DNA from: a virus | IMG/VR virus record: IMGVR_UViG_3300018059_000002 | Span: 1 to 54,094 of that record | Reading direction: 5' to 3' (one strand) | DNA length: 54,094 nt | Part shown: in pieces, positions 1-54,094 of the stretch | How positions within the stretch are numbered: the first letter of the stretch is position 1 | How the letters are laid out: each line of letters starts with the position of its first letter | Notes under the pieces: model-generated | Database searches by the model: none | Told to the model about the DNA's origin: nothing | What the model saw: the letters and a program-made list of their open reading frames with translations, nothing else | Program-made: the position numbers and the translations under genes

Positions 1-120
1 CCCTAGCATTCACCATAACGGCGCGCTACACTCGCGCCCCATGCTTGCCTTTGATCGCTCAGTATTAGATCGTGATGTGATTGCGCTGGATCGTGCAAGC
101 GCGCGTACGTTTGACGCTGA
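1..120. repeat. Direct terminal repeat, left copy (identical to 53975..54094)
   Basis: Read directly: bases 1-120 (ccctagcattcacc...gtttgacgctga) recur base-for-base at 53975-54094, the last 120 bases of the window. This implies a circularly closed or terminally redundant 53,974-bp unit. Confidence 0.95.
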
Positions 121-1249
121 TGGCCGTATGCATGTCGCGCAATGTCGTATCTCGAAGGCTAATGTATGCCCCTATTACGGCCGCGAAATACCTAACGCGC
201 AGGCGCTCGGCCTTGATGCCAACAAGATTTACATGCTCTACCGCCATCCGGCGGAACTTGAGAAAGCCGCGCCGACGTTTCGCAACTTGCAATTGATGAT
301 GGTTCACAAAGGGGTCAACGCAAAAGACCCCAAAATTGAATCAACTGTTGGCACTGTGGGCAACGTTGCCTTCGATGGTACATATCTCGTAGCCGATCAA
401 TTGACGGTGTGGACGCAAGACGGGATCAAGCTGATCGAAACCGAACAAGCGGCCGAGTTGTCGGCGAGTTATCGGTACAAAGCCGCCATGACACCAGGGG
501 TCACGCCCGAGGGTGTTGCATTTGATGGCGTAATGCGCGACATTATGGGAAACCACGTCGCATTGGTTAGAGAGGGCCGCGCCGGTCCTGACGTTTATGT
601 TAACGACGAACACCCTTTGGAGCTTCCCAAAATGTTTAAGCGCCCCCGATTGCTTGCGCAGATGATCGCCTCCGGTTTGATCGCTGTGCCGACCGACGAT
701 GCCGCGCGTGTGGCGCTCGATTCAAAACTTGCCGAGATGACCGCCAAAGACGGCGAAGCGGCTGAAATGGAAGACGACCCCGAGAATCCAGGGGCAAAGC
801 GCAAAAAGATCAATCCGGGCAGAGGTGAGCCCACCAAGGTCGGGGGTGCGCTGGCCAGTGACGAGCAAATTGACGCGGCGATCGTCGCCAAAGGTTACGT
901 AACTCTCGCTGATGCGAGGACTCTTGCAGAAGACGCCGCGATGCGTGCCAAAACCGACGCAATCGCGGGCGTTAATGCGTTGCACGCGGCGCGCGAAGCT
1001 GTCAAGCCTCTCGTTGGCCTTGTGGCGATGGATTCGGCCGAAGCCGTTTATCGTTTTGCCTTGGAACACGAAAAAGTCGCAGTCGATGGTGTGCACCCGA
1101 CTGCTTTTCCGGCCTTGGTGGCGCAGGTGGTCGCACGTAAGTCCGCAATCGCTGCGGCTCCTGCTGCGCCTGCGCTGGCGGCGGACGCGGCTACCGCCGT
1201 AGCTGCCGCTTTGCCTGCACTGGGACGCGTCGCGCGTCAAACCGTCTAA
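41..1249 (+). CDS. Prohead scaffold/protease-like protein (DUF2213-like)
   Basis: 402-aa ORF. The N-terminal half (CPYYGREIP, LQLMMVHKG, GNHVALVREGRAG) resembles DUF2213-type phage head assembly proteins. The C-terminus is Ala-rich. It lies two genes upstream of the capsid gene. Confidence 0.6.
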   Translation: MLAFDRSVLDRDVIALDRASARTFDADGRMHVAQCRISKANVCPYYGREIPNAQALGLDANKIYMLYRHPAELEKAAPTFRNLQLMMVHKGVNAKDPKIESTVGTVGNVAFDGTYLVADQLTVWTQDGIKLIETEQAAELSASYRYKAAMTPGVTPEGVAFDGVMRDIMGNHVALVREGRAGPDVYVNDEHPLELPKMFKRPRLLAQMIASGLIAVPTDDAARVALDSKLAEMTAKDGEAAEMEDDPENPGAKRKKINPGRGEPTKVGGALASDEQIDAAIVAKGYVTLADARTLAEDAAMRAKTDAIAGVNALHAAREAVKPLVGLVAMDSAEAVYRFALEHEKVAVDGVHPTAFPALVAQVVARKSAIAAAPAAPALAADAATAVAAALPALGRVARQTV

Positions 1250-1299
1250 CCTTTCGCTTACAGCATCTCTACACAGAACGCAACCCGAGGCTTACGAAT

Positions 1300-2031
1300 A
1301 TGAGCGGCTTTCAACGTGTGATTAATCGCGAACCCTCGCCGGCTGTTGCGGGTGATTTTGCAAGCAACAACCCGCGTACTTCGCTCGTACCGCCGGTTGA
1401 ATCTGGTTTCGTAGCAGGCGACGCCAATGTACGCATCGGGTATTTCGCTTGGGGCGCGAATGACGGCAAAGTGTACAGCTCGCTCGCCGCTGCTACATCT
1501 GCGGGTGGTCCGCATATTGGCTTCGTTGCTCGCCAGCCTAACGAGCCTTCGGCTTTGATTACGACCTTTCTTGCTGAGTCGGTCATGACGTTACAGATCG
1601 GTTTGCCGGTTACGTTGCAGTCTTCAGGTGATTACTACATCGATCTGCCTGCCGTAGACCCCGCAGATGCGGTTTTTGCATTGGCCACCACGGGCGCACC
1701 GTCTCTCGTGGATGACGCGTCTACAGAGCCGACAGGCTTTACCGGTGCGTCTCAATCCAAGGTGAATGCGGTCACTGCGGCCACAACCACAATTGCGGTT
1801 AACACCGGTGTGATGACGATCGCAACGGTAGCGTCAGGCGTGGTCGAAGCGGGTCAGCGCGTCACAGGCACCGGCGTGCCGGCACAAACCTACATTGAGT
1901 ACCAAATCAGCGGTACGCCCGGCGGTGCTGGCGATTACCAAACGAATAGTCGGAATCGTGCGGTAGTGGCGGCGTTCACGGCGACGATGGTGCAAGGCAC
2001 CTTGGCGAAAATCTCGAAACAAGGCGCTTAA
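1300..2031 (+). CDS. Virion structural protein, possible capsid accessory/decoration protein
   Basis: 243-aa ORF between the scaffold and capsid genes. It shares the pattern V/I-x-I-G-x-F-x-W-x3-DG-x-V with ORF 3219..3716. The function assignment rests on position only. Confidence 0.45.
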   Translation: MSGFQRVINREPSPAVAGDFASNNPRTSLVPPVESGFVAGDANVRIGYFAWGANDGKVYSSLAAATSAGGPHIGFVARQPNEPSALITTFLAESVMTLQIGLPVTLQSSGDYYIDLPAVDPADAVFALATTGAPSLVDDASTEPTGFTGASQSKVNAVTAATTTIAVNTGVMTIATVASGVVEAGQRVTGTGVPAQTYIEYQISGTPGGAGDYQTNSRNRAVVAAFTATMVQGTLAKISKQGA

Positions 2032-2075
2032 TCGCGCCTCCGGCAATTCCACTTTCTATAGGTTGAGGTAACACA

Positions 2076-3203
2076 ATGCGTATTCAGAACGCCGGCCGCC
2101 GAGGCACCGACCATGTACAGTTCGCGGCAGCGATTCGAGCAGGTCACGCGTCGGTAATGATCGACGAGTTGAACAAAAAGTTTGGCCTAGCGTTGGCTAG
2201 CGATGCGCAGTTTAAAGGTGTTTTGCCGCGTGTCGTTGTGGATACCTATGATGGTGAAGGTAAAGTAAACGGCAAGGCGTTTGGCGATGCTGATAAGGTC
2301 GCCTTCGACGCTCAACCCGAAATGGTGACCGTGGCTAACGCGGGCATTCCGGCTTTCTTGTCTAACTACCTGGACCCGTCACTTATTGAGGTGCTGGTGT
2401 CGCCGATGAAGGCGGCCGAAATTGCCGGTGAAACGAAAAAGGGCGACTGGGTCACCACGGTCACCACATTTATGATGGTGGAGTCTGACGGTCAAGTTAG
2501 CGCCTACGGCGATTACAGCAACGCCGGCAATGCTGACGCGAACGTCAACTATCCGCAGCGTCAATCGTTCCATTATCAAGTTTTTACGCAATGGGGCGAA
2601 AAGGAACTTGCATACAGCGGTCTTGCCGGCATTGACCTTGCGTCGCGTAAGAATGTTGCCTCTGCGCTGGTGTTGAACAAGTTTCAAAACAAGTCGTATT
2701 TCTTCGGCATCGCAGGTTTGCAGAATTACGGTTTGCTGAATGATCCTAACTTGTTGCCGTCGATCATCCCGTCGACCGCATGGGCGACCGCTACAGCTGA
2801 TCAGGCATATCAAAACATTACGGACTTGTTCACGCAGTTGGTGAGTCAGGCTAACGGCCTTGTCGATCAAGCCACGCGTATGACTCTGGCTTGTTCGCCG
2901 ATGCGCGCCGCTGCGTTCAGCCGCACTAACGCGTTCGGTCTGAACGTCTACGCGCTGATTCGCGAGAACTATCCGAATCTGACTATCAAGACGGCACCGG
3001 AGTACAGCACATCATCGGGCGAACTGATGCAACTGATTGTCGACGAAGCGGAAGGCCAAGAAACTTGCACGGCGGCGTTTACTGAAAAAATGCGCGCCCA
3101 TGCGATTGTTGTCGGGTCTTCCAACTTCTCACAAAAGAAGTCACAAGGAAGTTGGGGCACCATCGTTTTTCGCCCGGTGTTGATGTCTTCGGCGCTCGGT
3201 TAA
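2076..3203 (+). CDS. Major capsid protein (DUF2184-like)
   Basis: 375-aa ORF with GAGGT 7 nt upstream of the ATG. Motifs PAFLSNYLDP, YPQRQSFHYQVF and FFGIAGLQNYGLLNDP recall DUF2184/encapsulin-like phage capsid proteins. Its position after the scaffold gene fits. Confidence 0.7.
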   Translation: MRIQNAGRRGTDHVQFAAAIRAGHASVMIDELNKKFGLALASDAQFKGVLPRVVVDTYDGEGKVNGKAFGDADKVAFDAQPEMVTVANAGIPAFLSNYLDPSLIEVLVSPMKAAEIAGETKKGDWVTTVTTFMMVESDGQVSAYGDYSNAGNADANVNYPQRQSFHYQVFTQWGEKELAYSGLAGIDLASRKNVASALVLNKFQNKSYFFGIAGLQNYGLLNDPNLLPSIIPSTAWATATADQAYQNITDLFTQLVSQANGLVDQATRMTLACSPMRAAAFSRTNAFGLNVYALIRENYPNLTIKTAPEYSTSSGELMQLIVDEAEGQETCTAAFTEKMRAHAIVVGSSNFSQKKSQGSWGTIVFRPVLMSSALG

Positions 3204-3218
3204 AGCAAGCCCGGTACT

Positions 3219-3716
3219 ATGTACGGAAATAACGCCCTCGGTGTGTACCAGCATGCCGAGGGCGTCCCTGTATCTGGGGTCTACTACAATCGCGCTGCCT
3301 CGGTAATCTCAGGTGACGAGATGGGCCTGCGTGCGGGCGCTGGCGGCGTCGCTATAGGGCGCTTCGGTTGGGCTGAGCCTGACGGTACTGTTTCAAACTC
3401 GCGCGCGTCAGCGCAAGGCATACCCGGTTTGGTTGTGATCCAGGACGGCGACTGGCGTCGCGTGTATTGGGACGAGGTCACGAATACGTGGCGCATTCGA
3501 CAAGGGCTCAACCTGACGATGTTGTCGGCCGCCCTCGGCATGTGGGTAAAAATTCCTGGTGGCGCAAGTTGGAGCGCTCGCGTTTACACGGACCCGCTGG
3601 ACGGAATACCGGTCGCGGGGTACGCTGTAGGCTTAGAGGCTACGAATTGGGCCGTTGGTGTCCCTTGCGGCCGTGTCGGCCTTTCGCTAATTACCACGTG
3701 GAACCCCATTACATGA
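3219..3716 (+). CDS. Virion structural protein, paralog-like to 1300..2031
   Basis: 165-aa ORF. GVAIGRFGWAEPDGTVSNS parallels NVRIGYFAWGANDGKVYSS of ORF 1300..2031. It lies directly after the capsid gene. Confidence 0.45.
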   Translation: MYGNNALGVYQHAEGVPVSGVYYNRAASVISGDEMGLRAGAGGVAIGRFGWAEPDGTVSNSRASAQGIPGLVVIQDGDWRRVYWDEVTNTWRIRQGLNLTMLSAALGMWVKIPGGASWSARVYTDPLDGIPVAGYAVGLEATNWAVGVPCGRVGLSLITTWNPIT

Positions 3717-4129
3717 ACACAGATACGGTTATTGTAGGTTGCAAATTGCCAAACGGTTTGCATCTTGAAGTAAAGAACAAAGACGGCGAAAAGATTCGCG
3801 TTACTGTCGCCGGTGCGAACGCTTCGCGCATCATTGGCGGCTACGGCTTGACCCCCAACGTGCCGGCAGAATTTATGTCAGAGTGGTTCAAGCGTAACGC
3901 TAGACATCCTGCCGTTATCGGCCACAACATTTTTATTCATGCTGATGAAGCCAGCGCACGTGACATTGCAAAAGAGCGGGCCAAAGTTGAAACGGGTCTT
4001 GAAGGCATCGACCCGGTTAAACGCGGCATGCTCAACAATGAGAATGGCGAAATCGATCGCAAAGCGCTCAGCAACTACGAAAAGTCGAAGGCTGAAAATC
4101 CGCGTCGGAACGCTCAGATTCAAGAGTAA
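3713..4129 (+). CDS. Hypothetical head-module protein
   Basis: Start trimmed to the ATG at 3713, which overlaps the upstream stop as ATGA (MNTDTVIVG...). The upstream part of track ORF 3467..4129 is Arg/Gly-rich out-of-frame overlap. Confidence 0.6.
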   Translation: MNTDTVIVGCKLPNGLHLEVKNKDGEKIRVTVAGANASRIIGGYGLTPNVPAEFMSEWFKRNARHPAVIGHNIFIHADEASARDIAKERAKVETGLEGIDPVKRGMLNNENGEIDRKALSNYEKSKAENPRRNAQIQE

Positions 4130-4132
4130 CTC

Positions 4133-4630
4133 ATGTCTGTAATACCGTGTGCGTCTGTTGTTGTAACTCAGGGTATAGTTGTCTTTGATGCCGCGGTGTT
4201 CAAGACCCAATACCCTGCTTTTGCGACAGTCAGCAACACGGTGCTGCAAGTTGACTTTGATATTGCAACGTTGTTCCTGAACAATTCATGTTGCAGTGTT
4301 GTCAAGGATGCCAACATACGTGAGCGACTGCTGAACATGGTAACGGCGCACATTGCTGCGCTCTTGCAAGGCGAGAACGGTAAGCCGCCTTCCGGCATTG
4401 TCGGCCGGGTGGATAAAGCCAGTGAGGGCACGGTGTCGGTATCAGCTTCGTATGTTAGCGATATGAGCATGAGTGAAGCGTATTTTTCACAGACGCCTTA
4501 CGGTGCGATGTTTTGGACCGCAACCGCGGGTTATCGTGCTTTTCATTACGTGCCTGCGCCACTCAATGGTTGCGTTGGCCGCGGTCCCGGTTTCTACGGT
4601 CCTGGTTTCGGTGGTGGCGGGTGTTGCTGA
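4133..4630 (+). CDS. Head-tail connector protein (DUF4054-like)
   Basis: 165 aa. FKTQYPAF...RERLLNMVTAHIAALL resembles the DUF4054 head-tail adaptor family. It has an unusual Gly/Cys-rich C-terminus (GPGFYGPGFGGGGCC). Confidence 0.5.
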   Translation: MSVIPCASVVVTQGIVVFDAAVFKTQYPAFATVSNTVLQVDFDIATLFLNNSCCSVVKDANIRERLLNMVTAHIAALLQGENGKPPSGIVGRVDKASEGTVSVSASYVSDMSMSEAYFSQTPYGAMFWTATAGYRAFHYVPAPLNGCVGRGPGFYGPGFGGGGCC

Positions 4631-4639
4631 GGCGGCCCC

Positions 4640-5137
4640 ATGGCATTTAAAGCGATCACAGCGAATATTGAAGGCGGCAGCGCGTTAGAACGGCATCTCA
4701 GAGAAATTGAGAAGCGTTTGGGGCGGGGTGCGCATGTTCGTGTTGGTTTTCTTGAGAGCGCGACGTATCCAGCCGGTGAAGGCGAGAACGCAGGGTTGCA
4801 CGTGGCAACGGTTGCGGCTTGGAATGAATGGGGCACCGTTACTGCACCGGAGCGCCCGTTTTTTCGGGATATGATCGAAAAGCGGTCACCGCGTTGGGGC
4901 GTCACCCTCGGTAACATCTTGCGCAAAAATGACTATGACGCGGAACGTTCTCTAGCATTGATGGGTGAAGTGGTGAAAGGTCAGTTAGTGAAATCGATAA
5001 CCGATTGGTCGACACCACAAAATGCGCCGCGCACTGTTGCAAAGAAAGGATTCAACAAGCCGCTCATTGACAGCACCGTGATGTTACGTTCCGTGGATTA
5101 TCAGGTTATGAGTGGAGACGACGCGAGCGATGATTAA
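4640..5137 (+). CDS. Head-tail joining protein (HK97 gp10-like)
   Basis: 165 aa. The pattern LERHLREIEK...VRVGFLE...VAAWNEWGT...PERPFFR is typical of the HK97 gp10 family. Confidence 0.55.
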   Translation: MAFKAITANIEGGSALERHLREIEKRLGRGAHVRVGFLESATYPAGEGENAGLHVATVAAWNEWGTVTAPERPFFRDMIEKRSPRWGVTLGNILRKNDYDAERSLALMGEVVKGQLVKSITDWSTPQNAPRTVAKKGFNKPLIDSTVMLRSVDYQVMSGDDASDD

Positions 5138-5543
5138 CGTCCACGTTGCTGCCAACAATGCTATTCAGGTCGTCAACCCTGACGGCCTTTACACGTTCTA
5201 CGCGTCCACAGGAAATGCAATTAACGCGGCAGGCAAACAAGTGCCCTCTTATGCCGCTGGTGCTAACGTGTCTATGCAAATACAAGCGATCAGTGCACGC
5301 GATCTTAAGCACATGGAAGGGCTGAACATCGAAGGTGTTGTTCGATCGGTGCACATGTATGGAAACACGCAAGGCGTTGTGCGTGTTACACAAAAAGGCG
5401 GCGATCTTCTCTATTTTCCTGAAGTGCCCGGCGGCACCCTCCGCGTGTGGAAAGTGGTAAAGGTCGTCGAGACGTGGCCGGATTGGTGCCACGTTATCGT
5501 GAATATGCAAACTGACTCAGCCCCGCCCTCACCGCCACCATAA
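5130..5543 (+). CDS. Hypothetical neck-module protein
   Basis: The track ORF begins at GTG 5112. I prefer the ATG at 5130 (MINVHVAANN), which overlaps the upstream stop (ATGATTAA) and has GGAG 12 nt upstream. Confidence 0.5.
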   Translation: MINVHVAANNAIQVVNPDGLYTFYASTGNAINAAGKQVPSYAAGANVSMQIQAISARDLKHMEGLNIEGVVRSVHMYGNTQGVVRVTQKGGDLLYFPEVPGGTLRVWKVVKVVETWPDWCHVIVNMQTDSAPPSPPP

Positions 5544-6076
5544 TGCCGTTAGCCGTATCCATCACTCAGCAAGCCGTGTACACCGCCCTGCGGGCGTTTC
5601 TTGTGTCTGTGCTGCCTGCGGGTGTTCCAGTGGTGCAACTCCCCGTAGATCGCGCCTCTATGCCTCCGGCAGTCCCGGGCTTCGTGGGAATGACCGCGCG
5701 GGTGCAATCCCGAATAATGACTAATTTGGATAAGTGGGATGCGGCGGCGCTTGCACCGACTACAATCGAAATAGAGCAAGCTGTCAAACTTGCGGTGAAA
5801 TTGGATTGTTACGGCGCGGAGTCGGCCGATTGGGCGGTGATCCTTTCGACCGTTTTGCGCGATGAATACGGTGTAACTGCTTTAGCGCCGACCCTAGCCC
5901 CCCTTTATACGGATGACCCGAAATTCGGTTTTTTGGTCGACGGTGAGGAACAGTATGAGCAGCGGTGGATTGTAGAGGCATACTTGCAATACAATCCGGT
6001 GGTAGTCGTGCCGATGCAGTTCGCAAATGCGGCTGAGGTCGCTCTTATTAACGTAGACGAGGCTTATCCGCCATGA
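5543..6076 (+). CDS. Putative tail completion/neck protein
   Basis: 177-aa ORF immediately upstream of the sheath gene, with its end overlapping the sheath ATG (ATGA). Function inferred from position only. Confidence 0.4.
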   Translation: MPLAVSITQQAVYTALRAFLVSVLPAGVPVVQLPVDRASMPPAVPGFVGMTARVQSRIMTNLDKWDAAALAPTTIEIEQAVKLAVKLDCYGAESADWAVILSTVLRDEYGVTALAPTLAPLYTDDPKFGFLVDGEEQYEQRWIVEAYLQYNPVVVVPMQFANAAEVALINVDEAYPP

Positions 6077-7584
6077 ACTCAATCCCCGCAAGTCAATTGG
6101 TAAATATTATTCCGTCTGTGTTGAGCGCCGGTGGTAACCCGCTATCGCTTAATTGCGTGATGTTGACCGACAGCACCCGCGTACCAATTGACACCGTGCA
6201 GGCGTTCTCTTCACTGGAAGGCGTGCAAAACTTTTTCGGCCCGACTTCAATACAAGCCGAGCTCGCCGGCGTTTATTTCAGCGGCTTTGAATTGTCGGAC
6301 GCATTGCCCGGCATGCTGTATTTTGCGCAGTACAACGCTGCGGCAGTTAGTGCGTATCTGCGTTCGGGTTCGTTCGATGGTATGACGCTGGCGCAGCTTC
6401 AAGCATTGTCGGGCAGCCTAACCACTGTCGTCAATGGCGTGTCGTCTGTATCTCTTGCGATTGACCTTTCAACCGCAACGAGCTTTTCAAACGCTGCCGC
6501 CTTGATTCAGACCGGTATTCAAGGCGGCACGCCTGCAAGTACCGCAACGGTAACTTACGACGCACAGCTTAAAATGTTCCTAGTTCATTCGAGCACGACC
6601 GGTGCCGCGTCTACGATTGCGTTTGCAACCGGTACGTTGTCGACCGGCCTCAAGCTCATCTTGGCAACTGGTGCAGTGCTGTCTCAAGGTGCCGACGCGG
6701 CAACGCCTGCGGGCGCAATGGCTCAGGTGGTGAATGTAACGCAGAATTGGGCCACGTTCATGACTACGTTTGAACCTGCTGTCGATGTCATGATTGAATT
6801 TGCGGATTGGGTGCAGACCACAAACGACCGTTACGCATATGTTGGTTGGGATTCCGACGCATCGGTACTTGCAGGCCCGTCACCAACATCGTTTGGCGCG
6901 CTGGTAACTGCCGCAGTAATGAGCGGCGTAGTTCCGGTATATGAACCTGCAACCGACGCCGGTAACGGGCGCAAGGCGGCGTTTATTTGCGCTATTGCAG
7001 CTTCTACCGATTTTACGCAAACCGAAGGGCGCGTTAGCTATGCCTATCGGGGTCAAACGGGCTTAATCGCGGACATCACAGACGCAACTCAAGCGCTAAA
7101 TCTTATAGCCAACGGTTATAATTTTTATGGCGCTTACGCTACGGCTGCGGATAGGTTCGTTAATTTACAAGAGGGGTCTCAGCCCGGCCCTTGGAAATGG
7201 ATTGATTCGTACGTCAACCAAATTTGGTTGAATAGTAATTTTCAACTTGCATTTATGGTGATGATGACGTCCATCAAATCATTTCCGTACAATACCGAGG
7301 GGTACAACCTGTTGCGTTCGACAGCTCTTGACCCTATTCAAGCAGGATTAAATGCGGGAGTAATCCGCACTGGGGTCACTTTATCAAATTTACAACGTGC
7401 GCAAATTAATTCAGCGACGGGTGTGGATGCCGCAAGCACTTTGCAAACCTCAGGTTGGTTTTTGGAAATTCAAGATGCTAGCCCAATTACCCGAGCGGCA
7501 CGCGGTTCGCCTCCTATGCGTTTTTGGTACATGGACGGCCAAAGTATTCAAAAGATAACGCTTGCATCTATCAACGTTCAGTAA
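6073..7584 (+). CDS. Tail sheath protein (DUF3383-like)
   Basis: 503 aa. The N-terminus IPASQLVNIIPSVLSAGGNPLSLN resembles DUF3383 sheath-like proteins. Its size and its position before the tube, chaperone and tape-measure genes fit a contractile tail. Confidence 0.7.
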   Translation: MNSIPASQLVNIIPSVLSAGGNPLSLNCVMLTDSTRVPIDTVQAFSSLEGVQNFFGPTSIQAELAGVYFSGFELSDALPGMLYFAQYNAAAVSAYLRSGSFDGMTLAQLQALSGSLTTVVNGVSSVSLAIDLSTATSFSNAAALIQTGIQGGTPASTATVTYDAQLKMFLVHSSTTGAASTIAFATGTLSTGLKLILATGAVLSQGADAATPAGAMAQVVNVTQNWATFMTTFEPAVDVMIEFADWVQTTNDRYAYVGWDSDASVLAGPSPTSFGALVTAAVMSGVVPVYEPATDAGNGRKAAFICAIAASTDFTQTEGRVSYAYRGQTGLIADITDATQALNLIANGYNFYGAYATAADRFVNLQEGSQPGPWKWIDSYVNQIWLNSNFQLAFMVMMTSIKSFPYNTEGYNLLRSTALDPIQAGLNAGVIRTGVTLSNLQRAQINSATGVDAASTLQTSGWFLEIQDASPITRAARGSPPMRFWYMDGQSIQKITLASINVQ

Positions 7585-7611
7585 CGTACATTTAACCGGG
7601 AGGCTTAAGCC

Positions 7612-8064
7612 GTGGGCGTATCAATCACAAGTGCGAATGCAAAACTAACGTTAACCGTTCGCAATAGTTCCGGCATTGTTGTAGGCCCTTTCACTGTCGA
7701 AGGGTACTCACAAGATGCGTCTTTCGGTGTGGAGGCCGTGGACGCCGCTGAAGCAATCATGGGTGTAGATGGCAAGCTATCCGGAGGCTTCCTACCGCAG
7801 CCTACAAAGTTTGCTATTTCACTGATGCCGAATAGCCCAAGCATTGCGTTGTTTGAGGCTTGGAATGCTGCGCAAAAGGCACTCGGCGATGTGTTGGTTG
7901 CGGATGGTTTCGTGTCAGCCCCCTCGTTGGGTAAAGCCTTCGCTTTGGTAAAAGGGTTCATGACTCGCCTTACACCGATGCCTACGGCACGCAAAACGTT
8001 TTCGGAGCCTCAAGTGTTTGAATTAACGTTTGAGTCATCCACGCCTGCACCTATTACGGTGTAA
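7612..8064 (+). CDS. Tail tube protein
   Basis: 150-aa ORF with a GTG start preceded by GGGAGG 8 nt upstream. It lies directly after the sheath gene and before the chaperone gene. Confidence 0.6.
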   Translation: MGVSITSANAKLTLTVRNSSGIVVGPFTVEGYSQDASFGVEAVDAAEAIMGVDGKLSGGFLPQPTKFAISLMPNSPSIALFEAWNAAQKALGDVLVADGFVSAPSLGKAFALVKGFMTRLTPMPTARKTFSEPQVFELTFESSTPAPITV

Positions 8065-8067
8065 GTC

Positions 8068-8553
8068 ATGTCGCGTAAGTCACTGCGAGTCACGATTGAT
8101 GCTGAAGGGCGCGACAAGGGCAAAGCGTTTGTTCTGCACGAGATGCCTTCGGATCAGGCAGAACGCTGGTTCATTCGTCTGGTGCTAGCTCTTGCTAACG
8201 CCGGCGCGAAAGTTCCGGAAGAAATTTTATTTGGCGGTGCCGCGGGGTTTGCGGAGATGCTGCCGACATTACGTAACTCGCTTGTCGTTGCGATCCGTGC
8301 GATACAGGGGCTTGACCATCGCGATGTACGCGAGCTAATGGAGGAAATGACGCCTTTTATCAAATGGCAACCGCCCGGTATGCCTGCGCCTCCGGAGCAA
8401 GATATTTTTCCCGGCGACAACGCCCAAATTGATGAAGTTGCAACGTGGATTAAGTTGCGGTTCGAGTTGATTCAGTTACACGTGGGTTTTTCGTTGGCCG
8501 CCGCCGCGTCAACTTCGGAGTCGCGCGATACTCCGGAACAAGTGACGGCCTAG
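8068..8553 (+). CDS. Tail assembly chaperone (0-frame product)
   Basis: 161-aa acidic ORF directly upstream of the tape measure gene. It contains a GGGTTTT slippery heptamer (8484-8490), and the -1 frame is open to 8726. Confidence 0.55.
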   Translation: MSRKSLRVTIDAEGRDKGKAFVLHEMPSDQAERWFIRLVLALANAGAKVPEEILFGGAAGFAEMLPTLRNSLVVAIRAIQGLDHRDVRELMEEMTPFIKWQPPGMPAPPEQDIFPGDNAQIDEVATWIKLRFELIQLHVGFSLAAAASTSESRDTPEQVTA

Positions 8554-8726
8554 TTAATTACGCGAATGTGCCGCCGGTGATCGGCACGCTTGTTTCTGCT
8601 CGCATGGCCACGCTCAACGAATTGCAAACGGTGTACGGCGTTGAAGATGCGTATAGCATGCTTGAAATTCTGAAAGTCGACATGCATAACGAGCGATTGA
8701 CCCGTGGCAAACACAACAGTAATTGA
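8068..8726 (+). CDS. Tail assembly chaperone, -1 frameshift-extended isoform (G-T-like)
   Basis: The -1 frame is open from 8454 to the TGA at 8724-8726; I read every codon and found no stop. Slipping at G_GGT_TTT would append about 78 aa (...ATLNELQTVYGVEDAYSMLEILKVDMHNE...). Confidence 0.45.
8484..8490 (+). other. Candidate -1 programmed ribosomal frameshift heptamer GGGTTTT
   Basis: The 0-frame codons are GGT (8485-8487) and TTT (8488-8490), preceded by G. This fits the X_XXY_YYZ rule. Confidence 0.45.
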
Positions 8727-10212
8727 TACCCTCATAGTTAAACTTGGGCTTGATCCTAAGGAATTTACCGACGGACAAAAGAAAGCGGCGGCCGAAGGCG
8801 TCAAGTTTAAAAACGAGACGAAAAAAAACACTGACGAGATGGGCCGAAATTGGACTGGCTTTATCGGTAAGGTTGCTGGCATTGCAGGTGCCGCCGTTCT
8901 CGTAAAAAAGTTCCTCAGCTACACGTCGGACCTTTCTGCCGGTATCCGTCAGTTAGGTATTGATTCTGATAATTTCAAAATAGCGGCGGCCGAGCTTAAG
9001 AATTTCGGCAACGTTGCGGAGATGAATGGCGGTAAAGCCGAAGACGCGACCAAAACAGTCAGCGGGCTGGCGAAAGCCGTTTATGATCTTGCGTATAACG
9101 GGTCTATGTCTGATTCGCTAATCATGCTTGGCCGCCTCGGTGTACAGTTTCAAGACACCACAGGCAACATGCGCGATTTTAAAAGCATCGTATTGGACAC
9201 GCAAGCGTCAATTCAAGGCGCAATGCGCAACGGCACATCGCGTGCGAACGCGTATCAAATGCTGTTGCAGGCTGGTTTTGATCCCGGTTTAGCTAACGCC
9301 ATGCTGCAAGGAAATGTAGGTGCGCAGCTTGCCAGCCAACAACAGCGACGGCAAGTCAGCGGTGCGGATGTGTCGCTTGCAACCAAATGGGAACAAAGCG
9401 CGGCGAATCGATCGCAGGCGCTGGACGCTGCGGCGCTCAAACAGTTGGCAATTGAAGCGGTGCCGGGAACCATTGCAAACAATGCGATTGCGGCGACCGC
9501 TGATGCTGCCGGCAATGCTACTATGGGCAGCGTAACGGACAGCTTGACGACCTCGTTTAAAGAGGCTACCAACGCGGTGTCGGATTTTGCCCACCGGTTA
9601 ATGAGCACAGCCGAGGGTGCGCGTTTAAAGAGCCTGCCACGTGGTCGTAAGGCGTATGAATCGGACATACAAGGCGCGGCTAGAAAGTACGGCCTTGACC
9701 CTGAGACGTTGGCCGGTATTTTGAAAACGGAAAGTAACTTTGACCCGACCGCTACAAGCTCAACAGGGCGTCGCGGCATTGCACAGCTAACGCCTGCGTA
9801 TTTTCCGGGCGCGGGTAACAATCCTCACGCGGACATCTACACAGCCGCAAAAGAGCTTGCGCGTTTGAAGCAAAAGCATTTGAAAGCCGGTAACGATGAC
9901 GCGGCAGCGTCCTACCTCATGCTTGAAGATTATAACGCGGGCGCGCGTGGTGCTAGCGAGATGCGTAGCGGCAAGCGTTCGTACACGGACGAAACCCTTG
10001 CATATCCGGGTAAGGTGTTGGGGTACGCCTCGCAAGCAACGCCATCACCCAATGCTCAAGCGCTTGGCGGTGGCGGTTCGCGCACCGACATCACGTTCGA
10101 GAACGTGCAAGTGAACACCACTGGGCGCAACGGGGAAGCCATCGCAAACGACTTTGTGGATGCGACGCGCCGCAAGATGCAGGCCGCGCAGGCTGAAACA
10201 GGCACGCAATAA
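8704..10212 (+). CDS. Tape measure protein with C-terminal lytic transglycosylase (SLT) domain
   Basis: 502 aa with a GTG start and a helical, Ala-rich body. LKTESNFDPTATSSTGRRGIAQLTPAYF...YNAG is an SLT-type catalytic motif (E-S...GIAQ...YNAG). Confidence 0.7.
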   Translation: MANTTVIDTLIVKLGLDPKEFTDGQKKAAAEGVKFKNETKKNTDEMGRNWTGFIGKVAGIAGAAVLVKKFLSYTSDLSAGIRQLGIDSDNFKIAAAELKNFGNVAEMNGGKAEDATKTVSGLAKAVYDLAYNGSMSDSLIMLGRLGVQFQDTTGNMRDFKSIVLDTQASIQGAMRNGTSRANAYQMLLQAGFDPGLANAMLQGNVGAQLASQQQRRQVSGADVSLATKWEQSAANRSQALDAAALKQLAIEAVPGTIANNAIAATADAAGNATMGSVTDSLTTSFKEATNAVSDFAHRLMSTAEGARLKSLPRGRKAYESDIQGAARKYGLDPETLAGILKTESNFDPTATSSTGRRGIAQLTPAYFPGAGNNPHADIYTAAKELARLKQKHLKAGNDDAAASYLMLEDYNAGARGASEMRSGKRSYTDETLAYPGKVLGYASQATPSPNAQALGGGGSRTDITFENVQVNTTGRNGEAIANDFVDATRRKMQAAQAETGTQ

Positions 10213-10961
10213 TGGCGATTATTCCAAAGCCTCCATTTCCAAATGTACCCAAGTTGCCGGGGGTGCCGCAGCTTTCGCGTTCGCCGCTATCGCCTGCCTC
10301 TGCATTGCCTGTGGTGGGCCTTGGTCTTGCGCTTGGCGCATTGTGGAAATCTGTCTTTGCAAAAAGTGGATGGGCAATATACAAGAGCAACACAACACAG
10401 GCGCAAGATGCGGGCGCAAATGGAGCCGATTTAAATACGGTGACCGTCACCGCTAAGCGTGTCCCTGTTGTTGAGCCTGACTCATTCGGCGAATTTACCT
10501 ATCGCAATGAATGGACCGTGTCAGATTTTCCTGTGCAGAACGGGGAATTCGCGAGCTACAACAAAGTAGCAAACCCATTTGAAACGATGGTGCGCATGTA
10601 TAAAGGGGGATCAAAAGAAGCGCGCAAAAGATTTTTAGATAGCATCGACGCCATACAAGGCACGCTTGATCTTTACGATATTGTGACGCCTGAAAAAACG
10701 TACTTAGGCGTGAATGTGATTCGCTACGAAGTATCACGCCGAGGCGCGCGCGGTGCCTACTTTTTGTCAGAAGTTGATTTATACTTTCGAGAGATTCGAC
10801 AGGTCACTTCAACATACACGACGACTGCGGTCGTTACGCAGAACGCCCAAAATTCATCCGCTGCGCCGGTTAGCAACACGGGCATCGTGCAAGCGATCAT
10901 CACTGTAAAAAATGATGTAGTCACAGCGGTATCGGGTGTTGTGGGGAAAGTGTCGCCGTGA
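10212..10961 (+). CDS. Baseplate/tail-tip module protein (Mu gp43 position)
   Basis: 249-aa ORF whose start overlaps the tape-measure stop (TAATG). The N-terminus has a hydrophobic segment (VVGLGLALGALW). Function inferred from position. Confidence 0.4.
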   Translation: MAIIPKPPFPNVPKLPGVPQLSRSPLSPASALPVVGLGLALGALWKSVFAKSGWAIYKSNTTQAQDAGANGADLNTVTVTAKRVPVVEPDSFGEFTYRNEWTVSDFPVQNGEFASYNKVANPFETMVRMYKGGSKEARKRFLDSIDAIQGTLDLYDIVTPEKTYLGVNVIRYEVSRRGARGAYFLSEVDLYFREIRQVTSTYTTTAVVTQNAQNSSAAPVSNTGIVQAIITVKNDVVTAVSGVVGKVSP

Positions 10962-11266
10962 TGCAAATTCCCTTGCAAGCAGTACCTAACCAAACACTCG
11001 CGATCACGTTGGATCGTCAGCCCGTGCAAATTGCCTTGCGCCAAAATGGCGTTAATATGTATCTCGATTTGTTGTTAGACAATCAGTACGTTGTACGCAC
11101 GCGCATCTGCCGAGATCGTCAGCGGCTACTGCTTGATGCGGGTTACCAAGGATTTGCAGGCGACTTTGTGTTCGTTGATACCCAAGGGGCGGACAACCCT
11201 ACGTACAAGGGTTTGGGCGGCGCAGGTTCGCGCTTTCAGCTGATTTATTTGGCAGCGGGCGAATGA
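10958..11266 (+). CDS. Small baseplate-module protein
   Basis: 102-aa ORF that overlaps both neighbouring genes by 4 nt at each end. Function inferred from position only. Confidence 0.45.
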   Translation: MMQIPLQAVPNQTLAITLDRQPVQIALRQNGVNMYLDLLLDNQYVVRTRICRDRQRLLLDAGYQGFAGDFVFVDTQGADNPTYKGLGGAGSRFQLIYLAAGE

Positions 11267-12144
11267 TTAGTTTTACTGCAAAACAGTTGCGCGTCACCGC
11301 TATTTTAGCCGGTGCTAACGCAGTATTTCCCGGTACCAACAGTAACACGTTAGTAGTAGAGGGTATGCGCATCACTGCCAAGGTACAGGCGGTTGCGCGT
11401 CTTGCAACACAGGCAGACGTGCGCATCTACGGTATGAGACAGGCCGACATGAACGCGCTTACCGTCGCATGGGCGAACCCTCCGGTTGTGCTTGATCATC
11501 TTGTGATTGTCGAAGCGAACAACACCGGCAAAACCGACGGATGGGTGCAGGTGTTCAAAGGTACCGTTATCGAAGCACAACCAGATTACCGCGCCATGCC
11601 CGACGTGTCGTTCAATTTCTTGGCGGTGACTGGTTATTTTCAAAAGATTAACCCGGCGCTGCCGGTGTCATATCCGCAAGAGGTCGACATATCTACTATC
11701 GTTAGCGACATAGTTGCTTTAATGGGTGAACCGTGGGTGTTGGTATTAGGTGAGGGTGTCGAAGCTGTGTTAACGAATCCGTACTTTTACGGCACTTTGT
11801 GGGATCAACTTGCGCAGGCGTGCGCTGCTGCCAACTGTGATTTTTACGTACAAGGTGACCAAGTATTAGTTACTGCGGCCGGTCGTGCGCGTGGCTCCGA
11901 ACCTGCTGTTGTGTTGACGCCAGATTCCGGGCTTATCGGTTACCCAATGTACGAACGATCAGGGCTAGCCGTCAATGCGTTATTTGACCCTGCGTTTTTG
12001 TGCGGCGTTGCCCTAGACGTTAAAAGTAACGTACCGAACGCAACGGGTCGATGGTACCCCTATTCGCTTTTTCACAATCTTGAAAGTAACGTACCTAACG
12101 GCGCATGGATGTCAACCCTACAGTGTTTGCGGGTGTTGGCATAG
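11263..12144 (+). CDS. Putative baseplate hub protein
   Basis: 293-aa ORF directly upstream of the spike gene, at the position of Mu gp44 or P2 gpD. Function inferred from position. Confidence 0.4.
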   Translation: MISFTAKQLRVTAILAGANAVFPGTNSNTLVVEGMRITAKVQAVARLATQADVRIYGMRQADMNALTVAWANPPVVLDHLVIVEANNTGKTDGWVQVFKGTVIEAQPDYRAMPDVSFNFLAVTGYFQKINPALPVSYPQEVDISTIVSDIVALMGEPWVLVLGEGVEAVLTNPYFYGTLWDQLAQACAAANCDFYVQGDQVLVTAAGRARGSEPAVVLTPDSGLIGYPMYERSGLAVNALFDPAFLCGVALDVKSNVPNATGRWYPYSLFHNLESNVPNGAWMSTLQCLRVLA

Positions 12145-12783
12145 ATGCCTGTTGCGAATCAAACACCGGCGGATGTCGCAAGCGATTACAAGCTCACAAC
12201 TTTCATCGTTCAACAACTCATGTCCGGGATGGCCACTGCCACTATCGTTAAGGTAATCAAATGTACCAATACCGGCGACGTGTCGGCGTCGGGTTTCGTA
12301 GATGTTCAGCCGCTTGTTAATATGATGACGGGTGACCGGACGGCCATTCCTCACGGCGTGCTGTATTCGTTGCCCTATAGCCGCCTACAGGGGGGCGCAA
12401 ATGCGATTATCCTGGACCCGCAGCCGGGCGACCTTGGTATCGCGGTTTTTGCCTCTCGGGATATCAGCGCTGTGAAAAAAACCAAGGCGCCGGCGAACCC
12501 CGGCAGCTCGCGCCAATTCAATTTAGCCGACGGCATGTACATTGGCGGGTTGCTGAACGGGTCGCCTACTCAATACGTGCAGTTTAACGCTGAGGGGATC
12601 ACTGTGGTGTCGCCCACGGCGATCATGCTGCAAGCCCCTACGATCACCTTAGATGGCGATGTCGTGGGCACAGCGGGCGGTGTGTTCGCAGCCGACGTGA
12701 TCGCGGACGGGATAAGCGTAGCGACGCACACCCATGGCGGGGTAACATCCGGTGGAAGCAACACGGCACCGCCCAACCCATGA
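12145..12783 (+). CDS. Baseplate central spike (gpV / Mu gp45-like)
   Basis: 212 aa. The C-terminal ISVATHTHGGVTSGGSNTAPP matches the H-x-H...GG...T..P signature of gpV/gp45 spikes. The N-terminus has an OB-like segment GDLGIAVFASRDIS. Confidence 0.6.
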   Translation: MPVANQTPADVASDYKLTTFIVQQLMSGMATATIVKVIKCTNTGDVSASGFVDVQPLVNMMTGDRTAIPHGVLYSLPYSRLQGGANAIILDPQPGDLGIAVFASRDISAVKKTKAPANPGSSRQFNLADGMYIGGLLNGSPTQYVQFNAEGITVVSPTAIMLQAPTITLDGDVVGTAGGVFAADVIADGISVATHTHGGVTSGGSNTAPPNP

Positions 12784-13133
12784 AAACTCTTTTGCTCGAT
12801 CTTACAAATTGGGATCTGTTAGTAGATGCCGCCGGCAACATCGCGTTTGCCGAGGCTCCCTACCAACAAGCGCAGGACGTAGCCAGTGCGTTGCGCACCT
12901 TTCTGGGTGAAGTGTGGTACAACACGGCGCTTGGCATCCCCTATTTCCAACAGATTCTAGGCGAGACGCCGCCGGTTACGGTGTTTCAGGAATATATGGA
13001 ATCTGAGGCTAAGACGGTGCCCGATGTGGTGTCGGCGGAATGTACAATCACTGCCTTTGAAGATCGCCGCGTTAATGGGCAAGTCACTTTTACGACTGAC
13101 AACGGGCAAACCCAAACGGTATCGCTGCAATGA
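12780..13133 (+). CDS. Baseplate wedge protein (gp25/W-like)
   Basis: 117 aa. QQAQDVASALRTFLGEVWYNTALGIPYFQQILG resembles the gp25/GPW family. It lies between the spike and J-like genes. Confidence 0.55.
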   Translation: MKTLLLDLTNWDLLVDAAGNIAFAEAPYQQAQDVASALRTFLGEVWYNTALGIPYFQQILGETPPVTVFQEYMESEAKTVPDVVSAECTITAFEDRRVNGQVTFTTDNGQTQTVSLQ

Positions 13134-14344
13134 CCACAAATGTGCCTGCTGTTGTGTTCACGCCGGAGGGGCTTAGCGTTCCTCAAGAAGCCGCTATTTT
13201 GGCCGGTGTCCAACAGGATTATAACGAAGCGTTTGGCGGCAACCTCAACCCCGCATTAAACACACCGCAGGGGCAACTTGCATCTAGCACCGCCGCCATC
13301 GTTGCAGATGCAAATGCGGTGTTTTCTGAGTTCGTCAACCAAGTGAATCCGGACACTGCTGATGGATTCATGCAGGATGCAATTGCGCGCATGTATTTCC
13401 TAGATCGTTCTGCCGGCGTGCCCACCGTGGTCACGTGTCAGTGTATAGGCGCATTCGGTACCAATATACCGATTGGCGCGCAAGCTCAAGACACGAGCGG
13501 CAATCGGTATGTGTGTATTGATGGCGGTTCAATTCCTATTTCGGGAACTATCACACTTAGTTTTGCGAATGTGCTGGACGGCCCGACACCTTGCCCAGCT
13601 AACACGCTCACTACAATCTACAAAGCTATCCCCGGATGGGATTCGATTAATAACGCAGCGCCGGGTATTCTCGGTCGCTTTGTTGAAACGCGCGCAGAGT
13701 TTGAATTTCGACGCTTTAATAGTGTCGCTTTGAATGCACATGGCTCTAAAGAATCTATCTACGGCGCAGTGTTTAATGTCGACAATGTGCTAGATGTATT
13801 TGTTACCGAGAATGTCACCGACTCTATTGTTAATTACGGCTCGACGAATTACCCGCTAGCTGCTCATTCGGTTTACGTGGCTGTTGTAGGCGGTGACTCA
13901 CAGGATATTGGTAACGCGATTTATACAAAAAAAGATTTAGGTTGCAACATGAACGGCAACACAACCGTTATTGTGTCCGATACAAGCTACTCGCCTCCTT
14001 ACCCCACGTACAACATCACGTTTAATCGACCAACGCCGTTGCCGATTTTCTTTCGCGTAGAGCTTACCGATAGCGCGTCGTTGCCTTCAAACATCGAAGA
14101 CTTAGTGAAGGCCGCTATTGTTGAAGCATTCAACGGTTTGGACGGTTCAACACGTATTCGCATCGGCGGTCTAATCCTTGCGTCTAAGTTTGTAGCCCCT
14201 GTTTCGCGAATCGGGCCTGAAGTATCGATTTTGTCTATCTTGATTGGCACAAGTGGCCCCGGTGCGCTCAATGCTATTACTGCCGGCATTGATCAAGCGC
14301 CCACTGTTGATCCTGCAAACATTTTAGTGGTGCTTACGCCATGA
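13130..14344 (+). CDS. Baseplate J-like protein
   Basis: 404-aa ORF after the gp25-like gene, overlapping both neighbours by 4 nt. Its size and order fit Baseplate_J/Mu gp47. Confidence 0.55.
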   Translation: MTTNVPAVVFTPEGLSVPQEAAILAGVQQDYNEAFGGNLNPALNTPQGQLASSTAAIVADANAVFSEFVNQVNPDTADGFMQDAIARMYFLDRSAGVPTVVTCQCIGAFGTNIPIGAQAQDTSGNRYVCIDGGSIPISGTITLSFANVLDGPTPCPANTLTTIYKAIPGWDSINNAAPGILGRFVETRAEFEFRRFNSVALNAHGSKESIYGAVFNVDNVLDVFVTENVTDSIVNYGSTNYPLAAHSVYVAVVGGDSQDIGNAIYTKKDLGCNMNGNTTVIVSDTSYSPPYPTYNITFNRPTPLPIFFRVELTDSASLPSNIEDLVKAAIVEAFNGLDGSTRIRIGGLILASKFVAPVSRIGPEVSILSILIGTSGPGALNAITAGIDQAPTVDPANILVVLTP

Positions 14345-14991
14345 TAGATGTTGAGCGCACAATTATTTCGCAGTACGCCAATTCGCCCACGTTGACGCGA
14401 CTTATTCAGAACATGAATGAGTATATCGACCCGCGTGCAAACATGACTGCGTTTTATAACGCGGTATGGAATGTCGACACGGCCGTAGGCTTCGGCTTGG
14501 ATATTTGGGGCCGCATCGTGGGTGTGTCTCGTTTGTTGCAAATTCCTGGTGCTGACTCTATCGTCGGCTTTGATAATGCGAGCAACCCCGACGACTGGGT
14601 GCCCATGTCGCAAGGGCGCTACGCGCGCGAGAATGAAGTTACCACGAGTTACGAGCTACCTGATGATGCATATCGTGTATTGATTCTGGTTAAAGCACTG
14701 GCGAACATCACATCGACAACCGGCCCCGGCATCAATCAGTTACTACGTAACTTATTCCCCAATCGCGGTCGTGCGTTTGTACGCGACCTCGGCAACATGG
14801 CGATGGAGTTCGTTTTTAATTTTGCGCTATCGCCTGTAGAGTTCGCGATTCTCACACAATCGAATGCGTTGCCGCATCCGGCAGGCGTCTTCTACTCTGT
14901 GACTGTTATTGCGAGCACGACGTTTTTTGGTTTCCAAGGTTATGGCGGCGCGCAGCCGTTTAACTTCGGCGTGTTTTATACGAGGCCGTAA
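14341..14991 (+). CDS. Baseplate protein (DUF2612-like)
   Basis: 216 aa. ISQYANSPTLTRLIQNMNEYIDP...WNVDTAVGFGLDIWGRIVGVSR is the DUF2612 signature as I recall it. Confidence 0.6.
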   Translation: MIDVERTIISQYANSPTLTRLIQNMNEYIDPRANMTAFYNAVWNVDTAVGFGLDIWGRIVGVSRLLQIPGADSIVGFDNASNPDDWVPMSQGRYARENEVTTSYELPDDAYRVLILVKALANITSTTGPGINQLLRNLFPNRGRAFVRDLGNMAMEFVFNFALSPVEFAILTQSNALPHPAGVFYSVTVIASTTFFGFQGYGGAQPFNFGVFYTRP

Positions 14992-14994
14992 TAT

Positions 14995-16110
14995 ATGGGC
15001 GCACCCACACCGCAATTTATTCCTGAAGCGTTTGCAATTAGTGCAGCGCCGAGTGACCGTAACACCATTCCGACTGCGCCGGTTACAACACAACGTGCGT
15101 CGTTTGATCTTGGGTTCCCACCGTTGACGATGACACCCGTAGTTGCGGGCGGCAAGCCAATGTTAGGCCCGGATATGAACGGTATTTTGTACATGATGTC
15201 GACACATACAGTGTACGCGCAGAGTGGTCAGCCTTATCAGTACAATTCTGCGGTTGCAACAGCTATCGGTGGGTATGCGGTTGGTACGCTGCTAGGCATG
15301 GCTGATGGGTCTGGTGTTTGGTTGAATCAGACGATTAACAACACGGCGGACCCGGACGTAGGCGGTGCAGGATGGATACCGATTAACAGCTATGGGTACG
15401 CGTTAGTTGGTGGCTTGATTGGCGGTATTACTACGTTGACGCCTCTACAATATCGACGCAACATTATCGTGCTTAGCGGAGCTTTAATCGCGAATCAGCA
15501 AGTTGTACTTCCGTCTCTTGCGTTATCGTGGTTGATCGTCAATCAATGCACAGGCGCTTTTACGTTAACGGTAAAAACGGCAGGCGGTAACGGCGTTGTT
15601 GTGCCTGCGGGTGGTTATGCGTCTCCTACGGCAGTTTATAGCGACGGCACAAATATCAACTTAGTGTTTGCGCCTGCGGCGTTGCCGATCGATGTTAACC
15701 CCGTGGCGAGTACGATACCGCTCCGCGACAACACCGGACGTGTGCTGAGCGTGACTCCCAACATAGGAGACAGTACAACCTACACGGCTACGTCCGAGTA
15801 TGTGCAACACAATATGGTAGCGGGCGACGACACATTGTGGCAGGCGTTCATAGTTGGCACAGATCGCATAAACGGTGTTGTTTACACCAATACGACCGGG
15901 CGACCGATTCAAGTGCTTATCTCAGGGGATACCCTTAACGGGGGGACTACGAGTTTCATAGTCGACGGCGTAACTATATTCATAAACGTAAATGGCGGCA
16001 CCATCACTGAACCTGTGAACATAGCAGCTATTATTCCCGCCGGAAGCACTTACCAACTAACAGGCACAACTTTAAGTCCTGGGTTTCACTCGTGGGCGGA
16101 GTTACGATAA
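14995..16110 (+). CDS. Tail fibre protein 1
   Basis: 371 aa. The N-terminal roughly 70 aa (RNTIPTAP...ASFDLGFPPLTMTP...GG.P..G.DMNGILYMMSTH) are shared with the next ORF; the C-terminus is divergent. Confidence 0.65.
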   Translation: MGAPTPQFIPEAFAISAAPSDRNTIPTAPVTTQRASFDLGFPPLTMTPVVAGGKPMLGPDMNGILYMMSTHTVYAQSGQPYQYNSAVATAIGGYAVGTLLGMADGSGVWLNQTINNTADPDVGGAGWIPINSYGYALVGGLIGGITTLTPLQYRRNIIVLSGALIANQQVVLPSLALSWLIVNQCTGAFTLTVKTAGGNGVVVPAGGYASPTAVYSDGTNINLVFAPAALPIDVNPVASTIPLRDNTGRVLSVTPNIGDSTTYTATSEYVQHNMVAGDDTLWQAFIVGTDRINGVVYTNTTGRPIQVLISGDTLNGGTTSFIVDGVTIFINVNGGTITEPVNIAAIIPAGSTYQLTGTTLSPGFHSWAELR

Positions 16111-16835
16111 TGCCAAGTACACCAACACCCCCAAGTTTAGTGCAAGCGTTTGCCATTATTGGTGACCGCAACACGATCCCGATTGTGCCTTCGCCGACAC
16201 CGGGCGCAGCTTCGTTTAATCTTGGTTTCCCGCCTGCCACCATGACGGACCCGACAGCCGGCGGAATACCGCCGGACGGCGAAGATATGAACGGTATTTT
16301 GTATATGCTGTCAGCGCACATTGCTTGGCTTGCGGCCGGCGGTTGCTATCATTTCAACGCTGACGTTGTGACCGTCCAAGGGGGGTATGGTGTCGGGCAG
16401 ATCGTGCAGAGCGCGGTGACGCCTACGACGTTTTATTTAAACACTGTTGCAGGCAATGCTAACGACCCTGACAGCGTCATTACTGGGTGGTTGGCCTACA
16501 ATCCCGCAGGGGGTGCAGTCGGTTTGCAAACAACGGTGTTGCCGGCAGGCACGTCCAGCGATTTAGCCCTTAGTCTTGGTGCGGGGTTTCTCGATTTAAA
16601 CCCCACGACGGGCGCTGCGGATTTGACCGGCATCGATCATACGAATGCGACTGACGGGCAGTTCCTCATCGTATCAAACATCAACGGCTCAAACATGGTG
16701 ACGCTTAAGACGTTAGATGTAAGTTCGGGGGCCTTAAATCGTTTTCGGTTGCCTGCCGATATTACCTTGCCTCAATATAACAACGTGACCTTGCGTTATT
16801 CTTCTGCAATTGCCTTGTGGGTGCCTGCATCATGA
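16110..16835 (+). CDS. Tail fibre protein 2 (N-terminal paralog of fibre 1)
   Basis: Start trimmed to the ATG at 16110, which overlaps the upstream TAA (TAATG). The N-terminus DRNTIPIVP...ASFNLGFPPATMTDP...DMNGILYMLSAH parallels fibre 1. Confidence 0.6.
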   Translation: MPSTPTPPSLVQAFAIIGDRNTIPIVPSPTPGAASFNLGFPPATMTDPTAGGIPPDGEDMNGILYMLSAHIAWLAAGGCYHFNADVVTVQGGYGVGQIVQSAVTPTTFYLNTVAGNANDPDSVITGWLAYNPAGGAVGLQTTVLPAGTSSDLALSLGAGFLDLNPTTGAADLTGIDHTNATDGQFLIVSNINGSNMVTLKTLDVSSGALNRFRLPADITLPQYNNVTLRYSSAIALWVPAS

Positions 16836-19237
16836 AAAAGTTTTACGGTTTTATTGGTTGTTTGTTGTTTAGCGTTGCGGCATTCGGTGCAACGTTTAAT
16901 TTATTTTCACCGGCTAGTGGCGTACTCAAAGGCAATCCTGCGACATACGTAACAACATCTGCAACATCTACTGATGTTAAATCTCTATGGTCCGGCACGT
17001 GCGACAACACCACGTACTTACGCGGTGATGGTAGTTGTCAAACGCCGCCCGGTACCGGAGGGGGTACCGTTAACAGTGTGGCCCTTAGCGCGCCTTCGAT
17101 ATTCAGCGTGTCAGGTTCACCAGTTACGACAACAGGAACGCTCGGTCTAACGTTTGCAGGGGGCCAGACTGCAAACCAATTCCTTGCCACACCTGATGGT
17201 GTTGCGGGCGCAGTCGCGCTTAGGTCGATGGTGGCGGCAGATGTCCCAAGTTTAGATCTTGTTACCAAGACGACTACCACTCTCACAGGGCTATTGAAAG
17301 GCACGGGGAGCGGCGCTCCCAGCGCGTACACCGGTACCAGTTGTACAAATCAATTTCCTCGCAGCATTAATGTGAGCGGCGCAGCAACGTGCGCCAGCGT
17401 AGATGTAGCTCTTGACATCACAGGTATTACGCCGGCAACGAACGGCGGTACAGGAAGCGGGTTTACCGCATTTTCTGGCCCGGCCGCGTCGACCAAAACC
17501 TTTATCTTGCCTAATGCGTCAAGCACTATTCTCACCAGTAATGCGGCGGTCACTGTAGCGCAAGGCGGCACAGGTGTTGCTACGTTGACGGGCATTGCGA
17601 AAGGTAATGGCCCGTCGGCCTTTACGACCGCAGTCTCAGGCGATGTGACGACGTTGTGGGGCGGCACGTGCGACGGCACGACTTACTTGCGTGGTGATGG
17701 TAGTTGTCAAACGCCGCCTACGGGCGGATCGGGAGCTAACCCGAGCGCAACAATCGGGTTAACGGCAGTCAACGGTGCGGCCATCACGTTTATGCGTAGT
17801 GACGGCGCCCCGGCTTTGAGCCAGAGCATTACGCCAACGTGGACGGGCGTGCACGCGTGGACTAGATCCACCACAGGACAGACCCTAACAGGCACAAACT
17901 CAAACGCTGCTGCTAATACTTGGTCTGAGTGGGTAAGCACAAACAGCAGTGGGCACGGCCTACATTTAACACATACGTCGGCAGCGTCAAACGCATCCTT
18001 TATCCCCGGCGCACCGGCTTCAGAGGCGGGTCTGATATACACGGACGCTGCGGTGCCCATGGTGCTTGGTACTAGCAACACCAGCCGTGTGCAAATTGGT
18101 GCGGCAGGCAACGTCACTATCAATGCGCCGAGTAGCGGTGTGGCTTTAGCTATTCCATCTGTAGGTATGACAGTTAACGGCGCGACTATCGCAACGGCTG
18201 ATGGCATTGCTGGAAGGCTGCTGATTGGAGACGGGACCGCAACTAACACGGCGTTGCGAATTAACTCTGGGTCTGCAACTGTTCTCAGCATTGACGCCGT
18301 GTTAAGTAATAGTAGCGCCTCAGAAAAAATACTTGCTTTCCAGGACAATGGTGGGGCAACAACGTTCGGCGGAGTTATTACAGCCAAAGCCATTAATAAC
18401 GCGATACTGATGTCTGGTGCGACTACTAACAACCAATACTTACGTTCCACTACAACCGGTGCTGACAGCATCTTCGGCTCAGACAGCAGCTCAGGCGCGT
18501 CTATATTTAGCGGCTCCCCTGCTTATGCAACGATGCTCGGAACGACTGGGGCTACATCGGTAGTAATCGGCACTAACAGCGCGAAGCGTGTTGAGGTTAC
18601 CAGCGGTGGAGCAGTAACCATCGCAGCCGCCAGTGCAGCGAGATCGTTGCAGGTAAGCGGCGCGGCGAATCAGTACACACAATCGATAACGGCTAGCAGC
18701 ACCGCAAGTCAATCTTTTGGGTTATTAATTGATGCCGGTACGAATGCTTCCGACGTTGCGCTTAATGTGCGCAACCAAGCTGCCACGCTGCAAAACTTCA
18801 CGGTCACAGGTGTTGGCGCAATCGCCGTAAACAATGGTTCATATGGCACAGCCGGGCAAGTTCTGACTTCCGGAGGTTCGACTGCTGCCGCTACGTGGAC
18901 GAGCCCTGCCGCAACCACCATATCTGGTGGGTCTATTGCGTCTAACGGTAGCGGAAGCTGTTCTCTCACCACTAACGCTACCGTGGGGCTCGCCTCATGC
19001 TCGGTCAGCTCTACGGTTATGACTGTGACTTTCTCGAATACTGCCGCTCATTTTTGGGTGTGCTCGGCGTCAAACGAAAGTTCCAGTGCCGCGTATATCG
19101 TTAATACGGGCCGCGTTGGAACGACCACTGCAACTATACGCTCGTGGAATTTAACGTCGACAGGCCCTATCACGTGGAGCACGGTTGACCCTTCAACAAC
19201 AGCCATTACATACCAGATAACTTGTCAGCCTGTTTAA
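16832..19237 (+). CDS. Large tail fibre-like protein with hydrophobic N-terminus
   Basis: Start trimmed to the ATG at 16832 (ATGA overlap), giving 801 aa rich in Gly/Thr/Ala/Ser. GTAGQVLTSGGSTAAATW is a common fibre motif. The N-terminus MKKFYGFIGCLLFSVAAFGA looks like a signal peptide. Confidence 0.6.
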   Translation: MKKFYGFIGCLLFSVAAFGATFNLFSPASGVLKGNPATYVTTSATSTDVKSLWSGTCDNTTYLRGDGSCQTPPGTGGGTVNSVALSAPSIFSVSGSPVTTTGTLGLTFAGGQTANQFLATPDGVAGAVALRSMVAADVPSLDLVTKTTTTLTGLLKGTGSGAPSAYTGTSCTNQFPRSINVSGAATCASVDVALDITGITPATNGGTGSGFTAFSGPAASTKTFILPNASSTILTSNAAVTVAQGGTGVATLTGIAKGNGPSAFTTAVSGDVTTLWGGTCDGTTYLRGDGSCQTPPTGGSGANPSATIGLTAVNGAAITFMRSDGAPALSQSITPTWTGVHAWTRSTTGQTLTGTNSNAAANTWSEWVSTNSSGHGLHLTHTSAASNASFIPGAPASEAGLIYTDAAVPMVLGTSNTSRVQIGAAGNVTINAPSSGVALAIPSVGMTVNGATIATADGIAGRLLIGDGTATNTALRINSGSATVLSIDAVLSNSSASEKILAFQDNGGATTFGGVITAKAINNAILMSGATTNNQYLRSTTTGADSIFGSDSSSGASIFSGSPAYATMLGTTGATSVVIGTNSAKRVEVTSGGAVTIAAASAARSLQVSGAANQYTQSITASSTASQSFGLLIDAGTNASDVALNVRNQAATLQNFTVTGVGAIAVNNGSYGTAGQVLTSGGSTAAATWTSPAATTISGGSIASNGSGSCSLTTNATVGLASCSVSSTVMTVTFSNTAAHFWVCSASNESSSAAYIVNTGRVGTTTATIRSWNLTSTGPITWSTVDPSTTAITYQITCQPV
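17024..17049 (+). repeat. 26-nt direct repeat, copy 1 (ggtgatggtagttgtcaaacgccgcc)
   Basis: Identical 26-mer at 17693-17718, in frame. It encodes GDGSCQTPP within the repeated LW-x-GTCD-x-TTYLRGDGSCQTPP module. Confidence 0.9.
17693..17718 (+). repeat. 26-nt direct repeat, copy 2
   Basis: Identical to 17024-17049, 669 nt downstream, in the same reading frame. Confidence 0.9.
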
Positions 19238-19246
19238 ATTAGTGAC

Positions 19247-19516
19247 TTGACTGACTACAAAATACAACATTCACCGATGGCTGCCGCTATGGAACATGAC
19301 AACATCTCTTTTATGTTAGGTAGACTCACAAGTAGCGTTGATGCGCTATCGACTCGCATCGAAGGGGTAGAGTCGTCTGTAAAAACGCTCAACGAACACA
19401 TGAACCAAACAAAAGGCGGAATGCGCGTGCTGTTGTTATTGTGTTCAGGCTCCGCGGTGATTGGTGGCGGCTTTGTTGCATTCCTACAGTGGCTTGTTGC
19501 TAGGGTGCACATATGA
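19247..19516 (+). CDS. Putative holin-like membrane protein
   Basis: 89-aa ORF. The track start is TTG 19247; ATG 19277 is an alternative. It has a soluble N-terminus and one C-terminal TM segment (VLLLLCSGSAVIGGGFVAFLQWLV). It is the first gene after the fibres and overlaps the next gene by 4 nt (ATGA). Confidence 0.4.
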   Translation: MTDYKIQHSPMAAAMEHDNISFMLGRLTSSVDALSTRIEGVESSVKTLNEHMNQTKGGMRVLLLLCSGSAVIGGGFVAFLQWLVARVHI

Positions 19517-19986
19517 ATCTTGTTTTGATCCGCGATACGTTTACGCAGTTTGAAACGTTGGGCACGCTGACGATTAGCAACCAACGTTTCCACAGTGTTG
19601 AGCGCCCTTGGATCGCCGGTAGCAGCCCAGGCGAAGACGGCGGCGAACCGGGGTTGTCCTGTGTTCCCGCGGGAATCTATCAGCTCGTGTTGCACGACAC
19701 CTTGGCGCACCCGAAGACATTCGCGCTTGTCAATGCTGTGCTTGATGTAGTGCATTTACCTGCACCGGGGTTTCGTTCGTCGGTCTTGATCCATTCTGCG
19801 AATTGGGCTTACCAGTTAAAAGGATGCATCGCATTAGGTTTGGGTAGAATTCCCAACACGCCGGAAGCCGATCGCGCCCGCGCGCTGTGGCGCGTTACCA
19901 GCTCTCTAGCGGCCATGAGCAAATTTTCTCGCCTCATTCCGTGGGAGTTAGGGCATACTCTCGAAATACGTAACATAACCGCGTAG
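19513..19986 (+). CDS. Putative cell-wall hydrolase/endolysin (DUF5675- or YkuD-like motif)
   Basis: 157 aa. LSCVPAGIY...VLIHSANWAYQLKGCIALG recalls the H...G-C catalytic motif of L,D-transpeptidase-fold enzymes. It is flanked by membrane-protein genes. Confidence 0.4.
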   Translation: MNLVLIRDTFTQFETLGTLTISNQRFHSVERPWIAGSSPGEDGGEPGLSCVPAGIYQLVLHDTLAHPKTFALVNAVLDVVHLPAPGFRSSVLIHSANWAYQLKGCIALGLGRIPNTPEADRARALWRVTSSLAAMSKFSRLIPWELGHTLEIRNITA

Positions 19987-19997
19987 GAGCCGCCACC

Positions 19998-20348
19998 ATG
20001 GCCGACGAGACCCCCGCTCAAGCTGTGCAACCTTTGATCCCGCCGGCACCGTGGTACACCTCCCCGGCGCAAGTGGCCGGCGTCATTGCCGGGTTGTCAC
20101 AAATCGCGTCTATCCTTATTCGATGGTTTCATCTCGGGATTACCGACGAGCAATTGCAGGGCTACAGCGCTGACGCGTTACAGCTTGTGACAATCGGCGC
20201 GGGCCTGTGGGCGATGTACAGTCGACAGACCTCAATGATCGCCCCTTTGACGATGACTCGTAAGGGAGCTGACGCATTAACCGCGGCAAACCCACCGCTA
20301 TTGGATGCGGACCCTCGTAAAAAATCTGTCGCCCTCCCGGAGAAATAG
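19998..20348 (+). CDS. Two-TM membrane protein (holin/antiholin candidate)
   Basis: 116 aa with two hydrophobic segments (VAGVIAGLSQIASILIRWF and ALQLVTIGAGLWAMY) and a charged C-terminus. Confidence 0.4.
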   Translation: MADETPAQAVQPLIPPAPWYTSPAQVAGVIAGLSQIASILIRWFHLGITDEQLQGYSADALQLVTIGAGLWAMYSRQTSMIAPLTMTRKGADALTAANPPLLDADPRKKSVALPEK

Positions 20349-20350
20349 CC

Positions 20351-20818
20351 ATGTTCGCGCGTAGTATCTTCACATCTTTACGATTGATAGTTTTGTCGGT
20401 ACTTGCGGCCAGCACGCTTCTAGTTGGGTGTAAGACGACACCCACTTCAAATCAGCAACTAAGCCTTGTGATTTTGGTCGACGCTGCCGTAGGGATCACG
20501 GTGCAGAACGGCAGTAAAGACCCCGCCGCGTGGGCTGAGAGGGCCGCCAAGGTACTCAGCATCGCCCGGCAGCTACAAGCGATCGAACAGGGACAGATCG
20601 CCACGCTACCGGCTTTAACGGCAGCTTTAGCGCCTTTGATCGCCCAGGCGCAGTTGGCGCCGGCGGAACAGCTTGCGGCAAACACACTTATTGCGGCGCT
20701 TGCTCAGGTAATCCAGCAAAACGCCGGCAATGTGAATTTGCCCACACAAGCAACCATTCAATTGATCCTGTCTAACGTGATCCTGGCTGCGAGTGTCTAC
20801 ATTCCGTCATCGCCGTAG
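20351..20818 (+). CDS. Lipoprotein with C-terminal hydrophobic segment (unimolecular spanin candidate)
   Basis: 155 aa. It has a signal peptide with lipobox LLVG-C (Cys27), an Ala/Gln-rich helical body, and the C-terminal hydrophobic stretch IQLILSNVILAASVYI. Confidence 0.4.
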   Translation: MFARSIFTSLRLIVLSVLAASTLLVGCKTTPTSNQQLSLVILVDAAVGITVQNGSKDPAAWAERAAKVLSIARQLQAIEQGQIATLPALTAALAPLIAQAQLAPAEQLAANTLIAALAQVIQQNAGNVNLPTQATIQLILSNVILAASVYIPSSP

Positions 20819-20830
20819 GAGTTTGCAGTA

Positions 20831-22189
20831 ATGACTGATTCACAGCGGGTCTCAATTTTCAGCAACAATGGCGCGCTTACCGCACGTGCACCGGGATTCG
20901 ACCCTATCCCCCTCCCTGTTAATCCTGCCGAGATGGGGGCGTTGGCGATCAATGCTAATAGTAACGGGCGGACTACGTTGGGTATCTGCGGCGACTCCAT
21001 TTCGCAGAATTGTTTTAACGATACGGCGGTCAACAGTATATTTTTCTCGCGCGGTTGGGCAGCTATGGCCCCCGCGATGGCAGGCGTCTATTGCGTGCCT
21101 GTCAAATACGCTACTTCCGGTGCGACGATTCAATCGTGGGCTGCCGAACATCTCGCCAATGTGATCGCTGCGAAGCCTTCTGCTGTGACGCTGATGCTTG
21201 GGGCGAACAATGCAATAAATCCCGGCGGATATCCTTTTGCCGCGTCCATGACTGCGTTAGATGAGATATGCGCGGCCTTAACAACGGCCGGTATCTACGT
21301 TGCCCATCTGCCTACACCGCCGCAAGGATCAATCGCGGCTCCGGTATCCGCGGCGGTTTCTAACTACATCGTTCGGTTAAACAAGCACGTAAGAGATTAT
21401 TGGGTAGGGAAAGCGTTTGGCGAATATGTTGACACGTACTCCACTTTAGTCAGCAGTACTACGGTTAGTGCAGGCACGGTGACCACCAATCCGTGGAAAG
21501 CAAACTACGCCCAGGCGGACGGCCTCAACATTCATCCCTCGCAGTTAGGCGCGTACTACATCTCATACGCGATTTTTCAAAGCGGCGTTTTGCAACGCCT
21601 TTTCCCCGCGTATCAGTTGATTCAATCCAACAGCGATTATATCGGTACTGATTCGACCTCAAATCAGTTACTACCTAACGGATTAATGCTTGGTACTACA
21701 GGCGCACACGATAACGGATTTTCAAGCGGCCCGGTCGCTACCGGCTGGCGACTGTCAGGAGCGGCGAACGTGTCTGTAGTGGCTTCAAAAGCCACTGCTG
21801 ATAGCGGTGTTGGAGAAAAACAAATACTGACGTGCACTGCAACAGGTGCGGGTCAAGTTGCGTTTTACATGACTGGAATCGAAAGTAATTTTACATCCGG
21901 TAACACCATCCGTGCCGCAGCTAGAATAAAGGTTACGGGGGCGACTGCACAAACACGTTGCGTGTGGGAGCTTTTTGCGAGTGGGCCGGGCGACATCCTT
22001 GGGTGGAACGATGGCCCACAAGACGTATCGTTCCCAACCACTCAACAAGAATATCTAGCGGCGATAACGCCTGGAAGAATTCTCACTTATTCATCTGGTT
22101 ACATTCGGCCGTTGTTGTATATCAACTTCAGCGGTGCCGGCGGCGCGGTGATCGAAATATCGCAAGCTGAGATTCGTAAAAATTATTAG
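20831..22189 (+). CDS. SGNH/GDSL-family hydrolase with C-terminal beta-rich domain
   Basis: 452 aa. Block I is LGICGDSISQN, block III is LMLGANNAI, and the block V-like segment is ADGLNIHPSQLG. It is the last gene of the rightward arm. Confidence 0.65.
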   Translation: MTDSQRVSIFSNNGALTARAPGFDPIPLPVNPAEMGALAINANSNGRTTLGICGDSISQNCFNDTAVNSIFFSRGWAAMAPAMAGVYCVPVKYATSGATIQSWAAEHLANVIAAKPSAVTLMLGANNAINPGGYPFAASMTALDEICAALTTAGIYVAHLPTPPQGSIAAPVSAAVSNYIVRLNKHVRDYWVGKAFGEYVDTYSTLVSSTTVSAGTVTTNPWKANYAQADGLNIHPSQLGAYYISYAIFQSGVLQRLFPAYQLIQSNSDYIGTDSTSNQLLPNGLMLGTTGAHDNGFSSGPVATGWRLSGAANVSVVASKATADSGVGEKQILTCTATGAGQVAFYMTGIESNFTSGNTIRAAARIKVTGATAQTRCVWELFASGPGDILGWNDGPQDVSFPTTQQEYLAAITPGRILTYSSGYIRPLLYINFSGAGGAVIEISQAEIRKNY

Positions 22190-22401
22190 GGCGCTGTTCG
22201 ATGCAGGCGCTTTAACCACCTATCGCTGTCGCTTGTCATCGTGGGTTGCAGTTGGCTCTGAGGTACGCTGCGTAGAAAAACGGCGGCGTCTGTCATAGCT
22301 CGTTTTAGTGGATCGCTATCAACGAGCAGCGACCATTGCTCAAGCTCGGTTGCGTGGCGGGTAGCTTCGAGTTTAAAACGGACGAAGTCGTCAGTATTCA
22401 T
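22186..22401 (-). CDS. Hypothetical protein
   Basis: 71-aa ORF whose ATG overlaps the helicase stop (TAATG). It is the last gene of the leftward arm. Confidence 0.5.
   Translation of the reverse strand: MNTDDFVRFKLEATRHATELEQWSLLVDSDPLKRAMTDAAVFLRSVPQSQLQPTMTSDSDRWLKRLHRTAP
22191..22213. terminator. Weak hairpin at the convergence point of the late and early arms
   Basis: gcgctg-ttcgatg-caggcgc (one bulged G) followed by ttt. It lies where the + arm (stop 22187-22189) meets the - arm (stop 22186-22188). Confidence 0.3.
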
Positions 22402-23867
22402 TATGCGGCCTCACGAGCGGTGATGCGCTCGTCCATCAAAAACAATGACGCCTTGGCGCGCGTTGCTGCAACGTAACATAAGTTGCGTTCTTGTTGTCGC
22501 TGCCAGTCTAATCTAACCCACGGGGCCGGACACTGCGACGCATTCAGCCAGAATACGCGGTCGCCCTCCAAGCCTTTTGCTTTGTGGATCGTGGCTAGGG
22601 TGACGGCCGCAGCGGTATCTGAAAATAAGGATTCGATTAAACAACATAGCGCCGGCACGGTTCTGCTGTTTTCATCAAGCGCATCAATCAACGCAAGGAT
22701 GCAATCGCGTTTGTCGACAATTGACTCTGCTTTAGAATCTTGTTTTTTAGCAATTGCTTTTTCGTGTTCGCGCGCACTCCATTGAAACAATTTTTCCGTT
22801 AGCCCGTCGATACCTTTCCCATTTAAACGTTTGATCATGGCGATAAGACCCGCGCCAATTTCACGACCCATAATAACCGCGGGTACGCGCAGTCTGATCA
22901 ACTGGTACACCAAAGTTACAAGCGGTTTAGTTGTGCGACACACGACAAGATCACCATTCGTGAACGTACTCGCATTCCATTTCTGGCCAATGTCTTTCAC
23001 TTCACCGGCAAGTGCGTTAGGCGCAGCTTCAATGTGGGAGACCCATTTACGTACGTAAGTAACCACACTTGTCGGGCAACGGTACGACACCGTCAGCGGT
23101 AACTCTACGCAACCGAACTCGTCAGCGATTAGCTGCATTGAATTTGAATCAGCCCCGCGAAAGCCGTAGATCGCTTGTGCTGGATCACCCACGGCTAACA
23201 ATCGGCTGTGCGGTTTCATAATCTTGCGAATGATCGCACGTTGTATGGCGTTAGTGTCTTGAGCTTCGTCTACAAAAACGTTATCGAATTTCGGTAAACT
23301 GATGCCTTCACGCACTGCTATGTAAAGCATATCGTCGAAATCGACAAGTGGCGATTCGTTCGACCATGTGAGCAGCTCGCTAGCTAACTCGGCTGCACGT
23401 TCGTTGTTGGCGAATTCGCTATCTAGCTCCAAGTCGTGGTGTTCGATTAGATCAAGCCACGCATTAGGTGTGTTCGCTAGTAAACAACCAATGCCGGCGT
23501 TACGGCCGAGGCCCACGAGGCGACAGATAAACGCCCCGTACATTTTTAAATCATTACCTTGCAAATTGTCTTCGCAAAGATTCCGCAGTTTGTTGCTGCA
23601 AACGTCGCGCTGTTCTTTGAATTTCATCACATCGCCAAATGACAATGAGTGAAACGTACGGCCGTTGACGCCGCGCCCCTTCATGGCTGCCGCAATCGAC
23701 TTGTTGAACGCTAAGACTACGTGCGAGCCCTTCGTACGCTTTACAGCTTCCTCTACCGTGGTGGACTTGCCGGAACCTGCAACGGCCTTGATAATGGCGT
23801 TACCGGTGCCGGATTCAACGAAATTGAAGATCGCTTGTTGGTAAGACGACCACGTGCGGGTGTTCAT
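22401..23867 (-). CDS. UvrD/PcrA-like superfamily 1 DNA helicase
   Basis: Walker A is AVAGSGKSTTV and Walker B is VFVDEAQDTN; other motifs are VSYRCP and TIHKAKGLEGDRVF. Start trimmed to ATG 23867 (GGAG 9 nt upstream), because the upstream 11 codons overlap promoter cassette E1. Confidence 0.85.
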   Translation of the reverse strand: MNTRTWSSYQQAIFNFVESGTGNAIIKAVAGSGKSTTVEEAVKRTKGSHVVLAFNKSIAAAMKGRGVNGRTFHSLSFGDVMKFKEQRDVCSNKLRNLCEDNLQGNDLKMYGAFICRLVGLGRNAGIGCLLANTPNAWLDLIEHHDLELDSEFANNERAAELASELLTWSNESPLVDFDDMLYIAVREGISLPKFDNVFVDEAQDTNAIQRAIIRKIMKPHSRLLAVGDPAQAIYGFRGADSNSMQLIADEFGCVELPLTVSYRCPTSVVTYVRKWVSHIEAAPNALAGEVKDIGQKWNASTFTNGDLVVCRTTKPLVTLVYQLIRLRVPAVIMGREIGAGLIAMIKRLNGKGIDGLTEKLFQWSAREHEKAIAKKQDSKAESIVDKRDCILALIDALDENSRTVPALCCLIESLFSDTAAAVTLATIHKAKGLEGDRVFWLNASQCPAPWVRLDWQRQQERNLCYVAATRAKASLFLMDERITAREAA

Positions 23868-23883
23868 GCGTGCGGCTCCGGTT

Positions 23884-23940
23884 CGTTCAGTGTGGAGCAA
23901 TCCTAACTGACGAGGTCGTCAGGCGTCAAGTGATGCGCGT
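23884..23940 (-). promoter_or_regulatory. Early promoter-operator cassette E1
   Basis: Minus strand: TTGACG (23929-23924), an 18-nt spacer holding the dyad CTGACGACCTCGTCAG (23922-23907), then TAGGAT (23905-23900), then the leader box CTCCACACTGAACG (23897-23884). Confidence 0.55.
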
Positions 23941-24136
23941 CTTGTTTCTCGAACATTATGCCTCCACACTCGCACGGTGCGGGCACACGCATAGGTGCAC
24001 CAAATTGGTAGACTTTACCGCAGCTCATACAGCGCCATCGGACGCTTTTCATCCCTTCGTTGGGTTTTAGAATGCGATCAGGCTCCCCAAATTCACGCAA
24101 TACATCGGCTCGCGTTTTAATCTTCCCACTTACCAT
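23903..24136 (-). CDS. Small Zn-ribbon protein
   Basis: Start trimmed to ATG 24136 (MVSGKIK...); the longer track ORF overlaps the polymerase out of frame. CMSCG...CECGG forms a four-Cys ribbon. The C-terminus PDDLVS is encoded by the E1 dyad. Confidence 0.5.
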   Translation of the reverse strand: MVSGKIKTRADVLREFGEPDRILKPNEGMKSVRWRCMSCGKVYQFGAPMRVPAPCECGGIMFEKQDAHHLTPDDLVS

Positions 24137-25979
24137 AGCGTTGCGCCTCCCATGCATCAGGTACCTTAATTGGCCACGGTTGGCCGTCTTCGCACACCGC
24201 CCACGCGGGCAGCGGGCGCACGCATTCCATGTAGCCGGCGATACTGCCGAACCCGTCAGGCACTTCTGCGACACCCTCGTCGTGAGTGTGCATCACGATC
24301 GGATAGCCTGCACGCTCTAAGCGCAACAAAGAATCGGCTTGTATTTGTCGGCACATGAACGATATGACGTTTTGAGTTTGCACCCCACCATATAAGCTCA
24401 TCCTCACCCAGCCTAGCGCGCCCTTCGTTTGGTTCGAGTTGTTACCCTCATAGGACATTTCGAATTCCCACGGGCTCGCGTAGTTGCGCTGCGAAGGCGT
24501 CAGACGCGGCGCGTGATAGCGAATGTATCCACCCGAAGGCGGCCGGCAATACAGTACATCGTCGTAGACTTGATACAGTACGCCAAGCCGCGATTGTGGG
24601 TTAGAGCTGAAGCATTGACCGGGTTCTAAGATAGCGGAGATGGCGGCTCCCTCCAATCCGTACAGTATTTGCTGTTCGTTGTGTCTGAACTTATTAAGGG
24701 TTTGGCCGCCCCAAAAATTTACGATGTTGGGAATAGCGTCGCGTGTCTTCAACACCACGGCTTTAATTGCATCGTCATCGCCTAGCAGATCGTCAGCGCC
24801 AAAACGTTTCCACCCATTAACCCACGCGCCGAAGTCTGCGGACAACACTGACAGTTTACCTAGTTGCCGGTCATCGTGGTGCTTGCCGTGCTGTTTTCTA
24901 AACGCTTGATACTCTTCGACTGACTTACCCGTCAGTAACGCGGCTTGCGCTTCGTAAATCTTCCCGTGGGTTCTAAACACGTCGATGCGCCATTGTTCAT
25001 TAGCCATGCAAGACGTTGCAACCGCTTGTATGGCGGTGAAGTCCGCAGACAGCAAACGGTGTCCCGCCTTGGCGATGATCATCGAACGCAGGCAGCTTGC
25101 AACCACTTCGAGGGCATCTAACGCGCCGTTGTTCTTTGGGTCGAGCGCCCACGCTGAACCCTCGCCGTATTCATATTCGAGCAGTTCAATAGATCGGCAA
25201 CGAATGATTGCGAGCGCGCGTTCAACTTGCTCGGGCTTTGAAAAAACACCCTTGTACAAGTTGGCCGGCTGCACGCCTCTACCATTCCACAGCGAAGTGT
25301 GTGCGCCGTAATAGGTGTATTGATCGTAAAGCCGCCCCGACGATGTCGTCTGCGATCTAAACGCGTAATACTTTTTACAGCTACCAAACGCGAGGATTTG
25401 CCGGATACGCAACACACGCAACACGTTGCGCGGGTAGTCGGTGCGCTTCAATGCGTCGGCAAGCGTGTCTTCGTCAAGTTCGTAAAGATAAACGCCCTGT
25501 GTGCGCATCCATTCGAGCATTTTTGCAACTTCGGTTGACTTCTGTACCGCGTGGTTTGTTATCTCGCGCAGCTCGCTGTTATAGCGCAACTCGGCTTGTT
25601 CAATGATAACGATGCAATCTTCGACCGCTGCCGTATCGACTTGCATGCCGCGCATGTTGATACGCAAGTCAAGCTTCCATACATCGTGCTCGCGGGGCGT
25701 TAGATCAGGCACACGGGCGCTAACGTGTGCCTCGGTTATGATGTCTTGCTTGTTGTATTCATAGAACCGCGCGAAGTCATCGGCGGCAGTAAGCGGCGTC
25801 CATCGCAACGACTGGTTTGCCTTCGTGGGTTTCTTCGGCATCGTCAGCTTGCGAATTAAATCGCTGCCGGCTTTATCCTTTTGCTGCGATACGTTCAACA
25901 CTGCGCCGAGTTCGCCGAGTGCGCCGGGGTACGCAGATGCGCGAGCCTTCGCGGCAGAACAGTGAGCTTGATCAGTCAT
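24117..25979 (-). CDS. Family A DNA polymerase, C-terminal fragment (ExoIII plus polymerase domain)
   Basis: ExoIII is YNKQD, motif A is SADFTAIQA, motif B is RQLGKLSVLSADFG and motif C is VMHTHDEG. ExoI and ExoII are absent here and are found in ORF 27288..27908. Confidence 0.85.
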   Translation of the reverse strand: MTDQAHCSAAKARASAYPGALGELGAVLNVSQQKDKAGSDLIRKLTMPKKPTKANQSLRWTPLTAADDFARFYEYNKQDIITEAHVSARVPDLTPREHDVWKLDLRINMRGMQVDTAAVEDCIVIIEQAELRYNSELREITNHAVQKSTEVAKMLEWMRTQGVYLYELDEDTLADALKRTDYPRNVLRVLRIRQILAFGSCKKYYAFRSQTTSSGRLYDQYTYYGAHTSLWNGRGVQPANLYKGVFSKPEQVERALAIIRCRSIELLEYEYGEGSAWALDPKNNGALDALEVVASCLRSMIIAKAGHRLLSADFTAIQAVATSCMANEQWRIDVFRTHGKIYEAQAALLTGKSVEEYQAFRKQHGKHHDDRQLGKLSVLSADFGAWVNGWKRFGADDLLGDDDAIKAVVLKTRDAIPNIVNFWGGQTLNKFRHNEQQILYGLEGAAISAILEPGQCFSSNPQSRLGVLYQVYDDVLYCRPPSGGYIRYHAPRLTPSQRNYASPWEFEMSYEGNNSNQTKGALGWVRMSLYGGVQTQNVISFMCRQIQADSLLRLERAGYPIVMHTHDEGVAEVPDGFGSIAGYMECVRPLPAWAVCEDGQPWPIKVPDAWEAQRYGKWED

Positions 25980-26170
25980 GTGTTGTCTGTTGCCTCAAGA
26001 GGTAAGCAGTGCACAACCCAGCGCAGCGCGTATTCGACAGTTCGCGGGATTGGTGATTCCCCTGCTATGTACTTACGCATTGTTCGCTCATTGATCCCTA
26101 TTTCCTTTGCCGAGCCGCGCTGTGACAGTCCAGCGCGGTCCAGTAGCTTCGCAAGCTGGACGGCGGTCAC
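25976..26170 (-). CDS. Small XRE-like helix-turn-helix protein
   Basis: 64 aa. GLSQRGSAKEIGINERTMRKYIAG is a typical HTH. Its stop overlaps the polymerase ATG (ATGA). Confidence 0.6.
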   Translation of the reverse strand: MTAVQLAKLLDRAGLSQRGSAKEIGINERTMRKYIAGESPIPRTVEYALRWVVHCLPLEATDNT

Positions 26171-26439
26171 CGCGGCACCGGTAAATCTGAAAATACTTTA
26201 TCTATCTGTGCCGACGCCGCCTCACGTTCAGCGATATTTGCAAATCCGTCCCCTGGTGAAAAGCTAGGCTCATACAAGCGCGCATCCATGACGGCTGCAT
26301 AGATTGCGCCATCGGCTGTAAAAGTAACTCCTTTCGTGAGCGGATAAACTTTGCCGCCGATGTTTTTGTATACCCGCCACACCCATGCGTGGTGGGAATT
26401 TTTCTCGCACTGCTTAATTTCTATGCAAAGACCCATCAC
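26167..26439 (-). CDS. Hypothetical protein
   Basis: 90-aa ORF that overlaps both neighbouring genes by 4 nt. Confidence 0.55.
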   Translation of the reverse strand: MMGLCIEIKQCEKNSHHAWVWRVYKNIGGKVYPLTKGVTFTADGAIYAAVMDARLYEPSFSPGDGFANIAEREAASAQIDKVFSDLPVPR

Positions 26440-26636
26440 AGCACCGCCTTACGCTTTTTGTCATAAATCACAGTATCGTCATCGTTCAGTATCTGCACGT
26501 AGTCTGCATCTGGATATTCGTCCATGTAATCCTTGACTGCTCGTTTTGCGACCTGCAAGCCATCAACATCTTCTGCATCGATGATGATGTTGCCGTCTGC
26601 ATCTAGCGCGATAATTCTGTAGTAACCCATCTTCAT
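26436..26636 (-). CDS. Hypothetical acidic protein
   Basis: 66-aa ORF with GGGAGA upstream of the ATG. It is the first gene downstream of the promoter at 26664-26693. Confidence 0.55.
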   Translation of the reverse strand: MKMGYYRIIALDADGNIIIDAEDVDGLQVAKRAVKDYMDEYPDADYVQILNDDDTVIYDKKRKAVL

Positions 26637-26663
26637 TCTCCCGTTTGCGTTGTCAATGGGTGT

Positions 26664-26693
26664 ATTAGACCATTAAACCCTATAGGGTGTCAA
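26664..26693 (-). promoter_or_regulatory. Sigma-70-like promoter with CCCTATAGGG palindrome in the spacer
   Basis: Minus strand: TTGACA (26693-26688), an 18-nt spacer, then TCTAAT (26669-26664). The spacer contains the perfect 10-bp palindrome CCCTATAGGG (26678-26687). Confidence 0.5.
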
Positions 26694-26709
26694 GCCCTAT
26701 ACAAGAAAT

Positions 26710-27012
26710 TTATTTAGGGGGCTCCGATCCTGTGGTCTGAGGTAAGCACCGGAGACCAATTTTAGTGGTGCCTCTAGTACCGCCAAGCGATAGACTTTTT
26801 GCAGAATAAAATTGATTTAGCTCACAATTGTGTAGCGCGACATATCCGCCGCCCTCTAATATTGCGCAAGGATACGGCACGCCATCATCGTCTTTGCCTT
26901 CCTCTGCGCAGCCGCTCACGCGATCCACCTCGTGTGATTCACCATAGGCAACCCAGAGAACCATGCCGTAGCTCAGCTCATTATTAAGCGTTTGAATTTC
27001 GTCGTCATTCAT
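26710..27012 (-). CDS. Hypothetical protein, EEGKDDDGVPYPCAI family (paralog of 28057..28446)
   Basis: Start trimmed to ATG 27012 (MNDDEIQTL...). It shares EEGKDDDGVPYPCAI...FYSAK and about 44 nt of near-identical DNA with the 28283-28326 region. Confidence 0.55.
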   Translation of the reverse strand: MNDDEIQTLNNELSYGMVLWVAYGESHEVDRVSGCAEEGKDDDGVPYPCAILEGGGYVALHNCELNQFYSAKSLSLGGTRGTTKIGLRCLPQTTGSEPPK

Positions 27013-27259
27013 TGTCACTACCTCTGTTCTGGAGCGGGGTTCCGGTGATGTGAATGCGCTCAACCATTGCTTGATGCGCACGTATCGAACCCTCGCTGGC
27101 CTCGTCTTGTGCAACGAACTTGCCGCGCTTCTTTGTTGCCTCGTCCCATTCCCAGACGTAGGTTTCTGCATAGCGCGCTTGCACCACCATTGCAGATAAA
27201 TCACGGTCAATTGTGCTGACGACAAAGCCACCAATGTAAGTCACTGCGAGCGAACTCAT
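27005..27259 (-). CDS. Hypothetical protein
   Basis: 84-aa ORF with GGAGG 8 nt upstream of the ATG at 27259. Confidence 0.5.
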   Translation of the reverse strand: MSSLAVTYIGGFVVSTIDRDLSAMVVQARYAETYVWEWDEATKKRGKFVAQDEASEGSIRAHQAMVERIHITGTPLQNRGSDNE

Positions 27260-27287
27260 TTCGTGCCACCTCCGGTTTGGTTAGGTT

Positions 27288-27908
27288 TCATAGAGGCGGC
27301 AGCCCTTGTTCATCGCAATGAAACGGAGGCCAGCCTAACACTGGTACACAATGAACATTCCATACGGTCCATTCAAAGTTAACGTTATGCGCTTCAAGCT
27401 TGCCTCCAGCTTCGACGTGTTCGAGTAGCGTTACCGGGTGCAGTAGGTTCGGGCACTCGCACGGGCACCCGAACCTTACAGGGCAATCGCACGCGTGGTT
27501 AACATCGTACCGTGGGTATTGTTTATAAGTTGTTGAGGGTTCCGGCCGCCACCATTGCACCCCGTTGCCGTCTTTAAGATTGTAAGCGAGCGACAATACC
27601 TCAAAGCTATGATGTTCTACGTAGTTACGCGTGCCCACCGCTTTAAGCCCGCGGTTTTGAGCTGACAGACCCGGCGGCGAATCCCATTTTTGTTCTAGCG
27701 GATTCCACACCAAACCCGCTTCGCTGTATGTTTCAAAATCGAAATCAGGTAACACAGTTGCAAGGCCGATGCCTGCAACAAATTGTGTACCGGCGCGTGC
27801 GTGTCGCCAGTCAACCATTATCGGGTGCCTTAGTAGGTAGCCGCTGTTGCCGCAATCGAAGTTCTTCAAATAGGGATTGCGGGCATTGGCAATATTCGAC
27901 AGCCGCAT
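27288..27908 (-). CDS. Family A DNA polymerase, N-terminal 3'-5' exonuclease fragment (ExoI plus ExoII)
   Basis: 206 aa. ExoI is LPDFDFETYSEAG and ExoII is LEAHNVNFEWTVWN. The ORF ends at a stop (27288) just where intact homologues continue toward ExoIII. Confidence 0.7.
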   Translation of the reverse strand: MRLSNIANARNPYLKNFDCGNSGYLLRHPIMVDWRHARAGTQFVAGIGLATVLPDFDFETYSEAGLVWNPLEQKWDSPPGLSAQNRGLKAVGTRNYVEHHSFEVLSLAYNLKDGNGVQWWRPEPSTTYKQYPRYDVNHACDCPVRFGCPCECPNLLHPVTLLEHVEAGGKLEAHNVNFEWTVWNVHCVPVLGWPPFHCDEQGLPPL

Positions 27909-27968
27909 AGGGGACCGGCGTAACCAATGTCTTTAATGGCAACCAGCATATTCCGCAGTGTGCCTCAC

Positions 27969-28172
27969 TCATAGTGCTGATCCTGATGCCTCAAGAGGTA
28001 GTCCATAGCGTTTACTAAGCTCCCTCGCCAATGCAATCCGTTCTCGGGTAACTCGCTCATGGTCCCTCTGCGTAAAGGATGCGGCTTGAGTGAACGGCCA
28101 TTCTTGATCGGAATACTTCAACTCGGCAATCAACATGCCGACCATAGCCTTTCGTATCTGCTGACGATTCAT
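27969..28172 (-). CDS. Hypothetical protein
   Basis: 67-aa ORF of balanced composition. Its C-terminal LPLEA, and 14 nt (tgcctcaagaggta), are shared with the end of ORF 25976..26170. Confidence 0.45.
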   Translation of the reverse strand: MNRQQIRKAMVGMLIAELKYSDQEWPFTQAASFTQRDHERVTRERIALARELSKRYGLPLEASGSAL

Positions 28173-28446
28173 GCCTCACGCATGACTTTTCTCGTGTGTG
28201 TGTGGTCCGAGATAGTCTCTTGGCTGAATAGAACATGCTCAGTTCGGCGGAATACAGCGCGGCATAGCGACCGTTTGCAAATATCGCGCAAGGGTACGGC
28301 ACACCATCATCGTCTTTGCCTTCTTCCGGATGACCACCAATCCCGACAACTTCGCGCGCCTCAATGCCGCTTATCCAAAAAACCACACCGCGCTTAACTG
28401 CCTGTCTCAACAAGTCGATTTGCTCATCATTCATTGCCGTGCTCAT
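28057..28446 (-). CDS. Hypothetical protein, EEGKDDDGVPYPCAI family (3' end uncertain)
   Basis: The N-terminal roughly 85 aa parallel ORF 26710..27012. The C-terminal roughly 40 aa overlap ORF 27969..28172 out of frame and look like read-through. Confidence 0.45.
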   Translation of the reverse strand: MSTAMNDEQIDLLRQAVKRGVVFWISGIEAREVVGIGGHPEEGKDDDGVPYPCAIFANGRYAALYSAELSMFYSAKRLSRTTHTREKSCVRHESSADTKGYGRHVDCRVEVFRSRMAVHSSRILYAEGP

Positions 28447-28496
28447 GTATAGGATTCAAAGACGCCAAGTCGATAAGTGACAGTAGGAGCAAGACT

Positions 28497-28730
28497 TTAC
28501 TCGTGTTGCGTTAGGCACCACAATGCTAGCAATTCGGCTGCATCCAACACAATGCGAATATCACGTTGTGGGATGCCCGTCGCGCTATTGATCAGTACTA
28601 AAATTGCTTGCCGACTCAACCCCGACGACTTCATGGCTTTAGCAGAAGTGGAAACTTTGCGAATCGAATCGGCCACGCGTTTGAAGTCTTCGCGTGTTGG
28701 CTCCGATAGTTTTTTGATTGCGGTTGCCAT
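28497..28730 (-). CDS. Hypothetical protein
   Basis: 77-aa ORF with GAGGTG upstream of the ATG at 28730. Confidence 0.5.
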   Translation of the reverse strand: MATAIKKLSEPTREDFKRVADSIRKVSTSAKAMKSSGLSRQAILVLINSATGIPQRDIRIVLDAAELLALWCLTQHE

Positions 28731-28750
28731 CTCTTCACCTCTTGCCCATT

Positions 28751-28804
28751 CCCCGCTGCTGTCCGGTCCGAATCGAACACGGGTATCACGGCTCAGCAGC
28801 GGGG
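28751..28804 (-). other. Long-range hairpin between the SSB gene and the next gene
   Basis: ccccgctgctg (28751-28761) pairs perfectly with cagcagcgggg (28794-28804), an 11-bp stem enclosing 32 nt. No U-run follows on either strand. Confidence 0.5.
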
Positions 28805-28814
28805 CGGGACTCAG

Positions 28815-29901
28815 TTAAAACGGTATGTCATCGTCAAATCGCGGGTCATATGGATACATCGGTTTAGTCGCCGGCAGCAAATGCGCCGGTAGCTTACCGC
28901 CTACAATCCCCTCAAAGTCGCACCATGTGACCGGCCGAAATCATGGCCGCGTCAATCCACCCTTTTTGCCGGAAGTCTTCGTAGCGCGCCCCCTGTGGGT
29001 TTGCCATGCGGTAACCGGCCGGTGCGCCTAAGGGATCGGGAGCCGGTGCCGCTGCCTGAGGAACTGCCGGAACCGGTGCGGGTGACGCCCCTGCCACAGG
29101 TGGCGCTAAGAAGCCGGCGTGCGGTGTCACGGGCACAGGGGCAGCGCCGGGGGCCATCGTGCCGGCGGTCGGAGTAGGCGACGGCTGCGTATAACCGCCT
29201 CCAGGCACGCTAGGCGACGGCGTAGCGCTAGGGGCCACCGTAGAAGACGGGAACGCGGCAGAGCCTACGGGGGCGGCTGTTACGCCGGCAGGCAGCGCCG
29301 ATCGACCGAACCCCACGGCGCGAGGGTCGGGGCCACTCACGATTTCCTTACCCGGCGCACGGAAAGCAACCATGTTGTGGTTGAGGTAAACGCCCGGTTT
29401 CTGCGTTTGGCCGTTGCCTTGCACAGTGCCGAACACTTCCACCCAAAAACCGGGTTTAACTAGGCCCGGTTGCAGCATCGGGTTGCCCTGTTCATCGAAC
29501 ACCTTAACGGGGAACGATGAACTAAATTTGAGAATCCAGCAACCGAGGTGCCCTTCGCGATCACAATTTTTGCGGCCGTTCTGATTCGGGATTTGACTAT
29601 CGCCGTCCTCGATCTTCCACGCGAAATTAGGGCTTGCGGTTTGACCTTGCGGCCATGCGGCATTTGCAATCGCGAGAATCGTTTGACCCCACGGCTCCAC
29701 CCACCACTGCGCTGCGGTTTTTTGAATCGCTAGCGCGAAGTAATAGCGGACGGTTGGCTTGCCAGCGTTCGGGCCTTCACGGGTGACCAGTGGTTTGCCT
29801 TGGGCGTCTTTATCTTGCGGTTCGTACAAATCGCCCTGAACGATACGGCCGACTGGAAATAGAATCGAATTTTGATTTTGCTGTGTAGCGGGTGCGTTCA
29901 T
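28815..29901 (-). CDS. SSB isoform carrying a DDDIPF tail, if a +1 shift occurs at CTT_TGA (28917-28912)
   Basis: The +1 frame is open from 28940 to the TAA at 28817-28815. It encodes EGIVGGKLPAHLLPATKPMYPYDPRFDDDIPF, and DDDIPF is the canonical bacterial SSB C-terminal tip. Confidence 0.45.
28912..29901 (-). CDS. Single-stranded DNA-binding protein (DUF2815-like), 0-frame product
   Basis: 329 aa. The N-terminal domain (FPVGRIVQGDLYEPQ...YYFALAI...FWVEVFG) resembles DUF2815 phage SSBs. It has a Pro/Ala-rich linker and ends at CTT TGA. Confidence 0.7.
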   Translation of the reverse strand: MNAPATQQNQNSILFPVGRIVQGDLYEPQDKDAQGKPLVTREGPNAGKPTVRYYFALAIQKTAAQWWVEPWGQTILAIANAAWPQGQTASPNFAWKIEDGDSQIPNQNGRKNCDREGHLGCWILKFSSSFPVKVFDEQGNPMLQPGLVKPGFWVEVFGTVQGNGQTQKPGVYLNHNMVAFRAPGKEIVSGPDPRAVGFGRSALPAGVTAAPVGSAAFPSSTVAPSATPSPSVPGGGYTQPSPTPTAGTMAPGAAPVPVTPHAGFLAPPVAGASPAPVPAVPQAAAPAPDPLGAPAGYRMANPQGARYEDFRQKGWIDAAMISAGHMVRL

Positions 29902-31100
29902 TTTGAAAATACCTTGCGTGCAGTGATGGAATTATCGCGCGTCAGCTTCAACGCGGCGGCGGGTCTATGAGCGTAGTGTTTCATCGTTTCCGCGTCAACG
30001 CCGAATTGTATCGCTTGCGTGGGTGTTACAAGTGAATCCTTTTTAGTTTGTGGCTTCCGTAAATCGATGCCGATAAGATCGCCCAAACCGACGACCTCGT
30101 CAACATTAACATCGTCGTAGTATGTTAACCGGGATTGACCGGGGGTCATGTGGAAAAATGAGATGGGTTTACCTTGTCGCATTAGCGCCTCAGCTTGTGC
30201 TGCTAGGCCCGTCTCACGTGCTTCAAGGCGTTTAATGATGTTTTGTACCATCGCTAACTCGGTGCCGATTGCTTCGGGTGGCATCTCTACGATTTCGCCG
30301 GTTGTAGCGAAATCAATAAAAACGCCGGTCGCGTATTGTAACGTTTTACAGACGTGGCGCGCCCTGCAATCAACGCATGAATCATTGGTTGTTGCAACTG
30401 GATCGGAGCCAAGCGCCGCATGCGCAGCATTTGATGCGATGTTCAAATAGTTACGCAGCACATATGCCTGAACGCGCCACCACCTAACAGGGCCGTCGGC
30501 TCGATAGCATCGCGGTTGCACGATACACATCTCTACCCACAAATTAAGGTCTGCGTCATCCAGGTTTAACCGATCCATTACACCTGATGTGTATGAGGTT
30601 GTCTGATAGTTGCCGAACACTTCCACGTAGCGGTGTCCGTATTTGTATTCACCCACACGCAACAGTTTGATTAGGCCGCGCGCAAATAGATCGGGCGATA
30701 TTTCAGGCGGGCAGACTTTATGCGCGAAGCGCGCATCGGGAAAAAATCGCCATGCATCCGGTGTTCCGGCGCAGTGTTCGGGATGTACACGCTTGATAGA
30801 TACGGCGTCCTCAAGGCGCAATGACGAATGGAAACCGCCTATTGCTTCGGCGTACATCGTTGCGCCTGCTACCATATCAACATCCACGGTCCACTGGCGG
30901 CCCCGATACTCCATCTTAAATCCGACAGGCAACGTATGGCCGTACCCGCGAGCGTAATTCAACGCGACCATGTGCGCGAATGTTCCCTCGGCTTCTTCTT
31001 CGGTCTCAGGTAACGGCGGCACTTGTTCTTGCAATTGCACGGAAGCGGGACACTTCACAGTAAGATCAAGAGATGACGGGGCAATACGCGCGTGGCTCAT
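29898..31100 (-). CDS. PD-(D/E)XK / Cas4-like exonuclease (DUF2800-like)
   Basis: Start trimmed to ATG 31100, just after the upstream TAA. The C-terminal half has a Cys cluster (CVDCRARHVC). It sits at the usual DUF2800 position next to DUF2815 and PolA. Confidence 0.6.
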   Translation of the reverse strand: MSHARIAPSSLDLTVKCPASVQLQEQVPPLPETEEEAEGTFAHMVALNYARGYGHTLPVGFKMEYRGRQWTVDVDMVAGATMYAEAIGGFHSSLRLEDAVSIKRVHPEHCAGTPDAWRFFPDARFAHKVCPPEISPDLFARGLIKLLRVGEYKYGHRYVEVFGNYQTTSYTSGVMDRLNLDDADLNLWVEMCIVQPRCYRADGPVRWWRVQAYVLRNYLNIASNAAHAALGSDPVATTNDSCVDCRARHVCKTLQYATGVFIDFATTGEIVEMPPEAIGTELAMVQNIIKRLEARETGLAAQAEALMRQGKPISFFHMTPGQSRLTYYDDVNVDEVVGLGDLIGIDLRKPQTKKDSLVTPTQAIQFGVDAETMKHYAHRPAAALKLTRDNSITARKVFSK

Positions 31101-31101
31101 T

Positions 31102-31635
31102 TTAAAATTTCCAAAGTTGGGGCTTGGAACCTTTTGGTAAATATAAGGGGTGCTTCGGGACACCGCCTTTTGTTAATCCAAGCGTGTGTAATTTTTCAGG
31201 CGCAACTGTGCTTAAGTGATGTTGCACGCGGTCGGCAAGCTCTTTATGAGCGATGGTGCCCCACGTGCAAATAATTAATGAGGCTTCAAGTGCATGACGA
31301 ATTAAAAACCCCTCGTTGTGGTCAATGATCAATTGTCCCGGTATACGCGTTTGTTTTGGGTCTGTACTCCGATAGGGGTTCACATTTACAAAAACCATTT
31401 TCGTATAACCCCACGCAGATGTGAACCCCCATCCGCGTCGCTCTGTTGCATCATCTATTTTAGCGTCAGTAAGCGACGGGTTGGCACACACCCACAGGAC
31501 AAAATCAGCATTAAGATGCGCAACAGGTTTGTCAAACAACGTTGCGCAACGGACACACGGGCAATCTAATCCTGCCTGACGGGTCAAATCATAACGATAT
31601 GACCCGCACGGGCTTATTGTTGCATCCCGTATCAT
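31102..31635 (-). CDS. DUF1643-like protein
   Basis: 177 aa. SPCGSYRYDLTR...NPSLTDA...DDATERR...ICTWGT...GGVPKHPLYL matches the DUF1643 pattern as I recall it. Confidence 0.65.
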   Translation of the reverse strand: MIRDATISPCGSYRYDLTRQAGLDCPCVRCATLFDKPVAHLNADFVLWVCANPSLTDAKIDDATERRGWGFTSAWGYTKMVFVNVNPYRSTDPKQTRIPGQLIIDHNEGFLIRHALEASLIICTWGTIAHKELADRVQHHLSTVAPEKLHTLGLTKGGVPKHPLYLPKGSKPQLWKF

Positions 31636-32480
31636 CGGGTGGCTAGGATGAGGTCGATAGCCGCTTCAACGTTTGGCACAAGGTGTGGCATATTGCCTAG
31701 TACTTGCAATGATGGTGCGCCACCTTGCGCCACGCACTGATTTACTTCGTCCGGCGATATGCGGTTCGCGGAACGCGCCCCCGTGATCTTACGGACGAGC
31801 GCCCGAAAAGGGTCAAGGGCTGCTGGCGCTTGGGCTGTATTAGCTTCGGGTACAGACGGTACCGAGGGAGACACCGGAGCGGCAGCCCCCGCCGGTAGCG
31901 GCGCGTGACCAAATAAATCTGCGGGATTCGGTACGGGTGGAGCCGTCGGGACGCCGGGCACAGGTACTACAGGAACAACCGGCACAGTCACTTTGCGAAT
32001 GCGCGGTGCTAGTTCTTGCATCACAGCCGTTACAACTGCTTCGTTAATGCCTTTTTGGATTTTCCAAGTACCATCTTTCTTTTTGTTCTTAGATTTTTGG
32101 TGTATGCGCGCATCGAAGGGGATACCGCTATCATCGTATTCGTCAGCGGTCACTGAGGCAACGGGAGCCGAAGGCGTCGGGGTCGAAACAATAGATGTTG
32201 TCATAGGCGCAGGCGGGGCCGGAGGTGCTAAAGGGCCGTTGTTGTTCATATCCTGTTGCGCGCGTTCCAAATCGGCCGGGTGAAAATCACCAGCGGGCGG
32301 CGCGGGGGGAACGTCGGGCATAGGATGAGCGGCGGGAACCGATGCGCACAGGGTCACCTTAGCAGGCGCTTGACCGACACCGGTTTGATATTCTTTCAAT
32401 TCGGCATGGTCCATAAGAAACTGCGCAGCAAGGCGTAACGCGGCGGGCGTATCGGCTAGAATGTCGATCATTAGTTGCAC
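31632..32480 (-). CDS. Pro/Ala-rich hypothetical protein
   Basis: 282 aa with a GTG start at 32480 (GGAG 8 nt upstream; ATG at 32471 is an alternative). It has low-complexity PPAPP tracts and a conserved-looking DSGIPFDARIHQKSKNKKKDGTWKIQKG segment. Confidence 0.55.
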   Translation of the reverse strand: MQLMIDILADTPAALRLAAQFLMDHAELKEYQTGVGQAPAKVTLCASVPAAHPMPDVPPAPPAGDFHPADLERAQQDMNNNGPLAPPAPPAPMTTSIVSTPTPSAPVASVTADEYDDSGIPFDARIHQKSKNKKKDGTWKIQKGINEAVVTAVMQELAPRIRKVTVPVVPVVPVPGVPTAPPVPNPADLFGHAPLPAGAAAPVSPSVPSVPEANTAQAPAALDPFRALVRKITGARSANRISPDEVNQCVAQGGAPSLQVLGNMPHLVPNVEAAIDLILATR

Positions 32481-32514
32481 GGCGAAATCTCCAATTTTTG
32501 TGAGTGTTCAACAG

Positions 32515-32557
32515 TTGACGTGGACTGACAGTATCGTCAGACTGACGACCTTGTCAA
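32515..32557. promoter_or_regulatory. Divergent control region with five YTGACR hexamers / two CTGAC-N6-GTCAR dyads
   Basis: The hexamers are TTGACG (32515), CTGACA (32525), CGTCAG (32535), CTGACG (32542) and TGTCAA (32552). A minus-strand promoter reads TTGACA (32557-32552), 18-nt spacer, TACTGT (32533-32528). Confidence 0.5.
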
Positions 32558-32574
32558 CTAGGAGGCTTAAAAAA

Positions 32575-32727
32575 ATGAGCGGTGAAGAATTATACAACCT
32601 GTATGTAGACGCTATGGCTAAAGAAAATTGCGCAATCGACGAATGGGGATTATTAGACGACATAGACCGCGCCGCATGGTCTTCTGTAGCTAAGCTGGTT
32701 CAGTATTCACAACCTGTGCGTCCCTAA
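32575..32727 (+). CDS. Hypothetical small protein
   Basis: Start trimmed to ATG 32575 (MSGEELYNLY...), preceded by TAGGAGG. The upstream part of track ORF 32461..32727 covers the control region. Confidence 0.5.
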   Translation: MSGEELYNLYVDAMAKENCAIDEWGLLDDIDRAAWSSVAKLVQYSQPVRP

Positions 32728-32733
32728 AACGCG

Positions 32734-34446
32734 ATGCTCTACGATTTTCAGCAAGGCGTACAAAACGCTAGCTTTCAAGCATACCAGGAGGGGGCCACAG
32801 TTGTAATGCCGGTGATGCCCACGGGTGGTGGTAAGACAGTTTTATTTTGCGATACGATGATGCGTTTCGATTGTCCGTCCGTGGTAATTGCACATCGTCA
32901 AGAGTTAGTAAGTCAAGCGGCGTTAGCGCTCAACCGCGAACGGGTACCGCATTCTATCATCGCACCTAAAAAAATCGTACAGCAAATCATTGCTTTAGAA
33001 CATGACATACATGGATATTCAACATACGCATCAAATGCGCCGGCGCGTGTGGCCGGCGTAGATACGTTACGCAATCACGATGCTAATGATAAGTGGTTGT
33101 CGCGCGTCGGCTTCGGGGTAATCGACGAAGGCCATCACGTATTACGCGATAACAAATGGGGTAGAGAGGTTGGTAAATTTCCTAACGCACGTTGGTACCT
33201 CCCTACGGCACACGCAGTACGTGCCGACAACAAAGGGTTAGGACGTGAAGGCGGCGACGGATTTGTCGACAGGTTGATTTTAGGTCCATACGGTCGGCAA
33301 TTGATTGACCGCGGTTTTCTTACCGACTATCGCCTAGTATGTGTGGGTAGCGACATTGCGCTCGCTGATGTGCCTATAGGACCGTCAGGCGAATACAACA
33401 TGCCGAAGTTGCGTGCGGCAACTCACGCTGATAATAAAATTGTTGGCGATGTGGTTAAGACGTATTTAGAGTACGCCGCCGGCAAACTCGGTGTTACGTT
33501 CGCAGTTGACAAAGAGGAAGCGGTAAAGCTGCGTAACGCTTACGTTGCAGCGGGCGTGCCGGCAGAAGTCATCACAGATGAAACGCCTATTAATGTACGC
33601 AGCCAATTGATGCGCAAATTTAAAGCGCGTCAGATTTTGCAACTTGTATCTGTTGATTGTCTCGGCGAAGGCGTAGACGTTCCTGCGATCGAAGTCGTTA
33701 GCCTTGTGCGTCGTACGGCTTCGTGGCAATTGATGTGCCAGCAAGTAGGCCGCGCGCTGCGGGTGATGGTTGACGATCAGTATGCGTTGAACTGGCCTTA
33801 CTATAGCGACCTAGAGCGTCTTGCGATCATTGCCAACTCAAACAAGCCGAAGGCAATCATTATCGACCACGTGGGTAATATCGTGTGGCACGCAAAGCTT
33901 CGCGGCTTGTTTGACTCGCGACAAGAGTACGGTTTGTTAACGGGTGAATGCCGCAGAGGCAAAAGCGATGCGATACCATTACGCGTCTGCCTGGAATGCA
34001 AACAGCCTTACGAAGCCTATTTAATCCGATGCAAGCACTGCGGTAATGAACCAATGCCGGCAGGACGATCTACGCCTGAACTTGTGCAAGGCGACCTTAT
34101 CGAACTCGATCCTGAAGTATTGCGCGCATTACGTGGGGGTTCTGAAAAGATTATGCGCCCTTATGTTACGCCGTACGGAATGCCTACTCATATTGTGAAA
34201 ACTCAATTGCGACACCATCACGACCGATTCAGAGGCCAAACTTCGTTGCGCCACGTACTCATGTTGTGGGGTGGGTGGCAAAAGCATCTAGGTTTAAACG
34301 AACGTGAATCACAAAAGTTGTTTTATATTCGATTCGGTATTGATGTGTTAAGCGCGCAGGCGCTGGCACTGACGGACGCGACAGCGTTAGAAGCTCGCAT
34401 CGTCGCAGAACTTGAACGGGCTAACATCCAAGAGGTAGCCGCATGA
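32734..34446 (+). CDS. Superfamily 2 DEAD/DEAH-box helicase
   Basis: Motif I is MPTGGGKTV, motif II is VIDEGHHV, and motifs V-VI are VDCLGEGVDVP...QQVGRALR. There is a C-terminal Zn ribbon (CLECK...CKHCG). Confidence 0.85.
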   Translation: MLYDFQQGVQNASFQAYQEGATVVMPVMPTGGGKTVLFCDTMMRFDCPSVVIAHRQELVSQAALALNRERVPHSIIAPKKIVQQIIALEHDIHGYSTYASNAPARVAGVDTLRNHDANDKWLSRVGFGVIDEGHHVLRDNKWGREVGKFPNARWYLPTAHAVRADNKGLGREGGDGFVDRLILGPYGRQLIDRGFLTDYRLVCVGSDIALADVPIGPSGEYNMPKLRAATHADNKIVGDVVKTYLEYAAGKLGVTFAVDKEEAVKLRNAYVAAGVPAEVITDETPINVRSQLMRKFKARQILQLVSVDCLGEGVDVPAIEVVSLVRRTASWQLMCQQVGRALRVMVDDQYALNWPYYSDLERLAIIANSNKPKAIIIDHVGNIVWHAKLRGLFDSRQEYGLLTGECRRGKSDAIPLRVCLECKQPYEAYLIRCKHCGNEPMPAGRSTPELVQGDLIELDPEVLRALRGGSEKIMRPYVTPYGMPTHIVKTQLRHHHDRFRGQTSLRHVLMLWGGWQKHLGLNERESQKLFYIRFGIDVLSAQALALTDATALEARIVAELERANIQEVAA

Positions 34447-34802
34447 CAATGACCGCAGGCGGATTAGTAAAGCTAATCGAAGAGTGCGGCGAGCTTACGC
34501 AGATATGTGCAAAAAAACTCGCCTACTACCACACTGACACGCACCCGGACGACAAGGGGCAGATGTCCGGCCGTATCGAAGACGAAATTGCCGACGTGTA
34601 TGCGGCTGCCGCCTTCGTTATGGAGAAATTCAAACTTAACGAAAACCGGGTAATAAAACGCGCCGATGAAAAACTCGCTAAGCTAAAAGAGTGGGACGCA
34701 GACCCTACCAACCAACGAGAGGGATACAGGACACCACAAAACTTTATTGATTGTGAGGCTTGTGGGTTCTCACATCCTGCCGGCATGGCGTGCCCCGTAT
34801 GA
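34443..34802 (+). CDS. mazG: MazG-like nucleotide pyrophosphohydrolase
   Basis: 119 aa. LIEECGELTQICAKK...RIEDEIADVYAAAAFV matches the EExGE...E..ADV pattern of the MazG family. Confidence 0.6.
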   Translation: MTMTAGGLVKLIEECGELTQICAKKLAYYHTDTHPDDKGQMSGRIEDEIADVYAAAAFVMEKFKLNENRVIKRADEKLAKLKEWDADPTNQREGYRTPQNFIDCEACGFSHPAGMACPV

Positions 34803-35308
34803 ACTTGCAAGAATGGGCCGCGCGTTGGAATATACCCGCCGAAGCCTTCCGGGAACTTGTAGCCTGTAGTATTGTTCCGCCGGAGCCTGACGAAGTCGTC
34901 GGAACAAAATCAGAAGCCTACGTACAATCAACTGTACGTCTTGCGGCACCAGGACGTGGTATTTATTTATGGCGTAACCAAGTTGGAGCGGGTATTGTAG
35001 CTAACGCTCGCGACCTATGCCACGAATGCGTACAAAAGGCACGCCGGCCTATTCGTTGGGGCTTAGGAAACGATAGCAAAAAACAAAACGATGTGATGAA
35101 ATCTGCCGACCTAATCGGGATTGAGAAAAAACTAATCACTCCTGACATGGTCGGCAGTTACATCGGAAAGTTCCATTCTGTGGAAACAAAACACGAAGAC
35201 TGGAAGTACTCAGGGACGGCCGAAGAGAATGCGCAGCTAGCTTGGGCGACCTTGATTAACTCACTTGGCGGCGAGGCTAAGATTGTCAAACACGCCTCGT
35301 CACTATAG
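34799..35308 (+). CDS. VRR-NUC domain nuclease
   Basis: Start trimmed to ATG 34799 (ATGA overlap). SEAYVQSTV...WRNQVGAG...SADLIGIE...SVETKHED...AQLAWATLINSLGGEAKIV fits the VRR-NUC PD-(D/E)XK pattern. Confidence 0.65.
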   Translation: MNLQEWAARWNIPAEAFRELVACSIVPPEPDEVVGTKSEAYVQSTVRLAAPGRGIYLWRNQVGAGIVANARDLCHECVQKARRPIRWGLGNDSKKQNDVMKSADLIGIEKKLITPDMVGSYIGKFHSVETKHEDWKYSGTAEENAQLAWATLINSLGGEAKIVKHASSL

Positions 35309-35320
35309 GATCACTAGACT

Positions 35321-35620
35321 ATGACTGTACCTAATAAAACCTCTAAACCCGCCATTCTCAGCGCAGCAATTAAGCTCGCAAGTAAGGTTGGGCTTTTTCA
35401 ATTTTCGCGGGTTGACGTTGCCGCTGAGGCGAATGTAGGCGAATCGACTGTGTCGTATCATTTCGGCACGATGCCCGAGCTACGCACCGCAATCGTGAAG
35501 CATGCAGTCGAGCACGAAATTATGAAAATTCTAGCCGATGCTCGCGCGGGGCGCGAATCCGTGGGCGTGCCTATGAGCGCGACGCTAAGGAAGAAAATCG
35601 CGAAATTCATCGCAGAATAA
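35321..35620 (+). CDS. Stand-alone TetR-N-type HTH DNA-binding protein
   Basis: 99 aa. ILSAAIKLASKVGLFQFSRVDVAAEANVGESTVSYHFGTMPELRTAI matches the TetR_N HTH. At 99 aa it is too short to carry a ligand-binding domain. Confidence 0.6.
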   Translation: MTVPNKTSKPAILSAAIKLASKVGLFQFSRVDVAAEANVGESTVSYHFGTMPELRTAIVKHAVEHEIMKILADARAGRESVGVPMSATLRKKIAKFIAE

Positions 35621-35636
35621 TCCGCCTTCAACAAAA

Positions 35637-35667
35637 GGCCGACGGGGTCGCTAAACCTACGTCGGCC
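35637..35667 (+). terminator. Hairpin between the TetR-like and primase genes (attenuator/terminator candidate)
   Basis: GGCCGACG (35637-35644), a 15-nt loop, then CGTCGGCC (35660-35667). No clear U-run follows. Confidence 0.3.
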
Positions 35668-35687
35668 GAATCGGAGACACTGCGTGC

Positions 35688-38186
35688 ATGGCGGACTCTA
35701 GCGACATTCGCGGAGCGTTGTCAAACGTTCCCGCGTTCATCCTCTACCGACTGGTGCCTACAGTTGATGCCAAGGGCTACCCCAAGCTCGACAAAGTGCC
35801 CACAAGTCCGAACGGCGGCTACGATATTAACCCGCACGATTCGGCTGAATGGATGTTACCGGCGGACGCTCAGTTATGGGCTGACGTATTTAATGCGCAA
35901 CTGTTACCGCAAGGCGTCAGCGGATACGGTACCGGCGTCATCATCTCCGAAGACATCGTCTTGCCGAACGGCCGGCGCTTGTTCGCACTCGATATTGACA
36001 AATGCCGCGACGGCAACCAATGGGCACCGCATGCGCGCGCCTTCGTGGATAAGTTGTCGGGTGGCGGTGTCGAAGTCAGTGTAAGCGGTAATGGGTTACA
36101 CGTGTACGGCACATATGCCGGCGAGCGGCCGGACCACGGCACGCGTAATAAAACCTACGGCCTTGAGTTATACACACGGTTGCGTTTCATCGCTTGCACA
36201 GGCTTAGGCGCTGCCGGTGATCCTCTCAAAGACTTGACGCGCGAACTGCACGCGCTAGTCGAATATTTCCCCGCCCACGATGTCGAAGATTACGACGGCG
36301 AGTTGACGACCAAACCTGTTGTGGAGTGGTCCGGTCCTGACGATGACGACGAGCTACTGCGCAGAGCAATGAGGTCTCACAGCGGTGCAAGCGTCTTTGG
36401 TGGCAAGGCTGCCTTCGCCGATTTATGGAATGCTAACGTCGCTGTACTTGCTCGCGTGTTTCCGCCGCAACAACACGGACAATATGACGCTAGCGCCGCC
36501 GATCAAGCTTTGTGTAATCATTTAGCATTCTGGACCGGCAACCACGGCGAACGCATGTTGCGCCTGTTGTATCGATCGGCACTCGTGCGTAACAAGTGGG
36601 AGCGGCCTGGATATCTCCTCGGAACCGTACAGCGCGCTTGCGGTTCGCAGAAACAATGGTATAAAGATTCCCGGAGCAACGTGTCTCCGGGTCAGATGGC
36701 TTACGTTGCAGCCGCATGTCTGACCCTCGGCACCTCCGATGCGGTGACGCCGGCAACGCCTAGTGCGACCGTCGCACCCTCGGAGGGCGTCGTTCCTCAA
36801 TCCACGCCGTACGATCCTAGTAAGCCGATTCCGCCGGGCACGCGTCCGCCTATCGGCGATTATCTTACCGAAGCGCAACAGGTTGCTTTATTTGATGGCT
36901 GCGTCTATGTGCAAGATATCCATCAAGCCATAATGCCTCAAGGGCACACACTCAGCTCAGAGAAATTCGACGCAGAGTTCAGCGGGTACACATTCGCAGT
37001 GAAACCTGATGGGCAACAGCCTGCTAAACGCGCATGGGAAGCGTTTGTGTTTTCAGAAATCCACGCTTTCCCGAAAGTCAAAGGCATGTACTTCGATCCG
37101 CGCCAACCATCGCGCAAGATCATAGAGCGCGAGGGATCAACGCTAATCAATTCGTACGTCCCATCGGTTATCATTCGTAAATCAGGTGATGTATCGCCGT
37201 TCCTAACACACCTGTACAAACTCTTACCGCTTGGAAATGACGCACAAATTCTGCTGGCTTATTTCGCTGCCTGCGTTCAACACGCCGGCGATAAATTCCA
37301 ATGGTGGCCGTTGATCCAGGGTGTAGAAGGCAATGGCAAAACTACGCTAAGTCACTTATTGCAGTACGCCGTTGGGCGTCGGTACACCCATTGGCCTAAA
37401 GCCGCCGAGCTAGGCTCAAAGTTTAATAGCGCATTCTACGGTAAGCTGCTGATATGTTGTGAAGACGTTTATATTTCCGAATCGCGCGGCTCATTGTGGG
37501 AAGCCTTAAAACCCATGATCACCGGCATAGAGTTGGAAATCGAAGGCAAGGGCGTAGACAAGGTTACCCGAGAGGTTTGCTTTAACGGCGTGATGAACTC
37601 AAATCACAAAAACGCCATTCGCAAAACGGCTAACGATCGACGAGTAGGGCCGTTCTTCTGTGCTCAACAATCAAAAGCCGATCTGATGCGCGACGGGTTG
37701 ACCAAAGATTATTTTATTGCGCTGAAAGCGTGGCGCGAAGGTGAAGGCCGCGAGATTGTCGCCGATTATTTGATGCGCTACGAAATCCCGGACGAACTGA
37801 ACCCAGCACGTCGTTGCATCGTTTGCCCTGACACCACGGCCACACGGGAAGCGATTAGCGCCGGCCTTGGTGCAGCCGAGCAGGAAGTGATTGAGGCTAT
37901 TTCACAGGGTACAGCAGGCTTCCGCGGCGGTTGGGTGTCATCAAGCGCCCTGGACCGTCTGCTCGCCAACATCGGCAAAGGGTCCAGCATACCCCGCAAC
38001 AAGCGCCGGGAGATGTTAGACACCCTCGGCTATACGCCACATCCGGGCTTACCAGACGGCCGCGCTACGGTCAACGACACCGACGGCACCCGACCCTACC
38101 TGTATGTGCTTCAGACAACACCCGGAGCCTCTGAGCGTAACCCACACGCAATTATGAGCCTGTATCAAGCGGCACAGAAAGGTTAG
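35688..38186 (+). CDS. Primase-polymerase / SF3 helicase fusion (P4 alpha / D5-like)
   Basis: 832 aa. The N-terminus LFALDIDKCRDG...VSVSGNGLHVYG is prim-pol-like. The C-terminus has Walker A (GVEGNGKTTL) and Walker B (LLICCEDV). Confidence 0.8.
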   Translation: MADSSDIRGALSNVPAFILYRLVPTVDAKGYPKLDKVPTSPNGGYDINPHDSAEWMLPADAQLWADVFNAQLLPQGVSGYGTGVIISEDIVLPNGRRLFALDIDKCRDGNQWAPHARAFVDKLSGGGVEVSVSGNGLHVYGTYAGERPDHGTRNKTYGLELYTRLRFIACTGLGAAGDPLKDLTRELHALVEYFPAHDVEDYDGELTTKPVVEWSGPDDDDELLRRAMRSHSGASVFGGKAAFADLWNANVAVLARVFPPQQHGQYDASAADQALCNHLAFWTGNHGERMLRLLYRSALVRNKWERPGYLLGTVQRACGSQKQWYKDSRSNVSPGQMAYVAAACLTLGTSDAVTPATPSATVAPSEGVVPQSTPYDPSKPIPPGTRPPIGDYLTEAQQVALFDGCVYVQDIHQAIMPQGHTLSSEKFDAEFSGYTFAVKPDGQQPAKRAWEAFVFSEIHAFPKVKGMYFDPRQPSRKIIEREGSTLINSYVPSVIIRKSGDVSPFLTHLYKLLPLGNDAQILLAYFAACVQHAGDKFQWWPLIQGVEGNGKTTLSHLLQYAVGRRYTHWPKAAELGSKFNSAFYGKLLICCEDVYISESRGSLWEALKPMITGIELEIEGKGVDKVTREVCFNGVMNSNHKNAIRKTANDRRVGPFFCAQQSKADLMRDGLTKDYFIALKAWREGEGREIVADYLMRYEIPDELNPARRCIVCPDTTATREAISAGLGAAEQEVIEAISQGTAGFRGGWVSSSALDRLLANIGKGSSIPRNKRREMLDTLGYTPHPGLPDGRATVNDTDGTRPYLYVLQTTPGASERNPHAIMSLYQAAQKG

Positions 38187-38391
38187 ACTGTCTCGTCAGT
38201 TTCTTTAACACCCGAGGTATTAATAACCTTACTGTTGGCTCGTGGTTCTTTTGCATCGGCACTGTGAACCTAAACAATGTCGAAGGCCCGTGTTCAAATA
38301 CCGCAAGCAAGGTATTGAGTGCTACTACAACAGAGCGATCGGTTTCTATTACCGTGAATCCTGCGCCGGCAGCTGGCGTATTGACTGTTCG

Positions 38392-38724
38392 CTAATCGTC
38401 AGGGCTAGGTGCGTAGTCACACCTAGCCTTTAGTGATGGGTACGTACTGCATCGGCGATGCGGATGTGGATTACCCAAGCAAAAGCATGTAGTCGCCCTG
38501 GACTCGAATTTAGCCGTGCGGTACCAGTCAATCCACCACACGTCGCGCTTGCCCTCTGCCCGCGCCCTGCGGCTTTTACGGCACCCACAGTGCGGCAAGC
38601 AGATATAGTTTTCAGGCTTCATTGAAAACGTGCGCCGACGGAAACAATATCTGCATCGAACCCGATAGCGTTTGTATATCTTACGTCTCTGCGCGCTGTA
38701 GTTGCGCCAAGGCCGCGCGCTCAT
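38392..38724 (-). CDS. Basic Cys-rich hypothetical protein
   Basis: 110 aa, Arg/Cys-rich. Its ATG overlaps the HNH gene stop (ATGA). The true C-terminus is uncertain because of the terminal hairpin. Confidence 0.4.
   Translation of the reverse strand: MSARPWRNYSAQRRKIYKRYRVRCRYCFRRRTFSMKPENYICLPHCGCRKSRRARAEGKRDVWWIDWYRTAKFESRATTCFCLGNPHPHRRCSTYPSLKARCDYAPSPDD
38404..38432 (+). terminator. Hairpin at the convergence of the + island and the leftward genes
   Basis: ggctaggtg (38404-38412), an 8-nt loop, cacctagcc (38421-38429), then ttt. It overlaps the 3' end of track ORF 38392..38724. Confidence 0.35.
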
Positions 38725-39128
38725 GTAAACAGCCTGAACTGTTCATAACGCTGCAACAGTGATTCAGGCTCGTCAAACCATATGTTGCTTTCGGCGTAAT
38801 TTTCCCATTCGGTCAATATTTTAATATTCCAGGGAACGTTGAGCCCGCACACCTTGTGGTGACTGAGAGGCACGATGTGAGCGAGCACATGCTTGACGCC
38901 CGTTTGTCGGGTTCGCAGGTCGCGAGTTTTCACCAATGACCAAAAGTCGCGTTCTTTGATCCATGGGGGCGACGCTAAGACCGCACGTTCAATGTAAAAA
39001 CGCCGGGGGTGCCTTACCAACCAATCGGGCCGCGCGTTCTTTGTGATGGCTTTGCGAAGCGACGCGCGGCTAGCGTATTTGTGAATTCCCATAAAAGTGA
39101 TTTCATTAGTCGCGATAGGTGAAACCAT
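38721..39128 (-). CDS. HNH-type endonuclease-like protein
   Basis: 135 aa. HVLAHIVPLSHHKVCGLNVPWNIKILTEWENYAESN fits an H-N-N/H beta-beta-alpha-metal motif. Confidence 0.5.
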   Translation of the reverse strand: MVSPIATNEITFMGIHKYASRASLRKAITKNARPDWLVRHPRRFYIERAVLASPPWIKERDFWSLVKTRDLRTRQTGVKHVLAHIVPLSHHKVCGLNVPWNIKILTEWENYAESNIWFDEPESLLQRYEQFRLFT

Positions 39129-39228
39129 CGGTTATCCACCACGCCCATGCGACGTAAAGAATAATGATCAGGCAGCATAGGCCAGAAATTGCGACGCACA
39201 GTTTCAGTAGAAAAAAGAGCGTCGACAT
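39106..39228 (-). CDS. Candidate 40-aa membrane micro-protein
   Basis: Not in the ORF track (under 60 aa). GAGG lies 5 nt upstream of ATG 39228. It encodes MSTLFFLLKLCVAISGLCCLIIILYVAWAWWITDGFTYRD. Confidence 0.25.
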   Translation of the reverse strand: MSTLFFLLKLCVAISGLCCLIIILYVAWAWWITDGFTYRD

Positions 39229-39280
39229 ATGGACCTCAGACAGCGGGCATGTGAACCATGTCACATATTTTGCGCGTATC

Positions 39281-39296
39281 CTGACGAGGTCGTCAA
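39281..39296. promoter_or_regulatory. Degenerate dyad copy (CTGACGAGGTCGTCAA)
   Basis: A 15/16 match to the cassette dyad, in the ORF-poor gap 39129-39567. The flanking -35 and -10 hexamers are poor. Confidence 0.25.
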
Positions 39297-39372
39297 CTCT
39301 TCATTTTAGGTTTGGTTGGGTAGCCTGCGACGAGAGATTCGCGCAACGCCTTTCGGCAATAGCTAGGGCCAC

Positions 39373-39495
39373 TCATTCAGGGTCGTCTTCGTCGTAAGGT
39401 TTATCTGAGTAAAGGGGGTCATCTGTGAGCAATGCGAAAGCCAAGACACACATTACGCCAATCCCCAAAACGATAAGACCGATGACACGCAGCAT
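39373..39495 (-). CDS. Candidate 40-aa membrane micro-protein
   Basis: Not in the ORF track. It encodes MLRVIGLIVLGIGVMCVLAFALLTDDPLYSDKPYDEDDPE, one TM segment plus an acidic tail. Confidence 0.25.
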   Translation of the reverse strand: MLRVIGLIVLGIGVMCVLAFALLTDDPLYSDKPYDEDDPE

Positions 39496-39567
39496 AACTT
39501 TGCCTTCGACATGAATTGTGAACCCGACCACAATTTTGTGTCAGGCTGACAACGCCGTCAATACAAA

Positions 39568-39762
39568 TTAACCTCTTAAACGCTGTTTATCGATTATTGT
39601 TGAGTAACCTTTTTCGCGTTCGTTTAGCCAATCAACGGTTGATATATAGTCTGCCGTAGCATAAACGATACGACGCGTAGTGCGATGTAATTTAACATCG
39701 AGGATCATTGGATAGCCGCCATCAGACTGTGGGCCTATGATTAGTTTATAACGCTCAGACAT
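39568..39762 (-). CDS. Hypothetical protein
   Basis: 64-aa ORF of balanced composition, tightly spaced after the upstream gene. Confidence 0.5.
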   Translation of the reverse strand: MSERYKLIIGPQSDGGYPMILDVKLHRTTRRIVYATADYISTVDWLNEREKGYSTIIDKQRLRG

Positions 39763-39764
39763 AA

Positions 39765-40247
39765 TTAAAACCCCATTCTCAAACCAAGTTGATAGTTGCC
39801 GCGCACCGCGTTAGCTGCATCCAAGATTGTGAGGGTTTGCCATGTGCGGCACACCCAACGCGGTGCGCGCTCATCTAACATATTCGTGACGAACGCGTGA
39901 CCATATGCGGTACCCATATACCACACTGCGACTTGACCTGTCGTAGGGTGATTAGGCAGCATCCAGCTTGACTCACTATAGCGCTCCGGCTGGTTAGCGA
40001 TTTGCAACGTTTGGAGACCATCGACCGCATGGGTGACTTGATATGCGACCTCTAGCTGGCGATTTTCGGTTGACCACTGCCGGTCGAACTGCACGCAACC
40101 CTGCATCATCAACAAGACCAACGGCAGAATGATTGCGATCACTACAAACGAACCATATCGCATGTCGATAAATAGAAGCACAAAAAGCAGCATTGCAATA
40201 AATTGACCGGGGTGCGCGGCGAAGTAGATTGAGATGACGTTAAACAT
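39765..40247 (-). CDS. Multi-pass membrane protein
   Basis: Start trimmed to ATG 40247 (TAATG overlap). There are at least three hydrophobic segments (ISIYFAAHPGQFIAMLLFVLLFI and FVVIAIILPLVLLMM). Confidence 0.55.
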   Translation of the reverse strand: MFNVISIYFAAHPGQFIAMLLFVLLFIDMRYGSFVVIAIILPLVLLMMQGCVQFDRQWSTENRQLEVAYQVTHAVDGLQTLQIANQPERYSESSWMLPNHPTTGQVAVWYMGTAYGHAFVTNMLDERAPRWVCRTWQTLTILDAANAVRGNYQLGLRMGF

Positions 40248-40591
40248 TACGGTGATCCTCGGCATGATGTAGGGTAAAGACGACTTACGGCTTCCCAAAA
40301 TGCTAAGGCGGCCCTATCGACATCGCCGTTAATATTTATTTTGCCGTCGGGGTGAATCACTACACGCGGTTTGCCATGTGGGCTATCGCCGTAAATAATG
40401 ATATCGCCGGCAACCGCCGAGACGGATAGAACCGTAGTTAATCTTTCATCTTGCGGGATTGTTAAACGTTTTGCACTCGTAACGACCTCGTCAGCGTGCG
40501 TCTGCTCCCCGAACAGCAACACGCCCACAGCGAAACATAAGAAGCCGAGATTTTCAGCTTTCTGCCGAATTGTTTGTCGGCGGCGCTTCAT
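40247..40591 (-). CDS. Signal-anchored/exported protein
   Basis: 114 aa. The N-terminus MKRRRQTIRQKAENLGFLCFAVGVLLFG is basic followed by a hydrophobic stretch. Confidence 0.55.
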   Translation of the reverse strand: MKRRRQTIRQKAENLGFLCFAVGVLLFGEQTHADEVVTSAKRLTIPQDERLTTVLSVSAVAGDIIIYGDSPHGKPRVVIHPDGKININGDVDRAALAFWEAVSRLYPTSCRGSP

Positions 40592-40731
40592 GTTTTTGTG
40601 ACTTCTTTAACAACGAAACCATCATCTAAGCAGTACTTGATGAACGCGGCGCACTCTTTCCACGTAGTAAACCTATTACGGCTGCCGCTGCCGTAATAAA
40701 CGTGATACACAAATGTTTTACGCTTGCTCAT
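40588..40731 (-). CDS. Candidate 47-aa protein
   Basis: Not in the ORF track. It encodes MSKRKTFVYHVYYGSGSRNRFTTWKECAAFIKYCLDDGFVVKEVTKT and has ATGA overlaps at both ends. Confidence 0.35.
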   Translation of the reverse strand: MSKRKTFVYHVYYGSGSRNRFTTWKECAAFIKYCLDDGFVVKEVTKT

Positions 40732-40814
40732 ACAAATAGCTTCCCTTCGTTACAATAATCGGCAACAACAATAGCAAGAGCGATCAAGGCGGCAAGGGTG
40801 GTGAAGGTCATCAT
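40728..40814 (-). CDS. Candidate 28-aa hydrophobic peptide
   Basis: Not in the ORF track. It encodes MMTFTTLAALIALAIVVADYCNEGKLFV, with GGAG upstream. It is the first ORF after cassette E5. Confidence 0.25.
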   Translation of the reverse strand: MMTFTTLAALIALAIVVADYCNEGKLFV

Positions 40815-40850
40815 GGCGGCGGCTCCTAAGTGGTTACAATGTGGCTCTAC

Positions 40851-40892
40851 TGTATACCTGACGACCTCGTCAGTCTAGCGACTTACGTCACA
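40851..40892 (-). promoter_or_regulatory. Early promoter-operator cassette E5 (weak -35)
   Basis: Minus strand: TGTGACGT box (40892-40885), perfect dyad (40873-40858), then TATACA (40856-40851). The -35 position reads GCTAGA. Confidence 0.4.
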
Positions 40893-41271
40893 ATTTCATC
40901 GTGTTGGGTATCGGACCTTTGAACTCGGGCCACTCTGAGGTATCACCTTTGCTCCAAGCTCGCAAAAACCACACGGCTTCCCCCGGATCGAAGGGGTCCG
41001 ATAATTTTAAAGCGTATTCGATTGCAGCGTTGTACTGCTGGCGCATAGCTTCTACGGCTTCATTGCGCAGGTCTGATTGAATAGGATCACCTTGCATTAC
41101 ATCGCGTACCGCACAACCCGAACGCACAAGCGAGGGAGTAAGAACGGGTTTTTTTGGGGGAAGTTGTTCGGCATACACTTCGGGTATATCTTCCCACGCG
41201 CCAAGCTCGTGATTGAAGTGTTGTAAACGAGCCGAAGCTAGAGTCATTAACATACGAATTTCATATGCCAT
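40888..41271 (-). CDS. Hypothetical protein
   Basis: 127-aa ORF. Its stop TGA lies inside the TGTGACG box of cassette E5. Confidence 0.55.
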   Translation of the reverse strand: MAYEIRMLMTLASARLQHFNHELGAWEDIPEVYAEQLPPKKPVLTPSLVRSGCAVRDVMQGDPIQSDLRNEAVEAMRQQYNAAIEYALKLSDPFDPGEAVWFLRAWSKGDTSEWPEFKGPIPNTMKL

Positions 41272-41446
41272 AAATTTTGTCCCATAGGTAAAAGGTGACC
41301 GCCGAATTTTTCACGGCATGGTGTAATGTGTACCGATATAAACGCCAGTTTTCCAGCTTCCAGCACCCAATCCGCACATATACGGCGGCAAGTTCTACGT
41401 CAGTAGGATTAAACTTTTGAGGGAATCGAATCTCTGCGAGTCTCAT
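41261..41446 (-). CDS. Hypothetical protein
   Basis: 61-aa ORF whose ATG overlaps the upstream gene end by 4 nt. Confidence 0.45.
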   Translation of the reverse strand: MRLAEIRFPQKFNPTDVELAAVYVRIGCWKLENWRLYRYTLHHAVKNSAVTFYLWDKIYGI

Positions 41447-41664
41447 AGCGGCCCCTTGCGTGCGGCAAAAATTTTATCCGACAGTTTGCGAGTCGCCGCG
41501 CCATGATATCGGCACAATTCACCTTGTGTACTCGTAGTCCAGATACTTAGGATTTCGCCGGATTCTAAAGCATAGGCAACACCAGCTTTGTACATTGCGA
41601 CGGCTTGTTTGCTCGTCCAGCGCCCCGGCAGCGGGCCGAGGCGTGACGTTATGGCGTAAATCAT
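41443..41664 (-). CDS. Hypothetical protein
   Basis: 73-aa ORF with GAAGG upstream. It is the first gene after cassette E2. Confidence 0.55.
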   Translation of the reverse strand: MIYAITSRLGPLPGRWTSKQAVAMYKAGVAYALESGEILSIWTTSTQGELCRYHGAATRKLSDKIFAARKGPL

Positions 41665-41680
41665 AATGCAGCCTTCGTTG

Positions 41681-41741
41681 CGTTCAGTGTGGAGTTATCT
41701 TAACTGACGAGGTCGTCAGGATTCAAGTGCACTGCGTCACA
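41681..41741 (-). promoter_or_regulatory. Early promoter-operator cassette E2
   Basis: Minus strand: TGTGACGC (41741-41734), TTGAAT (41726-41721), an 18-nt spacer with the dyad (41719-41704), TAAGAT (41702-41697), then the leader CTCCACACTGAACG (41694-41681). Confidence 0.6.
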
Positions 41742-41900
41742 GTATTTGCAGTCGCAGCCCTTGCGGCATACCACACTGTTAATCTGCAAGCGGTCAGTAT
41801 CCGCAAATACGTCGCGCGGGTAACGCCGAGGCGCATGCGGATCATCAGGCGTCAAACCTTTCATCCCCAATGATTCAAAATCGCACATAGGACCGCTCAC
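41700..41900 (-). CDS. Small Cys-rich protein
   Basis: 66 aa with CRKGCDCKYC. The C-terminal PDDLVS and the TAA stop are encoded by the E2 dyad and -10 hexamer. Confidence 0.5.
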   Translation of the reverse strand: MSGPMCDFESLGMKGLTPDDPHAPRRYPRDVFADTDRLQINSVVCRKGCDCKYCDAVHLNPDDLVS

Positions 41901-42117
41901 ACACTAGCATTATCTCGCGGGTATCAAGAGGCACACATCCGCTGGCTTTCACCGCCTTCGTGATTGTCGCGATAGGCGTGCCGGCGCAAATCGCTTTGGT
42001 AACGTAAGGCGTTGCCTCCCACGTCTCGCGCATCTGCCGGCATTCTTGAGGGACCACCGGTAGTATTAACATCGTGTCGGTACTGCTAACGTGCATCCAA
42101 ATAATTAACGCCCACAT
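41875..42117 (-). CDS. Hypothetical protein
   Basis: 80-aa ORF that overlaps both neighbouring ORFs by 13 to 26 nt, so the start is uncertain. Confidence 0.4.
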   Translation of the reverse strand: MWALIIWMHVSSTDTMLILPVVPQECRQMRETWEATPYVTKAICAGTPIATITKAVKASGCVPLDTREIMLVCERSYVRF

Positions 42118-42329
42118 GCGAGTAAATCCTTATATCGTAGAGGTTGAGTAAGTTTGTTCATAGGTGAGTAGTCGAAACTGTGGGTACGAGGCGAGCCCGC
42201 GACCAACGTTTCAGGTTCGTCAGTGTACGCTTGAATCCTACCGTCGATCACGACGGCCCACAGTTTCATCGTTTGCGAATCGTGGACGCGGCGCGGTTGG
42301 ACTTGGAAAAAGCGTATTGCGGTGTTCAT
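42105..42329 (-). CDS. Hypothetical protein
   Basis: 74-aa ORF. Its ATG lies only 8 nt downstream of the E7 -10 hexamer, which suggests a near-leaderless mRNA. Confidence 0.5.
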   Translation of the reverse strand: MNTAIRFFQVQPRRVHDSQTMKLWAVVIDGRIQAYTDEPETLVAGSPRTHSFDYSPMNKLTQPLRYKDLLACGR

Positions 42330-42337
42330 GGGGCTGT

Positions 42338-42380
42338 ATCGTACTGACGGTGTCGTCAGGTATCCGCGTGATGCGTCACA
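42338..42380 (-). promoter_or_regulatory. Early promoter-operator cassette E7 (variant dyad)
   Basis: Minus strand: TGTGACGC (42380-42373), the dyad CTGACGACACCGTCAG (42359-42344), then TACGAT (42343-42338). Confidence 0.4.
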
Positions 42381-42482
42381 GTTTGAATGTTTAGGGTTGA
42401 TGACGCTTGCGACTGCGCGAATTCTTCGCCGCTAGCCTCACGAGCGCCCCGCAGTGGTTCAAATTCACAAGCATCATCAACC

Positions 42483-42522
42483 ATAAACACACGGGGGCTG
42501 GGGGAACCAAAACCCCCGTGTG
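42483..42522 (-). terminator. Intrinsic terminator after the sigma/partner operon
   Basis: Minus strand: CACACGGGGG (42522-42513), a 15-nt loop, CCCCCGTGTG (42497-42488), then TTTAT. It begins 15 nt after the stop at 42537. Confidence 0.6.
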
Positions 42523-42536
42523 ACACTGTAACGGAA

Positions 42537-43040
42537 TTATAATTTGTCGATTGTTGCACCTCCTTTTTCGTTAATAAAAATTCCGACATTTTCCATATCT
42601 CGTTGGCTTTTCTTTACTCTCTTACGCGCCGCAATCGCCAAGTTAGCTACCCGTTTTAAATGGCCGGAGAGTATTAATGCTTGATCGGGGTCAAGCGCTA
42701 TGTGGCGTACAGGAGCCTGCCAATCAATCAGCACTTGCATTGCTCTACTCACACCGACTTGATATTTGAGTTCGGGCGTTGCTGACAGTTCCGATGGCTT
42801 TGCAGATGTCGTATCATTGACTATTGCTTTTAATCCGCCATCTACGCCGGGTACACCTTCGTGATACAATTTGTCGCGAGCGCGTTGGGCTTGCTCCGGG
42901 GTGATTTCAGATAACCTCAATCCTTGTGCTTTAAGTAATGCGACACGATGCATTGGCTTCTTAGGGCACATTGGACACCACGAATCGGAGAATTCACCGC
43001 AATCGGTGTGTTTGATAGGACACGCATAGATAATCATCAT
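42537..43040 (-). CDS. Cys-rich protein translationally coupled to the sigma factor (anti-sigma candidate)
   Basis: 167 aa. Its ATG overlaps the sigma gene stop (ATGA). The N-terminus is CPIKHTDCGEFSDSWCPMCP. Function inferred only from the gene pairing. Confidence 0.3.
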   Translation of the reverse strand: MMIIYACPIKHTDCGEFSDSWCPMCPKKPMHRVALLKAQGLRLSEITPEQAQRARDKLYHEGVPGVDGGLKAIVNDTTSAKPSELSATPELKYQVGVSRAMQVLIDWQAPVRHIALDPDQALILSGHLKRVANLAIAARKRVKKSQRDMENVGIFINEKGGATIDKL

Positions 43041-43534
43041 TTGGCCTTTTTAAGAGTCTTGTGTACTTCACGTAATCCGAGCGCGATATGATGTTCTACC
43101 GTCTTTTCGCTTAAATGGTACTTCTTAGCGAGCTGTCGATAGGAAGCGCCAAAAAAGACACGTTGCGAAAACACCGCTTTACATCGTGGAGGTAGTAAAT
43201 TAATTGCTTTACGCAGCGCTTCGGTTTGTTCTAAACGGATCAACAATTCATCGGCCGGCTCGTTGGCCGCTAACATTTCCGCAAAGTCATCGCAACGATC
43301 AAACTGTACTAACCTATCGTGTCGACAGGAATCCAAAGCCATGCGTTTCGCAACTGTGAATAGGAAAGCCCGAGGTATTTCTAACTTATCCATATTCACT
43401 AGCGTTTTTATAAATGCCTCTTGTGCAATGTCGCTGGCAGTTTCATCAGAATGCACGAAACGCTTGATGTAACGACACAAGTCATTGTAGCTACTGACGA
43501 ACAAGTTAGTTACTGAGTCTTTGATAGCCATCAC
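43037..43534 (-). CDS. ECF-type (FecI-like) sigma-70 family factor
   Basis: 165 aa. Region 2 reads DIAQEAFIKTL...PRAFLFTVAKRMALDSCRHDR and region 4 reads LPPRCKAVFSQRVFFGASYRQLAKKYHLSEKTVEHHIALGLREV. Confidence 0.75.
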   Translation of the reverse strand: MMAIKDSVTNLFVSSYNDLCRYIKRFVHSDETASDIAQEAFIKTLVNMDKLEIPRAFLFTVAKRMALDSCRHDRLVQFDRCDDFAEMLAANEPADELLIRLEQTEALRKAINLLPPRCKAVFSQRVFFGASYRQLAKKYHLSEKTVEHHIALGLREVHKTLKKAK

Positions 43535-43552
43535 ACCACCTCGTTTTAAAGA

Positions 43553-43786
43553 TCAGGCGATATTCCCAAACCGGTGCTCCGATTTCTTCCGCTTCACTGT
43601 AGGTTGGGGCATACGCATCCACTCAATAACGTTGAGCCACTCCACACTATCGCAACCGACGGTATCGAAGTGCTCGCCGTGTCTATCAGTATGTGTACGT
43701 TTCGCGTGTCCAACTTCTTTACCATCGGACACCAAGACCTCAGCGCCATAAGGAGGCACACCTTTCTTAATATTTGTCCATCTCAT
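43553..43786 (-). CDS. Hypothetical protein (DUF551-like?)
   Basis: 77 aa. W-x-N-x4-PP-x3-VLV at the N-terminus loosely recalls DUF551. Confidence 0.35.
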   Translation of the reverse strand: MRWTNIKKGVPPYGAEVLVSDGKEVGHAKRTHTDRHGEHFDTVGCDSVEWLNVIEWMRMPQPTVKRKKSEHRFGNIA

Positions 43787-44586
43787 AGTAAGCCTGCTTT
43801 CGTTAGTGATTGAACCAAGGGTGACTTAGGGCGTTTGATGTGTCGCAGCGGTTCCCATAGCTGATTGGCGTCACGCGCCTCTTGCTCGATGATACCGGTG
43901 CGGCTACGACGTTCGGGCCGCGCCGGGCGTGTTATACGTCCGTGTGGGCACATGATTGTTTCAAACCCGCGACGAAAACCGCGCGTTGTATAAGGACGGT
44001 CCTCAATCGCTTCAATCACAGCATCAAAACCTTTCTTGCCGCCGATACGCGCAGTGTCACCCACTTTCCAATCACGCGACTCTAAGTCTTCAACGCGATA
44101 CGCCGGCGCTTTGTTGTCGAAAATTTTCGCGGCCCACTCTTGCATTTGTTGCTTGAGCATTAATGAGTGGCGCGCCGTAGCTTCCGATTTGTAAATTTCC
44201 GTTTTCACAGCACGCAATTGATACTCTTCGGAGCATTCGGCAAACGGTACGATCTTCATTTCGCTTGCGGTATAAGTGCGGTTACCGCGCTTTACAACAG
44301 CCTTAACATACTCGCCGTTCCATGCTTCAAGCGGCGTGCACGTGCCGGCTTTCAACTCTTCGACTTTGGCGGTTGCAGCTTGAGCGCGTTCAAAATATCT
44401 TGAAATCACCCCGTCGGTAAGCGCACGTGAGATGTGCAGTGAAGGTTCGCTGGAACCGGGGCAAGTACCGTTAAAATAGCCATGTACCACATCATAGCCG
44501 TGCTTCGCGATCAACCCGGTTTGTGTGTCAATCGCCTGTACACGCAAGCAACATTGACAATGTCCTCTGTGCGTGTGAGTGCTCAT
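43783..44586 (-). CDS. Hypothetical protein
   Basis: 267-aa ORF. It begins MSTHTH, using the same 16 nt as the upstream gene start. Confidence 0.6.
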   Translation of the reverse strand: MSTHTHRGHCQCCLRVQAIDTQTGLIAKHGYDVVHGYFNGTCPGSSEPSLHISRALTDGVISRYFERAQAATAKVEELKAGTCTPLEAWNGEYVKAVVKRGNRTYTASEMKIVPFAECSEEYQLRAVKTEIYKSEATARHSLMLKQQMQEWAAKIFDNKAPAYRVEDLESRDWKVGDTARIGGKKGFDAVIEAIEDRPYTTRGFRRGFETIMCPHGRITRPARPERRSRTGIIEQEARDANQLWEPLRHIKRPKSPLVQSLTKAGLL

Positions 44587-44819
44587 TGTTTACTATTTCC
44601 GTCAGTTTCGATTAAAGGGGTTGCAACACAACGACAATTGAAATGCTGCGGCGGTCTCGGCCGATTTCTTTCGGCAATCGCCTTTAGCAAACGGCGGCGA
44701 TATAGAAAATCAGGTTCCAACCCAAACCAACGACGAGGCAAGCCAAAAGCCTCCCCAATGCGCGTTAGATAAACATCTTTGGCTTTCCGTGTGTACCCTT
44801 CGCGCGTGTGAGTGCTCAT
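44583..44819 (-). CDS. Hypothetical protein
   Basis: 78-aa ORF that begins MSTHTR, with ATGA overlaps at both ends. Confidence 0.55.
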   Translation of the reverse strand: MSTHTREGYTRKAKDVYLTRIGEAFGLPRRWFGLEPDFLYRRRLLKAIAERNRPRPPQHFNCRCVATPLIETDGNSKQ

Positions 44820-44974
44820 GCTTGAATCACTCCATAAAGGCTATTATGGCCTTTGTGCCAAATCTCAACATTGTTACGCAACTCGTAGCAGCAACCGTTC
44901 CTGTTGAGATGAGCAAGAAAGGATTCTACAGATTCAATAACTTGCACAAGCATCCCGGTAGTAATAACTTGCAT
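44816..44974 (-). CDS. Candidate 52-aa protein
   Basis: Not in the ORF track. It encodes MQVITTGMLVQVIESVESFLAHLNRNGCCYELRNNVEIWHKGHNSLYGVIQA. It is the first ORF after cassette E3, and its stop overlaps the next ATG. Confidence 0.4.
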   Translation of the reverse strand: MQVITTGMLVQVIESVESFLAHLNRNGCCYELRNNVEIWHKGHNSLYGVIQA

Positions 44975-44990
44975 GGTGCAGCCCTCGTTG

Positions 44991-45052
44991 CGTTTCAGTG
45001 TGGAGCTATCTTAGCCTGACGAGGTCGTCAGTGTAAAGTGACTTGCGTCACA
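44991..45052 (-). promoter_or_regulatory. Early promoter-operator cassette E3
   Basis: Minus strand: TGTGACGCAAGTCACT (45052-45037), TTTACA (45037-45032), an 18-nt spacer with the dyad (45031-45016), TAAGAT (45013-45008), then the leader CTCCACACTGAAACG (45005-44991). Confidence 0.6.
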
Positions 45053-45228
45053 ATTTCTACTAACTGGCCATAATCGTTAGTCACCCATTTAGTTTTAGGA
45101 AAACCAACACAGCCGCCGCGCCACTCTTGCAAATAAGAGAACCACGTAAATACCCAAATCTCGCTTGTATGGGCTGCGAGGTATTCAAATAGGTACAAAC
45201 GACGGCCGGTAAAAAAACGCATTTTCAT
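45028..45228 (-). CDS. Hypothetical protein
   Basis: The track ORF starts at 45258, directly abutting the E4 -10 hexamer. I prefer ATG 45228 (MKMRFF...), which has AAAGG upstream. Confidence 0.45.
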   Translation of the reverse strand: MKMRFFTGRRLYLFEYLAAHTSEIWVFTWFSYLQEWRGGCVGFPKTKWVTNDYGQLVEIVTQVTLH

Positions 45229-45242
45229 AATGTCGACCTTTT

Positions 45243-45302
45243 CGTTCAGTGTGTTCATACTATACTGACGACCTCGTCAGGATACAAGAGGACCCCGTCA
45301 CA
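45243..45302 (-). promoter_or_regulatory. Early promoter-operator cassette E4
   Basis: Minus strand: TGTGACGG (45302-45295), TTGTAT (45287-45282), a 17-nt spacer with the dyad (45280-45265), TATAGT (45264-45259), then the leader CACACTGAACG (45253-45243). Confidence 0.6.
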
Positions 45303-45328
45303 AAAAAACGCCCCGGTTATGGGGCGTT
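45302..45328 (-). terminator. Rho-independent terminator
   Basis: Minus strand: AACGCCCC (45328-45321), a 6-nt loop, GGGGCGTT (45314-45307), then TTTTT (45306-45302). It runs directly into the TGTGACGG box of E4. Confidence 0.75.
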
Positions 45329-45351
45329 GAAAAGGGAGCAATGTCAAATAA

Positions 45352-45693
45352 TTATGCGTGCGGCTGACCATCACCAGGGTGATCCGCTTCCGATACAGGC
45401 GGCTTACGTTTGGTTCCTTTGGAAGGTGGCGTTGATTCAGGTGGCGTTGATTCAGGTGGCGTTGATTCACTGCTTAACACAACATCTTCAACGTGTGAAC
45501 TTTCGTCGACAATGATGCTGCTTGTAGGCTCGCACATCAGCGCGGTACGTTCGGCTTCAACAGCAGCATTCTGCACCTCTTGTACGGCAGCCTCTAGGCG
45601 TTCAATCGCCTGCGAGCCTAACATAGCCGGTTTGGTATAACGTTGAATCAAGGCCAGCAACGCCGCACGTGCGGCTTGTATTCGTTCGCTCAT
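45352..45693 (-). CDS. Hypothetical protein with ESTPP x3 tandem repeat
   Basis: 113-aa ORF with AAGGAG upstream. It contains the 15-bp x 3 repeat in frame. Confidence 0.55.
   Translation of the reverse strand: MSERIQAARAALLALIQRYTKPAMLGSQAIERLEAAVQEVQNAAVEAERTALMCEPTSSIIVDESSHVEDVVLSSESTPPESTPPESTPPSKGTKRKPPVSEADHPGDGQPHA
45425..45469. repeat. Perfect tandem repeat, 15 bp x 3 (ggtggcgttgattca)
   Basis: Read directly: the copies are at 45425-45439, 45440-45454 and 45455-45469. They encode ESTPP three times on the minus strand. Confidence 0.95.
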
Positions 45694-45765
45694 AAAAAGG
45701 CTCCTTAAAGTGTAGATGAAAACGTCCGCAGGCTACCACATCTTCAAATCTGACGCCCCTGTCGA

Positions 45766-46095
45766 TCAATAAGAAGGTGCCCATTGATCGCGCGGCCGTT
45801 CGGTTACAGGCGTCCAGCAGTATAAGCTGTCAGGATTCCACGGTAATGACATGTCGCGGATGTAGTAGCGCGTGTGGTGATTAAAATCATGCGAGCTACC
45901 ATCAAGCATTTGTGCACGTATAAATGCTAACGCCGTCTTACGTAGATGAAAGCCCCTTTTCGATAGAGGCACCGCAACGCCTCGGCTGTTAACCCAGTAC
46001 ACACCGTAAGGACGTTTTAAACGCATCCCAGGCGATTGTTCAAGGCCGACAGGCTCTTCGGTCGGCTTAAAGAATCCTATATCCCCGCTGCTCAT
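45766..46095 (-). CDS. Hypothetical protein
   Basis: 109-aa ORF whose ATG overlaps the upstream stop by 4 nt. Confidence 0.55.
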   Translation of the reverse strand: MSSGDIGFFKPTEEPVGLEQSPGMRLKRPYGVYWVNSRGVAVPLSKRGFHLRKTALAFIRAQMLDGSSHDFNHHTRYYIRDMSLPWNPDSLYCWTPVTERPRDQWAPSY

Positions 46096-46400
46096 TGTTG
46101 CCCCCGGTTGTGCTTGTAAAACGCTTCAATGCATTGTTGCAAGTAGGTTTCTAATGCGCCGAATTCGGCTTGTGTACTGTCGGAAGGCACCCACAACTTA
46201 GGGCATATGTATGCTGACAAGTCTTTGCGGAAGGGGTGCCGACGCGGTAGATACCGATTCATGCACGCTACGCAGCCACCGCCCGACACGTAGCGTTGAT
46301 CGACATGCCCTTGTTTGCAAGGCTTACCTGTAAAGAACTTTATGCGGCCCTGCGTGTAAGCCTGTTCGCGGGTGATTAGCTCGTGTGCTTGTGTGGTCAT
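46092..46400 (-). CDS. Small Cys-containing (Zn-finger-like) protein, first gene of the leftward arm
   Basis: 102 aa. FFTGKPCKQGHVDQRYVSGGGCVAC is a motif I recall from many proteobacterial phage ORFs of unknown function. Confidence 0.5.
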   Translation of the reverse strand: MTTQAHELITREQAYTQGRIKFFTGKPCKQGHVDQRYVSGGGCVACMNRYLPRRHPFRKDLSAYICPKLWVPSDSTQAEFGALETYLQQCIEAFYKHNRGQQ

Positions 46401-46430
46401 GGCGCGCTCATTAGTAGGTTCAATATCTAA

Positions 46431-46459
46431 ATTGTCGTTTATTTACACGTGATAGTCAA
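46431..46459 (-). promoter_or_regulatory. Candidate leftward early promoter
   Basis: Minus strand: TTGACT (46459-46454), a 17-nt spacer, then GACAAT (46436-46431). It lies about 30 nt upstream of ATG 46400. Confidence 0.4.
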
Positions 46460-46482
46460 TCCGTATACGTTAGAGCCGGGGC

Positions 46483-46681
46483 CGCCGTCCCGACTATAGG
46501 CGTTTTTCATCCCCTTTTGGCTGTCCTATAAATGAATAGTTAGATATCCTTTTAACTTGCATCTTGTGTCTTCTTCTTCTACTAAATAAATATAAATTCG
46601 CATCAAGAGTAAACATCTAAATAACTATTCATTTATAGGACAGCCAAAAGGGGATGAAAAACGCCTATAGTCGGGACGGCG
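46483..46681. repeat. Perfect 60-bp inverted repeat (46483-46542 / 46622-46681) around a 79-bp AT-rich core
   Basis: I checked all 60 pairs by hand and found no mismatch. The core (46543-46621) is far more AT-rich than the rest of the genome and contains TTGCAT, 17 nt, TACTAA (46557-46585, + strand). Confidence 0.95.
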
Positions 46682-46790
46682 CGCAGGATGTTCTACGCTA
46701 ACGGTAGGATTCGTTTCGTATGCTTGATGTGGGCGCGACGTAGCGCAGCGCTAACGCTAGAAACTAATAAAAACTAAATGGTGCAATATG

Positions 46791-46820
46791 TTGCGCTAGG
46801 CATTGTGGGTGTTGTAGGGT
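46791..46820 (+). promoter_or_regulatory. Candidate late promoter immediately upstream of terS
   Basis: TTGCGC (46791-46796), an 18-nt spacer, TAGGGT (46815-46820), then 7 nt to ATG 46828. The site at 51118-51147 has the same layout. Confidence 0.3.
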
Positions 46821-46827
46821 TAGACCC

Positions 46828-47631
46828 ATGTCAACCCCAAGGCAACAACTTGCAAACGTAAACCCCGACGATGTGGACAACATCGAAGGTCCAACGCTGA
46901 CCGCTAAACAAGATCGGTTCGCACAAGTGTGGGCGCGTACAGATAGCAAATCGGCAGCCTATCGTGAGGTGTACGCACACCCCAATACGTTGCCTAATAC
47001 CATCTGGGTGCAAGCCTCACGCATCGCCGATCTTCCGCAGGTTAAGGCCCGATATCATGTGCTGCACGAGGAAGCCGCAAACGAAACGTTGTTGTCGCTG
47101 CGTGAGGCATTGCAGTGGCAGATCGACATCGCAACCGCGGACCCTAACGAGCTGGTGCGCGTAGTGGCTTACAACTGCCGCCACTGCCACGGTATTAACT
47201 ATGAGTATCAATGGAAAGATGAGGACGAGTACGTTAACGCGTGTGTTGAGACAATAGACAACAAACTCAAAAAGACGCCAAGCGAGGCTGGCGGTTACGG
47301 CTTTGTTGGTAATCTTCCTCCGACACCCACGTGTCCACACTGCTACGGCCAAGGCATTGAGCACACATTGATTGCAGACACTACGAAGCTCACAGGGAAA
47401 GCGCGCAAGTTATATGCGGGTGCGGAGCAAGATCGATGGGGCGTGATTAAAATCAAGATGCACGATCAAGATGCAGCGTGGGATAAAGTGTTACGCATGC
47501 GCGGCGCGTATAACGACAAGCTCGACTTGCGCACCCCTCAACAACGAGCGGCTGAGACTGCGCGGCAGAAGTTGCCTGATGACATTACAATTGAAGATGC
47601 AAGCAAGGCTTACATCGCATTGTTAGGCTGA
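46828..47631 (+). CDS. terS: Terminase small subunit
   Basis: 267 aa. LTAKQDRFAQVWARTDSKSAAYREVY...ASRIADLPQVKARY fits the Terminase_2-type N-terminal HTH. It lies directly upstream of terL. Confidence 0.7.
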   Translation: MSTPRQQLANVNPDDVDNIEGPTLTAKQDRFAQVWARTDSKSAAYREVYAHPNTLPNTIWVQASRIADLPQVKARYHVLHEEAANETLLSLREALQWQIDIATADPNELVRVVAYNCRHCHGINYEYQWKDEDEYVNACVETIDNKLKKTPSEAGGYGFVGNLPPTPTCPHCYGQGIEHTLIADTTKLTGKARKLYAGAEQDRWGVIKIKMHDQDAAWDKVLRMRGAYNDKLDLRTPQQRAAETARQKLPDDITIEDASKAYIALLG

Positions 47632-47632
47632 C

Positions 47633-49387
47633 ATGCTAGTCAGTGTTGCGCCCGGTCGGATAATCCTCCCGTATTCGTTGGCCGCACCTTCGGACGTTGT
47701 TATAGACGCCCCGCGTATTGTGACGCCCTACGCTATCGACTGGAAAAACCCCGATTACCTACCGATATGGAAGATACGCGCCGAGCGTCTAGCGAAGCTG
47801 CGCGCCGACGAACAGTTGTTGCAAAAGGTGCGCTTCTATTATCGCAATGGACACTTTGCGGATTTTATTAACGATTGGGGTGTGACGATTGACCCGCGTA
47901 TCATCGGGCGGCCAACCATCATGCCTATGATGCTGTGGCCCAAGCAGCGCGCTTTTATCGATTTTCTCTACCGCAAGTGGCGCGAGGGTGACGACGGTAC
48001 GTGCGTCAAGTCCCGTGATGTGGGTATCTCATGGCTTGCGATGGGTTTTGCTTCAACGTTGTGTATTTTCTACGACGATGTGTCTGTTGGCTTCGGTAGT
48101 GAAAAGGAAGACAAGGTCGACCGCAGCGGCGATCCTGACTGCTTATTCTACAAAGGCCGAATGTTCTTGCAATACCTGCCTGATATCTTCCGCGCAGGCT
48201 GGAACCTCAAACAGTACAGCGCACACATGCGCCTTACGTTCCCGCAGACGGGCTCGTCTATCACCGGTGAGGCCGGCAACAACATTGGACGCGGTGGTCG
48301 TAAGTCGGTTTATCTAGTAGATGAGTCGGCACACATTCCCAACCCAAAGGCGATAGACGCGTCATTGTCAGCAAACACGAATTCGCGTATTGATATGTCG
48401 AGTGTGTGCGGCATGGCGAACAGCTTCGCCGAACGCGCGCACAACCCAGCTATTGTGAGGTTCGACTTCTCTTGGCAGGACGATCCGCGTAAAGATGCTG
48501 CATGGGAGAAGAAGAAACGCGAAACACTCGACCCTGTTATCTTTGCGCAAGAATACGATAGGAATTTCACCGCGTCGATTGAAGGGCAAGTTATCCCTAC
48601 TGAATGGGTCGCCGCTGCTATCGATGCTCACTTGTTGTTCGGCTTGACACCACAAGGTAACCGACGCGGCACACTTGATGTTGCAGATAGCGGAAAAGAT
48701 GCTAATGCGTTTTGTATTGGGCGCTCGTTCCTCGTTGAGTCCGTGGAGTCGTGGCGCGGTTCAGCCGATCTCGATATCTACCATAGCGTAGAGCAATCGT
48801 TTTTGTTTTGTGATACGCACGGTATTCCTGAGTTTTATTATGACGCCGACGGCTTGGGCGCGGGTGTGCGCGGTGATGCTCGTAAGATTAACGAAGCACG
48901 TGCAGCCAAAGGTGGAAAGGGGATCACCGTACTTCCTTTCCGAGGTTCGGGTGAAGTGCACGAGCCTGACGTGATTGTGCTCGGTACCGAACGCACAGCG
49001 CTTGATTTCTTCGAGAACGCTAAGGCGCAAGCCTGGTGGATGCTGCGGCAGTATTTCCAATACACCTACCGAGCGGTTGAAGCGTTCAAACGTGGCGAGG
49101 TATGGGACATCGATGTAAGCCAATTTATCAGCATCGCCAGCGGCTTCACTTTGCGCGCCCGTTTAACGGTCGAACTGTCGCAACCGGTGTGGGCGTTGTC
49201 CAAAAACGGTAAGGTAATGGTCGATAAGTGTCCTGTAGGCACTAAGACTGAGGTGCGCAATTCGATAGCCTCGCCAAACCTCGCTGACGCCGTTATGATG
49301 CTGCGCGCGCCTCGCTACGGCGTCCTGTCTATCAACCCCGCCTTGTTGGCCGCAACTGCCGCTGTGCAGCTTGGCGCGAGGCGTTAG
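47633..49387 (+). CDS. terL: Terminase large subunit
   Basis: 584 aa. It has a Walker A-like KSRDVGISW and a Walker B VYLVDESAH, and a C-terminal nuclease-like half. The next gene is the portal. Confidence 0.8.
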   Translation: MLVSVAPGRIILPYSLAAPSDVVIDAPRIVTPYAIDWKNPDYLPIWKIRAERLAKLRADEQLLQKVRFYYRNGHFADFINDWGVTIDPRIIGRPTIMPMMLWPKQRAFIDFLYRKWREGDDGTCVKSRDVGISWLAMGFASTLCIFYDDVSVGFGSEKEDKVDRSGDPDCLFYKGRMFLQYLPDIFRAGWNLKQYSAHMRLTFPQTGSSITGEAGNNIGRGGRKSVYLVDESAHIPNPKAIDASLSANTNSRIDMSSVCGMANSFAERAHNPAIVRFDFSWQDDPRKDAAWEKKKRETLDPVIFAQEYDRNFTASIEGQVIPTEWVAAAIDAHLLFGLTPQGNRRGTLDVADSGKDANAFCIGRSFLVESVESWRGSADLDIYHSVEQSFLFCDTHGIPEFYYDADGLGAGVRGDARKINEARAAKGGKGITVLPFRGSGEVHEPDVIVLGTERTALDFFENAKAQAWWMLRQYFQYTYRAVEAFKRGEVWDIDVSQFISIASGFTLRARLTVELSQPVWALSKNGKVMVDKCPVGTKTEVRNSIASPNLADAVMMLRAPRYGVLSINPALLAATAAVQLGARR

Positions 49388-49399
49388 GAGCTTCAACCC

Positions 49400-51121
49400 A
49401 TGTCTACGCCTCTTAATTGGTTACGCGGAAAATTGCGCGCATGGCTGGGCGTCCCCGTGGGAGCGCAGGACACGTCAAAGAAAGATGAACCGCAGCACAT
49501 CAAGATTCACCCATCATTGATGGCGCAAACGTTGGTGAAAGCAGGCGAACAATACATCACCTATCGCAAGGTAGCCCCGCCGGTTCTGCCGGATAACGTG
49601 CGTGGCGCGTTTGTCTACGATGCGACAAAAGACCCTGGACGACTCGGGCCGCCGGTGCTGGCTATGGATGACGCACAAACCGCGCCGGCATGGGCTTACC
49701 TAAATCAAGCCAATTGCGGCATGGGTTTCCCTGGTTACGGGTATCTAAGCGAACTGTCGCAACGTAGTGAGTACCGCGCGCCAGTTGAAACGATTGCAAG
49801 CGAGATGACGCGCGAATTTATTGATGTCACTGTCAAGGGCAAGGCTAGCAAAAAGAAACGCGAGAAACGTGGCGAACAGGTTGCGGAAGATGAAGCGCTA
49901 GACGAGGGCTTAGAGGACAAGCTAGAACAAATGGAAACAGCAATAGACGAGTTCAAAATACGTGATCACTTTCGTCAGATTGCTGAGCACGATGGTTTTT
50001 TCGGTCGCGGTCAGTTGTTTATTGATGTTGATACCGGCAGCGCGAATCCTGACGACATCCGCCAACTACCGCTAATCGTGAGCCCTGAAACGATTAAGCG
50101 AGGTTCACTCAAGGGCTTTAAGGTGGTGGAGCCAATATGGACTACGCCGTACGCATACAACTCTACTGATCCCACGCGCGGGGATTTTTACAAGCCGTCG
50201 GCGTGGTTTATGATCGGCAAGCGCGTGCATGCTTCGCGCTTGCTCACGTTCGTGTCACGTGAGGTGCCGGACATTCTCAAACCGGCCTACAATTTCAGCG
50301 GTTTGTCGATGTCTCAGTTGATGGAGCCTTACGTGTTCCAATGGTTGCGCACCCGTAACAGTGTGTCGGACCTTGTGCACAACTTCTCTGTCATGGTCCT
50401 AAAAACGGACATGAACGCAGTATTGCAAGGTGGTGCCGGCGGTGCCGAGGCTGGCACAGGTTTACTAGATCGCGGCAAGTTATTTGTAAACACACGCGAT
50501 AATCAAGGTTTGACGATGATCGACAAGAATCGGGAAGAACTTGTCGAAGTGCATGCGAGTCTTGCAGGACTCGACAAGCTACAAGCGCAATCACAGGAAC
50601 ATATGGCGGCCCCCTCGCATATGCCTTTGGTGAAGCTGACGGGTATTACGCCCGCCGGTTTGAATGCGGATAGCGAAGGTGAGATTCAAGTGTGGTACGA
50701 CTGGATTCGCGCCGATCAGATTTTTTTCTACGGGCCGCATCTTAAGCACGTGTTAGATATTTTACAGTTGCATTTATTTGGCGAGATTGAACCGGCAATA
50801 TCATTTACGTTTGTGCCGTTGAAAACGCCAACTGTCAAAGAACTGGCCGAGATTCGCAAGAGCAACGCGGAGACTGATGGTATATACATCGACAAGGGCG
50901 TTGTTAGCCCTGATGAAGTGCGGGAACGTGTGGCGGCCGATCCTGATAGCGGATACAACAATTTGTCGGGCGATGCTCCCGGACCTCCTGAGGCCGAGCT
51001 GATGCAACAGGAACACGCCCTTGGTCAAGAGGGAGCCGAGGCGGATCACGCACGCGGTAAGGAGATGGCGACGGTGCAGGCTAAATTAAAGCCCGCGCTG
51101 GCTAAAACTGGTAAGGGTTGA
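49400..51121 (+). CDS. Portal protein (DUF1073-like)
   Basis: 573-aa ORF directly after terL. The central region (HDGFFGRGQLFIDVDTG...) resembles DUF1073 portals, and the C-terminus is acidic. Confidence 0.7.
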   Translation: MSTPLNWLRGKLRAWLGVPVGAQDTSKKDEPQHIKIHPSLMAQTLVKAGEQYITYRKVAPPVLPDNVRGAFVYDATKDPGRLGPPVLAMDDAQTAPAWAYLNQANCGMGFPGYGYLSELSQRSEYRAPVETIASEMTREFIDVTVKGKASKKKREKRGEQVAEDEALDEGLEDKLEQMETAIDEFKIRDHFRQIAEHDGFFGRGQLFIDVDTGSANPDDIRQLPLIVSPETIKRGSLKGFKVVEPIWTTPYAYNSTDPTRGDFYKPSAWFMIGKRVHASRLLTFVSREVPDILKPAYNFSGLSMSQLMEPYVFQWLRTRNSVSDLVHNFSVMVLKTDMNAVLQGGAGGAEAGTGLLDRGKLFVNTRDNQGLTMIDKNREELVEVHASLAGLDKLQAQSQEHMAAPSHMPLVKLTGITPAGLNADSEGEIQVWYDWIRADQIFFYGPHLKHVLDILQLHLFGEIEPAISFTFVPLKTPTVKELAEIRKSNAETDGIYIDKGVVSPDEVRERVAADPDSGYNNLSGDAPGPPEAELMQQEHALGQEGAEADHARGKEMATVQAKLKPALAKTGKG

Positions 51122-51147
51122 CGAGGTCGTCAGGGGTGCGTTAGGGT
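51118..51147 (+). promoter_or_regulatory. Dyad-containing promoter-like element E8 in the late arm
   Basis: TTGACG (51118-51123), an 18-nt spacer, TAGGGT (51142-51147), then 6 nt to ATG 51154. TTGACGAGGTCGTCAG is a 15/16 match to the early dyad and overlaps the portal stop. Confidence 0.4.
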
Positions 51148-51153
51148 GCGGAT

Positions 51154-51375
51154 ATGAGAAGTGTTGTACATGTACCACCCGGTTTCCAAGACCAGCACAA
51201 ACCCCATATAACAAAGGTTGACGGCCTTTGGTGGGCTATCTGGCCGAATCATACTACGATGCCTAGCGATGACGATTTAGAACGCATATATCGCCCTTAC
51301 ACGAACAAGTTGAACGGCATCACCATGCCGCAACCCAAGTCACTGCTGTATGACCCGCACCCGGTGATTCAATGA
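51154..51375 (+). CDS. Hypothetical protein
   Basis: 73-aa ORF whose end overlaps the GIY-YIG ATG (ATGA). Confidence 0.5.
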   Translation: MRSVVHVPPGFQDQHKPHITKVDGLWWAIWPNHTTMPSDDDLERIYRPYTNKLNGITMPQPKSLLYDPHPVIQ

Positions 51376-51941
51376 AAGCAGGCGTTTACATCATCACTTG
51401 CTTAGTTAATCGAAACGTTTATGTAGGATCAAGTAAGAACTACAAAACGCGACTTTCTAACCATTTTAGTAGGCTGCGTGCGGGTGTCCACGCTAACCCG
51501 AAGCTGCAAGCATCGTTTGATAAATATGGGGCGGAGCGTTTTAACAGTTGTGTGCTGCTGATTTGTAAACCTGAAAATTTGTTATGGTTTGAGCAGCGCG
51601 CTATAAATGTGCTGCGGCCCTCTTTTAATATCGCTAAACACGCGGACGCCCCAAATCGAGGGCGGGTGTTTTCTGCGGAAGTAAGGGCTAAGGTGTCTGC
51701 ACGTTTAAAAGGCAATACCTATACGCTCGGATATAAAGCAAGCGCCGAAACTAAAGCTAAGCTGTCAGCTTTGCGTCGCGGTAAAAAACTGCCGGCACGA
51801 GGTGCACTTAGCATCGAACACCGTGCGATAATTTCCCAAACTCATAAAGGCCGGAAACATTCGACGATTCACCGTGCGCGAGTTAGTGAGGCTAAACGCA
51901 AATGGTGGGCAGATAAAAAGGCGGCGGCATGCGCAAGTTAA
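51372..51941 (+). CDS. GIY-YIG homing endonuclease with NUMOD-like repeats
   Basis: GVYIITCLVNRNVYVGSS...R...H is the GIY-x10-YVG motif. The C-terminal repeats are S-x-E-x-R/K-A-K-x-S...G (FSAEVRAKVSARLKG and ASAETKAKLSALRRG). Confidence 0.85.
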   Translation: MKAGVYIITCLVNRNVYVGSSKNYKTRLSNHFSRLRAGVHANPKLQASFDKYGAERFNSCVLLICKPENLLWFEQRAINVLRPSFNIAKHADAPNRGRVFSAEVRAKVSARLKGNTYTLGYKASAETKAKLSALRRGKKLPARGALSIEHRAIISQTHKGRKHSTIHRARVSEAKRKWWADKKAAACAS

Positions 51942-53329
51942 GGGCTTCAACTAGAAAACCTATTGTTTGCGAGCCTGTATGGCCGAATCAGGGGGTTAAA
52001 AACTGGTACGACACAAAGCTCGTTGAAATGATCAACGAAGCCGAGCGCGGCTTGCGTAGCGCCCTCGCCTATCTGTGGCGCGATATCCCGCCGCTATTCA
52101 CGCACGACGAAGCGCTCGACGTTGAAGCCGACGCGGCCGGCGTCATGTACGTTTGCGGCAATCGTATCTTGCTAATGCGCCGCACTGACGGGTTAGGCTG
52201 GGCATTTCCCGGCGGCAGCGTTGAAGAGAACGAGACCGCAGAAGCCGGCGCACGTCGTGAGGCATTCGAGGAAACATTGCACCCCTGTAATGGTTTGCTT
52301 GAGTTCGTCAGTATGTGGCGGCGCGACAAGTTCCACTTCGCTACATTCACAACAGAAGTTCCCGAAGAATTCACGCCAACGCTGAATAGCGAGCACGATG
52401 CTTTTGTGTGGGTAACTCCCTACGACGCAATGGACATGGAGTTGCACGCCGGATTACCCTTTACACTTGGCGAGTATGCGCGACGCCTTGCGCATGATGC
52501 CCCCAGCTCTACAAAGGCGCTGCAAGCGTTGCTCGCGAAGTGGAGCAAGCAAGTAATTAAACGGTTTGACCTTGCGTCGTTTGACCTTGCGAGTAACTTC
52601 GCATCTCGTAGCGTGATCGCTACACAAACAGCCATGATGTCGCAGCTAAAAAACGCAGGCTTTACCGTGGCGTTTAAACCTACGATGAAAAGCATGGAAG
52701 CATACAAGGCCGTGACCGCTGAAAACGTTGCGTTGATCAAATCGATTCCGCGCAAGTGGCATGAGCAGGTAGAACAGAAAGTTTGGAGCGCTGTACGCAA
52801 CGGCTCCGACTTGAGCAAGCTATCGGTTGAGCTTCGCAAGGCGTACGGTTCTACAACTAAGCGCGCGGCGTTGATCGCTCGTGATCAAAACGCTAAGGCG
52901 AAAGCTACGATTGAACGGGTGCGCCAACAAGAATTAGGCATCACGCGCGGTATTTGGATGCACTCACATGCCGGCAAAGAACCGCGGCCTACCCACGTGG
53001 TGATGAATGGCGAGCAGTACAACTTGAATCAAGGCATGTACGATAGTGACGAGCAAGCTTATGTGCACCCCGGTGAGTTGATTTATTGTCGATGTTCCAT
53101 GCGTCCTGTGATCGAAGGCGCGCAAGAATACGCGGATACCGACGACGAGCCGACAAACGTTATGCTGGGCGCTGCTCTGCGCAATGCGGAGCAAAACGTA
53201 GGAAAGCCGCGCGCTGCTGAGATGCGCGTCATACTGCAAGAGTTGTATGATGTGCGCAAACGTTGGTCTGGCGCTGACGAAATGCAGCTACGCACCGAGG
53301 TCATGGGTTTTTTGAACAGTGGGGTTTAA
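51929..53329 (+). CDS. MuF/SPP1 gp7-like head morphogenesis protein with an embedded Nudix hydrolase domain
   Basis: The Nudix box GGSVEENETAEAGARREAFEETL lies at nt 52211-52279. The MuF-like core is IARDQNAKAKA...THVVMNGEQYNL...GELIYCRCSMRPVI (aa 315-395). Confidence 0.7.
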   Translation: MRKLRASTRKPIVCEPVWPNQGVKNWYDTKLVEMINEAERGLRSALAYLWRDIPPLFTHDEALDVEADAAGVMYVCGNRILLMRRTDGLGWAFPGGSVEENETAEAGARREAFEETLHPCNGLLEFVSMWRRDKFHFATFTTEVPEEFTPTLNSEHDAFVWVTPYDAMDMELHAGLPFTLGEYARRLAHDAPSSTKALQALLAKWSKQVIKRFDLASFDLASNFASRSVIATQTAMMSQLKNAGFTVAFKPTMKSMEAYKAVTAENVALIKSIPRKWHEQVEQKVWSAVRNGSDLSKLSVELRKAYGSTTKRAALIARDQNAKAKATIERVRQQELGITRGIWMHSHAGKEPRPTHVVMNGEQYNLNQGMYDSDEQAYVHPGELIYCRCSMRPVIEGAQEYADTDDEPTNVMLGAALRNAEQNVGKPRAAEMRVILQELYDVRKRWSGADEMQLRTEVMGFLNSGV

Positions 53330-53331
53330 TC

Positions 53332-53541
53332 ATGTCGCGATTGACGCCGGAGCAAGCCGCCGAGCAATTGCTAGATACTGCCCAAACATTAGACGAGGTC
53401 GTCGGTGAAGGCATTGACACATTGCCGCGTGAATGGTGTCACGATTTAGACACGCGCGTTATGTGCTGTGAGTCTTGCGGCTGGTGGGTTGAATCGGATG
53501 AAATCGACGACGACGGCAACTGCGAGGATTGTGCAACATGA
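53332..53541 (+). CDS. Small acidic Zn-ribbon protein
   Basis: 69 aa, with CCESCG...CEDC. Confidence 0.5.
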   Translation: MSRLTPEQAAEQLLDTAQTLDEVVGEGIDTLPREWCHDLDTRVMCCESCGWWVESDEIDDDGNCEDCAT

Positions 53542-53786
53542 GATTAGCGAAAGTAACCTGCGTCAGCCCTAACGGCGCAACCGTTTGCATTGAAGCGACT
53601 GGCGAGCAAGGCTTGCGCATGGCGTTCGAGGAAGCCGCCCAAAGCGGCATCATTGGCGTGCTTGATTTAGACTTGCCGCCGATGGTTGACAACCCCACAT
53701 CACCGCACCCTCGTGTAATGGCTATCGTGCCGGCAACGTGGGGCGTTGTTTACGATTGGGAACATACGGAGCTGTTGAAGTCATGA
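53529..53786 (+). CDS. Hypothetical protein
   Basis: 85-aa ORF that overlaps the upstream gene by 13 nt. Confidence 0.45.
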   Translation: MCNMRLAKVTCVSPNGATVCIEATGEQGLRMAFEEAAQSGIIGVLDLDLPPMVDNPTSPHPRVMAIVPATWGVVYDWEHTELLKS

Positions 53787-53980
53787 ACCTGCACGACCGC
53801 GCCGAGTTCGAGAAGCAACTCACGCGATACCTAAGCGCACACAACACGCTGCGCGAGCATAACGCGCGGGTCGACCTTGTTAACTGGGTGGCCAAATACG
53901 CCGATGAACAAGTTGCGGCGACTGTGCGCCTTGCGTGGGGCGTGCCTACATCAATCGAAGACAGTTTAGGCGGCCCCTAG
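53783..53980 (+). CDS. Hypothetical protein
   Basis: Start trimmed to ATG 53783 (ATGA overlap; MNLHDRAEFEKQL...). The stop TAG lies inside the terminal repeat. Confidence 0.45.
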   Translation: MNLHDRAEFEKQLTRYLSAHNTLREHNARVDLVNWVAKYADEQVAATVRLAWGVPTSIEDSLGGP

Positions 53981-54094
53981 CATTCACCATAACGGCGCGC
54001 TACACTCGCGCCCCATGCTTGCCTTTGATCGCTCAGTATTAGATCGTGATGTGATTGCGCTGGATCGTGCAAGCGCGCGTACGTTTGACGCTGA
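53975..54094. repeat. Direct terminal repeat, right copy (identical to 1..120)
   Basis: Same 120 nt as 1-120. It contains the stop of ORF 53783..53980 and the ATG (54015, equivalent to 41) of the scaffold-like gene. Confidence 0.95.

Follow-up and report, generated by a model that had tools for sequence, protein, structure and literature searches.

An uncultured, virulent-type phage, in the genome of which no integrase or lysogeny module was found, repeats one 16-bp palindrome in front of several genes, and the question is what this dyad does and which protein would read it. The window analysed here is the whole of IMG/VR record IMGVR_UViG_3300018059_000002 (54,094 nucleotides). All five exact copies of CTGACGASSTCGTCAG listed in the first-pass annotation were recovered, against 0.00 expected in 100 shuffles. 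The pattern CTGAC-N6-GTCAG occurs nine times against 0.02 expected, and 21 copies of the dyad with at most three mismatches compare with 0.67 expected. Matches to the pattern at 24920 and 47628 are intragenic and have no promoter context. A REP-like host repeat was considered as the nature of the dyad and is not supported.

Six minus-strand cassettes share one layout, as had been described, and the coordinates of every element could be verified: a TGTGA box, the dyad and, 0-3 nt later, a TAnnnT -10 hexamer, with 17-18-nt spacers. Of these elements, the dyad shows the best conservation. Past the -10 comes a conserved leader, rich in A and C and carrying a ribosome-binding (Shine-Dalgarno) site, or else a leaderless ATG 6-8 nt on. 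All five exact dyads have a TAnnnT hexamer at 0-3 nt, with a gene start after it, which upholds the view of the cassettes as promoter modules preceding genes; by their architecture they are predicted sigma-70-type promoters. The upstream octamer proposed earlier survives in part, TGTGA being present in five of the six cassettes, with the exact TGTGACGC in only three and not enriched on its own. Poor -35 hexamers are frequent (GCTAGA and GGATAC in the window; CTAGA-type in the related phages C, D and E).

Cassette E6 (45226-45302) consists of TGTGA (45298-45302), a -35-like TTGTAT, the dyad (45265-45280), the -10 TATAGT (45259-45264), a leader and ATG 45228; an intrinsic terminator (45307-45328) lies immediately upstream, and the E6 counterparts in relatives are likewise located directly 3' of intrinsic terminators. 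In E4 (44972-45052), the CRP-like TGTGACGCAAGTCACT (45037-45052) precedes the -35 TTTACA (45032-45037), the dyad (45016-45031), the -10 TAAGAT (45008-45013), the leader CCACACTGAAACGCAACGAGGG and ATG 44974; this cassette is 94% identical to one in relative B, yet the genes downstream are unrelated. E7 (42327-42380), of the leaderless type, carries TGTGA (42376-42380), the dyad variant CTGACGACACCGTCAG (42344-42359), the -10 TACGAT (42338-42343) and, 8 nt past it and without a ribosome-binding site, ATG 42329. E3 (41662-41741) combines TGTGA (41737-41741), the -35 TTGAAT (41721-41726), the dyad (41704-41719), the -10 TAAGAT (41697-41702) and ATG 41664. E5 (40812-40892) has TGTGA at 40888-40892, the dyad at 40858-40873 and ATG 40814 of a 28-aa ORF; its -10, formerly assigned to TATACA, is moved by comparison with relatives to TACAGT (40849-40854, offset 3), the orthologous cassette in B lying at L045:15263. 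Finally, E1 (23865-23929), before a UvrD-like helicase gene, has the -35 TTGACG (23924-23929), the dyad (23907-23922), the -10 TAGGAT (23900-23905) and ATG 23867, and is devoid of a TGTGA box.

At least eight relatives, uncultured phages of ~52-55 kb, have the same layout, often before non-homologous genes. Eight phages sharing just 66-77% nucleotide identity contain 29 candidate cassettes, a number that includes 2-3 false positives of the relaxed search pattern; the search demanded A2 and T6 in the hexamer, which makes the reported -10 information content partly circular. Cassettes remain 80-94% identical where their flanks fail to align. In six phages, a 74-aa gene orthologous to that behind E7 has its ATG 6-8 nt past the hexamer (TATAAT-gaagtc-ATG in phage F) and no ribosome-binding site, a spacing that fits a leaderless mRNA; the orthologous gene is preceded by this arrangement in phages B, C, E, F and H. 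The spacer-filling cassette with a TGTGA box is specific to the clade of the window.

The dyads at 39281, 32542 and 51118, listed earlier as variants, are not weak copies of the cassette but represent a second architecture, class J, in which TTGAC(G/A), the left arm of the dyad, doubles as the -35 hexamer, with the -10 at 7-8 nt past the dyad (window sites: 32542, 39281, 39546 and 51118). The dyad half-site resembles the -35 consensus TTGACA. On the minus strand, the promoter at 39250-39296 is composed of the dyad TTGACGACCTCGTCAG (39281-39296), with its left arm as the -35, and the -10 CAAAAT (39267-39272); a perfect TGTGA-N6-TCACA (39250-39265) overlaps its predicted start site, and the promoter is kept in B (L045:13781), H and the relative L175. 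That at 39517-39561, on the same strand, has the dyad-like TTGACGGCGTTGTCAG (39546-39561), the -10 CAAAAT (39533-39538) and the CRP-like TGTGGTCGGGTTCACA (39517-39532). After the portal gene, the plus-strand dyad TTGACGAGGTCGTCAG (51118-51133) supplies the -35 of a promoter (51118-51156) with the -10 TAGGGT (51142-51147) and, 6 nt on, a leaderless ATG at 51154, an arrangement also seen in the relative L176. The replication module has a divergent control region (32499-32557, both strands), in which tandem putative operators (32525-32540 and 32542-32557) are common to a rightward promoter (TGTGA 32499-32503; -35 TTGACG 32515-32520; -10 CAGACT 32538-32543) and a leftward one (-35 TTGACA 32552-32557; -10 TACTGT 32528-32533), and tandem dyads are kept at this position in B, D and H. 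The predicted dyad promoters cover both early and replication operons, as would be expected of the phage-wide regulon that had been suggested. A class J operator would cover the near-consensus -35 of promoters expected to be strong unaided, which argues for repression; some of the recurrence of the class J dyad could, however, stem from selection acting on the quality of the -35 and not on an operator.

Several features are consistent with the proposal that the dyad is a symmetric protein-binding site. Relative to the direction of transcription, its centre can read CC or GG, and relatives differ from one another by symmetric changes, with CTGACGG-SS-CCGTCAG in phage E and TGACA-N4-TGTCA in Acinetobacter phage Scuro. 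The regulator, left nameless by the first-pass annotation, can be narrowed to one candidate among its three helix-turn-helix (HTH) proteins, namely, the 99-aa TetR-like product of 35321-35620 (plus strand, near-leaderless start). This protein matches the Pfam family TetR_N with 29.6 bits (cut-off 24), the top PDB neighbours of its AF2 model (pLDDT 84) all belong to the TetR family, and it is kept in every relative, being the only recognisable sequence-specific DNA-binding protein conserved across all of them. The other two candidates, 25976-26170 and 28497-28730, did not hold up: neither has a homologue in the compared stretches of relatives (the region is spanned in phage B), and 28497-28730 produced no HTH match. 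The close likeness of the dyad to the site of RutR, a TetR-family protein of Escherichia coli, also speaks for this candidate. Most likely, the dyad is the binding site of this phage-encoded mini-TetR repressor. Weighing against a dimer model, the protein, at 99 aa versus about 200 aa for TetR, is without the C-terminal dimerisation domain, and, as a counterpoint to the operator model, its own promoter (35283-35311, plus strand; TTGTCA 35283-35288, 17-nt spacer, TAGGAT 35306-35311) is dyad-free in the clade of the window. Moreover, the dyad core is nearly invariant though the TetR-like proteins share only 30-50% identity, so that no covariation between recognition helix and operator is demonstrable.

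The association between dyad and gene extends to cultured phages. The class J layout with the same dyad core fills the promoters of Klebsiella phage JD001 (Jedunavirus) and Vibrio phage CP-T1, the promoters of Scuro use the TGACA/TGTCA variant, and in each of the three a short TetR-like gene adjoins the primase gene. Phages with such a primase-adjacent gene contain 12, 11, 5 and 2 sites of the form TGAC(G/A)-N4-(C/T)GTCA, where ~0.15 would be expected; CP-T1 has four TGAC-N6-GTCA sites in 16 kb, one of which fits the stricter pattern, and JD001 and Scuro each have one dyad site just upstream of their own TetR gene. Aeromonas phage 56, without a TetR-like gene, has zero dyad sites, and Oceanospirillum phage PD0307 has a TetR-like gene, yet no such dyads, which weighs against the operator link. 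JD001, Scuro and CP-T1 resemble the window in carrying the core at many promoters and in sharing its replication module, but their promoters are of class J only, with the left arm as the -35, whereas the window also has spacer-filling cassettes; the TGTGA box is absent from JD001. No published description of the dyad sites in these three phages was found in the literature.

The distance from the TGTGA box to the dyad (11-17 nt) and that from the dyad to the -10 (0-3 nt) are anticorrelated (r = -0.70), such that the sum from TGTGA to -10 is fixed at 31-34 nt (permutation p = 4e-5). A CRP-type site would accordingly be centred between -40.5 and -43.5. With at most one mismatch, TGTGA-N6-TCACA was found eight times versus 1.3 expected, and the information in the right half-site sits on two C positions mirroring the G positions of TGTGA; this right half is weak in many cassettes. 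The earlier likening of TGTGA-N6-TCACT to a CRP site is thereby strengthened by a class II-like distance from the -10, and the box most probably serves a host CRP-family activator as a class II site, presence of CRP in the host being assumed.

We judge the odds to be slightly in favour of a joint model that combines cassette promoters, repression by the mini-TetR protein at the dyad and class II CRP-type activation. Cassettes, in repeated copies, would start the early and replication transcription units, with the 16-bp operator filling the spacer from about -30 to -14. A dimer of the truncated protein would bind this operator. Two sources would supply the protein, its own promoter, which has no operator, and the rightward replication operon, which is under operator control; as it accumulates, it would block host RNA polymerase at operator promoters of both architectures, resulting, we infer, in feedback shut-off of early and replication transcription. 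At the TGTGA box, the CRP-family activator would make up for the weak -35, and in two class J promoters, where the CRP-type motif overlaps the start site, it would act in repression.

Poor -35 hexamers in many cassettes and the superior conservation of the dyad would also suit a phage activator that replaces -35 recognition, by sigma appropriation as with T4 MotA or in the MerR manner, the cassettes then being delayed-early or middle promoters turned on by the dyad-binding protein. We regard this as unlikely. The 17-18-nt spacers fall short of the 19-20 nt typical of MerR, and neither a MerR-family nor a MotA-like gene was found, which also leaves the MerR-style spacer activator suggested at first unsupported; furthermore, the dyad slides by 0-3 nt relative to the -10, which an activator of strict geometry would not tolerate, and in the class J promoters of the window, as in those of JD001, Scuro and CP-T1, it overlaps a near-consensus -35 that needs no activator and at which occupancy should block the polymerase.

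Alternatively, the dyad might be bound by a host protein, RutR-like or another global regulator, with the phage TetR-like protein acting on targets elsewhere. The site of E. coli RutR is likewise a palindrome of 16 bp with a 7-2-7 structure, TTGACCAnnTGGTCAA (PMC2475637). The dyad departs from this consensus only at positions 1/16 (C/G for T/A) and 6/11, and its core is the same across host genera despite the strong divergence of the TetR-like proteins. Nevertheless, this reading is quite unlikely: the hosts include Klebsiella, Vibrio, Acinetobacter and Shewanella, as well as those of phages with 49-61% GC, and no one conserved host protein with the dyad specificity is known, whereas the dyads co-occur with the phage gene, are absent from phage 56, which is without it, and in JD001 and Scuro lie at the promoter of the TetR-like gene, as autoregulation would predict.

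The palindrome might instead act as a nucleic-acid hairpin, in RNA processing or termination, as an N4-type hairpin promoter or as a recombination hot spot spreading the cassettes. A stem of 6 bp closed by a 4-nt loop is possible within the dyad (about -8.7 kcal/mol, centroid fold), the surrounding 36-nt stretches have folding energies between -9.2 and -9.9 kcal/mol (z = -1.8 to -3.3), symmetric changes in relatives preserve pairing, and one and the same cassette can stand before unrelated genes from phage to phage. This is very improbable, however, as the stem has no U-tract, unlike the true terminator at 45307-45328, the -10 directly downstream leaves the dyad outside the transcript of its own cassette, no gene for a phage RNA polymerase was found, whether of the giant virion type or another, and Rfam yielded zero family matches; a recombination role is compatible with the operator model but does not replace it. 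Least credible, indeed close to negligible, is the reading that the cassettes serve an ECF-type sigma factor encoded by the phage itself, with, for example, GTCAC as the -35 and CGTC within the dyad as the -10: the gene (43037-43531, minus strand; Sigma70_r2 1.4e-9, Sigma70_r4_2 8.9e-11) lies inside the cassette-driven early operon and ECF promoters have a -10 element similar to CGTC, but the leaderless ATG positions suit TAnnnT as the -10, and the reading is already contradicted by the distribution of the gene, which is missing from B and C (its two neighbours being adjacent there) in the presence of cassettes with identical dyads.

The preferred repressor-operator model has partial counterparts in known systems. 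The dyad is nearly the same sequence as the RutR consensus, matching it at 10 of the 14 specified positions, and the phage protein, like TetR and RutR, has a TetR-family HTH; as with tetO in the tet promoters and the engineered PLtetO, the putative operator is embedded in the core promoter. Unlike TetR and RutR, however, the phage protein is half-size; without the domain for ligand binding and dimerisation, it should not respond to an inducer, and its targets would be about ten promoters across the phage genome instead of a single divergent gene pair as in TetR/tetO. With galP1 and melR, which are class II CRP-dependent promoters, the cassettes share a TGTGA-N6-TCAC-like site that is centred at about -41.5 to -42.5 (range -40.5 to -43.5), overlaps a weak -35 hexamer and concentrates its information on the G and C positions contacted by CRP; the cassettes differ in that the right half-site is often degenerate and is immediately followed by a putative repressor operator. 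The promoter-early stem-loop cassettes (PeSLs) of T4-type phages are likewise short conserved early-promoter modules, some of them after a terminator hairpin, which flank small, variable early genes and have non-homologous neighbours in related phages, but their promoter sequence is different and they have no embedded operator or activator-like box; compared with PeSLs, mobility of the present cassettes is suggested only by gene swapping between relatives. Dispersed-operator phage regulons include the P1 C1 operators, the 'stoperators' of mycobacteriophage L5 gp71 and the conserved inverted repeats of phiC31, in each of which, as proposed here, one phage repressor serves many near-identical early-region sites at or near promoters. 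The site of the window phage is a dyad, in contrast to the asymmetric sites of P1 and L5. P1, L5 and phiC31 are temperate and their repressors maintain lysogeny; given that the window phage has no integrase or lysogeny module, its shut-off would be temporal, operating during lytic growth.

The 16-bp palindrome CTGACGA-GG/CC-TCGTCAG (the dyad) is repeated in the window far beyond the level seen in shuffled sequences. The five exact copies of the 16-mer CTGACGASSTCGTCAG claimed in the first-pass annotation, at 23907, 40858, 41704, 45016 and 45265, are all present, against 0.00 expected; the looser form CTGAC-N6-GTCAG occurs nine times (0.02 expected) and sites with up to three mismatches 21 times (0.67 expected). 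Judged from sequence, the dyad behaves like a site with two-fold symmetry: CC and GG centres both occur, whatever the orientation, and in the variants found in the related uncultured phage E and in Acinetobacter phage Scuro both arms are altered together. Near-dyads above shuffle expectation are also found within genes (30088-30103, 34887-34902, 22379-22394, 40479-40494, 11107-11122 and 2533-2548), one of which, at 30088 within the DUF2800 gene, is kept in the related phages B and C. These could be internal promoters, weak operators or a by-product of GAC-GAG-GTC-GTC (Asp-Glu-Val-Val) codons.

The dyads are embedded in two promoter architectures. Six minus-strand cassettes, with dyads at 45265 (E6), 45016 (E4), 42344 (E7), 41704 (E3), 40858 (E5) and 23907 (E1), share the layout originally proposed for them, as confirmed by checking the coordinates of every element. 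In this class, denoted W, TGTGA is followed by 12-17 nt containing a variable -35 hexamer, CTGACG-N4-CGTCAG, 0-3 nt and TAnnnT, and then either by an A/C-rich conserved leader (CCACACTGAACGCAACGA-GG) and ATG or by an ATG lacking a ribosome-binding site 6-8 nt past the hexamer. Two details of the first-pass annotation required correction, namely the -10 hexamer of E5, which reads TACAGT, and the upstream box, of which TGTGA is conserved and the full TGTGACGC is not. The sites at 39281, 32542 and 51118, initially listed as cassette variants, belong instead to a second architecture, class J, in which the left dyad arm TTGAC(G/A) is itself the -35 hexamer, near-consensus in all promoters of the class, and the -10 hexamer lies 7-8 nt past the dyad. 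Four class J copies are present, three of them on the minus strand (39281, 39546 and 32542) and one on the plus strand (51118). In the divergent control region at 32499-32557, two back-to-back promoters have two tandem dyads in common.

Several features identify the cassettes as predicted sigma-70-type promoters. Downstream of each of the five exact dyads, after 0-3 nt, comes a TAnnnT hexamer (TAGGAT, TACAGT, TAAGAT, TAAGAT and TATAGT) with a gene start beyond it, as expected of a -10 element at a fixed position upstream of a gene. Good -35 hexamers, with spacers of 17-18 nt, are present in E1 (TTGACG), E3 (TTGAAT), E4 (TTTACA) and E6 (TTGTAT); those of E5, E7 and many cassettes of the relatives are poor. 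An intrinsic terminator lies immediately upstream of E6, as it does for the corresponding cassettes in phages C and D and in the retrieved stretch L176. The leaderless or nearly leaderless arrangement is conserved across relatives: in six phages, an orthologous gene (74 aa) lacks a leader, its ATG lying 6-8 nt past the hexamer (TATAAT-gaagtc-ATG in phage F), and so does the gene at 51154. This spacing lends indirect support to transcription starting 5-9 nt past the -10 hexamer. More generally, the genes at 42329, 51154 and 35321 and their counterparts in relatives appear to be leaderless or almost so, with an ATG 6-9 nt past the -10 hexamer and no Shine-Dalgarno sequence.

The ends of the window share a 120-bp direct overlap (1-120 and 53975-54094) and the window is therefore a circularly closed assembly of ~53,974 bp, a complete phage genome of ~54 kb, which encodes myovirus structural genes (sheath, baseplate, portal and terminase) and a replication module comprising a UvrD-like helicase, family A DNA polymerase, gp2.5-like SSB, DUF2800 protein, SNF2-type helicase and primase-polymerase. 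The ORF sets scanned yielded no gene for an integrase, a recombinase or a MerR protein. Near-identity DNA searches recovered no close relatives among GenBank phages, and none of these has a major capsid protein more than 51% identical to that of the window. The only IMG/VR contigs with several exact copies of the 16-mer are relatives of ~52-54 kb. The relatives examined (phages A-H and two fragments, retrieved via the 16-mer, the primase and the TetR-like protein) display 66-77% nucleotide identity and a GC content of 49%-61%; one IMG/VR contig, 3300005844_000028, with the window's own stated length (54,094 bp), is only ~68% identical to the window and hence represents a different phage. Class W cassettes were identified in all examined phages and fragments, the tandem dyad pair of the control region at 32499-32557 also in B, D and H, and class J promoters with TGTGA-N6-TCACA downstream also in B, H and the retrieved stretch L175. 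The cassettes remain 80-94% identical where their flanks fail to align.

The TGTGA box appears to be tied to the -10 hexamer rather than to the dyad. Across 29 candidate cassettes, a set that includes two or three false positives of the relaxed pattern and stems from a search that pre-selected TAnnnT-like hexamers, the distance from TGTGA to the dyad falls as that from the dyad to the -10 hexamer rises (r = -0.70), so that the TGTGA-to-(-10) distance is held at 31-34 nt (mode 32-33; permutation p = 4e-5). The two outer elements keep a set position with respect to one another, and the dyad can slide between them. Counted from the predicted -10 hexamer, TGTGA-N6-TCACA is centred at -40.5 to -43.5, a class II CRP position (near -41.5), in agreement with the earlier suggestion that the upstream TGTGA-N6-TCACT is CRP-like. 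In the right half-site, C16 and C18 are retained, mirroring the G positions of TGTGA, and TGTGA-N6-TCACA with at most one mismatch occurs in eight copies (1.3 expected). The two class J promoters at 39.3 and 39.5 kb also have perfect or near-perfect copies, conserved in relatives, at the positions where transcription is predicted to start. The ORF sets scanned in the window yielded no CRP/FNR-like protein encoded by the phage.

The best candidate for a dyad-binding regulator is the 99-aa product of the gene at 35321-35620 (plus strand), which we refer to as mini-TetR. It is the only recognizable sequence-specific DNA-binding protein conserved in all relatives; the other two helix-turn-helix (HTH) candidates of the first-pass annotation, the XRE-type protein at 25976-26170 and the ORF at 28497-28730, did not stand, neither having a homologue in the relatives' stretches compared. 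Mini-TetR matches Pfam TetR_N with 29.6 bits (cut-off 24), as expected of an N-terminal three-helix HTH domain, its sequence matches in the PDB are TetR-family proteins, and the top Foldseek neighbours of its six-helix AF2 model (pLDDT 84) all belong to the TetR family, with E-values of only ~1e-2. At 99 aa, the protein lacks the C-terminal ligand-binding/dimerization domain (helices 4-9, ~190-220 aa in total) and should therefore be considered a TetR-like HTH protein, not a full member of the TetR family; all 29 homologues found are similarly short (95-115 aa). The predicted promoter of its own gene (TTGTCA-17 nt-TAGGAT, separated from the ATG by 9 nt) is devoid of the dyad. The Escherichia coli TetR-family protein RutR binds TTGACCAnnTGGTCAA, a 16-bp 7-2-7 palindrome, which agrees with the phage dyad at 10 of its 14 specified positions (PMC2475637). 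From this precedent and the co-occurrence of the gene with dyads, we infer that mini-TetR would bind its palindromic operator as a dimer. No covariation of the TetR recognition helix with the operator could be shown, because the dyad core barely varies.

The gene-site association extends to cultured phages, in which we compared the pattern TGAC(G/A)-N4-(C/T)GTCA (~0.15 sites per genome in shuffles). A TetR-like gene adjoins the primase in the window (12 sites), Klebsiella phage JD001 of the Jedunavirus (11 sites), Acinetobacter phage Scuro (five sites, of the form TTGACA-N4-TGTCAA) and Shewanella phage SppYZU01 (two sites, one at a promoter). Vibrio phage CP-T1, in which the gene is present, has one site in the 16 kb examined, and four of the looser form TGAC-N6-GTCA. 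No sites were found in Oceanospirillum phage PD0307, where the gene lies elsewhere in the genome, or in Aeromonas phage 56, which has no such gene. In JD001, at least 12 TTGACG-N4-CGTCA(A/G) promoter sites (up to one core mismatch) are all of class J and all precede small genes, and they include the promoter of the phage's own TetR gene; in Scuro, too, one site precedes the TetR gene. We found no published description of the dyad in Jedunavirus (JD001), phiPLPE, Scuro or CP-T1.

These observations can be accommodated in a simple model. Host sigma-70 polymerase would initiate transcription from the cassettes, probably with the aid of a CRP-family activator on the TGTGA box; mini-TetR would then build up and occupy the dyads, covering the spacer in class W or the -35 hexamer in class J, and thereby shut off early and replication transcription. 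The repressive sign is proposed because the dyad overlaps parts of the core promoter, above all the -35 hexamers close to consensus; the binding, timing and CRP steps are what we infer from sequence data. A far broader proposal, which we regard as doubtful, is that an uncultured clade of ~70 virulent myovirus genomes gates its early programme by the nutritional state of the host, with cAMP-CRP activating the class II cassettes and repressing a second promoter set from its start sites, and a ligand-free half-size TetR with a new mode of dimerization providing a timed shut-off, the same pair being the unrecognized master early switch of therapeutic Klebsiella Jedunavirus and of CP-T1.

Other explanations of the cassettes fare less well. 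An ECF-type sigma gene (43037-43531, minus strand; Sigma70_r2 and r4_2) is located within the early operon and might in principle drive the cassettes; it is absent from B and C, which carry the same cassettes, and is thus an accessory insertion; a search for related loci with the sigma factor as query found none. A MerR-style activator bound to the spacer, raised initially alongside a repressor operator, is not borne out, as the spacers measure 17-18 nt instead of 19-20 nt and no MerR-family match was found in the ORFs scanned. A REP-like or other host repeat is not supported either, given that the 16-mer is multi-copy only in the IMG/VR relatives of this phage; in 185,579 bacterial and archaeal genomes, the relaxed cassette pattern, too loose for its chance matches to allow inference of a host, produced scattered matches in unrelated taxa at roughly chance level, one per stretch except for one overlapping pair on both strands, which speaks against the dyad being a repeat of host DNA. 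A separate case is an unrelated ~130-bp repeat with TGTGAGTGAGCGGCAAGG-CTGACGCCGGCGTCAG on four contigs (L059, L089, L092 and L101) from one Planctomyces sp. metagenome-assembled genome (GL74_DN_concoct_38_sub), with no other similarity to the phage. A terminator or RNA element and an N4-type hairpin promoter can be dismissed, the former in the absence of a U-tract or an Rfam match and the latter in the absence of a virion RNA polymerase gene.

Several further features of the genome deserve mention. A perfect 60-nt inverted repeat (46483-46542 and 46622-46681) around a 79-nt AT-rich spacer separates the leftward early operon from the small terminase gene and might represent an origin of replication, a site for packaging or an invertible segment; phage B carries a different nested inverted repeat at the equivalent place. 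The 267-aa early protein encoded at 43783-44586 (minus strand) is conserved in ~70 related contigs, and the invariant residues of its N-terminus (H4, H6, H9, C10, C13, H29 and C42) suggest a zinc site. Its confident AF2 model (pLDDT 88.6) has no significant match in the PDB, and we accordingly rejected it as a known DNA binder. GIY-YIG and NUMOD3 domains in one ORF of the late-region set indicate a homing endonuclease, which we suspect to be the 166-aa ORF on the opposite strand, probably at 19255-19755 (minus strand).

If correct, the model provides a testable circuit, built from a single operator, a 99-aa repressor and, possibly, the CRP of the host, for a widespread and unstudied group of phages that includes Jedunavirus phages under development against Klebsiella pneumoniae. 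It would also supply a minimal TetR-type DNA-binding protein without a ligand domain and a compact 16-bp operator as parts for synthetic biology, and the reuse of promoter-operator-leader modules in front of interchangeable early genes bears on the evolution of phage early regions. The E4 cassette, for instance, is 94% identical to that of phage B and the downstream genes are unrelated, with no tblastn match between the 52-aa product in the window and its 112-aa counterpart in B and C. This placement of one promoter module beside non-homologous genes in related genomes resembles modular promoter cassettes, and the likeness to the PeSL-like mobile cassettes lies in module reuse, with the difference that here a stem-loop is found upstream of only some cassettes. 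There are precedents for phage regulons with repeated operators, for TetR operators within promoters and for class II CRP promoters; what is new is their combination in a clade of virulent-type phages, the half-size TetR candidate and the link to the cultured Jedunavirus, Scuro and CP-T1 phages.

Follow-up and report, generated by a model that had tools for sequence, protein, structure and literature searches.

A family A DNA polymerase (PolA) whose motifs are distributed over two open reading frames (ORFs) raises the question of whether the two products still make up one enzyme, and of how the gene came to be divided. Such a locus is present in the viral DNA analyzed here (IMG/VR record IMGVR_UViG_3300018059_000002; 54,094 nucleotides, herein the window). 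An earlier note, made from the sequence, had placed the PolA ORFs at 27288..27908 and 24117..25979 on the minus strand, separated by 1,308 bp (25980..27287), and had assigned ExoI and ExoII to the upstream ORF and ExoIII and polymerase motifs A, B, and C to the downstream ORF; all of this was confirmed. The start of the N fragment is most likely the internal ATG at 27818, which is preferred over the upstream ATG at 27908 (206 aa) because the start codon of all relatives corresponds to M31. Features of the locus are listed in Table 1; residues are numbered as in a fused chain (N fragment, 1 through 176; C fragment, 177 through 796). Most probably the locus encodes a two-gene family A DNA polymerase that arose by gene fission, with a composite proofreading site and a gene boundary that has been collecting small accessory genes. 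This reading rests on the complementarity of the fragments, a break shared by descent, purifying selection acting on each of them, and the absence of splicing elements.

Table 1. Features of the divided polymerase locus, in coordinates of the window
Feature	Position	Strand	Basis or remark
Upstream paralog of cassette ORF100	28057..28446	-	Upstream of polymerase
PolA N fragment, 176 aa	27288..27818	-	C-terminal end ...GWPPFHCDEQGLPPL (stop); secondary structure, catalytic residues, relatives' starts
11-codon mini-ORF, MKPNQTGGGTK	27256..27291	-	Read from sequence; bridges N fragment and first cassette gene
Cassette ORF84, 84 aa	27005..27259	-	Codon-usage log-odds +0.23, best of six frames
Cassette ORF100, 100 aa, MNDDEIQ...	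26710..27012	-	Codon usage; paralog comparison
Noncoding gap, 73 nt	26637..26709	-	Sole noncoding stretch of cassette; holds palindrome CCCTATAGGG and promoter-like element
Cassette ORF66, 66 aa	26436..26636	-	Codon-usage log-odds +0.28
Cassette ORF90, 90 aa	26167..26439	-	Codon-usage log-odds +0.13
Cassette ORF64, 64 aa, small XRE-like helix-turn-helix protein	25976..26170	-	PHROGs support; below Pfam threshold
PolA C fragment, 620 aa	24117..25979	-	N-terminal end MTDQAHCSAAKARA; profile matches, motifs, structure
Zinc-ribbon small ORF	23903..24136	-	Adjoins PolA C fragment downstream

Comparison with cultured phages (tblastn) reveals that the N and C fragments match adjacent, in-frame portions of single polymerase genes and are thus complementary halves of one PolA; the position of the break, between ExoII and ExoIII, is likewise borne out by intact homologs. 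The N fragment comprises strands β1 through β4 and helices A and B of the 3′-5′ exonuclease fold, with ExoI (DFDFETYS; D27/E29) and ExoII (HNVNFEW; N145/F148/E149). Strand β5 and the ExoIII helices (YNKQD; Y251/D255, or Y75/D79 in C-fragment numbering) open the C fragment, followed by thumb, palm, and fingers with motifs A (D489), B (R547/K551), and C (H742-D743-E744). The DnaQ-type exonuclease motifs are conserved but spread over two ORFs, with E instead of D in ExoII throughout the family, and the motif A, B, and C residues are invariant among 117 sequences; in the relative SppYZU01, motifs A and C align to Taq. Against Pfam PF00476, the C fragment stays at 15.9 bits, below the gathering threshold of 34.3 that several intact relatives pass (e.g., L037 at 45.8 bits); it matches PHROG 17 “DNA polymerase” at 7.8e-50. 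Motif B of this subfamily has Leu at the position of Klenow F762, and the surrounding genomic module encodes a DUF2800 protein and a Gp2.5-like ssDNA-binding protein. The region gave no megablast match to GenBank phages.

An identical break (...GLPPL-stop/MTDQAxCSAAK) is common to seven distinct related genomes, this one included, and neighbor joining recovers the core split clade as monophyletic in 196 to 200 of 200 bootstraps. The gap between the fragments measures −4 nt in L001, 178 nt in L002 through L004, 187 nt in L005/L006 and L017, 190 nt in L016, and 738 nt in L015/L025, against 1,308 nt here. Depending on the genome, 0, 1, 3 to 4, or 5 ORFs occupy the shared break (five, the largest load, in this genome), and the inserted genes are mutually unrelated from genome to genome. 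L001, the closest relative, and L060 are split with no insert, stop and start overlapping by 4 nt; L060 represents a second split, one codon downstream, and is placed as sister to P0036, which is intact, in 170 of 200 bootstraps. A check of relatives for an uninterrupted gene was positive: the polymerase is a single intact gene (∼750 to 830 aa) in ∼110 relatives at greater distance and in the cultured phages. The notion that the split is widespread was discarded, as it came from a database search with the N fragment only that returned just short proteins, a retrieval bias according to the IMG/VR scan and a fused query; several of the short matches are contig-end truncations or other, independent breaks, and most relatives are intact. 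A metagenome scan for the left-junction DNA pattern returned the known L025 contig and chance matches only. The in-frame insertions of ∼250 aa in the polymerase domains of L037 and L053 contain no Pfam intein domain.

These comparisons overturn the earlier claim that a 1.3-kb cassette split the gene, since the same break occurs without an insert in L001 and L060 and with unrelated inserts in other genomes. The intact P0036, which is not the direct ancestor of the split clade, has the same 10-aa loop extension and differs from the split version at the junction by a 1-nt length change plus substitutions only; the split junction is 1 nt shorter and reads CTATGAC, in which stop and start overlap. 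This is consistent with a split by a small frameshifting indel that brought a new stop and a new start. An origin of the junction from a short tandem duplication (GWPPF/GLPPL, DEQ/TDQ) was dropped because P0036 carries the same loop in frame. By parsimony, the frameshift would have come first and the inserts later, and the cassette is probably a later, lineage-specific addition to a pre-existing boundary.

The reverse order seems to us improbable. According to it, a mobile element (a free-standing homing endonuclease or other selfish cassette) split the gene, L001 and L060 lost the insert secondarily, and the present junction ORFs are leftovers or replacements of the original element. Most split genomes do have something at the junction, and T4-like phages provide precedents, with nrdA interrupted by mobE and gene 43 by seg (PMC2988022). 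However, no homing-endonuclease domain is found among the insert ORFs of this genome, and the unrelated contents of the inserts, the insert-free 4-nt overlap in two lineages, and the small difference from the intact relative with the same enlarged loop all argue for fission preceding insertion.

The cassette itself had been described as five same-strand small ORFs including a helix-turn-helix protein. Five coding-like ORFs are indeed present, each with its own frame best by codon usage, but the listed 174-aa ORF (26710..27234) is really 100 aa; the longer version arises only because the frame happens to stay open upstream, and its 5′ extension is noncoding. ORF100 is a paralog (53% identity) of a gene upstream of the polymerase. 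The 11-codon mini-ORF starts with an ATG that overlaps the N-fragment stop codon TGA (CTATGA), its own TGA overlaps the ATG of ORF84, and the GGAGGT Shine-Dalgarno sequence of ORF84 sits inside it; L015/L025 have a comparable mini-ORF (MKPFTDGEKQ). Farther downstream, the GTG start of ORF90 overlaps the ORF66 stop (GTGA), and ORF64 ends in a TGA that overlaps the C-fragment ATG (ATGA). Because the cassette ORFs are chained by overlapping stop and start codons, translation of the C fragment would stay coupled to that of the genes upstream. Apart from the internal ORF100 paralog, homologs of the five ORFs were found neither by tblastn on all fetched loci nor with a concatenated query against 5.8 billion proteins nor in two IMG/VR scans. 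The internal promoter proposed at 26664-26693 did not hold up: TTGACA-18-TCTAAT is present, but it is a weak consensus match, not above chance, and a consensus scan did not pick it up. In the same 73-nt gap, the hairpin is no more stable than shuffled sequence (z = −1.2), and the palindrome is without statistical support.

Both fragments are under purifying selection, with dN/dS of 0.06 to 0.18 for the N fragment (pairs with dS of 0.4 or more, up to saturation) and 0.03 to 0.09 for the C fragment, some of the values being rough because dS is saturated for several pairs. All catalytic residues of the exonuclease and polymerase are invariant in split members, and the ratio of N-fragment to polymerase rates is 1.08 in these and 1.10 to 1.19 in intact relatives. 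The earlier suggestion of a decaying remnant and a polymerase lacking proofreading is rejected on these grounds. That the N fragment decays or has an unrelated stand-alone role beside a proofreading-deficient C fragment might be thought from the 1.3 kb between them, with its possible internal promoter; it is very unlikely given the low dN/dS, the invariance of D27, E29, F148, and E149, and a rate that is not accelerated relative to intact relatives. In addition, the C fragment keeps Y251/D255, which would be useless without the N fragment, and the N fragment lacks β5 and ExoIII and therefore has no complete DnaQ-type fold on its own.

The AlphaFold2 model of the fused chain (pLDDT 93.1, pTM 0.90), an artificial chain whose prediction is driven mainly by the alignment of intact homologs, matches the folds of Klenow, Mycobacterium smegmatis Pol1, and phage G20c PolI; a single-sequence run reached a pLDDT of 30, and only the alignment-based run was usable. 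Foldseek pairs the model with 6vdd, 7r0k, 1kfs, and 1d8y at probability 1.0 and TM scores of 0.5 to 0.66, indicating a Klenow-like fold. The junction falls in a surface loop (162 through 180) between the ExoII helix (146 through 161) and a strand (181 through 183). The model thus speaks to compatibility of the fold, as opposed to association of two chains. Taken with the selection and the conserved residues, it gives indirect support to a predicted association of the two polypeptides and to their putative exonuclease activity.

The absence of an intron and of an intein, claimed earlier, was confirmed by Rfam and domain searches. No Rfam intron family reaches gathering score in the window or E ≤ 1 in 25800..27500, and no intein or homing-endonuclease domain is detected in the fragments or the five cassette ORFs (Pfam and PHROGs; PADLOC on the cassette ORFs). 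No slippery heptamer occurs at CCUCUAUGA, and a ribosomal bypass of 1.3 kb is not known to have a precedent. Restoration of a single chain by RNA splicing, split-intein trans-splicing, ribosomal frameshifting, or bypassing is very unlikely: introns and inteins are frequent in phage polymerase genes and the two frames overlap by 4 nt in insert-free relatives, but these relatives still have two frames, the fragment ends extend only ∼11 and ∼5 residues beyond intact homologs (not enough to form intein halves), and the insert is made up of five ORFs that show a coding signature. Because the Exo motifs lie on separate ORFs and neither intron nor intein is found, the exonuclease site would be assembled from two polypeptides, as the earlier note had proposed.

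For a two-gene polymerase arisen by fission, events probably ran as follows. The break, in an exonuclease surface loop that joins the ExoII helix to the β-strand after it, would go back to the ancestor of a small clade of tailed phages (uncultured, ∼50 to 54 kb). The loop would already have been ∼10 residues longer when a one-nucleotide length change and the new overlapping stop/start turned one ORF into two translationally coupled ORFs. The 176-aa fragment would supply ExoI and ExoII and the 620-aa fragment β5, ExoIII, and the entire polymerase, the two probably re-associating by fragment complementation to form the proofreading site. The new gene boundary would then have behaved as an ordinary boundary of a mosaic replication module, with small accessory genes gained, lost, and swapped; the cassette here would be one such product, including one helix-turn-helix protein and one duplicate of an upstream gene.

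Split phage polymerases are known already, but this break position and such variable cargo are not among them. In S-SBP1-like T7-like cyanophages, gene fission has likewise turned a family A polymerase (exo/pol) into two neighboring genes on the same strand (Czernecki et al. 2023, NAR, PMC10201439). As here, the two ORFs equal one intact homolog and are both under selection, the catalytic motifs are kept, and re-association is predicted with solvent-exposed new termini; a small indel or frameshift made the new stop and start, with which the CTATGAC junction is consistent. Whereas the S-SBP1 break is at the exonuclease/polymerase domain boundary, the break here lies within the exonuclease fold, and therefore the catalytic site itself would be composite, unlike in S-SBP1. 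The S-SBP1 enzyme also belongs to another PolA subfamily than the present one, with its Leu at the F762 position and its DUF2800/Gp2.5-like module, and its genes overlap with nothing between them, in contrast to the 0 to 5 intervening genes here.

PolA of MEP401/MEP402-type OM43 phages is similarly encoded by two ORFs with a small ORF of unknown function between them (PMC10580990). Their break, however, is in the polymerase domain (ORF13, exonuclease plus N-terminal polymerase; ORF15, C-terminal polymerase), the single small ORF is positionally conserved whereas insert content varies here, and its authors left open an intron origin that is excluded here. Aeromonas phages 25 and 44RR have a split gene 43 (family B, 43A/43B) and Aeh1 a split nrdA, and the gp43 and NrdA fragments co-purify and are active, a precedent for fragment complementation (PMC2988022; PMC3045599). 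In these cases, too, an essential replication enzyme is cut within a functional region into two cistrons with variable material between them (untranslated spacer or gene), but gene 43 encodes a polymerase of another family, and the intervening genes are homing endonucleases (seg, mobE), a kind of gene that is not detected here. Dassa et al. (2009, PMC2677866) described fractured genes with split inteins, among them polymerase genes, from phages and metagenomes; these, too, are in two pieces with ORFs between. They carry split-intein halves and a homing endonuclease; the ends of the present fragments lack such halves and no homing endonuclease is found between them, and therefore no protein ligation is expected.

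The locus presents a DnaQ-type proofreading site that would be carried on two polypeptides, cut in midfold and still kept by selection, and it points to one particular loop as permissive, which is of use in split-polymerase engineering and in work on how the exonuclease fold assembles. Intact genes, intact genes with an enlarged loop, split genes with no insert, and split genes with 1, 3 to 4, or 5 genes form a natural series suited to the study of how a new phage gene boundary turns into a landing place for small genes. It is conceivable, if doubtful, that the split is a functional design, in which the ratio of N to C fragments tunes proofreading or the junction is a preferred docking site for genes of small cargo proteins. 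In the first case the phage could adjust its rate of mutation or how well it copes with modified or damaged DNA, and the promoter-like element in the 73-nt gap, together with the XRE-type regulator, could uncouple C- from N-fragment expression; in the second, polymerase modulators or anti-defence factors could be expressed in fixed coupling with the replicase. Annotation pipelines would take the 620-aa product for a polymerase without exonuclease and the 176-aa product for a hypothetical protein, and both labels would be misleading. As a separate observation, the 3′ neighbor of the C-fragment gene is a zinc-ribbon small ORF, a homolog of which (47% identity) lies between the polymerase fragments in L002 through L004.

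The window, which encodes terminase, portal and major head protein, appears to be a complete tailed-phage genome of ~54 kb; its minus strand carries a replication module comprising a DUF2800 protein, a Gp2.5-like ssDNA-binding protein, the polymerase and a UvrD-like helicase. As the earlier note had described, the polymerase occupies two separate minus-strand ORFs exactly 1,308 bp apart, with ExoI (DFDFETYS) and ExoII (HNVNFEW) both on the upstream ORF (N fragment) and ExoIII (YNKQD) and polymerase motifs A, B and C all on the downstream ORF (C fragment). Alignment to intact phage PolA proteins places the fragments as adjacent, same-frame parts of single polymerase genes. Searching GenBank phages with tblastn matched both fragments at 35-43% identity to intact polymerases of Shewanella phage SppYZU01 (806 aa), Oceanospirillum phage PD0307 (750 aa) and Stenotrophomonas phage B2 (778 aa), with further single-gene matches in Vibrio, Alteromonas, Pseudoalteromonas and Aeromonas phages. 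A query of the joined fragments returned 707 homologs; uninterrupted genes do exist among relatives, as the best 120 of these homologs are nearly all single proteins (730-858 aa, 99-100% query cover, 50-67% identity). These comparisons show that the two ORFs are parts of one polymerase.

The gap holds five tightly packed same-strand ORFs, each scoring best in its annotated frame when codon-usage log-odds were trained on the window's long genes (see table); a "174-aa" version of ORF100 was rejected, its 5' extension being non-coding by codon usage. The N-fragment TGA overlaps the ATG of an 11-codon mini-ORF, whose own TGA overlaps the ATG of ORF84, a gene with a GGAGGT Shine-Dalgarno sequence. 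ORF84 and ORF100 overlap by 8 nt and a 73-nt gap follows ORF100 on its 3' side; GTGA is common to ORF66/ORF90 and to ORF90/ORF64, and ATGA to ORF64 and the C fragment. The coding strand of the region shows no terminator-like site, which makes it plausible that the whole module is co-transcribed. The internal promoter proposed earlier is present as a motif (perfect -35, 4/6 -10, 18-nt spacing) that does not rise above chance. The cassette's only non-coding gap also contains a perfect palindrome of 10 bp, CCCTATAGGG, which overlaps the promoter-like -35; the window has a single copy of it, without statistical significance.

The predicted XRE-type HTH is located in ORF64, the only cassette ORF with a recognisable domain (a sub-threshold match with PHROG support). 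The absence of an intron or intein was borne out, with no Rfam intron match and no intein, homing-endonuclease or defence-system signature in the five ORFs. No homologs of the cassette ORFs were found in 5.8 billion proteins or IMG/VR at the sensitivity used. An ORF upstream of the polymerase is a paralog of ORF100 (53% identity), the two having the motif EEGKDDDGVPYPCA in common; no homologs of this pair were found elsewhere. Tiny ORFs starting ATGAAACC (MKP…) open the inserts of both the window and the related locus L015; each contains the next gene's Shine-Dalgarno sequence and ends in an overlapping stop/start, and they may derive from a common remnant or have arisen convergently as a coupling device.

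Positions of the features discussed, and the gap between polymerase fragments in split genomes
Feature	Genome or locus	Position	Details
N fragment	window	27288..27908	minus strand; likely start 27818
Mini-ORF	window	27256..27291	
ORF84	window	27005..27259	codon-usage log-odds +0.23
ORF100	window	26710..27012	codon-usage log-odds +0.21
ORF66	window	26436..26636	codon-usage log-odds +0.28
ORF90	window	26167..26439	codon-usage log-odds +0.13
ORF64	window	25976..26170	codon-usage log-odds +0.05
C fragment	window	24117..25979	minus strand
Promoter-like motif	window	26664-26693	
Palindrome	window	26678-26687	
ORF100 paralog	window	28057..28446	
Zinc-ribbon gene	window	23903..24136	
Zinc-ribbon gene	L002	6489-6674	
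53-aa ORF	window	27811-27972	
Cys-rich insertion	window	27440-27545	residues ~92-125
Tiny ORF	L015	5501-5533	
Intact polymerase P0036	L061	5001-7319	
Split polymerase P0007, P0092	L060	5001-7369	
Polymerase with insertion	L037	4971-7976	
Polymerase with insertion	L053	86-3196	
Gap	L001		-4 nt (ATGA overlap); no content
Gap	L002-L004		178 nt; one 61-aa zinc-ribbon ORF
Gap	L005/L006, L017		187 nt; one 63-aa ORF
Gap	L016		190 nt; one 65-aa ORF
Gap	L015/L025		738 nt; three to four ORFs
Gap	window		1,308 nt; five ORFs and the mini-ORF

The cassette had been proposed to split the gene, a reading that the relatives contradict. Sixty-one related loci were sorted by script for intact or split state, and a break at the exact position seen in the window (…GWPPFHCDEQGLPPL and a stop, then MTDQA(H/R)CSAAKARASAYPGALGEL) occurs only in its close clade, whose members are 71-84% identical to it in the N fragment and 84-93% in the C fragment. 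One of them, L001, has the same break without any insert, and the gap genes of different split genomes are mutually unrelated. In the window the zinc-ribbon gene follows the polymerase on its 3' side, but in L002-L004 its homolog separates the two polymerase fragments. Because the split clade is monophyletic (196-200 of 200 neighbour-joining bootstraps), its gap genes are unrelated and a zinc-ribbon homolog sits elsewhere, we infer that the cassette did not split the polymerase gene; it appears instead to sit at a pre-existing gene boundary. Small genes shift from boundary to boundary within the replication module, and other junctions in it are equally variable, for instance those that link the polymerase to the ssDNA-binding protein gene on one side and to the helicase on the other. 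The polymerase of L020 (IMGVR_UViG_3300005844_000028) is intact, with an N part 54-55% identical to that of the window; this locus is without blastn similarity to the window.

Most intact relatives read GWPxLxQEQCRCAMAK at the junction site. The intact polymerase P0036, encoded at locus L061, carries 10 inserted residues at this place, GWPPLCIDAEGNPPLYQSQIHDCMAK, which correspond to the loop cut in the split genes; the split junction DNA is 1 nt shorter than that of P0036 and reads CTATGAC, the N-fragment TGA overlapping the C-fragment ATG. In locus L060 this enlarged loop is broken one codon farther downstream, without an insert (…MLPAFS-stop / MIQLHDAMAK, DNA TCATGAT). With the loop columns left out, 170 of 200 bootstraps place L060 together with the intact P0036. 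Since a split locus is thus nearest to an intact protein, either the loop would have undergone two independent fissions, or a single fission was followed by re-fusion in P0036.

The fragments were joined end to end as an artificial single chain and modelled with AlphaFold2 using a 120-sequence alignment, which supplies mostly intact-homolog information (pLDDT 93.1, pTM 0.90). The model resembles the Klenow fragment, M. smegmatis Pol1 and phage G20c PolI. In fused numbering, the N fragment ends in the ExoII helix (146-161), the junction forms a lower-confidence loop (162-180), and the C fragment opens with a β-strand (181-183) followed by the ExoIII-bearing helices. The position of this loop between the ExoII helix and the strand places the cut in mid-fold rather than at a domain border, and the model thus predicts an intradomain break through the middle of the exonuclease. 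Family A polymerases divided between two genes are already known in general. In S-SBP1-like T7-like cyanophages, described as the first case in PolAs, a frameshift cuts the protein at the exo/pol domain boundary (PMC10201439), whereas the break in the window lies inside the exonuclease fold. In MEP401-type OM43 phages the cut falls within the polymerase domain and a single small ORF separates the parts (PMC10580990); a split polymerase is also known from an uncultured cyanophage lineage (bioRxiv 10.1101/325100). We found no published cut between ExoII and ExoIII, or junction with variable gene cargo, in the searchable literature, of which coverage was incomplete.

Of the two outcomes considered in the earlier note, a composite active site built from two polypeptides is supported, and a decaying N-terminal remnant with loss of proofreading is not. 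Within the split clade, for pairs with dS from 0.4 to saturation, the N fragment has a pairwise Nei-Gojobori dN/dS of 0.06-0.18 and the C fragment one of 0.03-0.09. The catalytic residues D27, E29, F148, E149, Y251, D255, D489, R547, K551, H742, D743 and E744 are invariant in all split members, and the ratio of protein distances (N part/polymerase part) is 1.08 in the split clade versus 1.10-1.19 in intact relatives. These values point to no relaxation of constraint after fission. The fragments would form a two-subunit polymerase in which the N fragment gives β1-β4, helices A and B, ExoI and ExoII, and the C fragment gives β5, ExoIII and the polymerase. The two would join by fragment complementation, which has been shown by experiment for the split family B polymerase of Aeromonas phage 25 and the split NrdA of phage Aeh1 (PMC2988022; PMC3045599). 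Translational coupling through ATGA would hold stoichiometry in insert-free relatives; the overlap chain may do likewise in the window, with a possible interruption at the 73-nt gap. The locus is a clear natural case both of a proofreading site split within its domain and of genes accumulating at a boundary that has newly formed.

The N fragment contains a variable Cys-rich insertion, …YDVNHACDCPVRFGCPCECPNLLHP, which is absent or different in relatives and modelled at low confidence (pLDDT 59-84); it may be a small metal-binding loop. A 53-aa ORF with CxxC…CxC overlaps the likely N-fragment start by 8 nt and begins at a CTATGA junction. It scores poorly for codon usage and so may not be a real gene, and the N fragment, which probably starts at 27818, may instead start at 27908.

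Elsewhere in the family, the polymerase is cut ~25 residues later than the window junction in L010/L011/L058, in a KKPPKPK tract with a frameshift-like 23-nt overlap in L007/L008, and after ExoIII in L009. These breaks appear independent of that of the window clade; some of them may be sequencing frameshifts, but several recur across independent samples. The intact polymerases of L037 and L053 carry an in-frame insertion of ~250-290 aa in the polymerase domain, in which Pfam detected no intein domain. A polymerase-domain insertion of ~0.9 kb (DNA length) is also present in Shewanella phage SFCi1, Vibrio phage 97.13 and Pseudomonas phage MR14.

Follow-up and report, generated by a model that had tools for sequence, protein, structure and literature searches.

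The gene for a T7-type (gp2.5/Enc34-like) SSB, a protein that binds single-stranded DNA, in the phage DNA described here appears to end in a programmed +1 ribosomal frameshift, a reading to which we assign a probability of about 0.8 on the strength of sequence comparisons. The gene is located on the minus strand of a ~54-kb stretch of DNA (the window, meaning the whole stretch that was analysed) and encodes 329 amino acids ending in ...AGHMVRL; its last codons are CAC ATG GTG CGA CTT TGA, with CTT at 28917-28915. The +1 frame is open from 28940, and from GAG (28913-28911) it reads EGIVGGKLPAHLLPATKPMYPYDPRFDDDIPF up to a TAA codon (28817-28815). DDDIPF directly adjoins this TAA and therefore forms the extreme C-terminus of the +1 product. 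The acidic, aromatic-terminated tail (...RFDDDIPF) is present in the +1 product only; the zero-frame product ends in ...GHMVRL and has no such tail. An earlier sequence-only reading of the window had correctly placed CTT TGA at 28917-28912 and the open +1 frame at 28940 to 28815, and its likening of the tail end to the C-terminal tip of E. coli SSB is borne out by DDDIPF at 28835-28818, the same as the bacterial consensus. Its proposal that a prfB-like CUU-UGA +1 site joins the SSB to ...DDDIPF gains support because the site is conserved among relatives, the tail is conserved in a frame-specific manner, and codons of the site are invariant. Judged by these comparisons, the frameshift is very likely real and programmed rather than a product of sequencing error.

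We infer the following course of events. A ribosome would arrive at the end of the gene with CUU in the P site and a stop codon (UGA in the window) in the A site, and would pause; the anti-Shine-Dalgarno end of 16S rRNA would meanwhile pair with the GGUG that lies 3 nt upstream of CUU. The tRNA-Leu would then move from CUU to UUU, and decoding would restart at GAG in the +1 frame, adding 32 residues that end in DDDIPF to give a 361-aa SSB. Terminating ribosomes would release the 329-aa tail-less SSB, so that two isoforms are expected, of which only the longer would have the acidic tip with its terminal Phe.

The SSB gene and its probable recoding site

The neighbours of the SSB gene encode a DUF2800 nuclease, a DUF1643 protein, a family-A DNA polymerase (Pol A, 24117-25979 and 27288-27908), helicases (22401-23900 and 32734-34446) and a primase (35688-38186), and capsid, portal and terminase genes are found at other places in the window, which is therefore taken to be a ~54-kb tailed-phage genome with this gene as its replication SSB. 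The protein matches phrog_7011 of the PHROGs collection ('Gp2.5-like ssDNA binding protein') over residues 8-327 (E 7e-64). No significant match was obtained in a Pfam search: PF10991 (Enc34_ssDNA-bd, formerly DUF2815) scored 14.5 bits (E 0.029), below its gathering cut-off of 26, and a precomputed PF10991 match is present on some homologues. A sequence search of the PDB yielded nothing beyond a weak match to a DUF2815 protein (4jg2, E 0.005). An AlphaFold2 model made with 19 homologues as input was matched by Foldseek to the SSB of Enterobacter phage Enc34 (5odl; E 1e-6, TM(target) 0.64), to T7 gp2.5 (1je5; E 7e-5) and also to two DUF2815 structures (4klk and 4jg2). The description of the protein as a DUF2815-like SSB thus holds by fold (5odl and T7 gp2.5) and by PHROG family, with Pfam PF10991 below threshold; by its model the protein is of the T7 gp2.5/Enc34 type and is predicted to bind ssDNA. 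Beyond the OB-fold domain and a disordered linker, residues 290-329 are modelled as a strand-helix-helix-strand domain of which HMV is the last strand (Table 1). In tblastn searches of 50,697 phage records, alignments to the SSBs of cultured phages were limited to residues 7-213 (the OB domain), and none of these SSBs has the C-terminal domain or a frameshift tail. A nucleotide search of the same records with positions 28600-30000 gave zero matches.

Table 1. Features of the SSB gene, its probable recoding site and its +1-frame tail, by position in the window
Feature	Positions	Strand	Evidence
Zero-frame SSB ORF, ending ...GHMVRL-TGA	28912..29901	-	ORF list; phrog_7011; AlphaFold2 model compared with Enc34 SSB and T7 gp2.5
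OB-fold domain, predicted to bind ssDNA, residues ~5-200	29302..29889	-	AlphaFold2 pLDDT ~80; Foldseek 5odl, 4klk, 4jg2, 1je5; tblastn
Pro/Ala-rich disordered linker, residues ~205-284	29050..29289	-	pLDDT <50; low-complexity P/A sequence
Small folded C-terminal domain, residues ~290-329, PLGAPAGYRMAN...GW.DA....GHMVRL	28915..29034	-	pLDDT 82-89; family-wide conservation
+1-frame TGA that bounds the shift window on its upstream side here	28941..28943	-	Sequence; counterpart in 16/22 relatives
ATGGTG, including SD-like GGTG (28924-28921), the complement of CACC at the 3' end of 16S rRNA	28921..28926	-	Invariant in clade
3-nt spacer codon CGA (Arg), in the E site at the proposed shift	28918..28920	-	Length kept, sequence variable among relatives
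Slippery CTT_T; proposed re-pairing of P-site tRNA-Leu from CUU to UUU	28914..28917	-	CTT in 24/24 clade sequences
TGA stop of the zero frame (A site); next base G	28912..28914	-	Sequence; stop in 24/24 clade sequences
+1-frame extension EGIVGGKLPAHLLPATKPMYPYDPRFDDDIPF and TAA	28815..28913	-	Sequence; homologous tails in 23/24; third-position bias in close pairs
DDDIPF tip, same as the bacterial SSB C-terminal tip consensus	28818..28835	-	Sequence; D/E-IPF or IPY terminus in all tails

The distance from GGTG to CTT is exactly 3 nt, and the earlier identification of an SD-like GGUG at this spacing was correct. So was the statement that the 26-nt window for the frame change is free of homopolymers longer than 3 nt: within 28940-28912 the longest run is T3. 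The predicted RNA fold of 28800-28950 was no better than that of shuffled sequences (z = +1.1), giving no sign of a stimulatory structure, and an Rfam scan of 25800-29000 returned no relevant match. The window is devoid of tRNA genes, which leaves no suppressor or shifty tRNA of phage origin available. The motifs GAGG and GGAG were observed 8 and 6 times upstream of the window's genes, compared with 1.3 and 0.8 expected, which indicates that the host ribosome uses SD pairing. A second match to GGTG-N3-CTTTAG at 18137-18149 on the plus strand was dismissed as it is not at the end of an ORF.

Conservation of the stop codon and the +1 tail among relatives

When the hypothetical fused product of 361 aa was searched against 5.8 billion proteins, no protein found covered more than 91% of it, which corresponds to residue 329, and 58 of the best 120 clusters, with identity down to ~45%, had the terminus [HL]MV[RKH]L. 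HMMER, run exhaustively over 1.84 billion cluster representatives, likewise gave no alignment beyond residue 332 among the best 150, and in neither protein search was the tail fused in frame (0 of the 270 best matches). The stop codon is therefore conserved, and in-frame fusion is not seen in the clade.

Nucleotide sequences of the clade were collected from IMG/VR, JGI, ENA metagenomes, NCBI MAGs and Logan assemblies, yielding 24 distinct sequences of uncultured phages (the window included) from independent metagenomes, with 39-80% amino acid identity; a search of genome contigs for homologues yielded five contigs, all of them MAG. Every one of the 24 carries CAY ATG GTG NNN CTT followed by a stop codon (TGA in 12, TAA in 9 and TAG in 3), and in 23 of them the +1 frame continues for 8-41 amino acids to a D/E-rich end with IPF or IPY and then a stop. 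The tails are otherwise highly divergent, many of them unalignable; examples are EWVDGIPF, KEFDSDEDIPF, SHKQIVHLGPYDGPIDDDIPF and NVSGFYLPRASTLYALGECQICREQAMLFNGVCSTCDDIPF. Two tails (L169 and L171) have inserts of the form CxxC...CxxC, a protein-level motif. The exception is L172, whose tail is in the +2/-1 frame: it reads CTT TAG A ATG GGT where its close relative L176 reads CTT TGA ATG GGT, a difference of one extra A that may stem from misassembly or be a true variant, and that counts against the programmed frameshift. Among ~100 distinct SSB loci of other clades, no such tail was found in any frame, and there was none at 11 distinct IMG/VR sites that fit the pattern by chance and lie outside SSB genes. 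Because 23 of 24 homologues share the layout and the controls do not have the tail, the combination of CTT-stop with a +1 IPF tail is, by this comparison, far beyond chance.

These data bear directly on the simplest alternative, that an indel arose in sequencing or assembly of the window contig and that the true gene is one plain ORF comprising SSB and tail. A single base change within 28912-28940 would join the two frames, and the 1-nt insertion that distinguishes L172 from L176 indicates that indels or errors do happen at this site. However, the same stop and the same +1 offset occur in 23 other distinct sequences, 39-80% identical, from independent samples and assemblers; in-frame fusion is absent among the 58 clade clusters and the best 150 representatives; and the site has no homopolymer longer than 3 nt. 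Whether relatives keep the CTTTGA junction or simply fuse the ORFs had been left for comparison, and the answer is that CTT-stop is kept in 24/24 with no fusion in the clade. The indel, previously considered only less likely, is excluded because independent assemblies of such diversity share the arrangement; its probability is negligible, and comparative data effectively refute it.

Selection on the site and on the tail

The codons of the site are conserved beyond the amino acids that they encode. CTT is present in 24/24 sequences, compared with a 12% share among the other Leu codons of these genes, and GTG in 24/24, compared with 37% among their other Val codons. The hexanucleotide ATGGTG is invariant in all 22 aligned sequences and is present in the other two (L200 and L216) too, whereas the neighbouring codons for Gly and His differ freely across the clade at their third positions. 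Part of the H-M-V invariance may be due to constraint at the protein level, since these residues lie in a predicted beta-strand of the folded mini-domain. The spacer codon takes at least eight different forms encoding R, K or H. Where it begins with A, the SD-like element becomes GGUGA; of its bases just 4-5 are complementary, and it overlaps the codons for the conserved Met-Val. The same A gives the +1 frame a TGA (atGGTGAag) whose end is 5 nt ahead of the zero-frame stop; this applies to 16 of 22 sequences, and in these the frame change is confined to the CTT codon. The base after the stop is G in the window; it is G in 7, A in 3 and C in 2 of the TGA members, and mostly C in the TAA and TAG members.

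Substitutions in the tails of three close pairs are concentrated at the third positions of +1-frame codons. The differences at positions 1, 2 and 3 are 4, 0 and 9 between the window and L165, 0, 0 and 6 between L001 and L048, and 0, 1 and 4 between L005 and L006, or 4, 1 and 19 in sum, which is how purifying selection shows itself when the +1 frame is translated. Separate initiation of the tail is excluded as a general explanation because 10 of 22 tails contain none of the codons ATG, GTG and TTG, which are not conserved in position in the others.

The +1 frame might be reached by another route, such as transcriptional slippage, a -2 shift, or separate initiation or reinitiation that yields a free acidic peptide. 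A +1 and a -2 shift are indistinguishable from sequence alone, and codon 19 of the window's tail is an ATG. Against these routes, the longest run (T3) is far below what polymerase slippage needs, 10 of 22 tails have no possible initiation codon, the event is limited to the CTT codon in most sequences by the +1-frame TGA, and the slippery codons of this clade and of its sister clades are all compatible with +1 re-pairing of the P-site tRNA. We regard these routes as improbable, and +1 frameshifting at CTT as the preferred reading.

The sister clades extend the pattern to other codons. In two sequences whose SSB proteins end in ...GMMVGP and are 47% identical (L072 and L193), the gene ends ATG GTG GGT CCC TAA and is followed by a +1 tail of the form NGR.CCAGHLGYGSDDWP.CD.DCIP[FW]; in one further sequence (L180), GCG GGG GGT GTT TAG is followed by a +1 tail that ends in DDDIPF. 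Both the CCC-TAA and the GTT-TAG cases have a G-rich stretch at the same 3-nt distance as the CTT clade, and CUU_U, CCC_U and GUU_U each permit the P-site tRNA to re-pair one base downstream. A peptide, AWPFGAG, encoded downstream of SSB genes of the ..NGLMLA type was considered as a tail and rejected as it occurs in different frames; it is probably a hairpin at the nucleotide level.

A few distant relatives have the acidic tip as an in-frame end of the SSB, among them P0327 (...HGMLLDDEIPF), P0250 (...AAIPDDIPF) and P0208. The tip is absent from the majority of the wider SSB family, the cultured phages of Shewanella, Vibrio and Acinetobacter among them, so it is not universally needed. Its absence in most of the family weighs against the programmed frameshift; both observations would suit a decaying relic, in which a frameshift mutation severed an ancestral in-frame tip and left the tail-less SSB as today's sole product. 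Yet the open frame and the D/E-IPF terminus have been kept through saturating divergence in tails of 8-41 aa that cannot be aligned, substitutions biased towards third positions of the +1 frame are not expected of a relic, CxxC inserts have been gained, and CTT and GTG remain invariant. A relic is highly improbable on these grounds.

It is unlikely, too, that the frameshift is real but constitutive and near-complete, with a stop codon that is merely tolerated and a tailed protein that alone matters. Sites of the prfB type can reach high efficiency under slow termination (PMC12421855), but the same product could be had cost-free by a 1-nt deletion, which is absent from the clade, and the stop has changed among TGA, TAA and TAG without ever being lost. 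The retention of a stop through these switches, when a 1-nt deletion would fuse the frames, argues that termination at the SSB stop is itself selected and that both products, or their ratio, matter.

Comparison with known systems and significance

In prfB the frameshift signal combines an SD-like element with a spacer of 3 nt, CTTT and a stop codon in frame (PMC12421855), and all CUU-stop +1 entries in RECODE are prfB (PMC10885494). The SSB site is like it in placing CUU in the P site next to an in-frame stop within a CUUU slippery run, in having a putative internal SD-like element exactly 3 nt upstream of CUU, and in showing no downstream RNA structure, which prfB does not need. It differs in belonging to a phage SSB gene rather than a release factor gene, so that there is no autoregulatory loop; in the use of TGA, TAA and TAG by the clade, compared with more than 99% TGA in prfB; and in appending a short C-terminal tip, whereas the prfB shift opens the body of the protein. 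Two further differences weigh against the programmed frameshift: the SD-like element GGUG(A) is much weaker than the AGGGGG of prfB, and the base after UGA is G in the window (C in only 2/12 TGA members), compared with the weak-termination C of prfB. The analogy with RF2 stands for CTT and the stop and may hold for the putative SD-like element at its 3-nt spacing; it does not extend to RF2 specificity, given the three stops, to C after the stop, or to a one-gene scope, given the CCC-TAA and GTT-TAG sister clades. The mixture of stop codons implies that the signal is not RF2-specific, and it is plausible that tuning by RF2 applies only to TGA members such as the window.

In T7 gp2.5 and in bacterial SSB, an acidic Phe-terminated tip of this kind recruits polymerase, helicase or further partners and vies with ssDNA for the protein's binding cleft, and the bacterial SSB C-terminus (...DFDDDIPF in E. 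coli) docks onto many replication and repair proteins. The last six residues of the +1 product, DDDIPF, are identical to the bacterial consensus tip, and by analogy may dock onto host partners, phage partners or the SSB's own DNA cleft here, although the window protein is not a homotetrameric SSB of the bacterial type. With T7 gp2.5 and Enc34 ORF6 it shares an OB-fold core, the context of a replication module and, in the predicted +1 product, an acidic end with a final aromatic residue. SSBs of the T7 type normally have an in-frame acidic C-terminal tail, and in gp2.5 and ORF6 it directly follows the OB domain (PMC5686142). Unlike these, the window SSB has a long P/A linker and a small folded C-terminal domain, requires a +1 shift for its tip, and resembles PF10991 only below threshold.

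Among recoded genes of other kinds, dnaX produces tau and gamma by a -1 frameshift on A AAA AAG with a downstream hairpin, the shifted product being the shorter. It is likewise a replisome gene whose two products are distinguished by a C-terminal region that binds partners, but the direction of the shift, the hairpin and the shorter shifted product set it apart. In Listeria phage PSA, +1 frameshifts occur in capsid and tail genes at a proline codon adjoining a stop. The CCC-TAA sister clade resembles these phage sites, which, however, are not in replication genes.

No report of recoding in an SSB gene was found in the open-access literature, including the Atkins 2016 review, Antonov 2013 and PRFect, and the arrangement, as judged from sequence, appears to place a recoding signal of known type in a gene family new to it. 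All 58 protein clusters of the clade among the best matches are truncated by gene callers, so that the functional C-terminus would be absent from databases. A CUU-stop +1 signal, of which RECODE has examples only in prfB, would now be found in an unrelated phage replication gene, with three stops and no autoregulatory logic. The clade offers a natural allelic series in which competition between RF1 and RF2, the SD-like element and the P-site codon may be compared as setters of +1 efficiency.

We tentatively suggest, at somewhat less than even odds, that stop-coupled, SD-assisted +1 frameshifting is a recurrent device of this phage SSB family that arose or was remodelled on at least three slippery codons (CUU, CCC and GUU) and employs three stops to make a set mixture of tip-less and tip-bearing SSB. 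If so, prfB would no longer be the only gene known to have a CUU-stop recoding signal, and recoding would for the first time be known in an SSB gene. The ratio of the two forms would tune replisome coupling and partner recruitment, and would respond to the release-factor and translation status of the host because termination competes with slippage. For the biology of SSBs, the prediction is of two isoforms that differ solely in a partner-recruiting, self-inhibiting acidic tip, which would be a simple way of setting the stoichiometry of tails on ssDNA.

Shift sites and frameshift tails

In sister clades of the SSB (T7 gp2.5/Enc34-type ssDNA-binding protein), the slippery codons are different, yet the G-rich element and its 3-nt spacing are as in the clade that carries CTT. 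The SSB genes of L072/L179 and L193 end in ATG GTG GGT CCC TAA and have a Cys-rich +1 tail that terminates in CIPF or CIPW, and that of L180 ends in GGG GGT GTT TAG and has a +1 tail that terminates in DDDIPF.

Within the CTT clade, only L172 (Logan SRR28886884) has its tail, ending in IPY, in the +2/-1 frame. At the 3' end of its SSB gene the sequence is CTT TAG A ATG GGT, whereas the closely related L176 has CTT TGA ATG GGT, and therefore L172 has one extra A; the difference in frame may stem from faulty assembly, from a mutation that arose recently or from another kind of shift. CxxC-x(n)-CxxC inserts are present within the frameshift tails of L169 (CQYCGVSKENGECPKC) and L171 (CQICREQAMLFNGVCSTC), a pattern that suggests a small zinc-binding knuckle between the SSB and its IPF tip.

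Sequence elements 3' of the SSB genes

A perfect inverted repeat follows the tail in the window, and is found at the same position in L001, L004, L005, L006, L165, L169, L170, L176, L200 and others, nearly all members of the clade possessing one. These repeats are perfect over 10-13 bp, start approximately 10-20 nt past the tail stop codon and enclose loops of 18-63 nt, and their stems differ in sequence (covariation). On the 3' side is GGGGAATGGGC.AGAGG, and then the next gene. Candidate roles for the inverted repeat are those of terminator, processing site and regulatory hairpin; a stimulatory effect on frameshifting is unlikely because the spacing between repeat and shift site varies among clade members.

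The SSB genes of the ..NGLMLA type (L007-L038 and others) have a conserved string, coding for 'AWPFGAG'/'PGPSGPG', just 3' of the stop codon. Its reading frame differs from locus to locus, which rules out a peptide and indicates an element that acts at the nucleotide level, probably a GC-rich hairpin terminator similar to GCCTGGCCCTTCGGGGCCGG.

A split DNA polymerase gene

The family-A DNA polymerase gene of the window is in two parts, which align with residues 1-136 and with residues 137 onward of the contiguous polymerases of relatives, and are separated by an insert of approximately 1.34 kb. A related phage, L002/L197 (IMGVR_UViG_3300005844_000028), has a polymerase without the insert. This distinct phage is syntenic with the window, at approximately 68% nucleotide identity and 55% identity of the SSB protein. 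An Rfam search at the insert found no intron. Possibly the insert is a mobile insertion or an unrecognised intron, or the polymerase genuinely consists of two subunits.

Coordinates of features in the window
Feature	Position	Strand	Basis
Inverted repeat, CCCCGCTGCTG ... CAGCAGCGGGG, 32-nt loop	28751-28804	-	perfect stem
Family-A DNA polymerase gene, in two parts	24117-27908	-	alignment to contiguous polymerases of relatives
Polymerase, first part (aligned)	27767..27321		
Polymerase, second part (aligned)	25979..25062		
Polymerase insert	25980-27320		
ORF inside insert, 174 aa	26710..27234	- (region)	no match in PHROG or Pfam searches

Follow-up and report, generated by a model that had tools for sequence, protein, structure and literature searches.

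Our analysis indicates that the viral genome studied here (54,094 nt; the whole stretch of DNA analyzed, hereafter the window) probably carries an ECF sigma factor of the FecI lineage as an optional cassette within an early operon, rather than as a core middle/late switch, and that the "partner" gene, i.e., the 167-aa gene whose start overlaps the sigma stop, probably has a function independent of sigma. The window is a complete, circular, myovirus-like genome of ~54 kb with a 120-nt terminal overlap, in which we found terS, terL, and genes for the portal, protease, major capsid protein, sheath, tape measure, DNA polymerase, helicases, and primase. We predict it to be a lytic, contractile-tailed phage, and its host is probably a proteobacterium. 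The sigma gene lies in an early operon that is divergent from the late genes.

Coordinates of the sigma cassette and of the features around it in the window.
Feature	Position	Strand	Description	Basis
Operator palindrome of the next promoter	42344..42359	(-)	This promoter opens the transcription unit of gene 42105-42329, the next one along	
Long hairpin	42388..42482	(-)	~95 nt, 18-bp stem, window-specific; inserted after the conserved hairpin, ahead of the next promoter	
Conserved GC-rich hairpin	42488..42522	(-)	Just past the partner stop; invariant GTTACAGTGTC before it	
Partner gene	42537..43040	(-)	167 aa; orphan early-gene family of the phage group	
Partner family core, YQVGVS..VLIDWQ..R..AL.P.QA..L.G.LKRVANLAI	42621..42779	(-)	Residues ~88-140	Family alignment, BLASTP against P0002, tblastn
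Cys motif, CPx5CGx5WCxxCP	42960..43022	(-)	Partner residues 7-27	
Sigma gene	43037..43534	(-)	Predicted ECF (group IV) sigma factor, FecI-like lineage	Pfam, TIGR02937, PHROG, PDB profiles
w77	43553..43786	(-)	77-aa gene, in a cassette with sigma; ATGA overlap of its start with the w267 stop	
w267	43783..44586	(-)	Conserved 267-aa early gene, PHROG 17208; ancestrally next to the partner gene, on its upstream side	
Sigma70-type promoter, TTTACA-18-TAAGAT	45008..45037	(-)	Nearest upstream of sigma; palindromic operator CTGACGAnnTCGTCAG in the spacer	Promoter scan

The first-pass annotation of this DNA had assigned the sigma ORF to the ECF family on the basis of regions 2 and 4.2, and had suggested an HMM search as a check. 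This search confirmed the assignment, with Sigma70_r2 (Pfam) matching residues 13-73 (1.5e-9, 38 bits, cut-off 24) and Sigma70_r4_2 (Pfam) matching residues 105-155 (9e-11, 41.7 bits, cut-off 25.7), i.e., both above their gathering cut-offs, and with TIGR02937 sigma70-ECF also above its own (1.7e-22, 79.8 bits, cut-off 42.9). In addition, the ORF matches PHROG 1740, "RNA polymerase sigma factor" (5.8e-16), and its matches in a PDB profile search are SigW, SigH, SigL, and SigE. Family profile searches returned no match to region 1.1 or region 3, and with r2 and r4.2 only, the protein has the layout and size of the ECF family (~160-200 aa). Its length is 165 aa if the GTG at 43534 is used and 164 aa if the ATG at 43531 is used, and the ATG, which is preceded by GAGGTGG, is likely to be the true start. 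The motifs DIAQEAF, PRAFLFTVA, and SEKTVEHHIA are kept across four phage homologues, which argues for sigma function. As judged from its sequence, the product is an intact two-domain ECF (group IV) sigma factor.

The FecI-like affinity proposed for this gene is also borne out, as its closest cellular relatives come from FecI-FecR-TonB receptor operons. For example, its best contig-placed non-phage profile matches, P0157 and P0012 (32-34% identity), are located in sigma-FecR-TonB receptor operons, and the cellular loci L092 and L093 have the same organization, with a FecR protein of DUF4880 and FecR domains; identity to cellular sigmas is 32-38%. When NCBIfam models were ranked, the Bacteroidetes-type TIGR02985 was at the top (100.3 bits, cut-off 126.4), followed by the unnamed sigma-factor models PRK12527 and PRK12525, with FecI models lower; NF041727 ECF_sigma_FecI reached 38.2 bits (cut-off 260), and PRK09651 reached 39.6 bits (cut-off 185). 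We therefore describe the sigma as related to the FecI lineage, yet a non-member by curated model thresholds. Neither the ORF downstream of sigma nor four neighbours had a Pfam match to FecR, DUF4880, or a TonB-dependent transducer.

The sigma homologues closest to this gene include two in phages unrelated to the window, the protein of phage L003 being 68% and that of phage L004 48% identical. The sigma of L091, a phage of the same group as the window, is only 54% identical. A sigma that is closer to that of an unrelated phage than to that of a same-group phage points to horizontal exchange, and we read the gene as one exchanged among unrelated phages. The clade is tiny, with only 7 cluster representatives (50% identity) at <=1e-30 among 1.84 billion. 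In GenBank phages, a megablast of the region found no close relatives, and the matches in a tblastn of the sigma were only 25-27% identical.

Comparison within the phage group located the site at which the sigma gene is present or absent. Three phages without a sigma gene (L001, L005, and L006) are colinear sisters of the window, with terL 80-89% (L001 and L006), primase 72-83%, and DNA polymerase 88-93% (L005 and L006 contigs) identical, and with structural genes at 74-77% nucleotide identity. Another contig considered, L009/L052, is a different phage, as blastn against L009 gave no match and the L052 DNA polymerase is 71% identical. All three sisters and L091 encode homologues of w267 (59-67% identical). 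In L001 and L006, the genes for the w267 and partner homologues overlap, with nothing between them; a different 71-aa gene separates the two in L005; and in L091, w77 and sigma are found at the same site as in the window. The w77 gene, for which family searches gave weak matches only, is found just upstream of sigma in L091 as well as in the window, the two copies being 77% identical, and is absent from the other three phages. A sigma profile run against six-frame translations of ~60 loci, fetched via w267, DNA polymerase, and tape measure, matched L091 only, and no sigma was found in a sister reconstructed to 90% of its length; this search covered ~90% of that one sister and the early region with its flanks in the others, and a non-ECF sigma of highly diverged sequence is conceivable in the remainder of the sigma-less genomes. 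We interpret sigma and w77 as an accessory cassette of ~0.75 kb, set within a long early operon, a pattern that may reflect gain, or loss in three lineages.

This distribution bears directly on the role that had been proposed for the sigma, i.e., a middle/late switch like gp36 of phiEco32 and 7-11 that sends host core RNA polymerase to the promoters of the structural genes. Such a switch would have a precedent in the phiEco32-like phages (PMC4331800, PMC12276001), and would fit both the divergence of the sigma's operon from the late genes and the L004 homologue, which has its own near-consensus sigma70 promoter, a strong promoter of the kind typical of an early regulator. However, the absence of sigma from otherwise colinear sisters, in which the structural genes are well conserved, weakens a core-switch reading, as does the region upstream of terS, which is kept, including its ATGTTGC motif, regardless of sigma status. 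An element in front of terS was one of several candidates that had been put forward as the sigma's promoter. The others, a TGAAC-containing leader box and an element at 51118, are both members of a promoter/operator family of sigma70-like type, also present in the sigma-less sisters. We rejected the idea that the conserved motif before terS is a sigma54-type element, as its GG and GC are spaced by 11, not 10, and the GG is missing from L001.

Our searches for promoters that the sigma might recognize were likewise negative, although such promoters may have escaped them. We detected no conserved promoter motif of low copy number, either within the window or shared between it and L003, L004, or L091: pairwise alignment of the window's intergenic regions recovered nothing beyond the palindrome/sigma70 family and one large inverted repeat, and comparison of the intergenic regions of the window, L091, L003, L004, and L024 yielded no common motif and no matches above chance level. 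Matches to the generic ECF -35/-10 patterns, GAAC-N-TCGT and GGAAT-N-CGT, are no more frequent than expected by chance and all lie inside genes. Several individual candidates were also discarded. For example, a GAAC..CGT pair in the long hairpin has a spacer of only 14 nt, and the sole similar sites, at 31366-31438, fall inside a gene, and a seemingly conserved intergenic stretch specific to the window and L091 (40576-40844) consists of small shared ORFs. In a separate Rfam search, matches of plant microRNA precursor models to the long inverted repeat at 46485-46678 were below threshold and spurious, with no other Rfam matches. Considering both this evidence and the precedent, we regard it as unlikely that the sigma is the core middle/late switch of this phage.

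The sigma-containing transcript itself likely originates at the sigma70-type promoter listed above, as predicted from the promoter scan; between this promoter and the partner stop, there is no intergenic gap >25 nt. The palindrome found in its spacer belongs to an operator family with 18 copies in the genome, versus 0.13 expected.

The second claim of the first-pass annotation concerned the partner, which was taken to be a cognate zinc-binding anti-sigma factor. The observations behind this claim are accurate. The sigma stop overlaps the start of the 167-aa ORF (AAATGATGA; the overlap is ATGA, or TGATG should translation begin at the second Met), and the partner has an N-terminal cluster of His and Cys residues (residues 10-27, KHTDCGEFSDSWCPMCP), whose Cys motif is probably a small zinc ribbon or knuckle. 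An anti-sigma domain of this kind would sequester the sigma until a signal is received. Consistent with such a pair, the two genes overlap in both sigma-carrying phages, the cellular relatives of the sigma are followed by an overlapping gene for the anti-sigma FecR, and the window partner combines its Cys cluster with a unique helical N-terminal extension, a segment of ~40 residues (~28-70) after the Cys motif that the window partner alone contains.

The distribution of the partner family nevertheless argues against this pairing. With the window included, the family is present in five phages of the group (the homologues being 122 aa in L001, 158 aa in L005, 138 aa in L006, and 91 aa in L091), three of which have no sigma; these homologues were reached only indirectly, through the w267 neighbour, and a single-sequence pattern scan of IMG/VR detected none. 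Conversely, the sigma homologues in L003 and L004/L024, although among the closest to that of the window, have no partner homologue beside them, so that the two genes co-occur in the window and L091 only. The Cys motif is equally independent of the sigma: the same spacing is found in the partner homologue of the sigma-less L006 (CPRNGMSCGTDSKLWCRDCP), and the motif is absent from L001, from the N-terminus of L005, and from the sigma-carrying L091. Sigma and motif are thus both present in the window, both absent in L001, and found singly in L091 (sigma) and L006 (motif), demonstrating that the Cys motif does not track the sigma.

Domain searches gave no indication of an anti-sigma protein either. 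Four members of the partner family, compared with Pfam, NCBIfam, and PHROG, had no match to zf-HC2, DUF4880, FecR, RskA, NepR, or other anti-sigma domains at E<=10, and PDB and Pfam profile searches with the family gave nothing below E~0.06, with the PDB matches all at E~1 or above. The ZAS motif HxxxCxxC is absent from the partner, where the spacing is Hx2Cx8Cx2C. Based on these results, together with the generic nature of gene overlaps in this genome (below), we consider a cognate sigma/anti-sigma pair highly improbable, and instead interpret the partner as an early protein, conserved in this phage group, whose function is, by all sequence indications, independent of sigma. Its conserved core may nonetheless link functionally to the sigma, as the two genes overlap in both phages that carry the latter.

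The overlap between the two genes had been read as a sign of sigma/anti-sigma co-translation, but such overlaps are common here. Of the 76 same-strand junctions between genes in the genome, 16 have an ATGA overlap; in the early block, 7 out of 24 junctions do, four of them in a row within the sigma's operon, and the sigma-partner overlap is therefore not special. Similarly, the stem proposed as a terminator for the pair does exist, with 10 perfectly paired bp closing a 15-nt loop (arms CACACGGGGG, 42522-42513, and CCCCCGTGTG, 42497-42488), although its attribution to the pair was not upheld and it fits a canonical intrinsic terminator poorly: its tail is only UUU in the window and UGUU in relatives, and a consensus terminator scan did not report it. 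The hairpin follows the partner gene in 5/5 phages whatever their sigma status, with compensatory changes at three pairs; since it is kept regardless of sigma, it is not the sigma-partner pair's own terminator, and it is possibly a terminator, an attenuator, or an RNA-stability element. The region 42360-42545 has an RNA-fold z of -7.6. In L005 and L006, which have no long hairpin, the conserved hairpin abuts the next promoter.

A protein conserved in this way could also be a general RNA-polymerase-binding early protein, similar to gp79 or AsiA, that cooperates with an acquired sigma where one is present. The partner is found in 5/5 phages, always in the early operon, the sigma sits immediately upstream of it twice, and phiEco32 gp79 both displaces sigma70 and stabilises gp36 (PMC12276001). 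Set against this, the partner has no sequence or structural similarity to known RNA polymerase binders; its AF2 monomer model, built from a 2-sequence alignment, is unusable (pLDDT 46); and a single shared insertion hotspot explains the adjacency. We consider this role quite unlikely, and continue to favor a sigma-independent partner next to an optional sigma cassette.

Based on this preferred reading, the cassette would sit, joined by ATGA stop/start overlaps, within a long early operon whose genes are coupled in translation. Host sigma70 RNA polymerase would transcribe the operon early from operator-controlled promoters, e.g., 45008-45037, and the sigma would then bind host core RNA polymerase and redirect part of it to other promoters, of the phage or of the host. 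Because there is no FecR-type or other recognisable anti-sigma, the sigma probably acts constitutively once made. The sigma-partner overlap and the hairpin after the partner would be inherited or generic operon features.

The cassette could be moron-like and reprogram the host, the sigma having been freed from FecR to activate or titrate a host FecI-type regulon (TonB-dependent receptors, iron uptake), aiding the phage or excluding competitors. This would agree with the FecI-FecR-TonB receptor systems being the closest cellular relatives, with the patchy, accessory distribution of the gene and its exchange among unrelated phages, and with our finding no phage promoter class for it. However, at only 32-38% identity to cellular sigmas, the phage protein need not share the promoter specificity of any host sigma, and many FecI-type sigmas require FecR for activity, as in the E. 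coli Fec system, whereas the phage region is without FecR. We regard this role as doubtful. A broader form of the idea, which we offer as speculation, is that a FecI-derived sigma clade free of FecR/TonB-receptor context circulates as a stand-alone constitutive cassette (window, L091, L003, L004) and hijacks the host CSS regulon, e.g., TonB-dependent receptor and iron-uptake expression, instead of the phage late programme. Host genes as targets would make the sigma a phage "moron" of a new kind; phage genes as targets would illustrate how a sigma-dependent regulatory layer can be added to a programme already driven by sigma70.

Phage sigma factors are a classic route to take over host transcription, and ECF-type phage sigmas with known promoters, such as phiEco32 gp36, are useful orthogonal parts for synthetic biology. 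The nearest cellular counterparts of the window sigma, the FecI-type CSS/iron-starvation sigmas, have the same two-domain sigma2/sigma4 layout and the motifs PRAFLF..A and S.KTVE.HIA, but they occur with a FecR anti-sigma and a TonB-dependent transducer, whereas the phage sigma has neither nearby and is encoded in the early operon of a lytic phage. The partner resembles ZAS domains (RsrA, ChrR; zf-HC2) in being a small protein with an N-terminal Cys/His segment encoded right after an ECF sigma. It differs from them in having CPx5CGx5WCxxCP, which is zinc-ribbon-like, rather than HxxxCxxC, in leaving zf-HC2 unmatched, and in sharing its motif with a phage without any sigma. Adjacency, an ATGA overlap, and a Cys cluster are insufficient to call an anti-sigma factor, and a mis-annotation is corrected here.

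Among phage proteins, the sigma factors of PHROG 1740 are, like the window sigma, phage-borne ECF-like genes, and are only distantly similar to it (5.8e-16); a gene of the crAss-like phage cr118_1 annotated as "sigma-W factor" likewise has distant similarity only (27% identity). The gp36 protein of phiEco32 and the sigma of 7-11 are early, phage-encoded ECF-like sigmas that act on host core RNA polymerase (PMC4331800, PMC12276001), and phiEco32 resembles the window in combining a sigma of this type with a small phage protein, gp79, discussed as its partner (PMC4331800, PMC12276001). However, gp36 has no detectable sequence relation to the window sigma (phiEco32 is absent from the tblastn matches at 1e-5), the window sigma is dispensable at the lineage level and no cognate promoter family was found in its phage, and the neighbouring protein is not sigma-specific. 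Alongside these systems, the window sigma adds a rare, phage-specific ECF clade of FecI-type descent, carried without FecR as an exchangeable accessory gene.

The ORF described in the first-pass annotation has the coordinates and features given for it there. The Pfam models Sigma70_r2 (1.5e-9) and Sigma70_r4_2 (9e-11) match above their gathering scores, TIGR02937 (sigma70-ECF) matches above its cut-off (1.7e-22), PHROG 1740, "RNA polymerase sigma factor", matches at 5.8e-16, and a search of the PDB with the profile of the phage sigma clade returned SigW, SigH, SigL and SigE structures; the ORF unambiguously encodes an ECF sigma factor. Gene calls in public assemblies take the ATG at 43531 as its start, for a product of 164 aa (P0003). 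The best specific model is TIGR02985, the Bacteroidetes FecI-like family (1.2e-28, yet below its cut-off). The proposed label "FecI-like" is right as a statement of lineage, but the thresholds of the FecI models are not reached and the FecR/receptor context that defines the FecI type is absent around the gene.

Bases 1-120 of the window are an exact direct repeat of bases 53975-54094, showing that the assembly is circular and that the window is a complete, circularly closed phage genome of 53,974 bp. It contains no tRNA genes, and we found no near relative among GenBank phages. The portal reaches at most 46% identity, to Klebsiella, Pseudomonas and Aeromonas phages, which, along with the sigma70-type promoters and the strong Shine-Dalgarno sites, suggests a proteobacterial host. 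A related phage (L009/L052, IMGVR_UViG_3300005844_000028) is also exactly 54,094 bp long, apparently by coincidence; its sequence is clearly unlike the window (no blastn match to L009; DNA polymerase of L052 71% identical). The long inverted repeat in the divergent region may be an origin, a pac site or a regulatory cruciform; the sister phage L001 has an equivalent repeat of other sequence in the same place, and Rfam microRNA matches on the window's repeat were spurious.

Coordinates of features in the window and of swap junctions in related phages
Feature	Position	Strand	Remarks
Replication genes	22401 to 32480	-	helicases, DNA polymerase, SSB/annealing protein, exonuclease, primase (both replication rows together)
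Replication genes	32734 to 38186	+
Small early gene block	38392 to 46400	-	includes sigma
Mini-ORF	~40729-40815	-	28 aa, hydrophobic (MMTFTTLAALIALAIVVADYCNEGKLFV)
Extra hairpin	42388-42482	-	~95 nt, 18-bp stem; window only, between post-partner hairpin and next promoter
Post-partner stem-loop	42522-42488		perfect 10-bp stem CACACGGGGG/CCCCCGTGTG, after partner stop
Partner ORF	42537..43040	-	167 aa; start overlaps sigma stop (AAATGATGA)
Sigma ORF	43037..43534	-	165 aa counted from GTG
w77	43553..43786	-	77 aa
w267	43783..44586	-	267 aa, PHROG 17208
78-aa gene	44583-44819		motif RRWFGLEPDFL
Promoter of sigma's unit	45008-45037
Inverted repeat	46483-46681		~58 bp, perfect, around AT-rich ~85-bp core; divergent region between early operon and terS
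ATGTTGC(A) motif	46770-46800		with partial direct repeat GTTGC.ATATGTTGC; ~30 nt upstream of terS start
Structural module	terS at 46828	+	terS, terL, portal, Mu-F-like head protein, protease, major capsid protein, tail sheath, tape measure, others
Palindrome CTGACGAnnTCGTCAG	22379, 23907, 32525, 32542, 34887, 39281, 40479, 40858, 41704, 42344, 45016, 45265, 51118		plus coding copies
Swap junctions	43783-43786, 43037-43040; L001 ~10001; L005 4600, 4812; L006 8798; L091 7597, 7764		stop/start overlaps (..TTACTATGA, then G..)

The 167-aa partner gene directly 3' of sigma had been proposed to encode a Cys-rich anti-sigma factor. Its overlap with the sigma stop (AAATGATGA) was found as reported, and the N-terminus of its product reads MMIIYACPIKHTDCGEFSDSWCPMCPKK. 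The partner matches nothing in Pfam, NCBIfam or PHROGs, and a collection of 5.8 billion proteins holds one non-self homologue, P0002, which lies on L001, a 53.6 kb sister phage. Two further sisters, L005 and L006, were reached via the conserved upstream gene w267, and L091 via an exhaustive sigma profile search; judged by core genes, all four stand about equally close to the window (terL 80-89% identical, primase 72-83%), and the DNA polymerase on the L005 contig is 93% identical to that of the window.

Gene order at the sigma/partner locus in five related phages
Phage	Locus	Sigma	N-terminal Cys motif of partner
Window	w267 - w77 - sigma -ATGA- partner (167 aa)	yes	yes
L091	w267 - 56-aa gene - w77 - sigma -ATGA- partner (91 aa)	yes	no
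L006	w267 -ATGA- partner (138 aa)	no	yes, CPRNGMSCGTDSKLWCRDCP, spacing as in the window's CPIKHTDCGEFSDSWCPMCP
L001	w267 -ATGA- partner (122 aa)	no	no
L005	w267 - 71-aa gene - partner (158 aa)	no	no; other Cys cluster in C-terminal insert

This comparison demonstrates that the presence of sigma and that of the Cys motif are independent, as L006 and L091 illustrate, and that the partner is kept in the sigma-less L001, L005 and L006; its conserved part (YQVGVS..VLIDWQ..LKRVANLAI...KGGATxD) occurs with or without sigma. The anti-sigma reading, which had made the finding attractive, is therefore not supported, and the partner is best explained as a conserved early protein with a sigma-independent function and an optional zinc-ribbon-like N-terminus. 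Nor does the overlap carry specific information, since 16 of 76 same-strand junctions genome-wide are ATGA overlaps, including four successive ones in the unit containing sigma.

The hairpin described as the terminator of the pair has its stem as described, but it is not the pair's own: the stem-loop, preceded by an invariant GTTACAGTGTC, is kept in all five phages, with compensatory changes in three of its pairs, and so belongs to the ancestral 3' end of the partner gene rather than to a sigma/partner unit. Given its weak U-tract, it is no more than a plausible terminator. The extra ~95-nt hairpin, absent in L005 and L006, is a candidate small mobile element or regulatory RNA; the whole region around the hairpins folds with z = -7.6.

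The transcription unit with sigma begins at the 45008-45037 promoter and runs through a 52-aa gene, the 78-aa gene, w267, w77, sigma and partner to the hairpin. That promoter belongs to a family marked by a 16-bp palindrome, of which the window has 18 copies at two or fewer mismatches (0.13 expected). Intergenic copies lie in the spacers of sigma70-like promoters, ordered as an upstream box TGTGACGCA, CTTGAA/TTGAC, the palindrome, TAAGAT/TAGGAT and a conserved leader (..CCACACTGAACG). The family is kept in all sister phages, equally in those without sigma; its members are therefore host-sigma70 promoters and not targets of the ECF sigma. The palindrome is probably the operator of some phage regulator that would govern almost every early/middle unit as well as one site within the late operon. 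The "TGAAC leader box" and the "51118 element", earlier put forward as ECF promoter candidates, both belong to this family. Just after the 40858 promoter lies the mini-ORF, which L091 keeps, followed there by an ATGA-coupled second small membrane ORF.

A role of sigma as a middle/late switch found no support either. Sister phages without sigma are colinear with the window, at 74-77% DNA identity across the structural module, and the stretch of ~60 nt ahead of terS, which contains an ATGTTGC motif, is conserved in phages with and without sigma. This motif, present in all four aligned phages (window, L091, L001, L006), may mark a late promoter or an activator site that does not depend on sigma. 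Pairwise alignment of intergenic regions, the strategy advised for finding phage sigma promoters (PMC4331800), revealed no second promoter class within the window; an intergenic comparison of four sigma-carrying phages gave nothing in common, and matches to generic ECF -35/-10 patterns are no more frequent than expected by chance. A phiEco32-like global role is thus unlikely, these null searches being no proof against any phage target.

We ran the sigma-clade HMM on six-frame translations of all fetched loci, including ~60 fetched via the w267, DNA polymerase and tape-measure proteins of the window and one sister reconstructed to 90%. Apart from the window (and L002, a duplicate contig of it), matches came only from L091, two unrelated phages (L003 and L004/L024) and bacterial loci. 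The clade is tiny, with only 7 representatives at 1e-30 or better among 1.84 billion, and nothing above 35% identity was found in 185,579 species genomes. The sigma of the window shares 68% identity with that of L003, a phage with a Mu-type portal, Sf6-type terS and RecT, where sigma is the last gene ahead of a convergent VRR-NUC gene; 48% with that of L004/L024, where DUF7352 and CsrA-like genes follow and sigma in L004 is served by an extended -10 sigma70 promoter of its own, close to consensus (ATTGAAT..TGCTATAAT, ~9934-9975); and only 54% with that of L091, from its own group. Neither unrelated phage has homologues of the partner or w77. Behind these, at 32-34% identity, the best matches placeable on contigs belong to cellular operons in which sigma stands with FecR (DUF4880+FecR) and a TonB-dependent receptor.

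Sigma and w77 are best explained as an accessory cassette of ~0.75 kb in the early operon, at an ATGA junction that is prone to recombination and holds a different gene in L005 and an extra 56-aa gene in L091. Related phages swap early-gene modules exactly at conserved stop/start overlaps, and such ATGA junctions may serve as recombination joints for accessory genes. In L005, a homologue of the 78-aa gene stands after w267. The N-terminal ~60 aa of w267 form a His/Cys-rich module (HTHRGHCQxCLRxQAID...HGY..H..F.G.CPGS) that stands, in at least 19 IMG/VR contigs, at the head of proteins otherwise unlike one another and looks like a widespread phage domain (PHROG 17208).

We suggest that sigma would be made early by the host RNA polymerase and, having no recognisable anti-sigma, would presumably act constitutively with the host core polymerase, its putative targets being promoters of phage accessory genes or of host genes. 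That it hijacks a host cell-surface-signalling regulon seems to us improbable. Phage-encoded ECF-like sigmas are already known: phiEco32 gp36, whose co-factor is gp79 (PMC12276001), and that of phage 7-11 (PMC4331800). Others are found in PHROG 1740 and among the annotated sigma genes of crAss-like phages. The clade described here is a new, rare one among them, and less ordinary in its FecI-type ancestry without FecR and in its conduct as a horizontally exchanged, optional gene.
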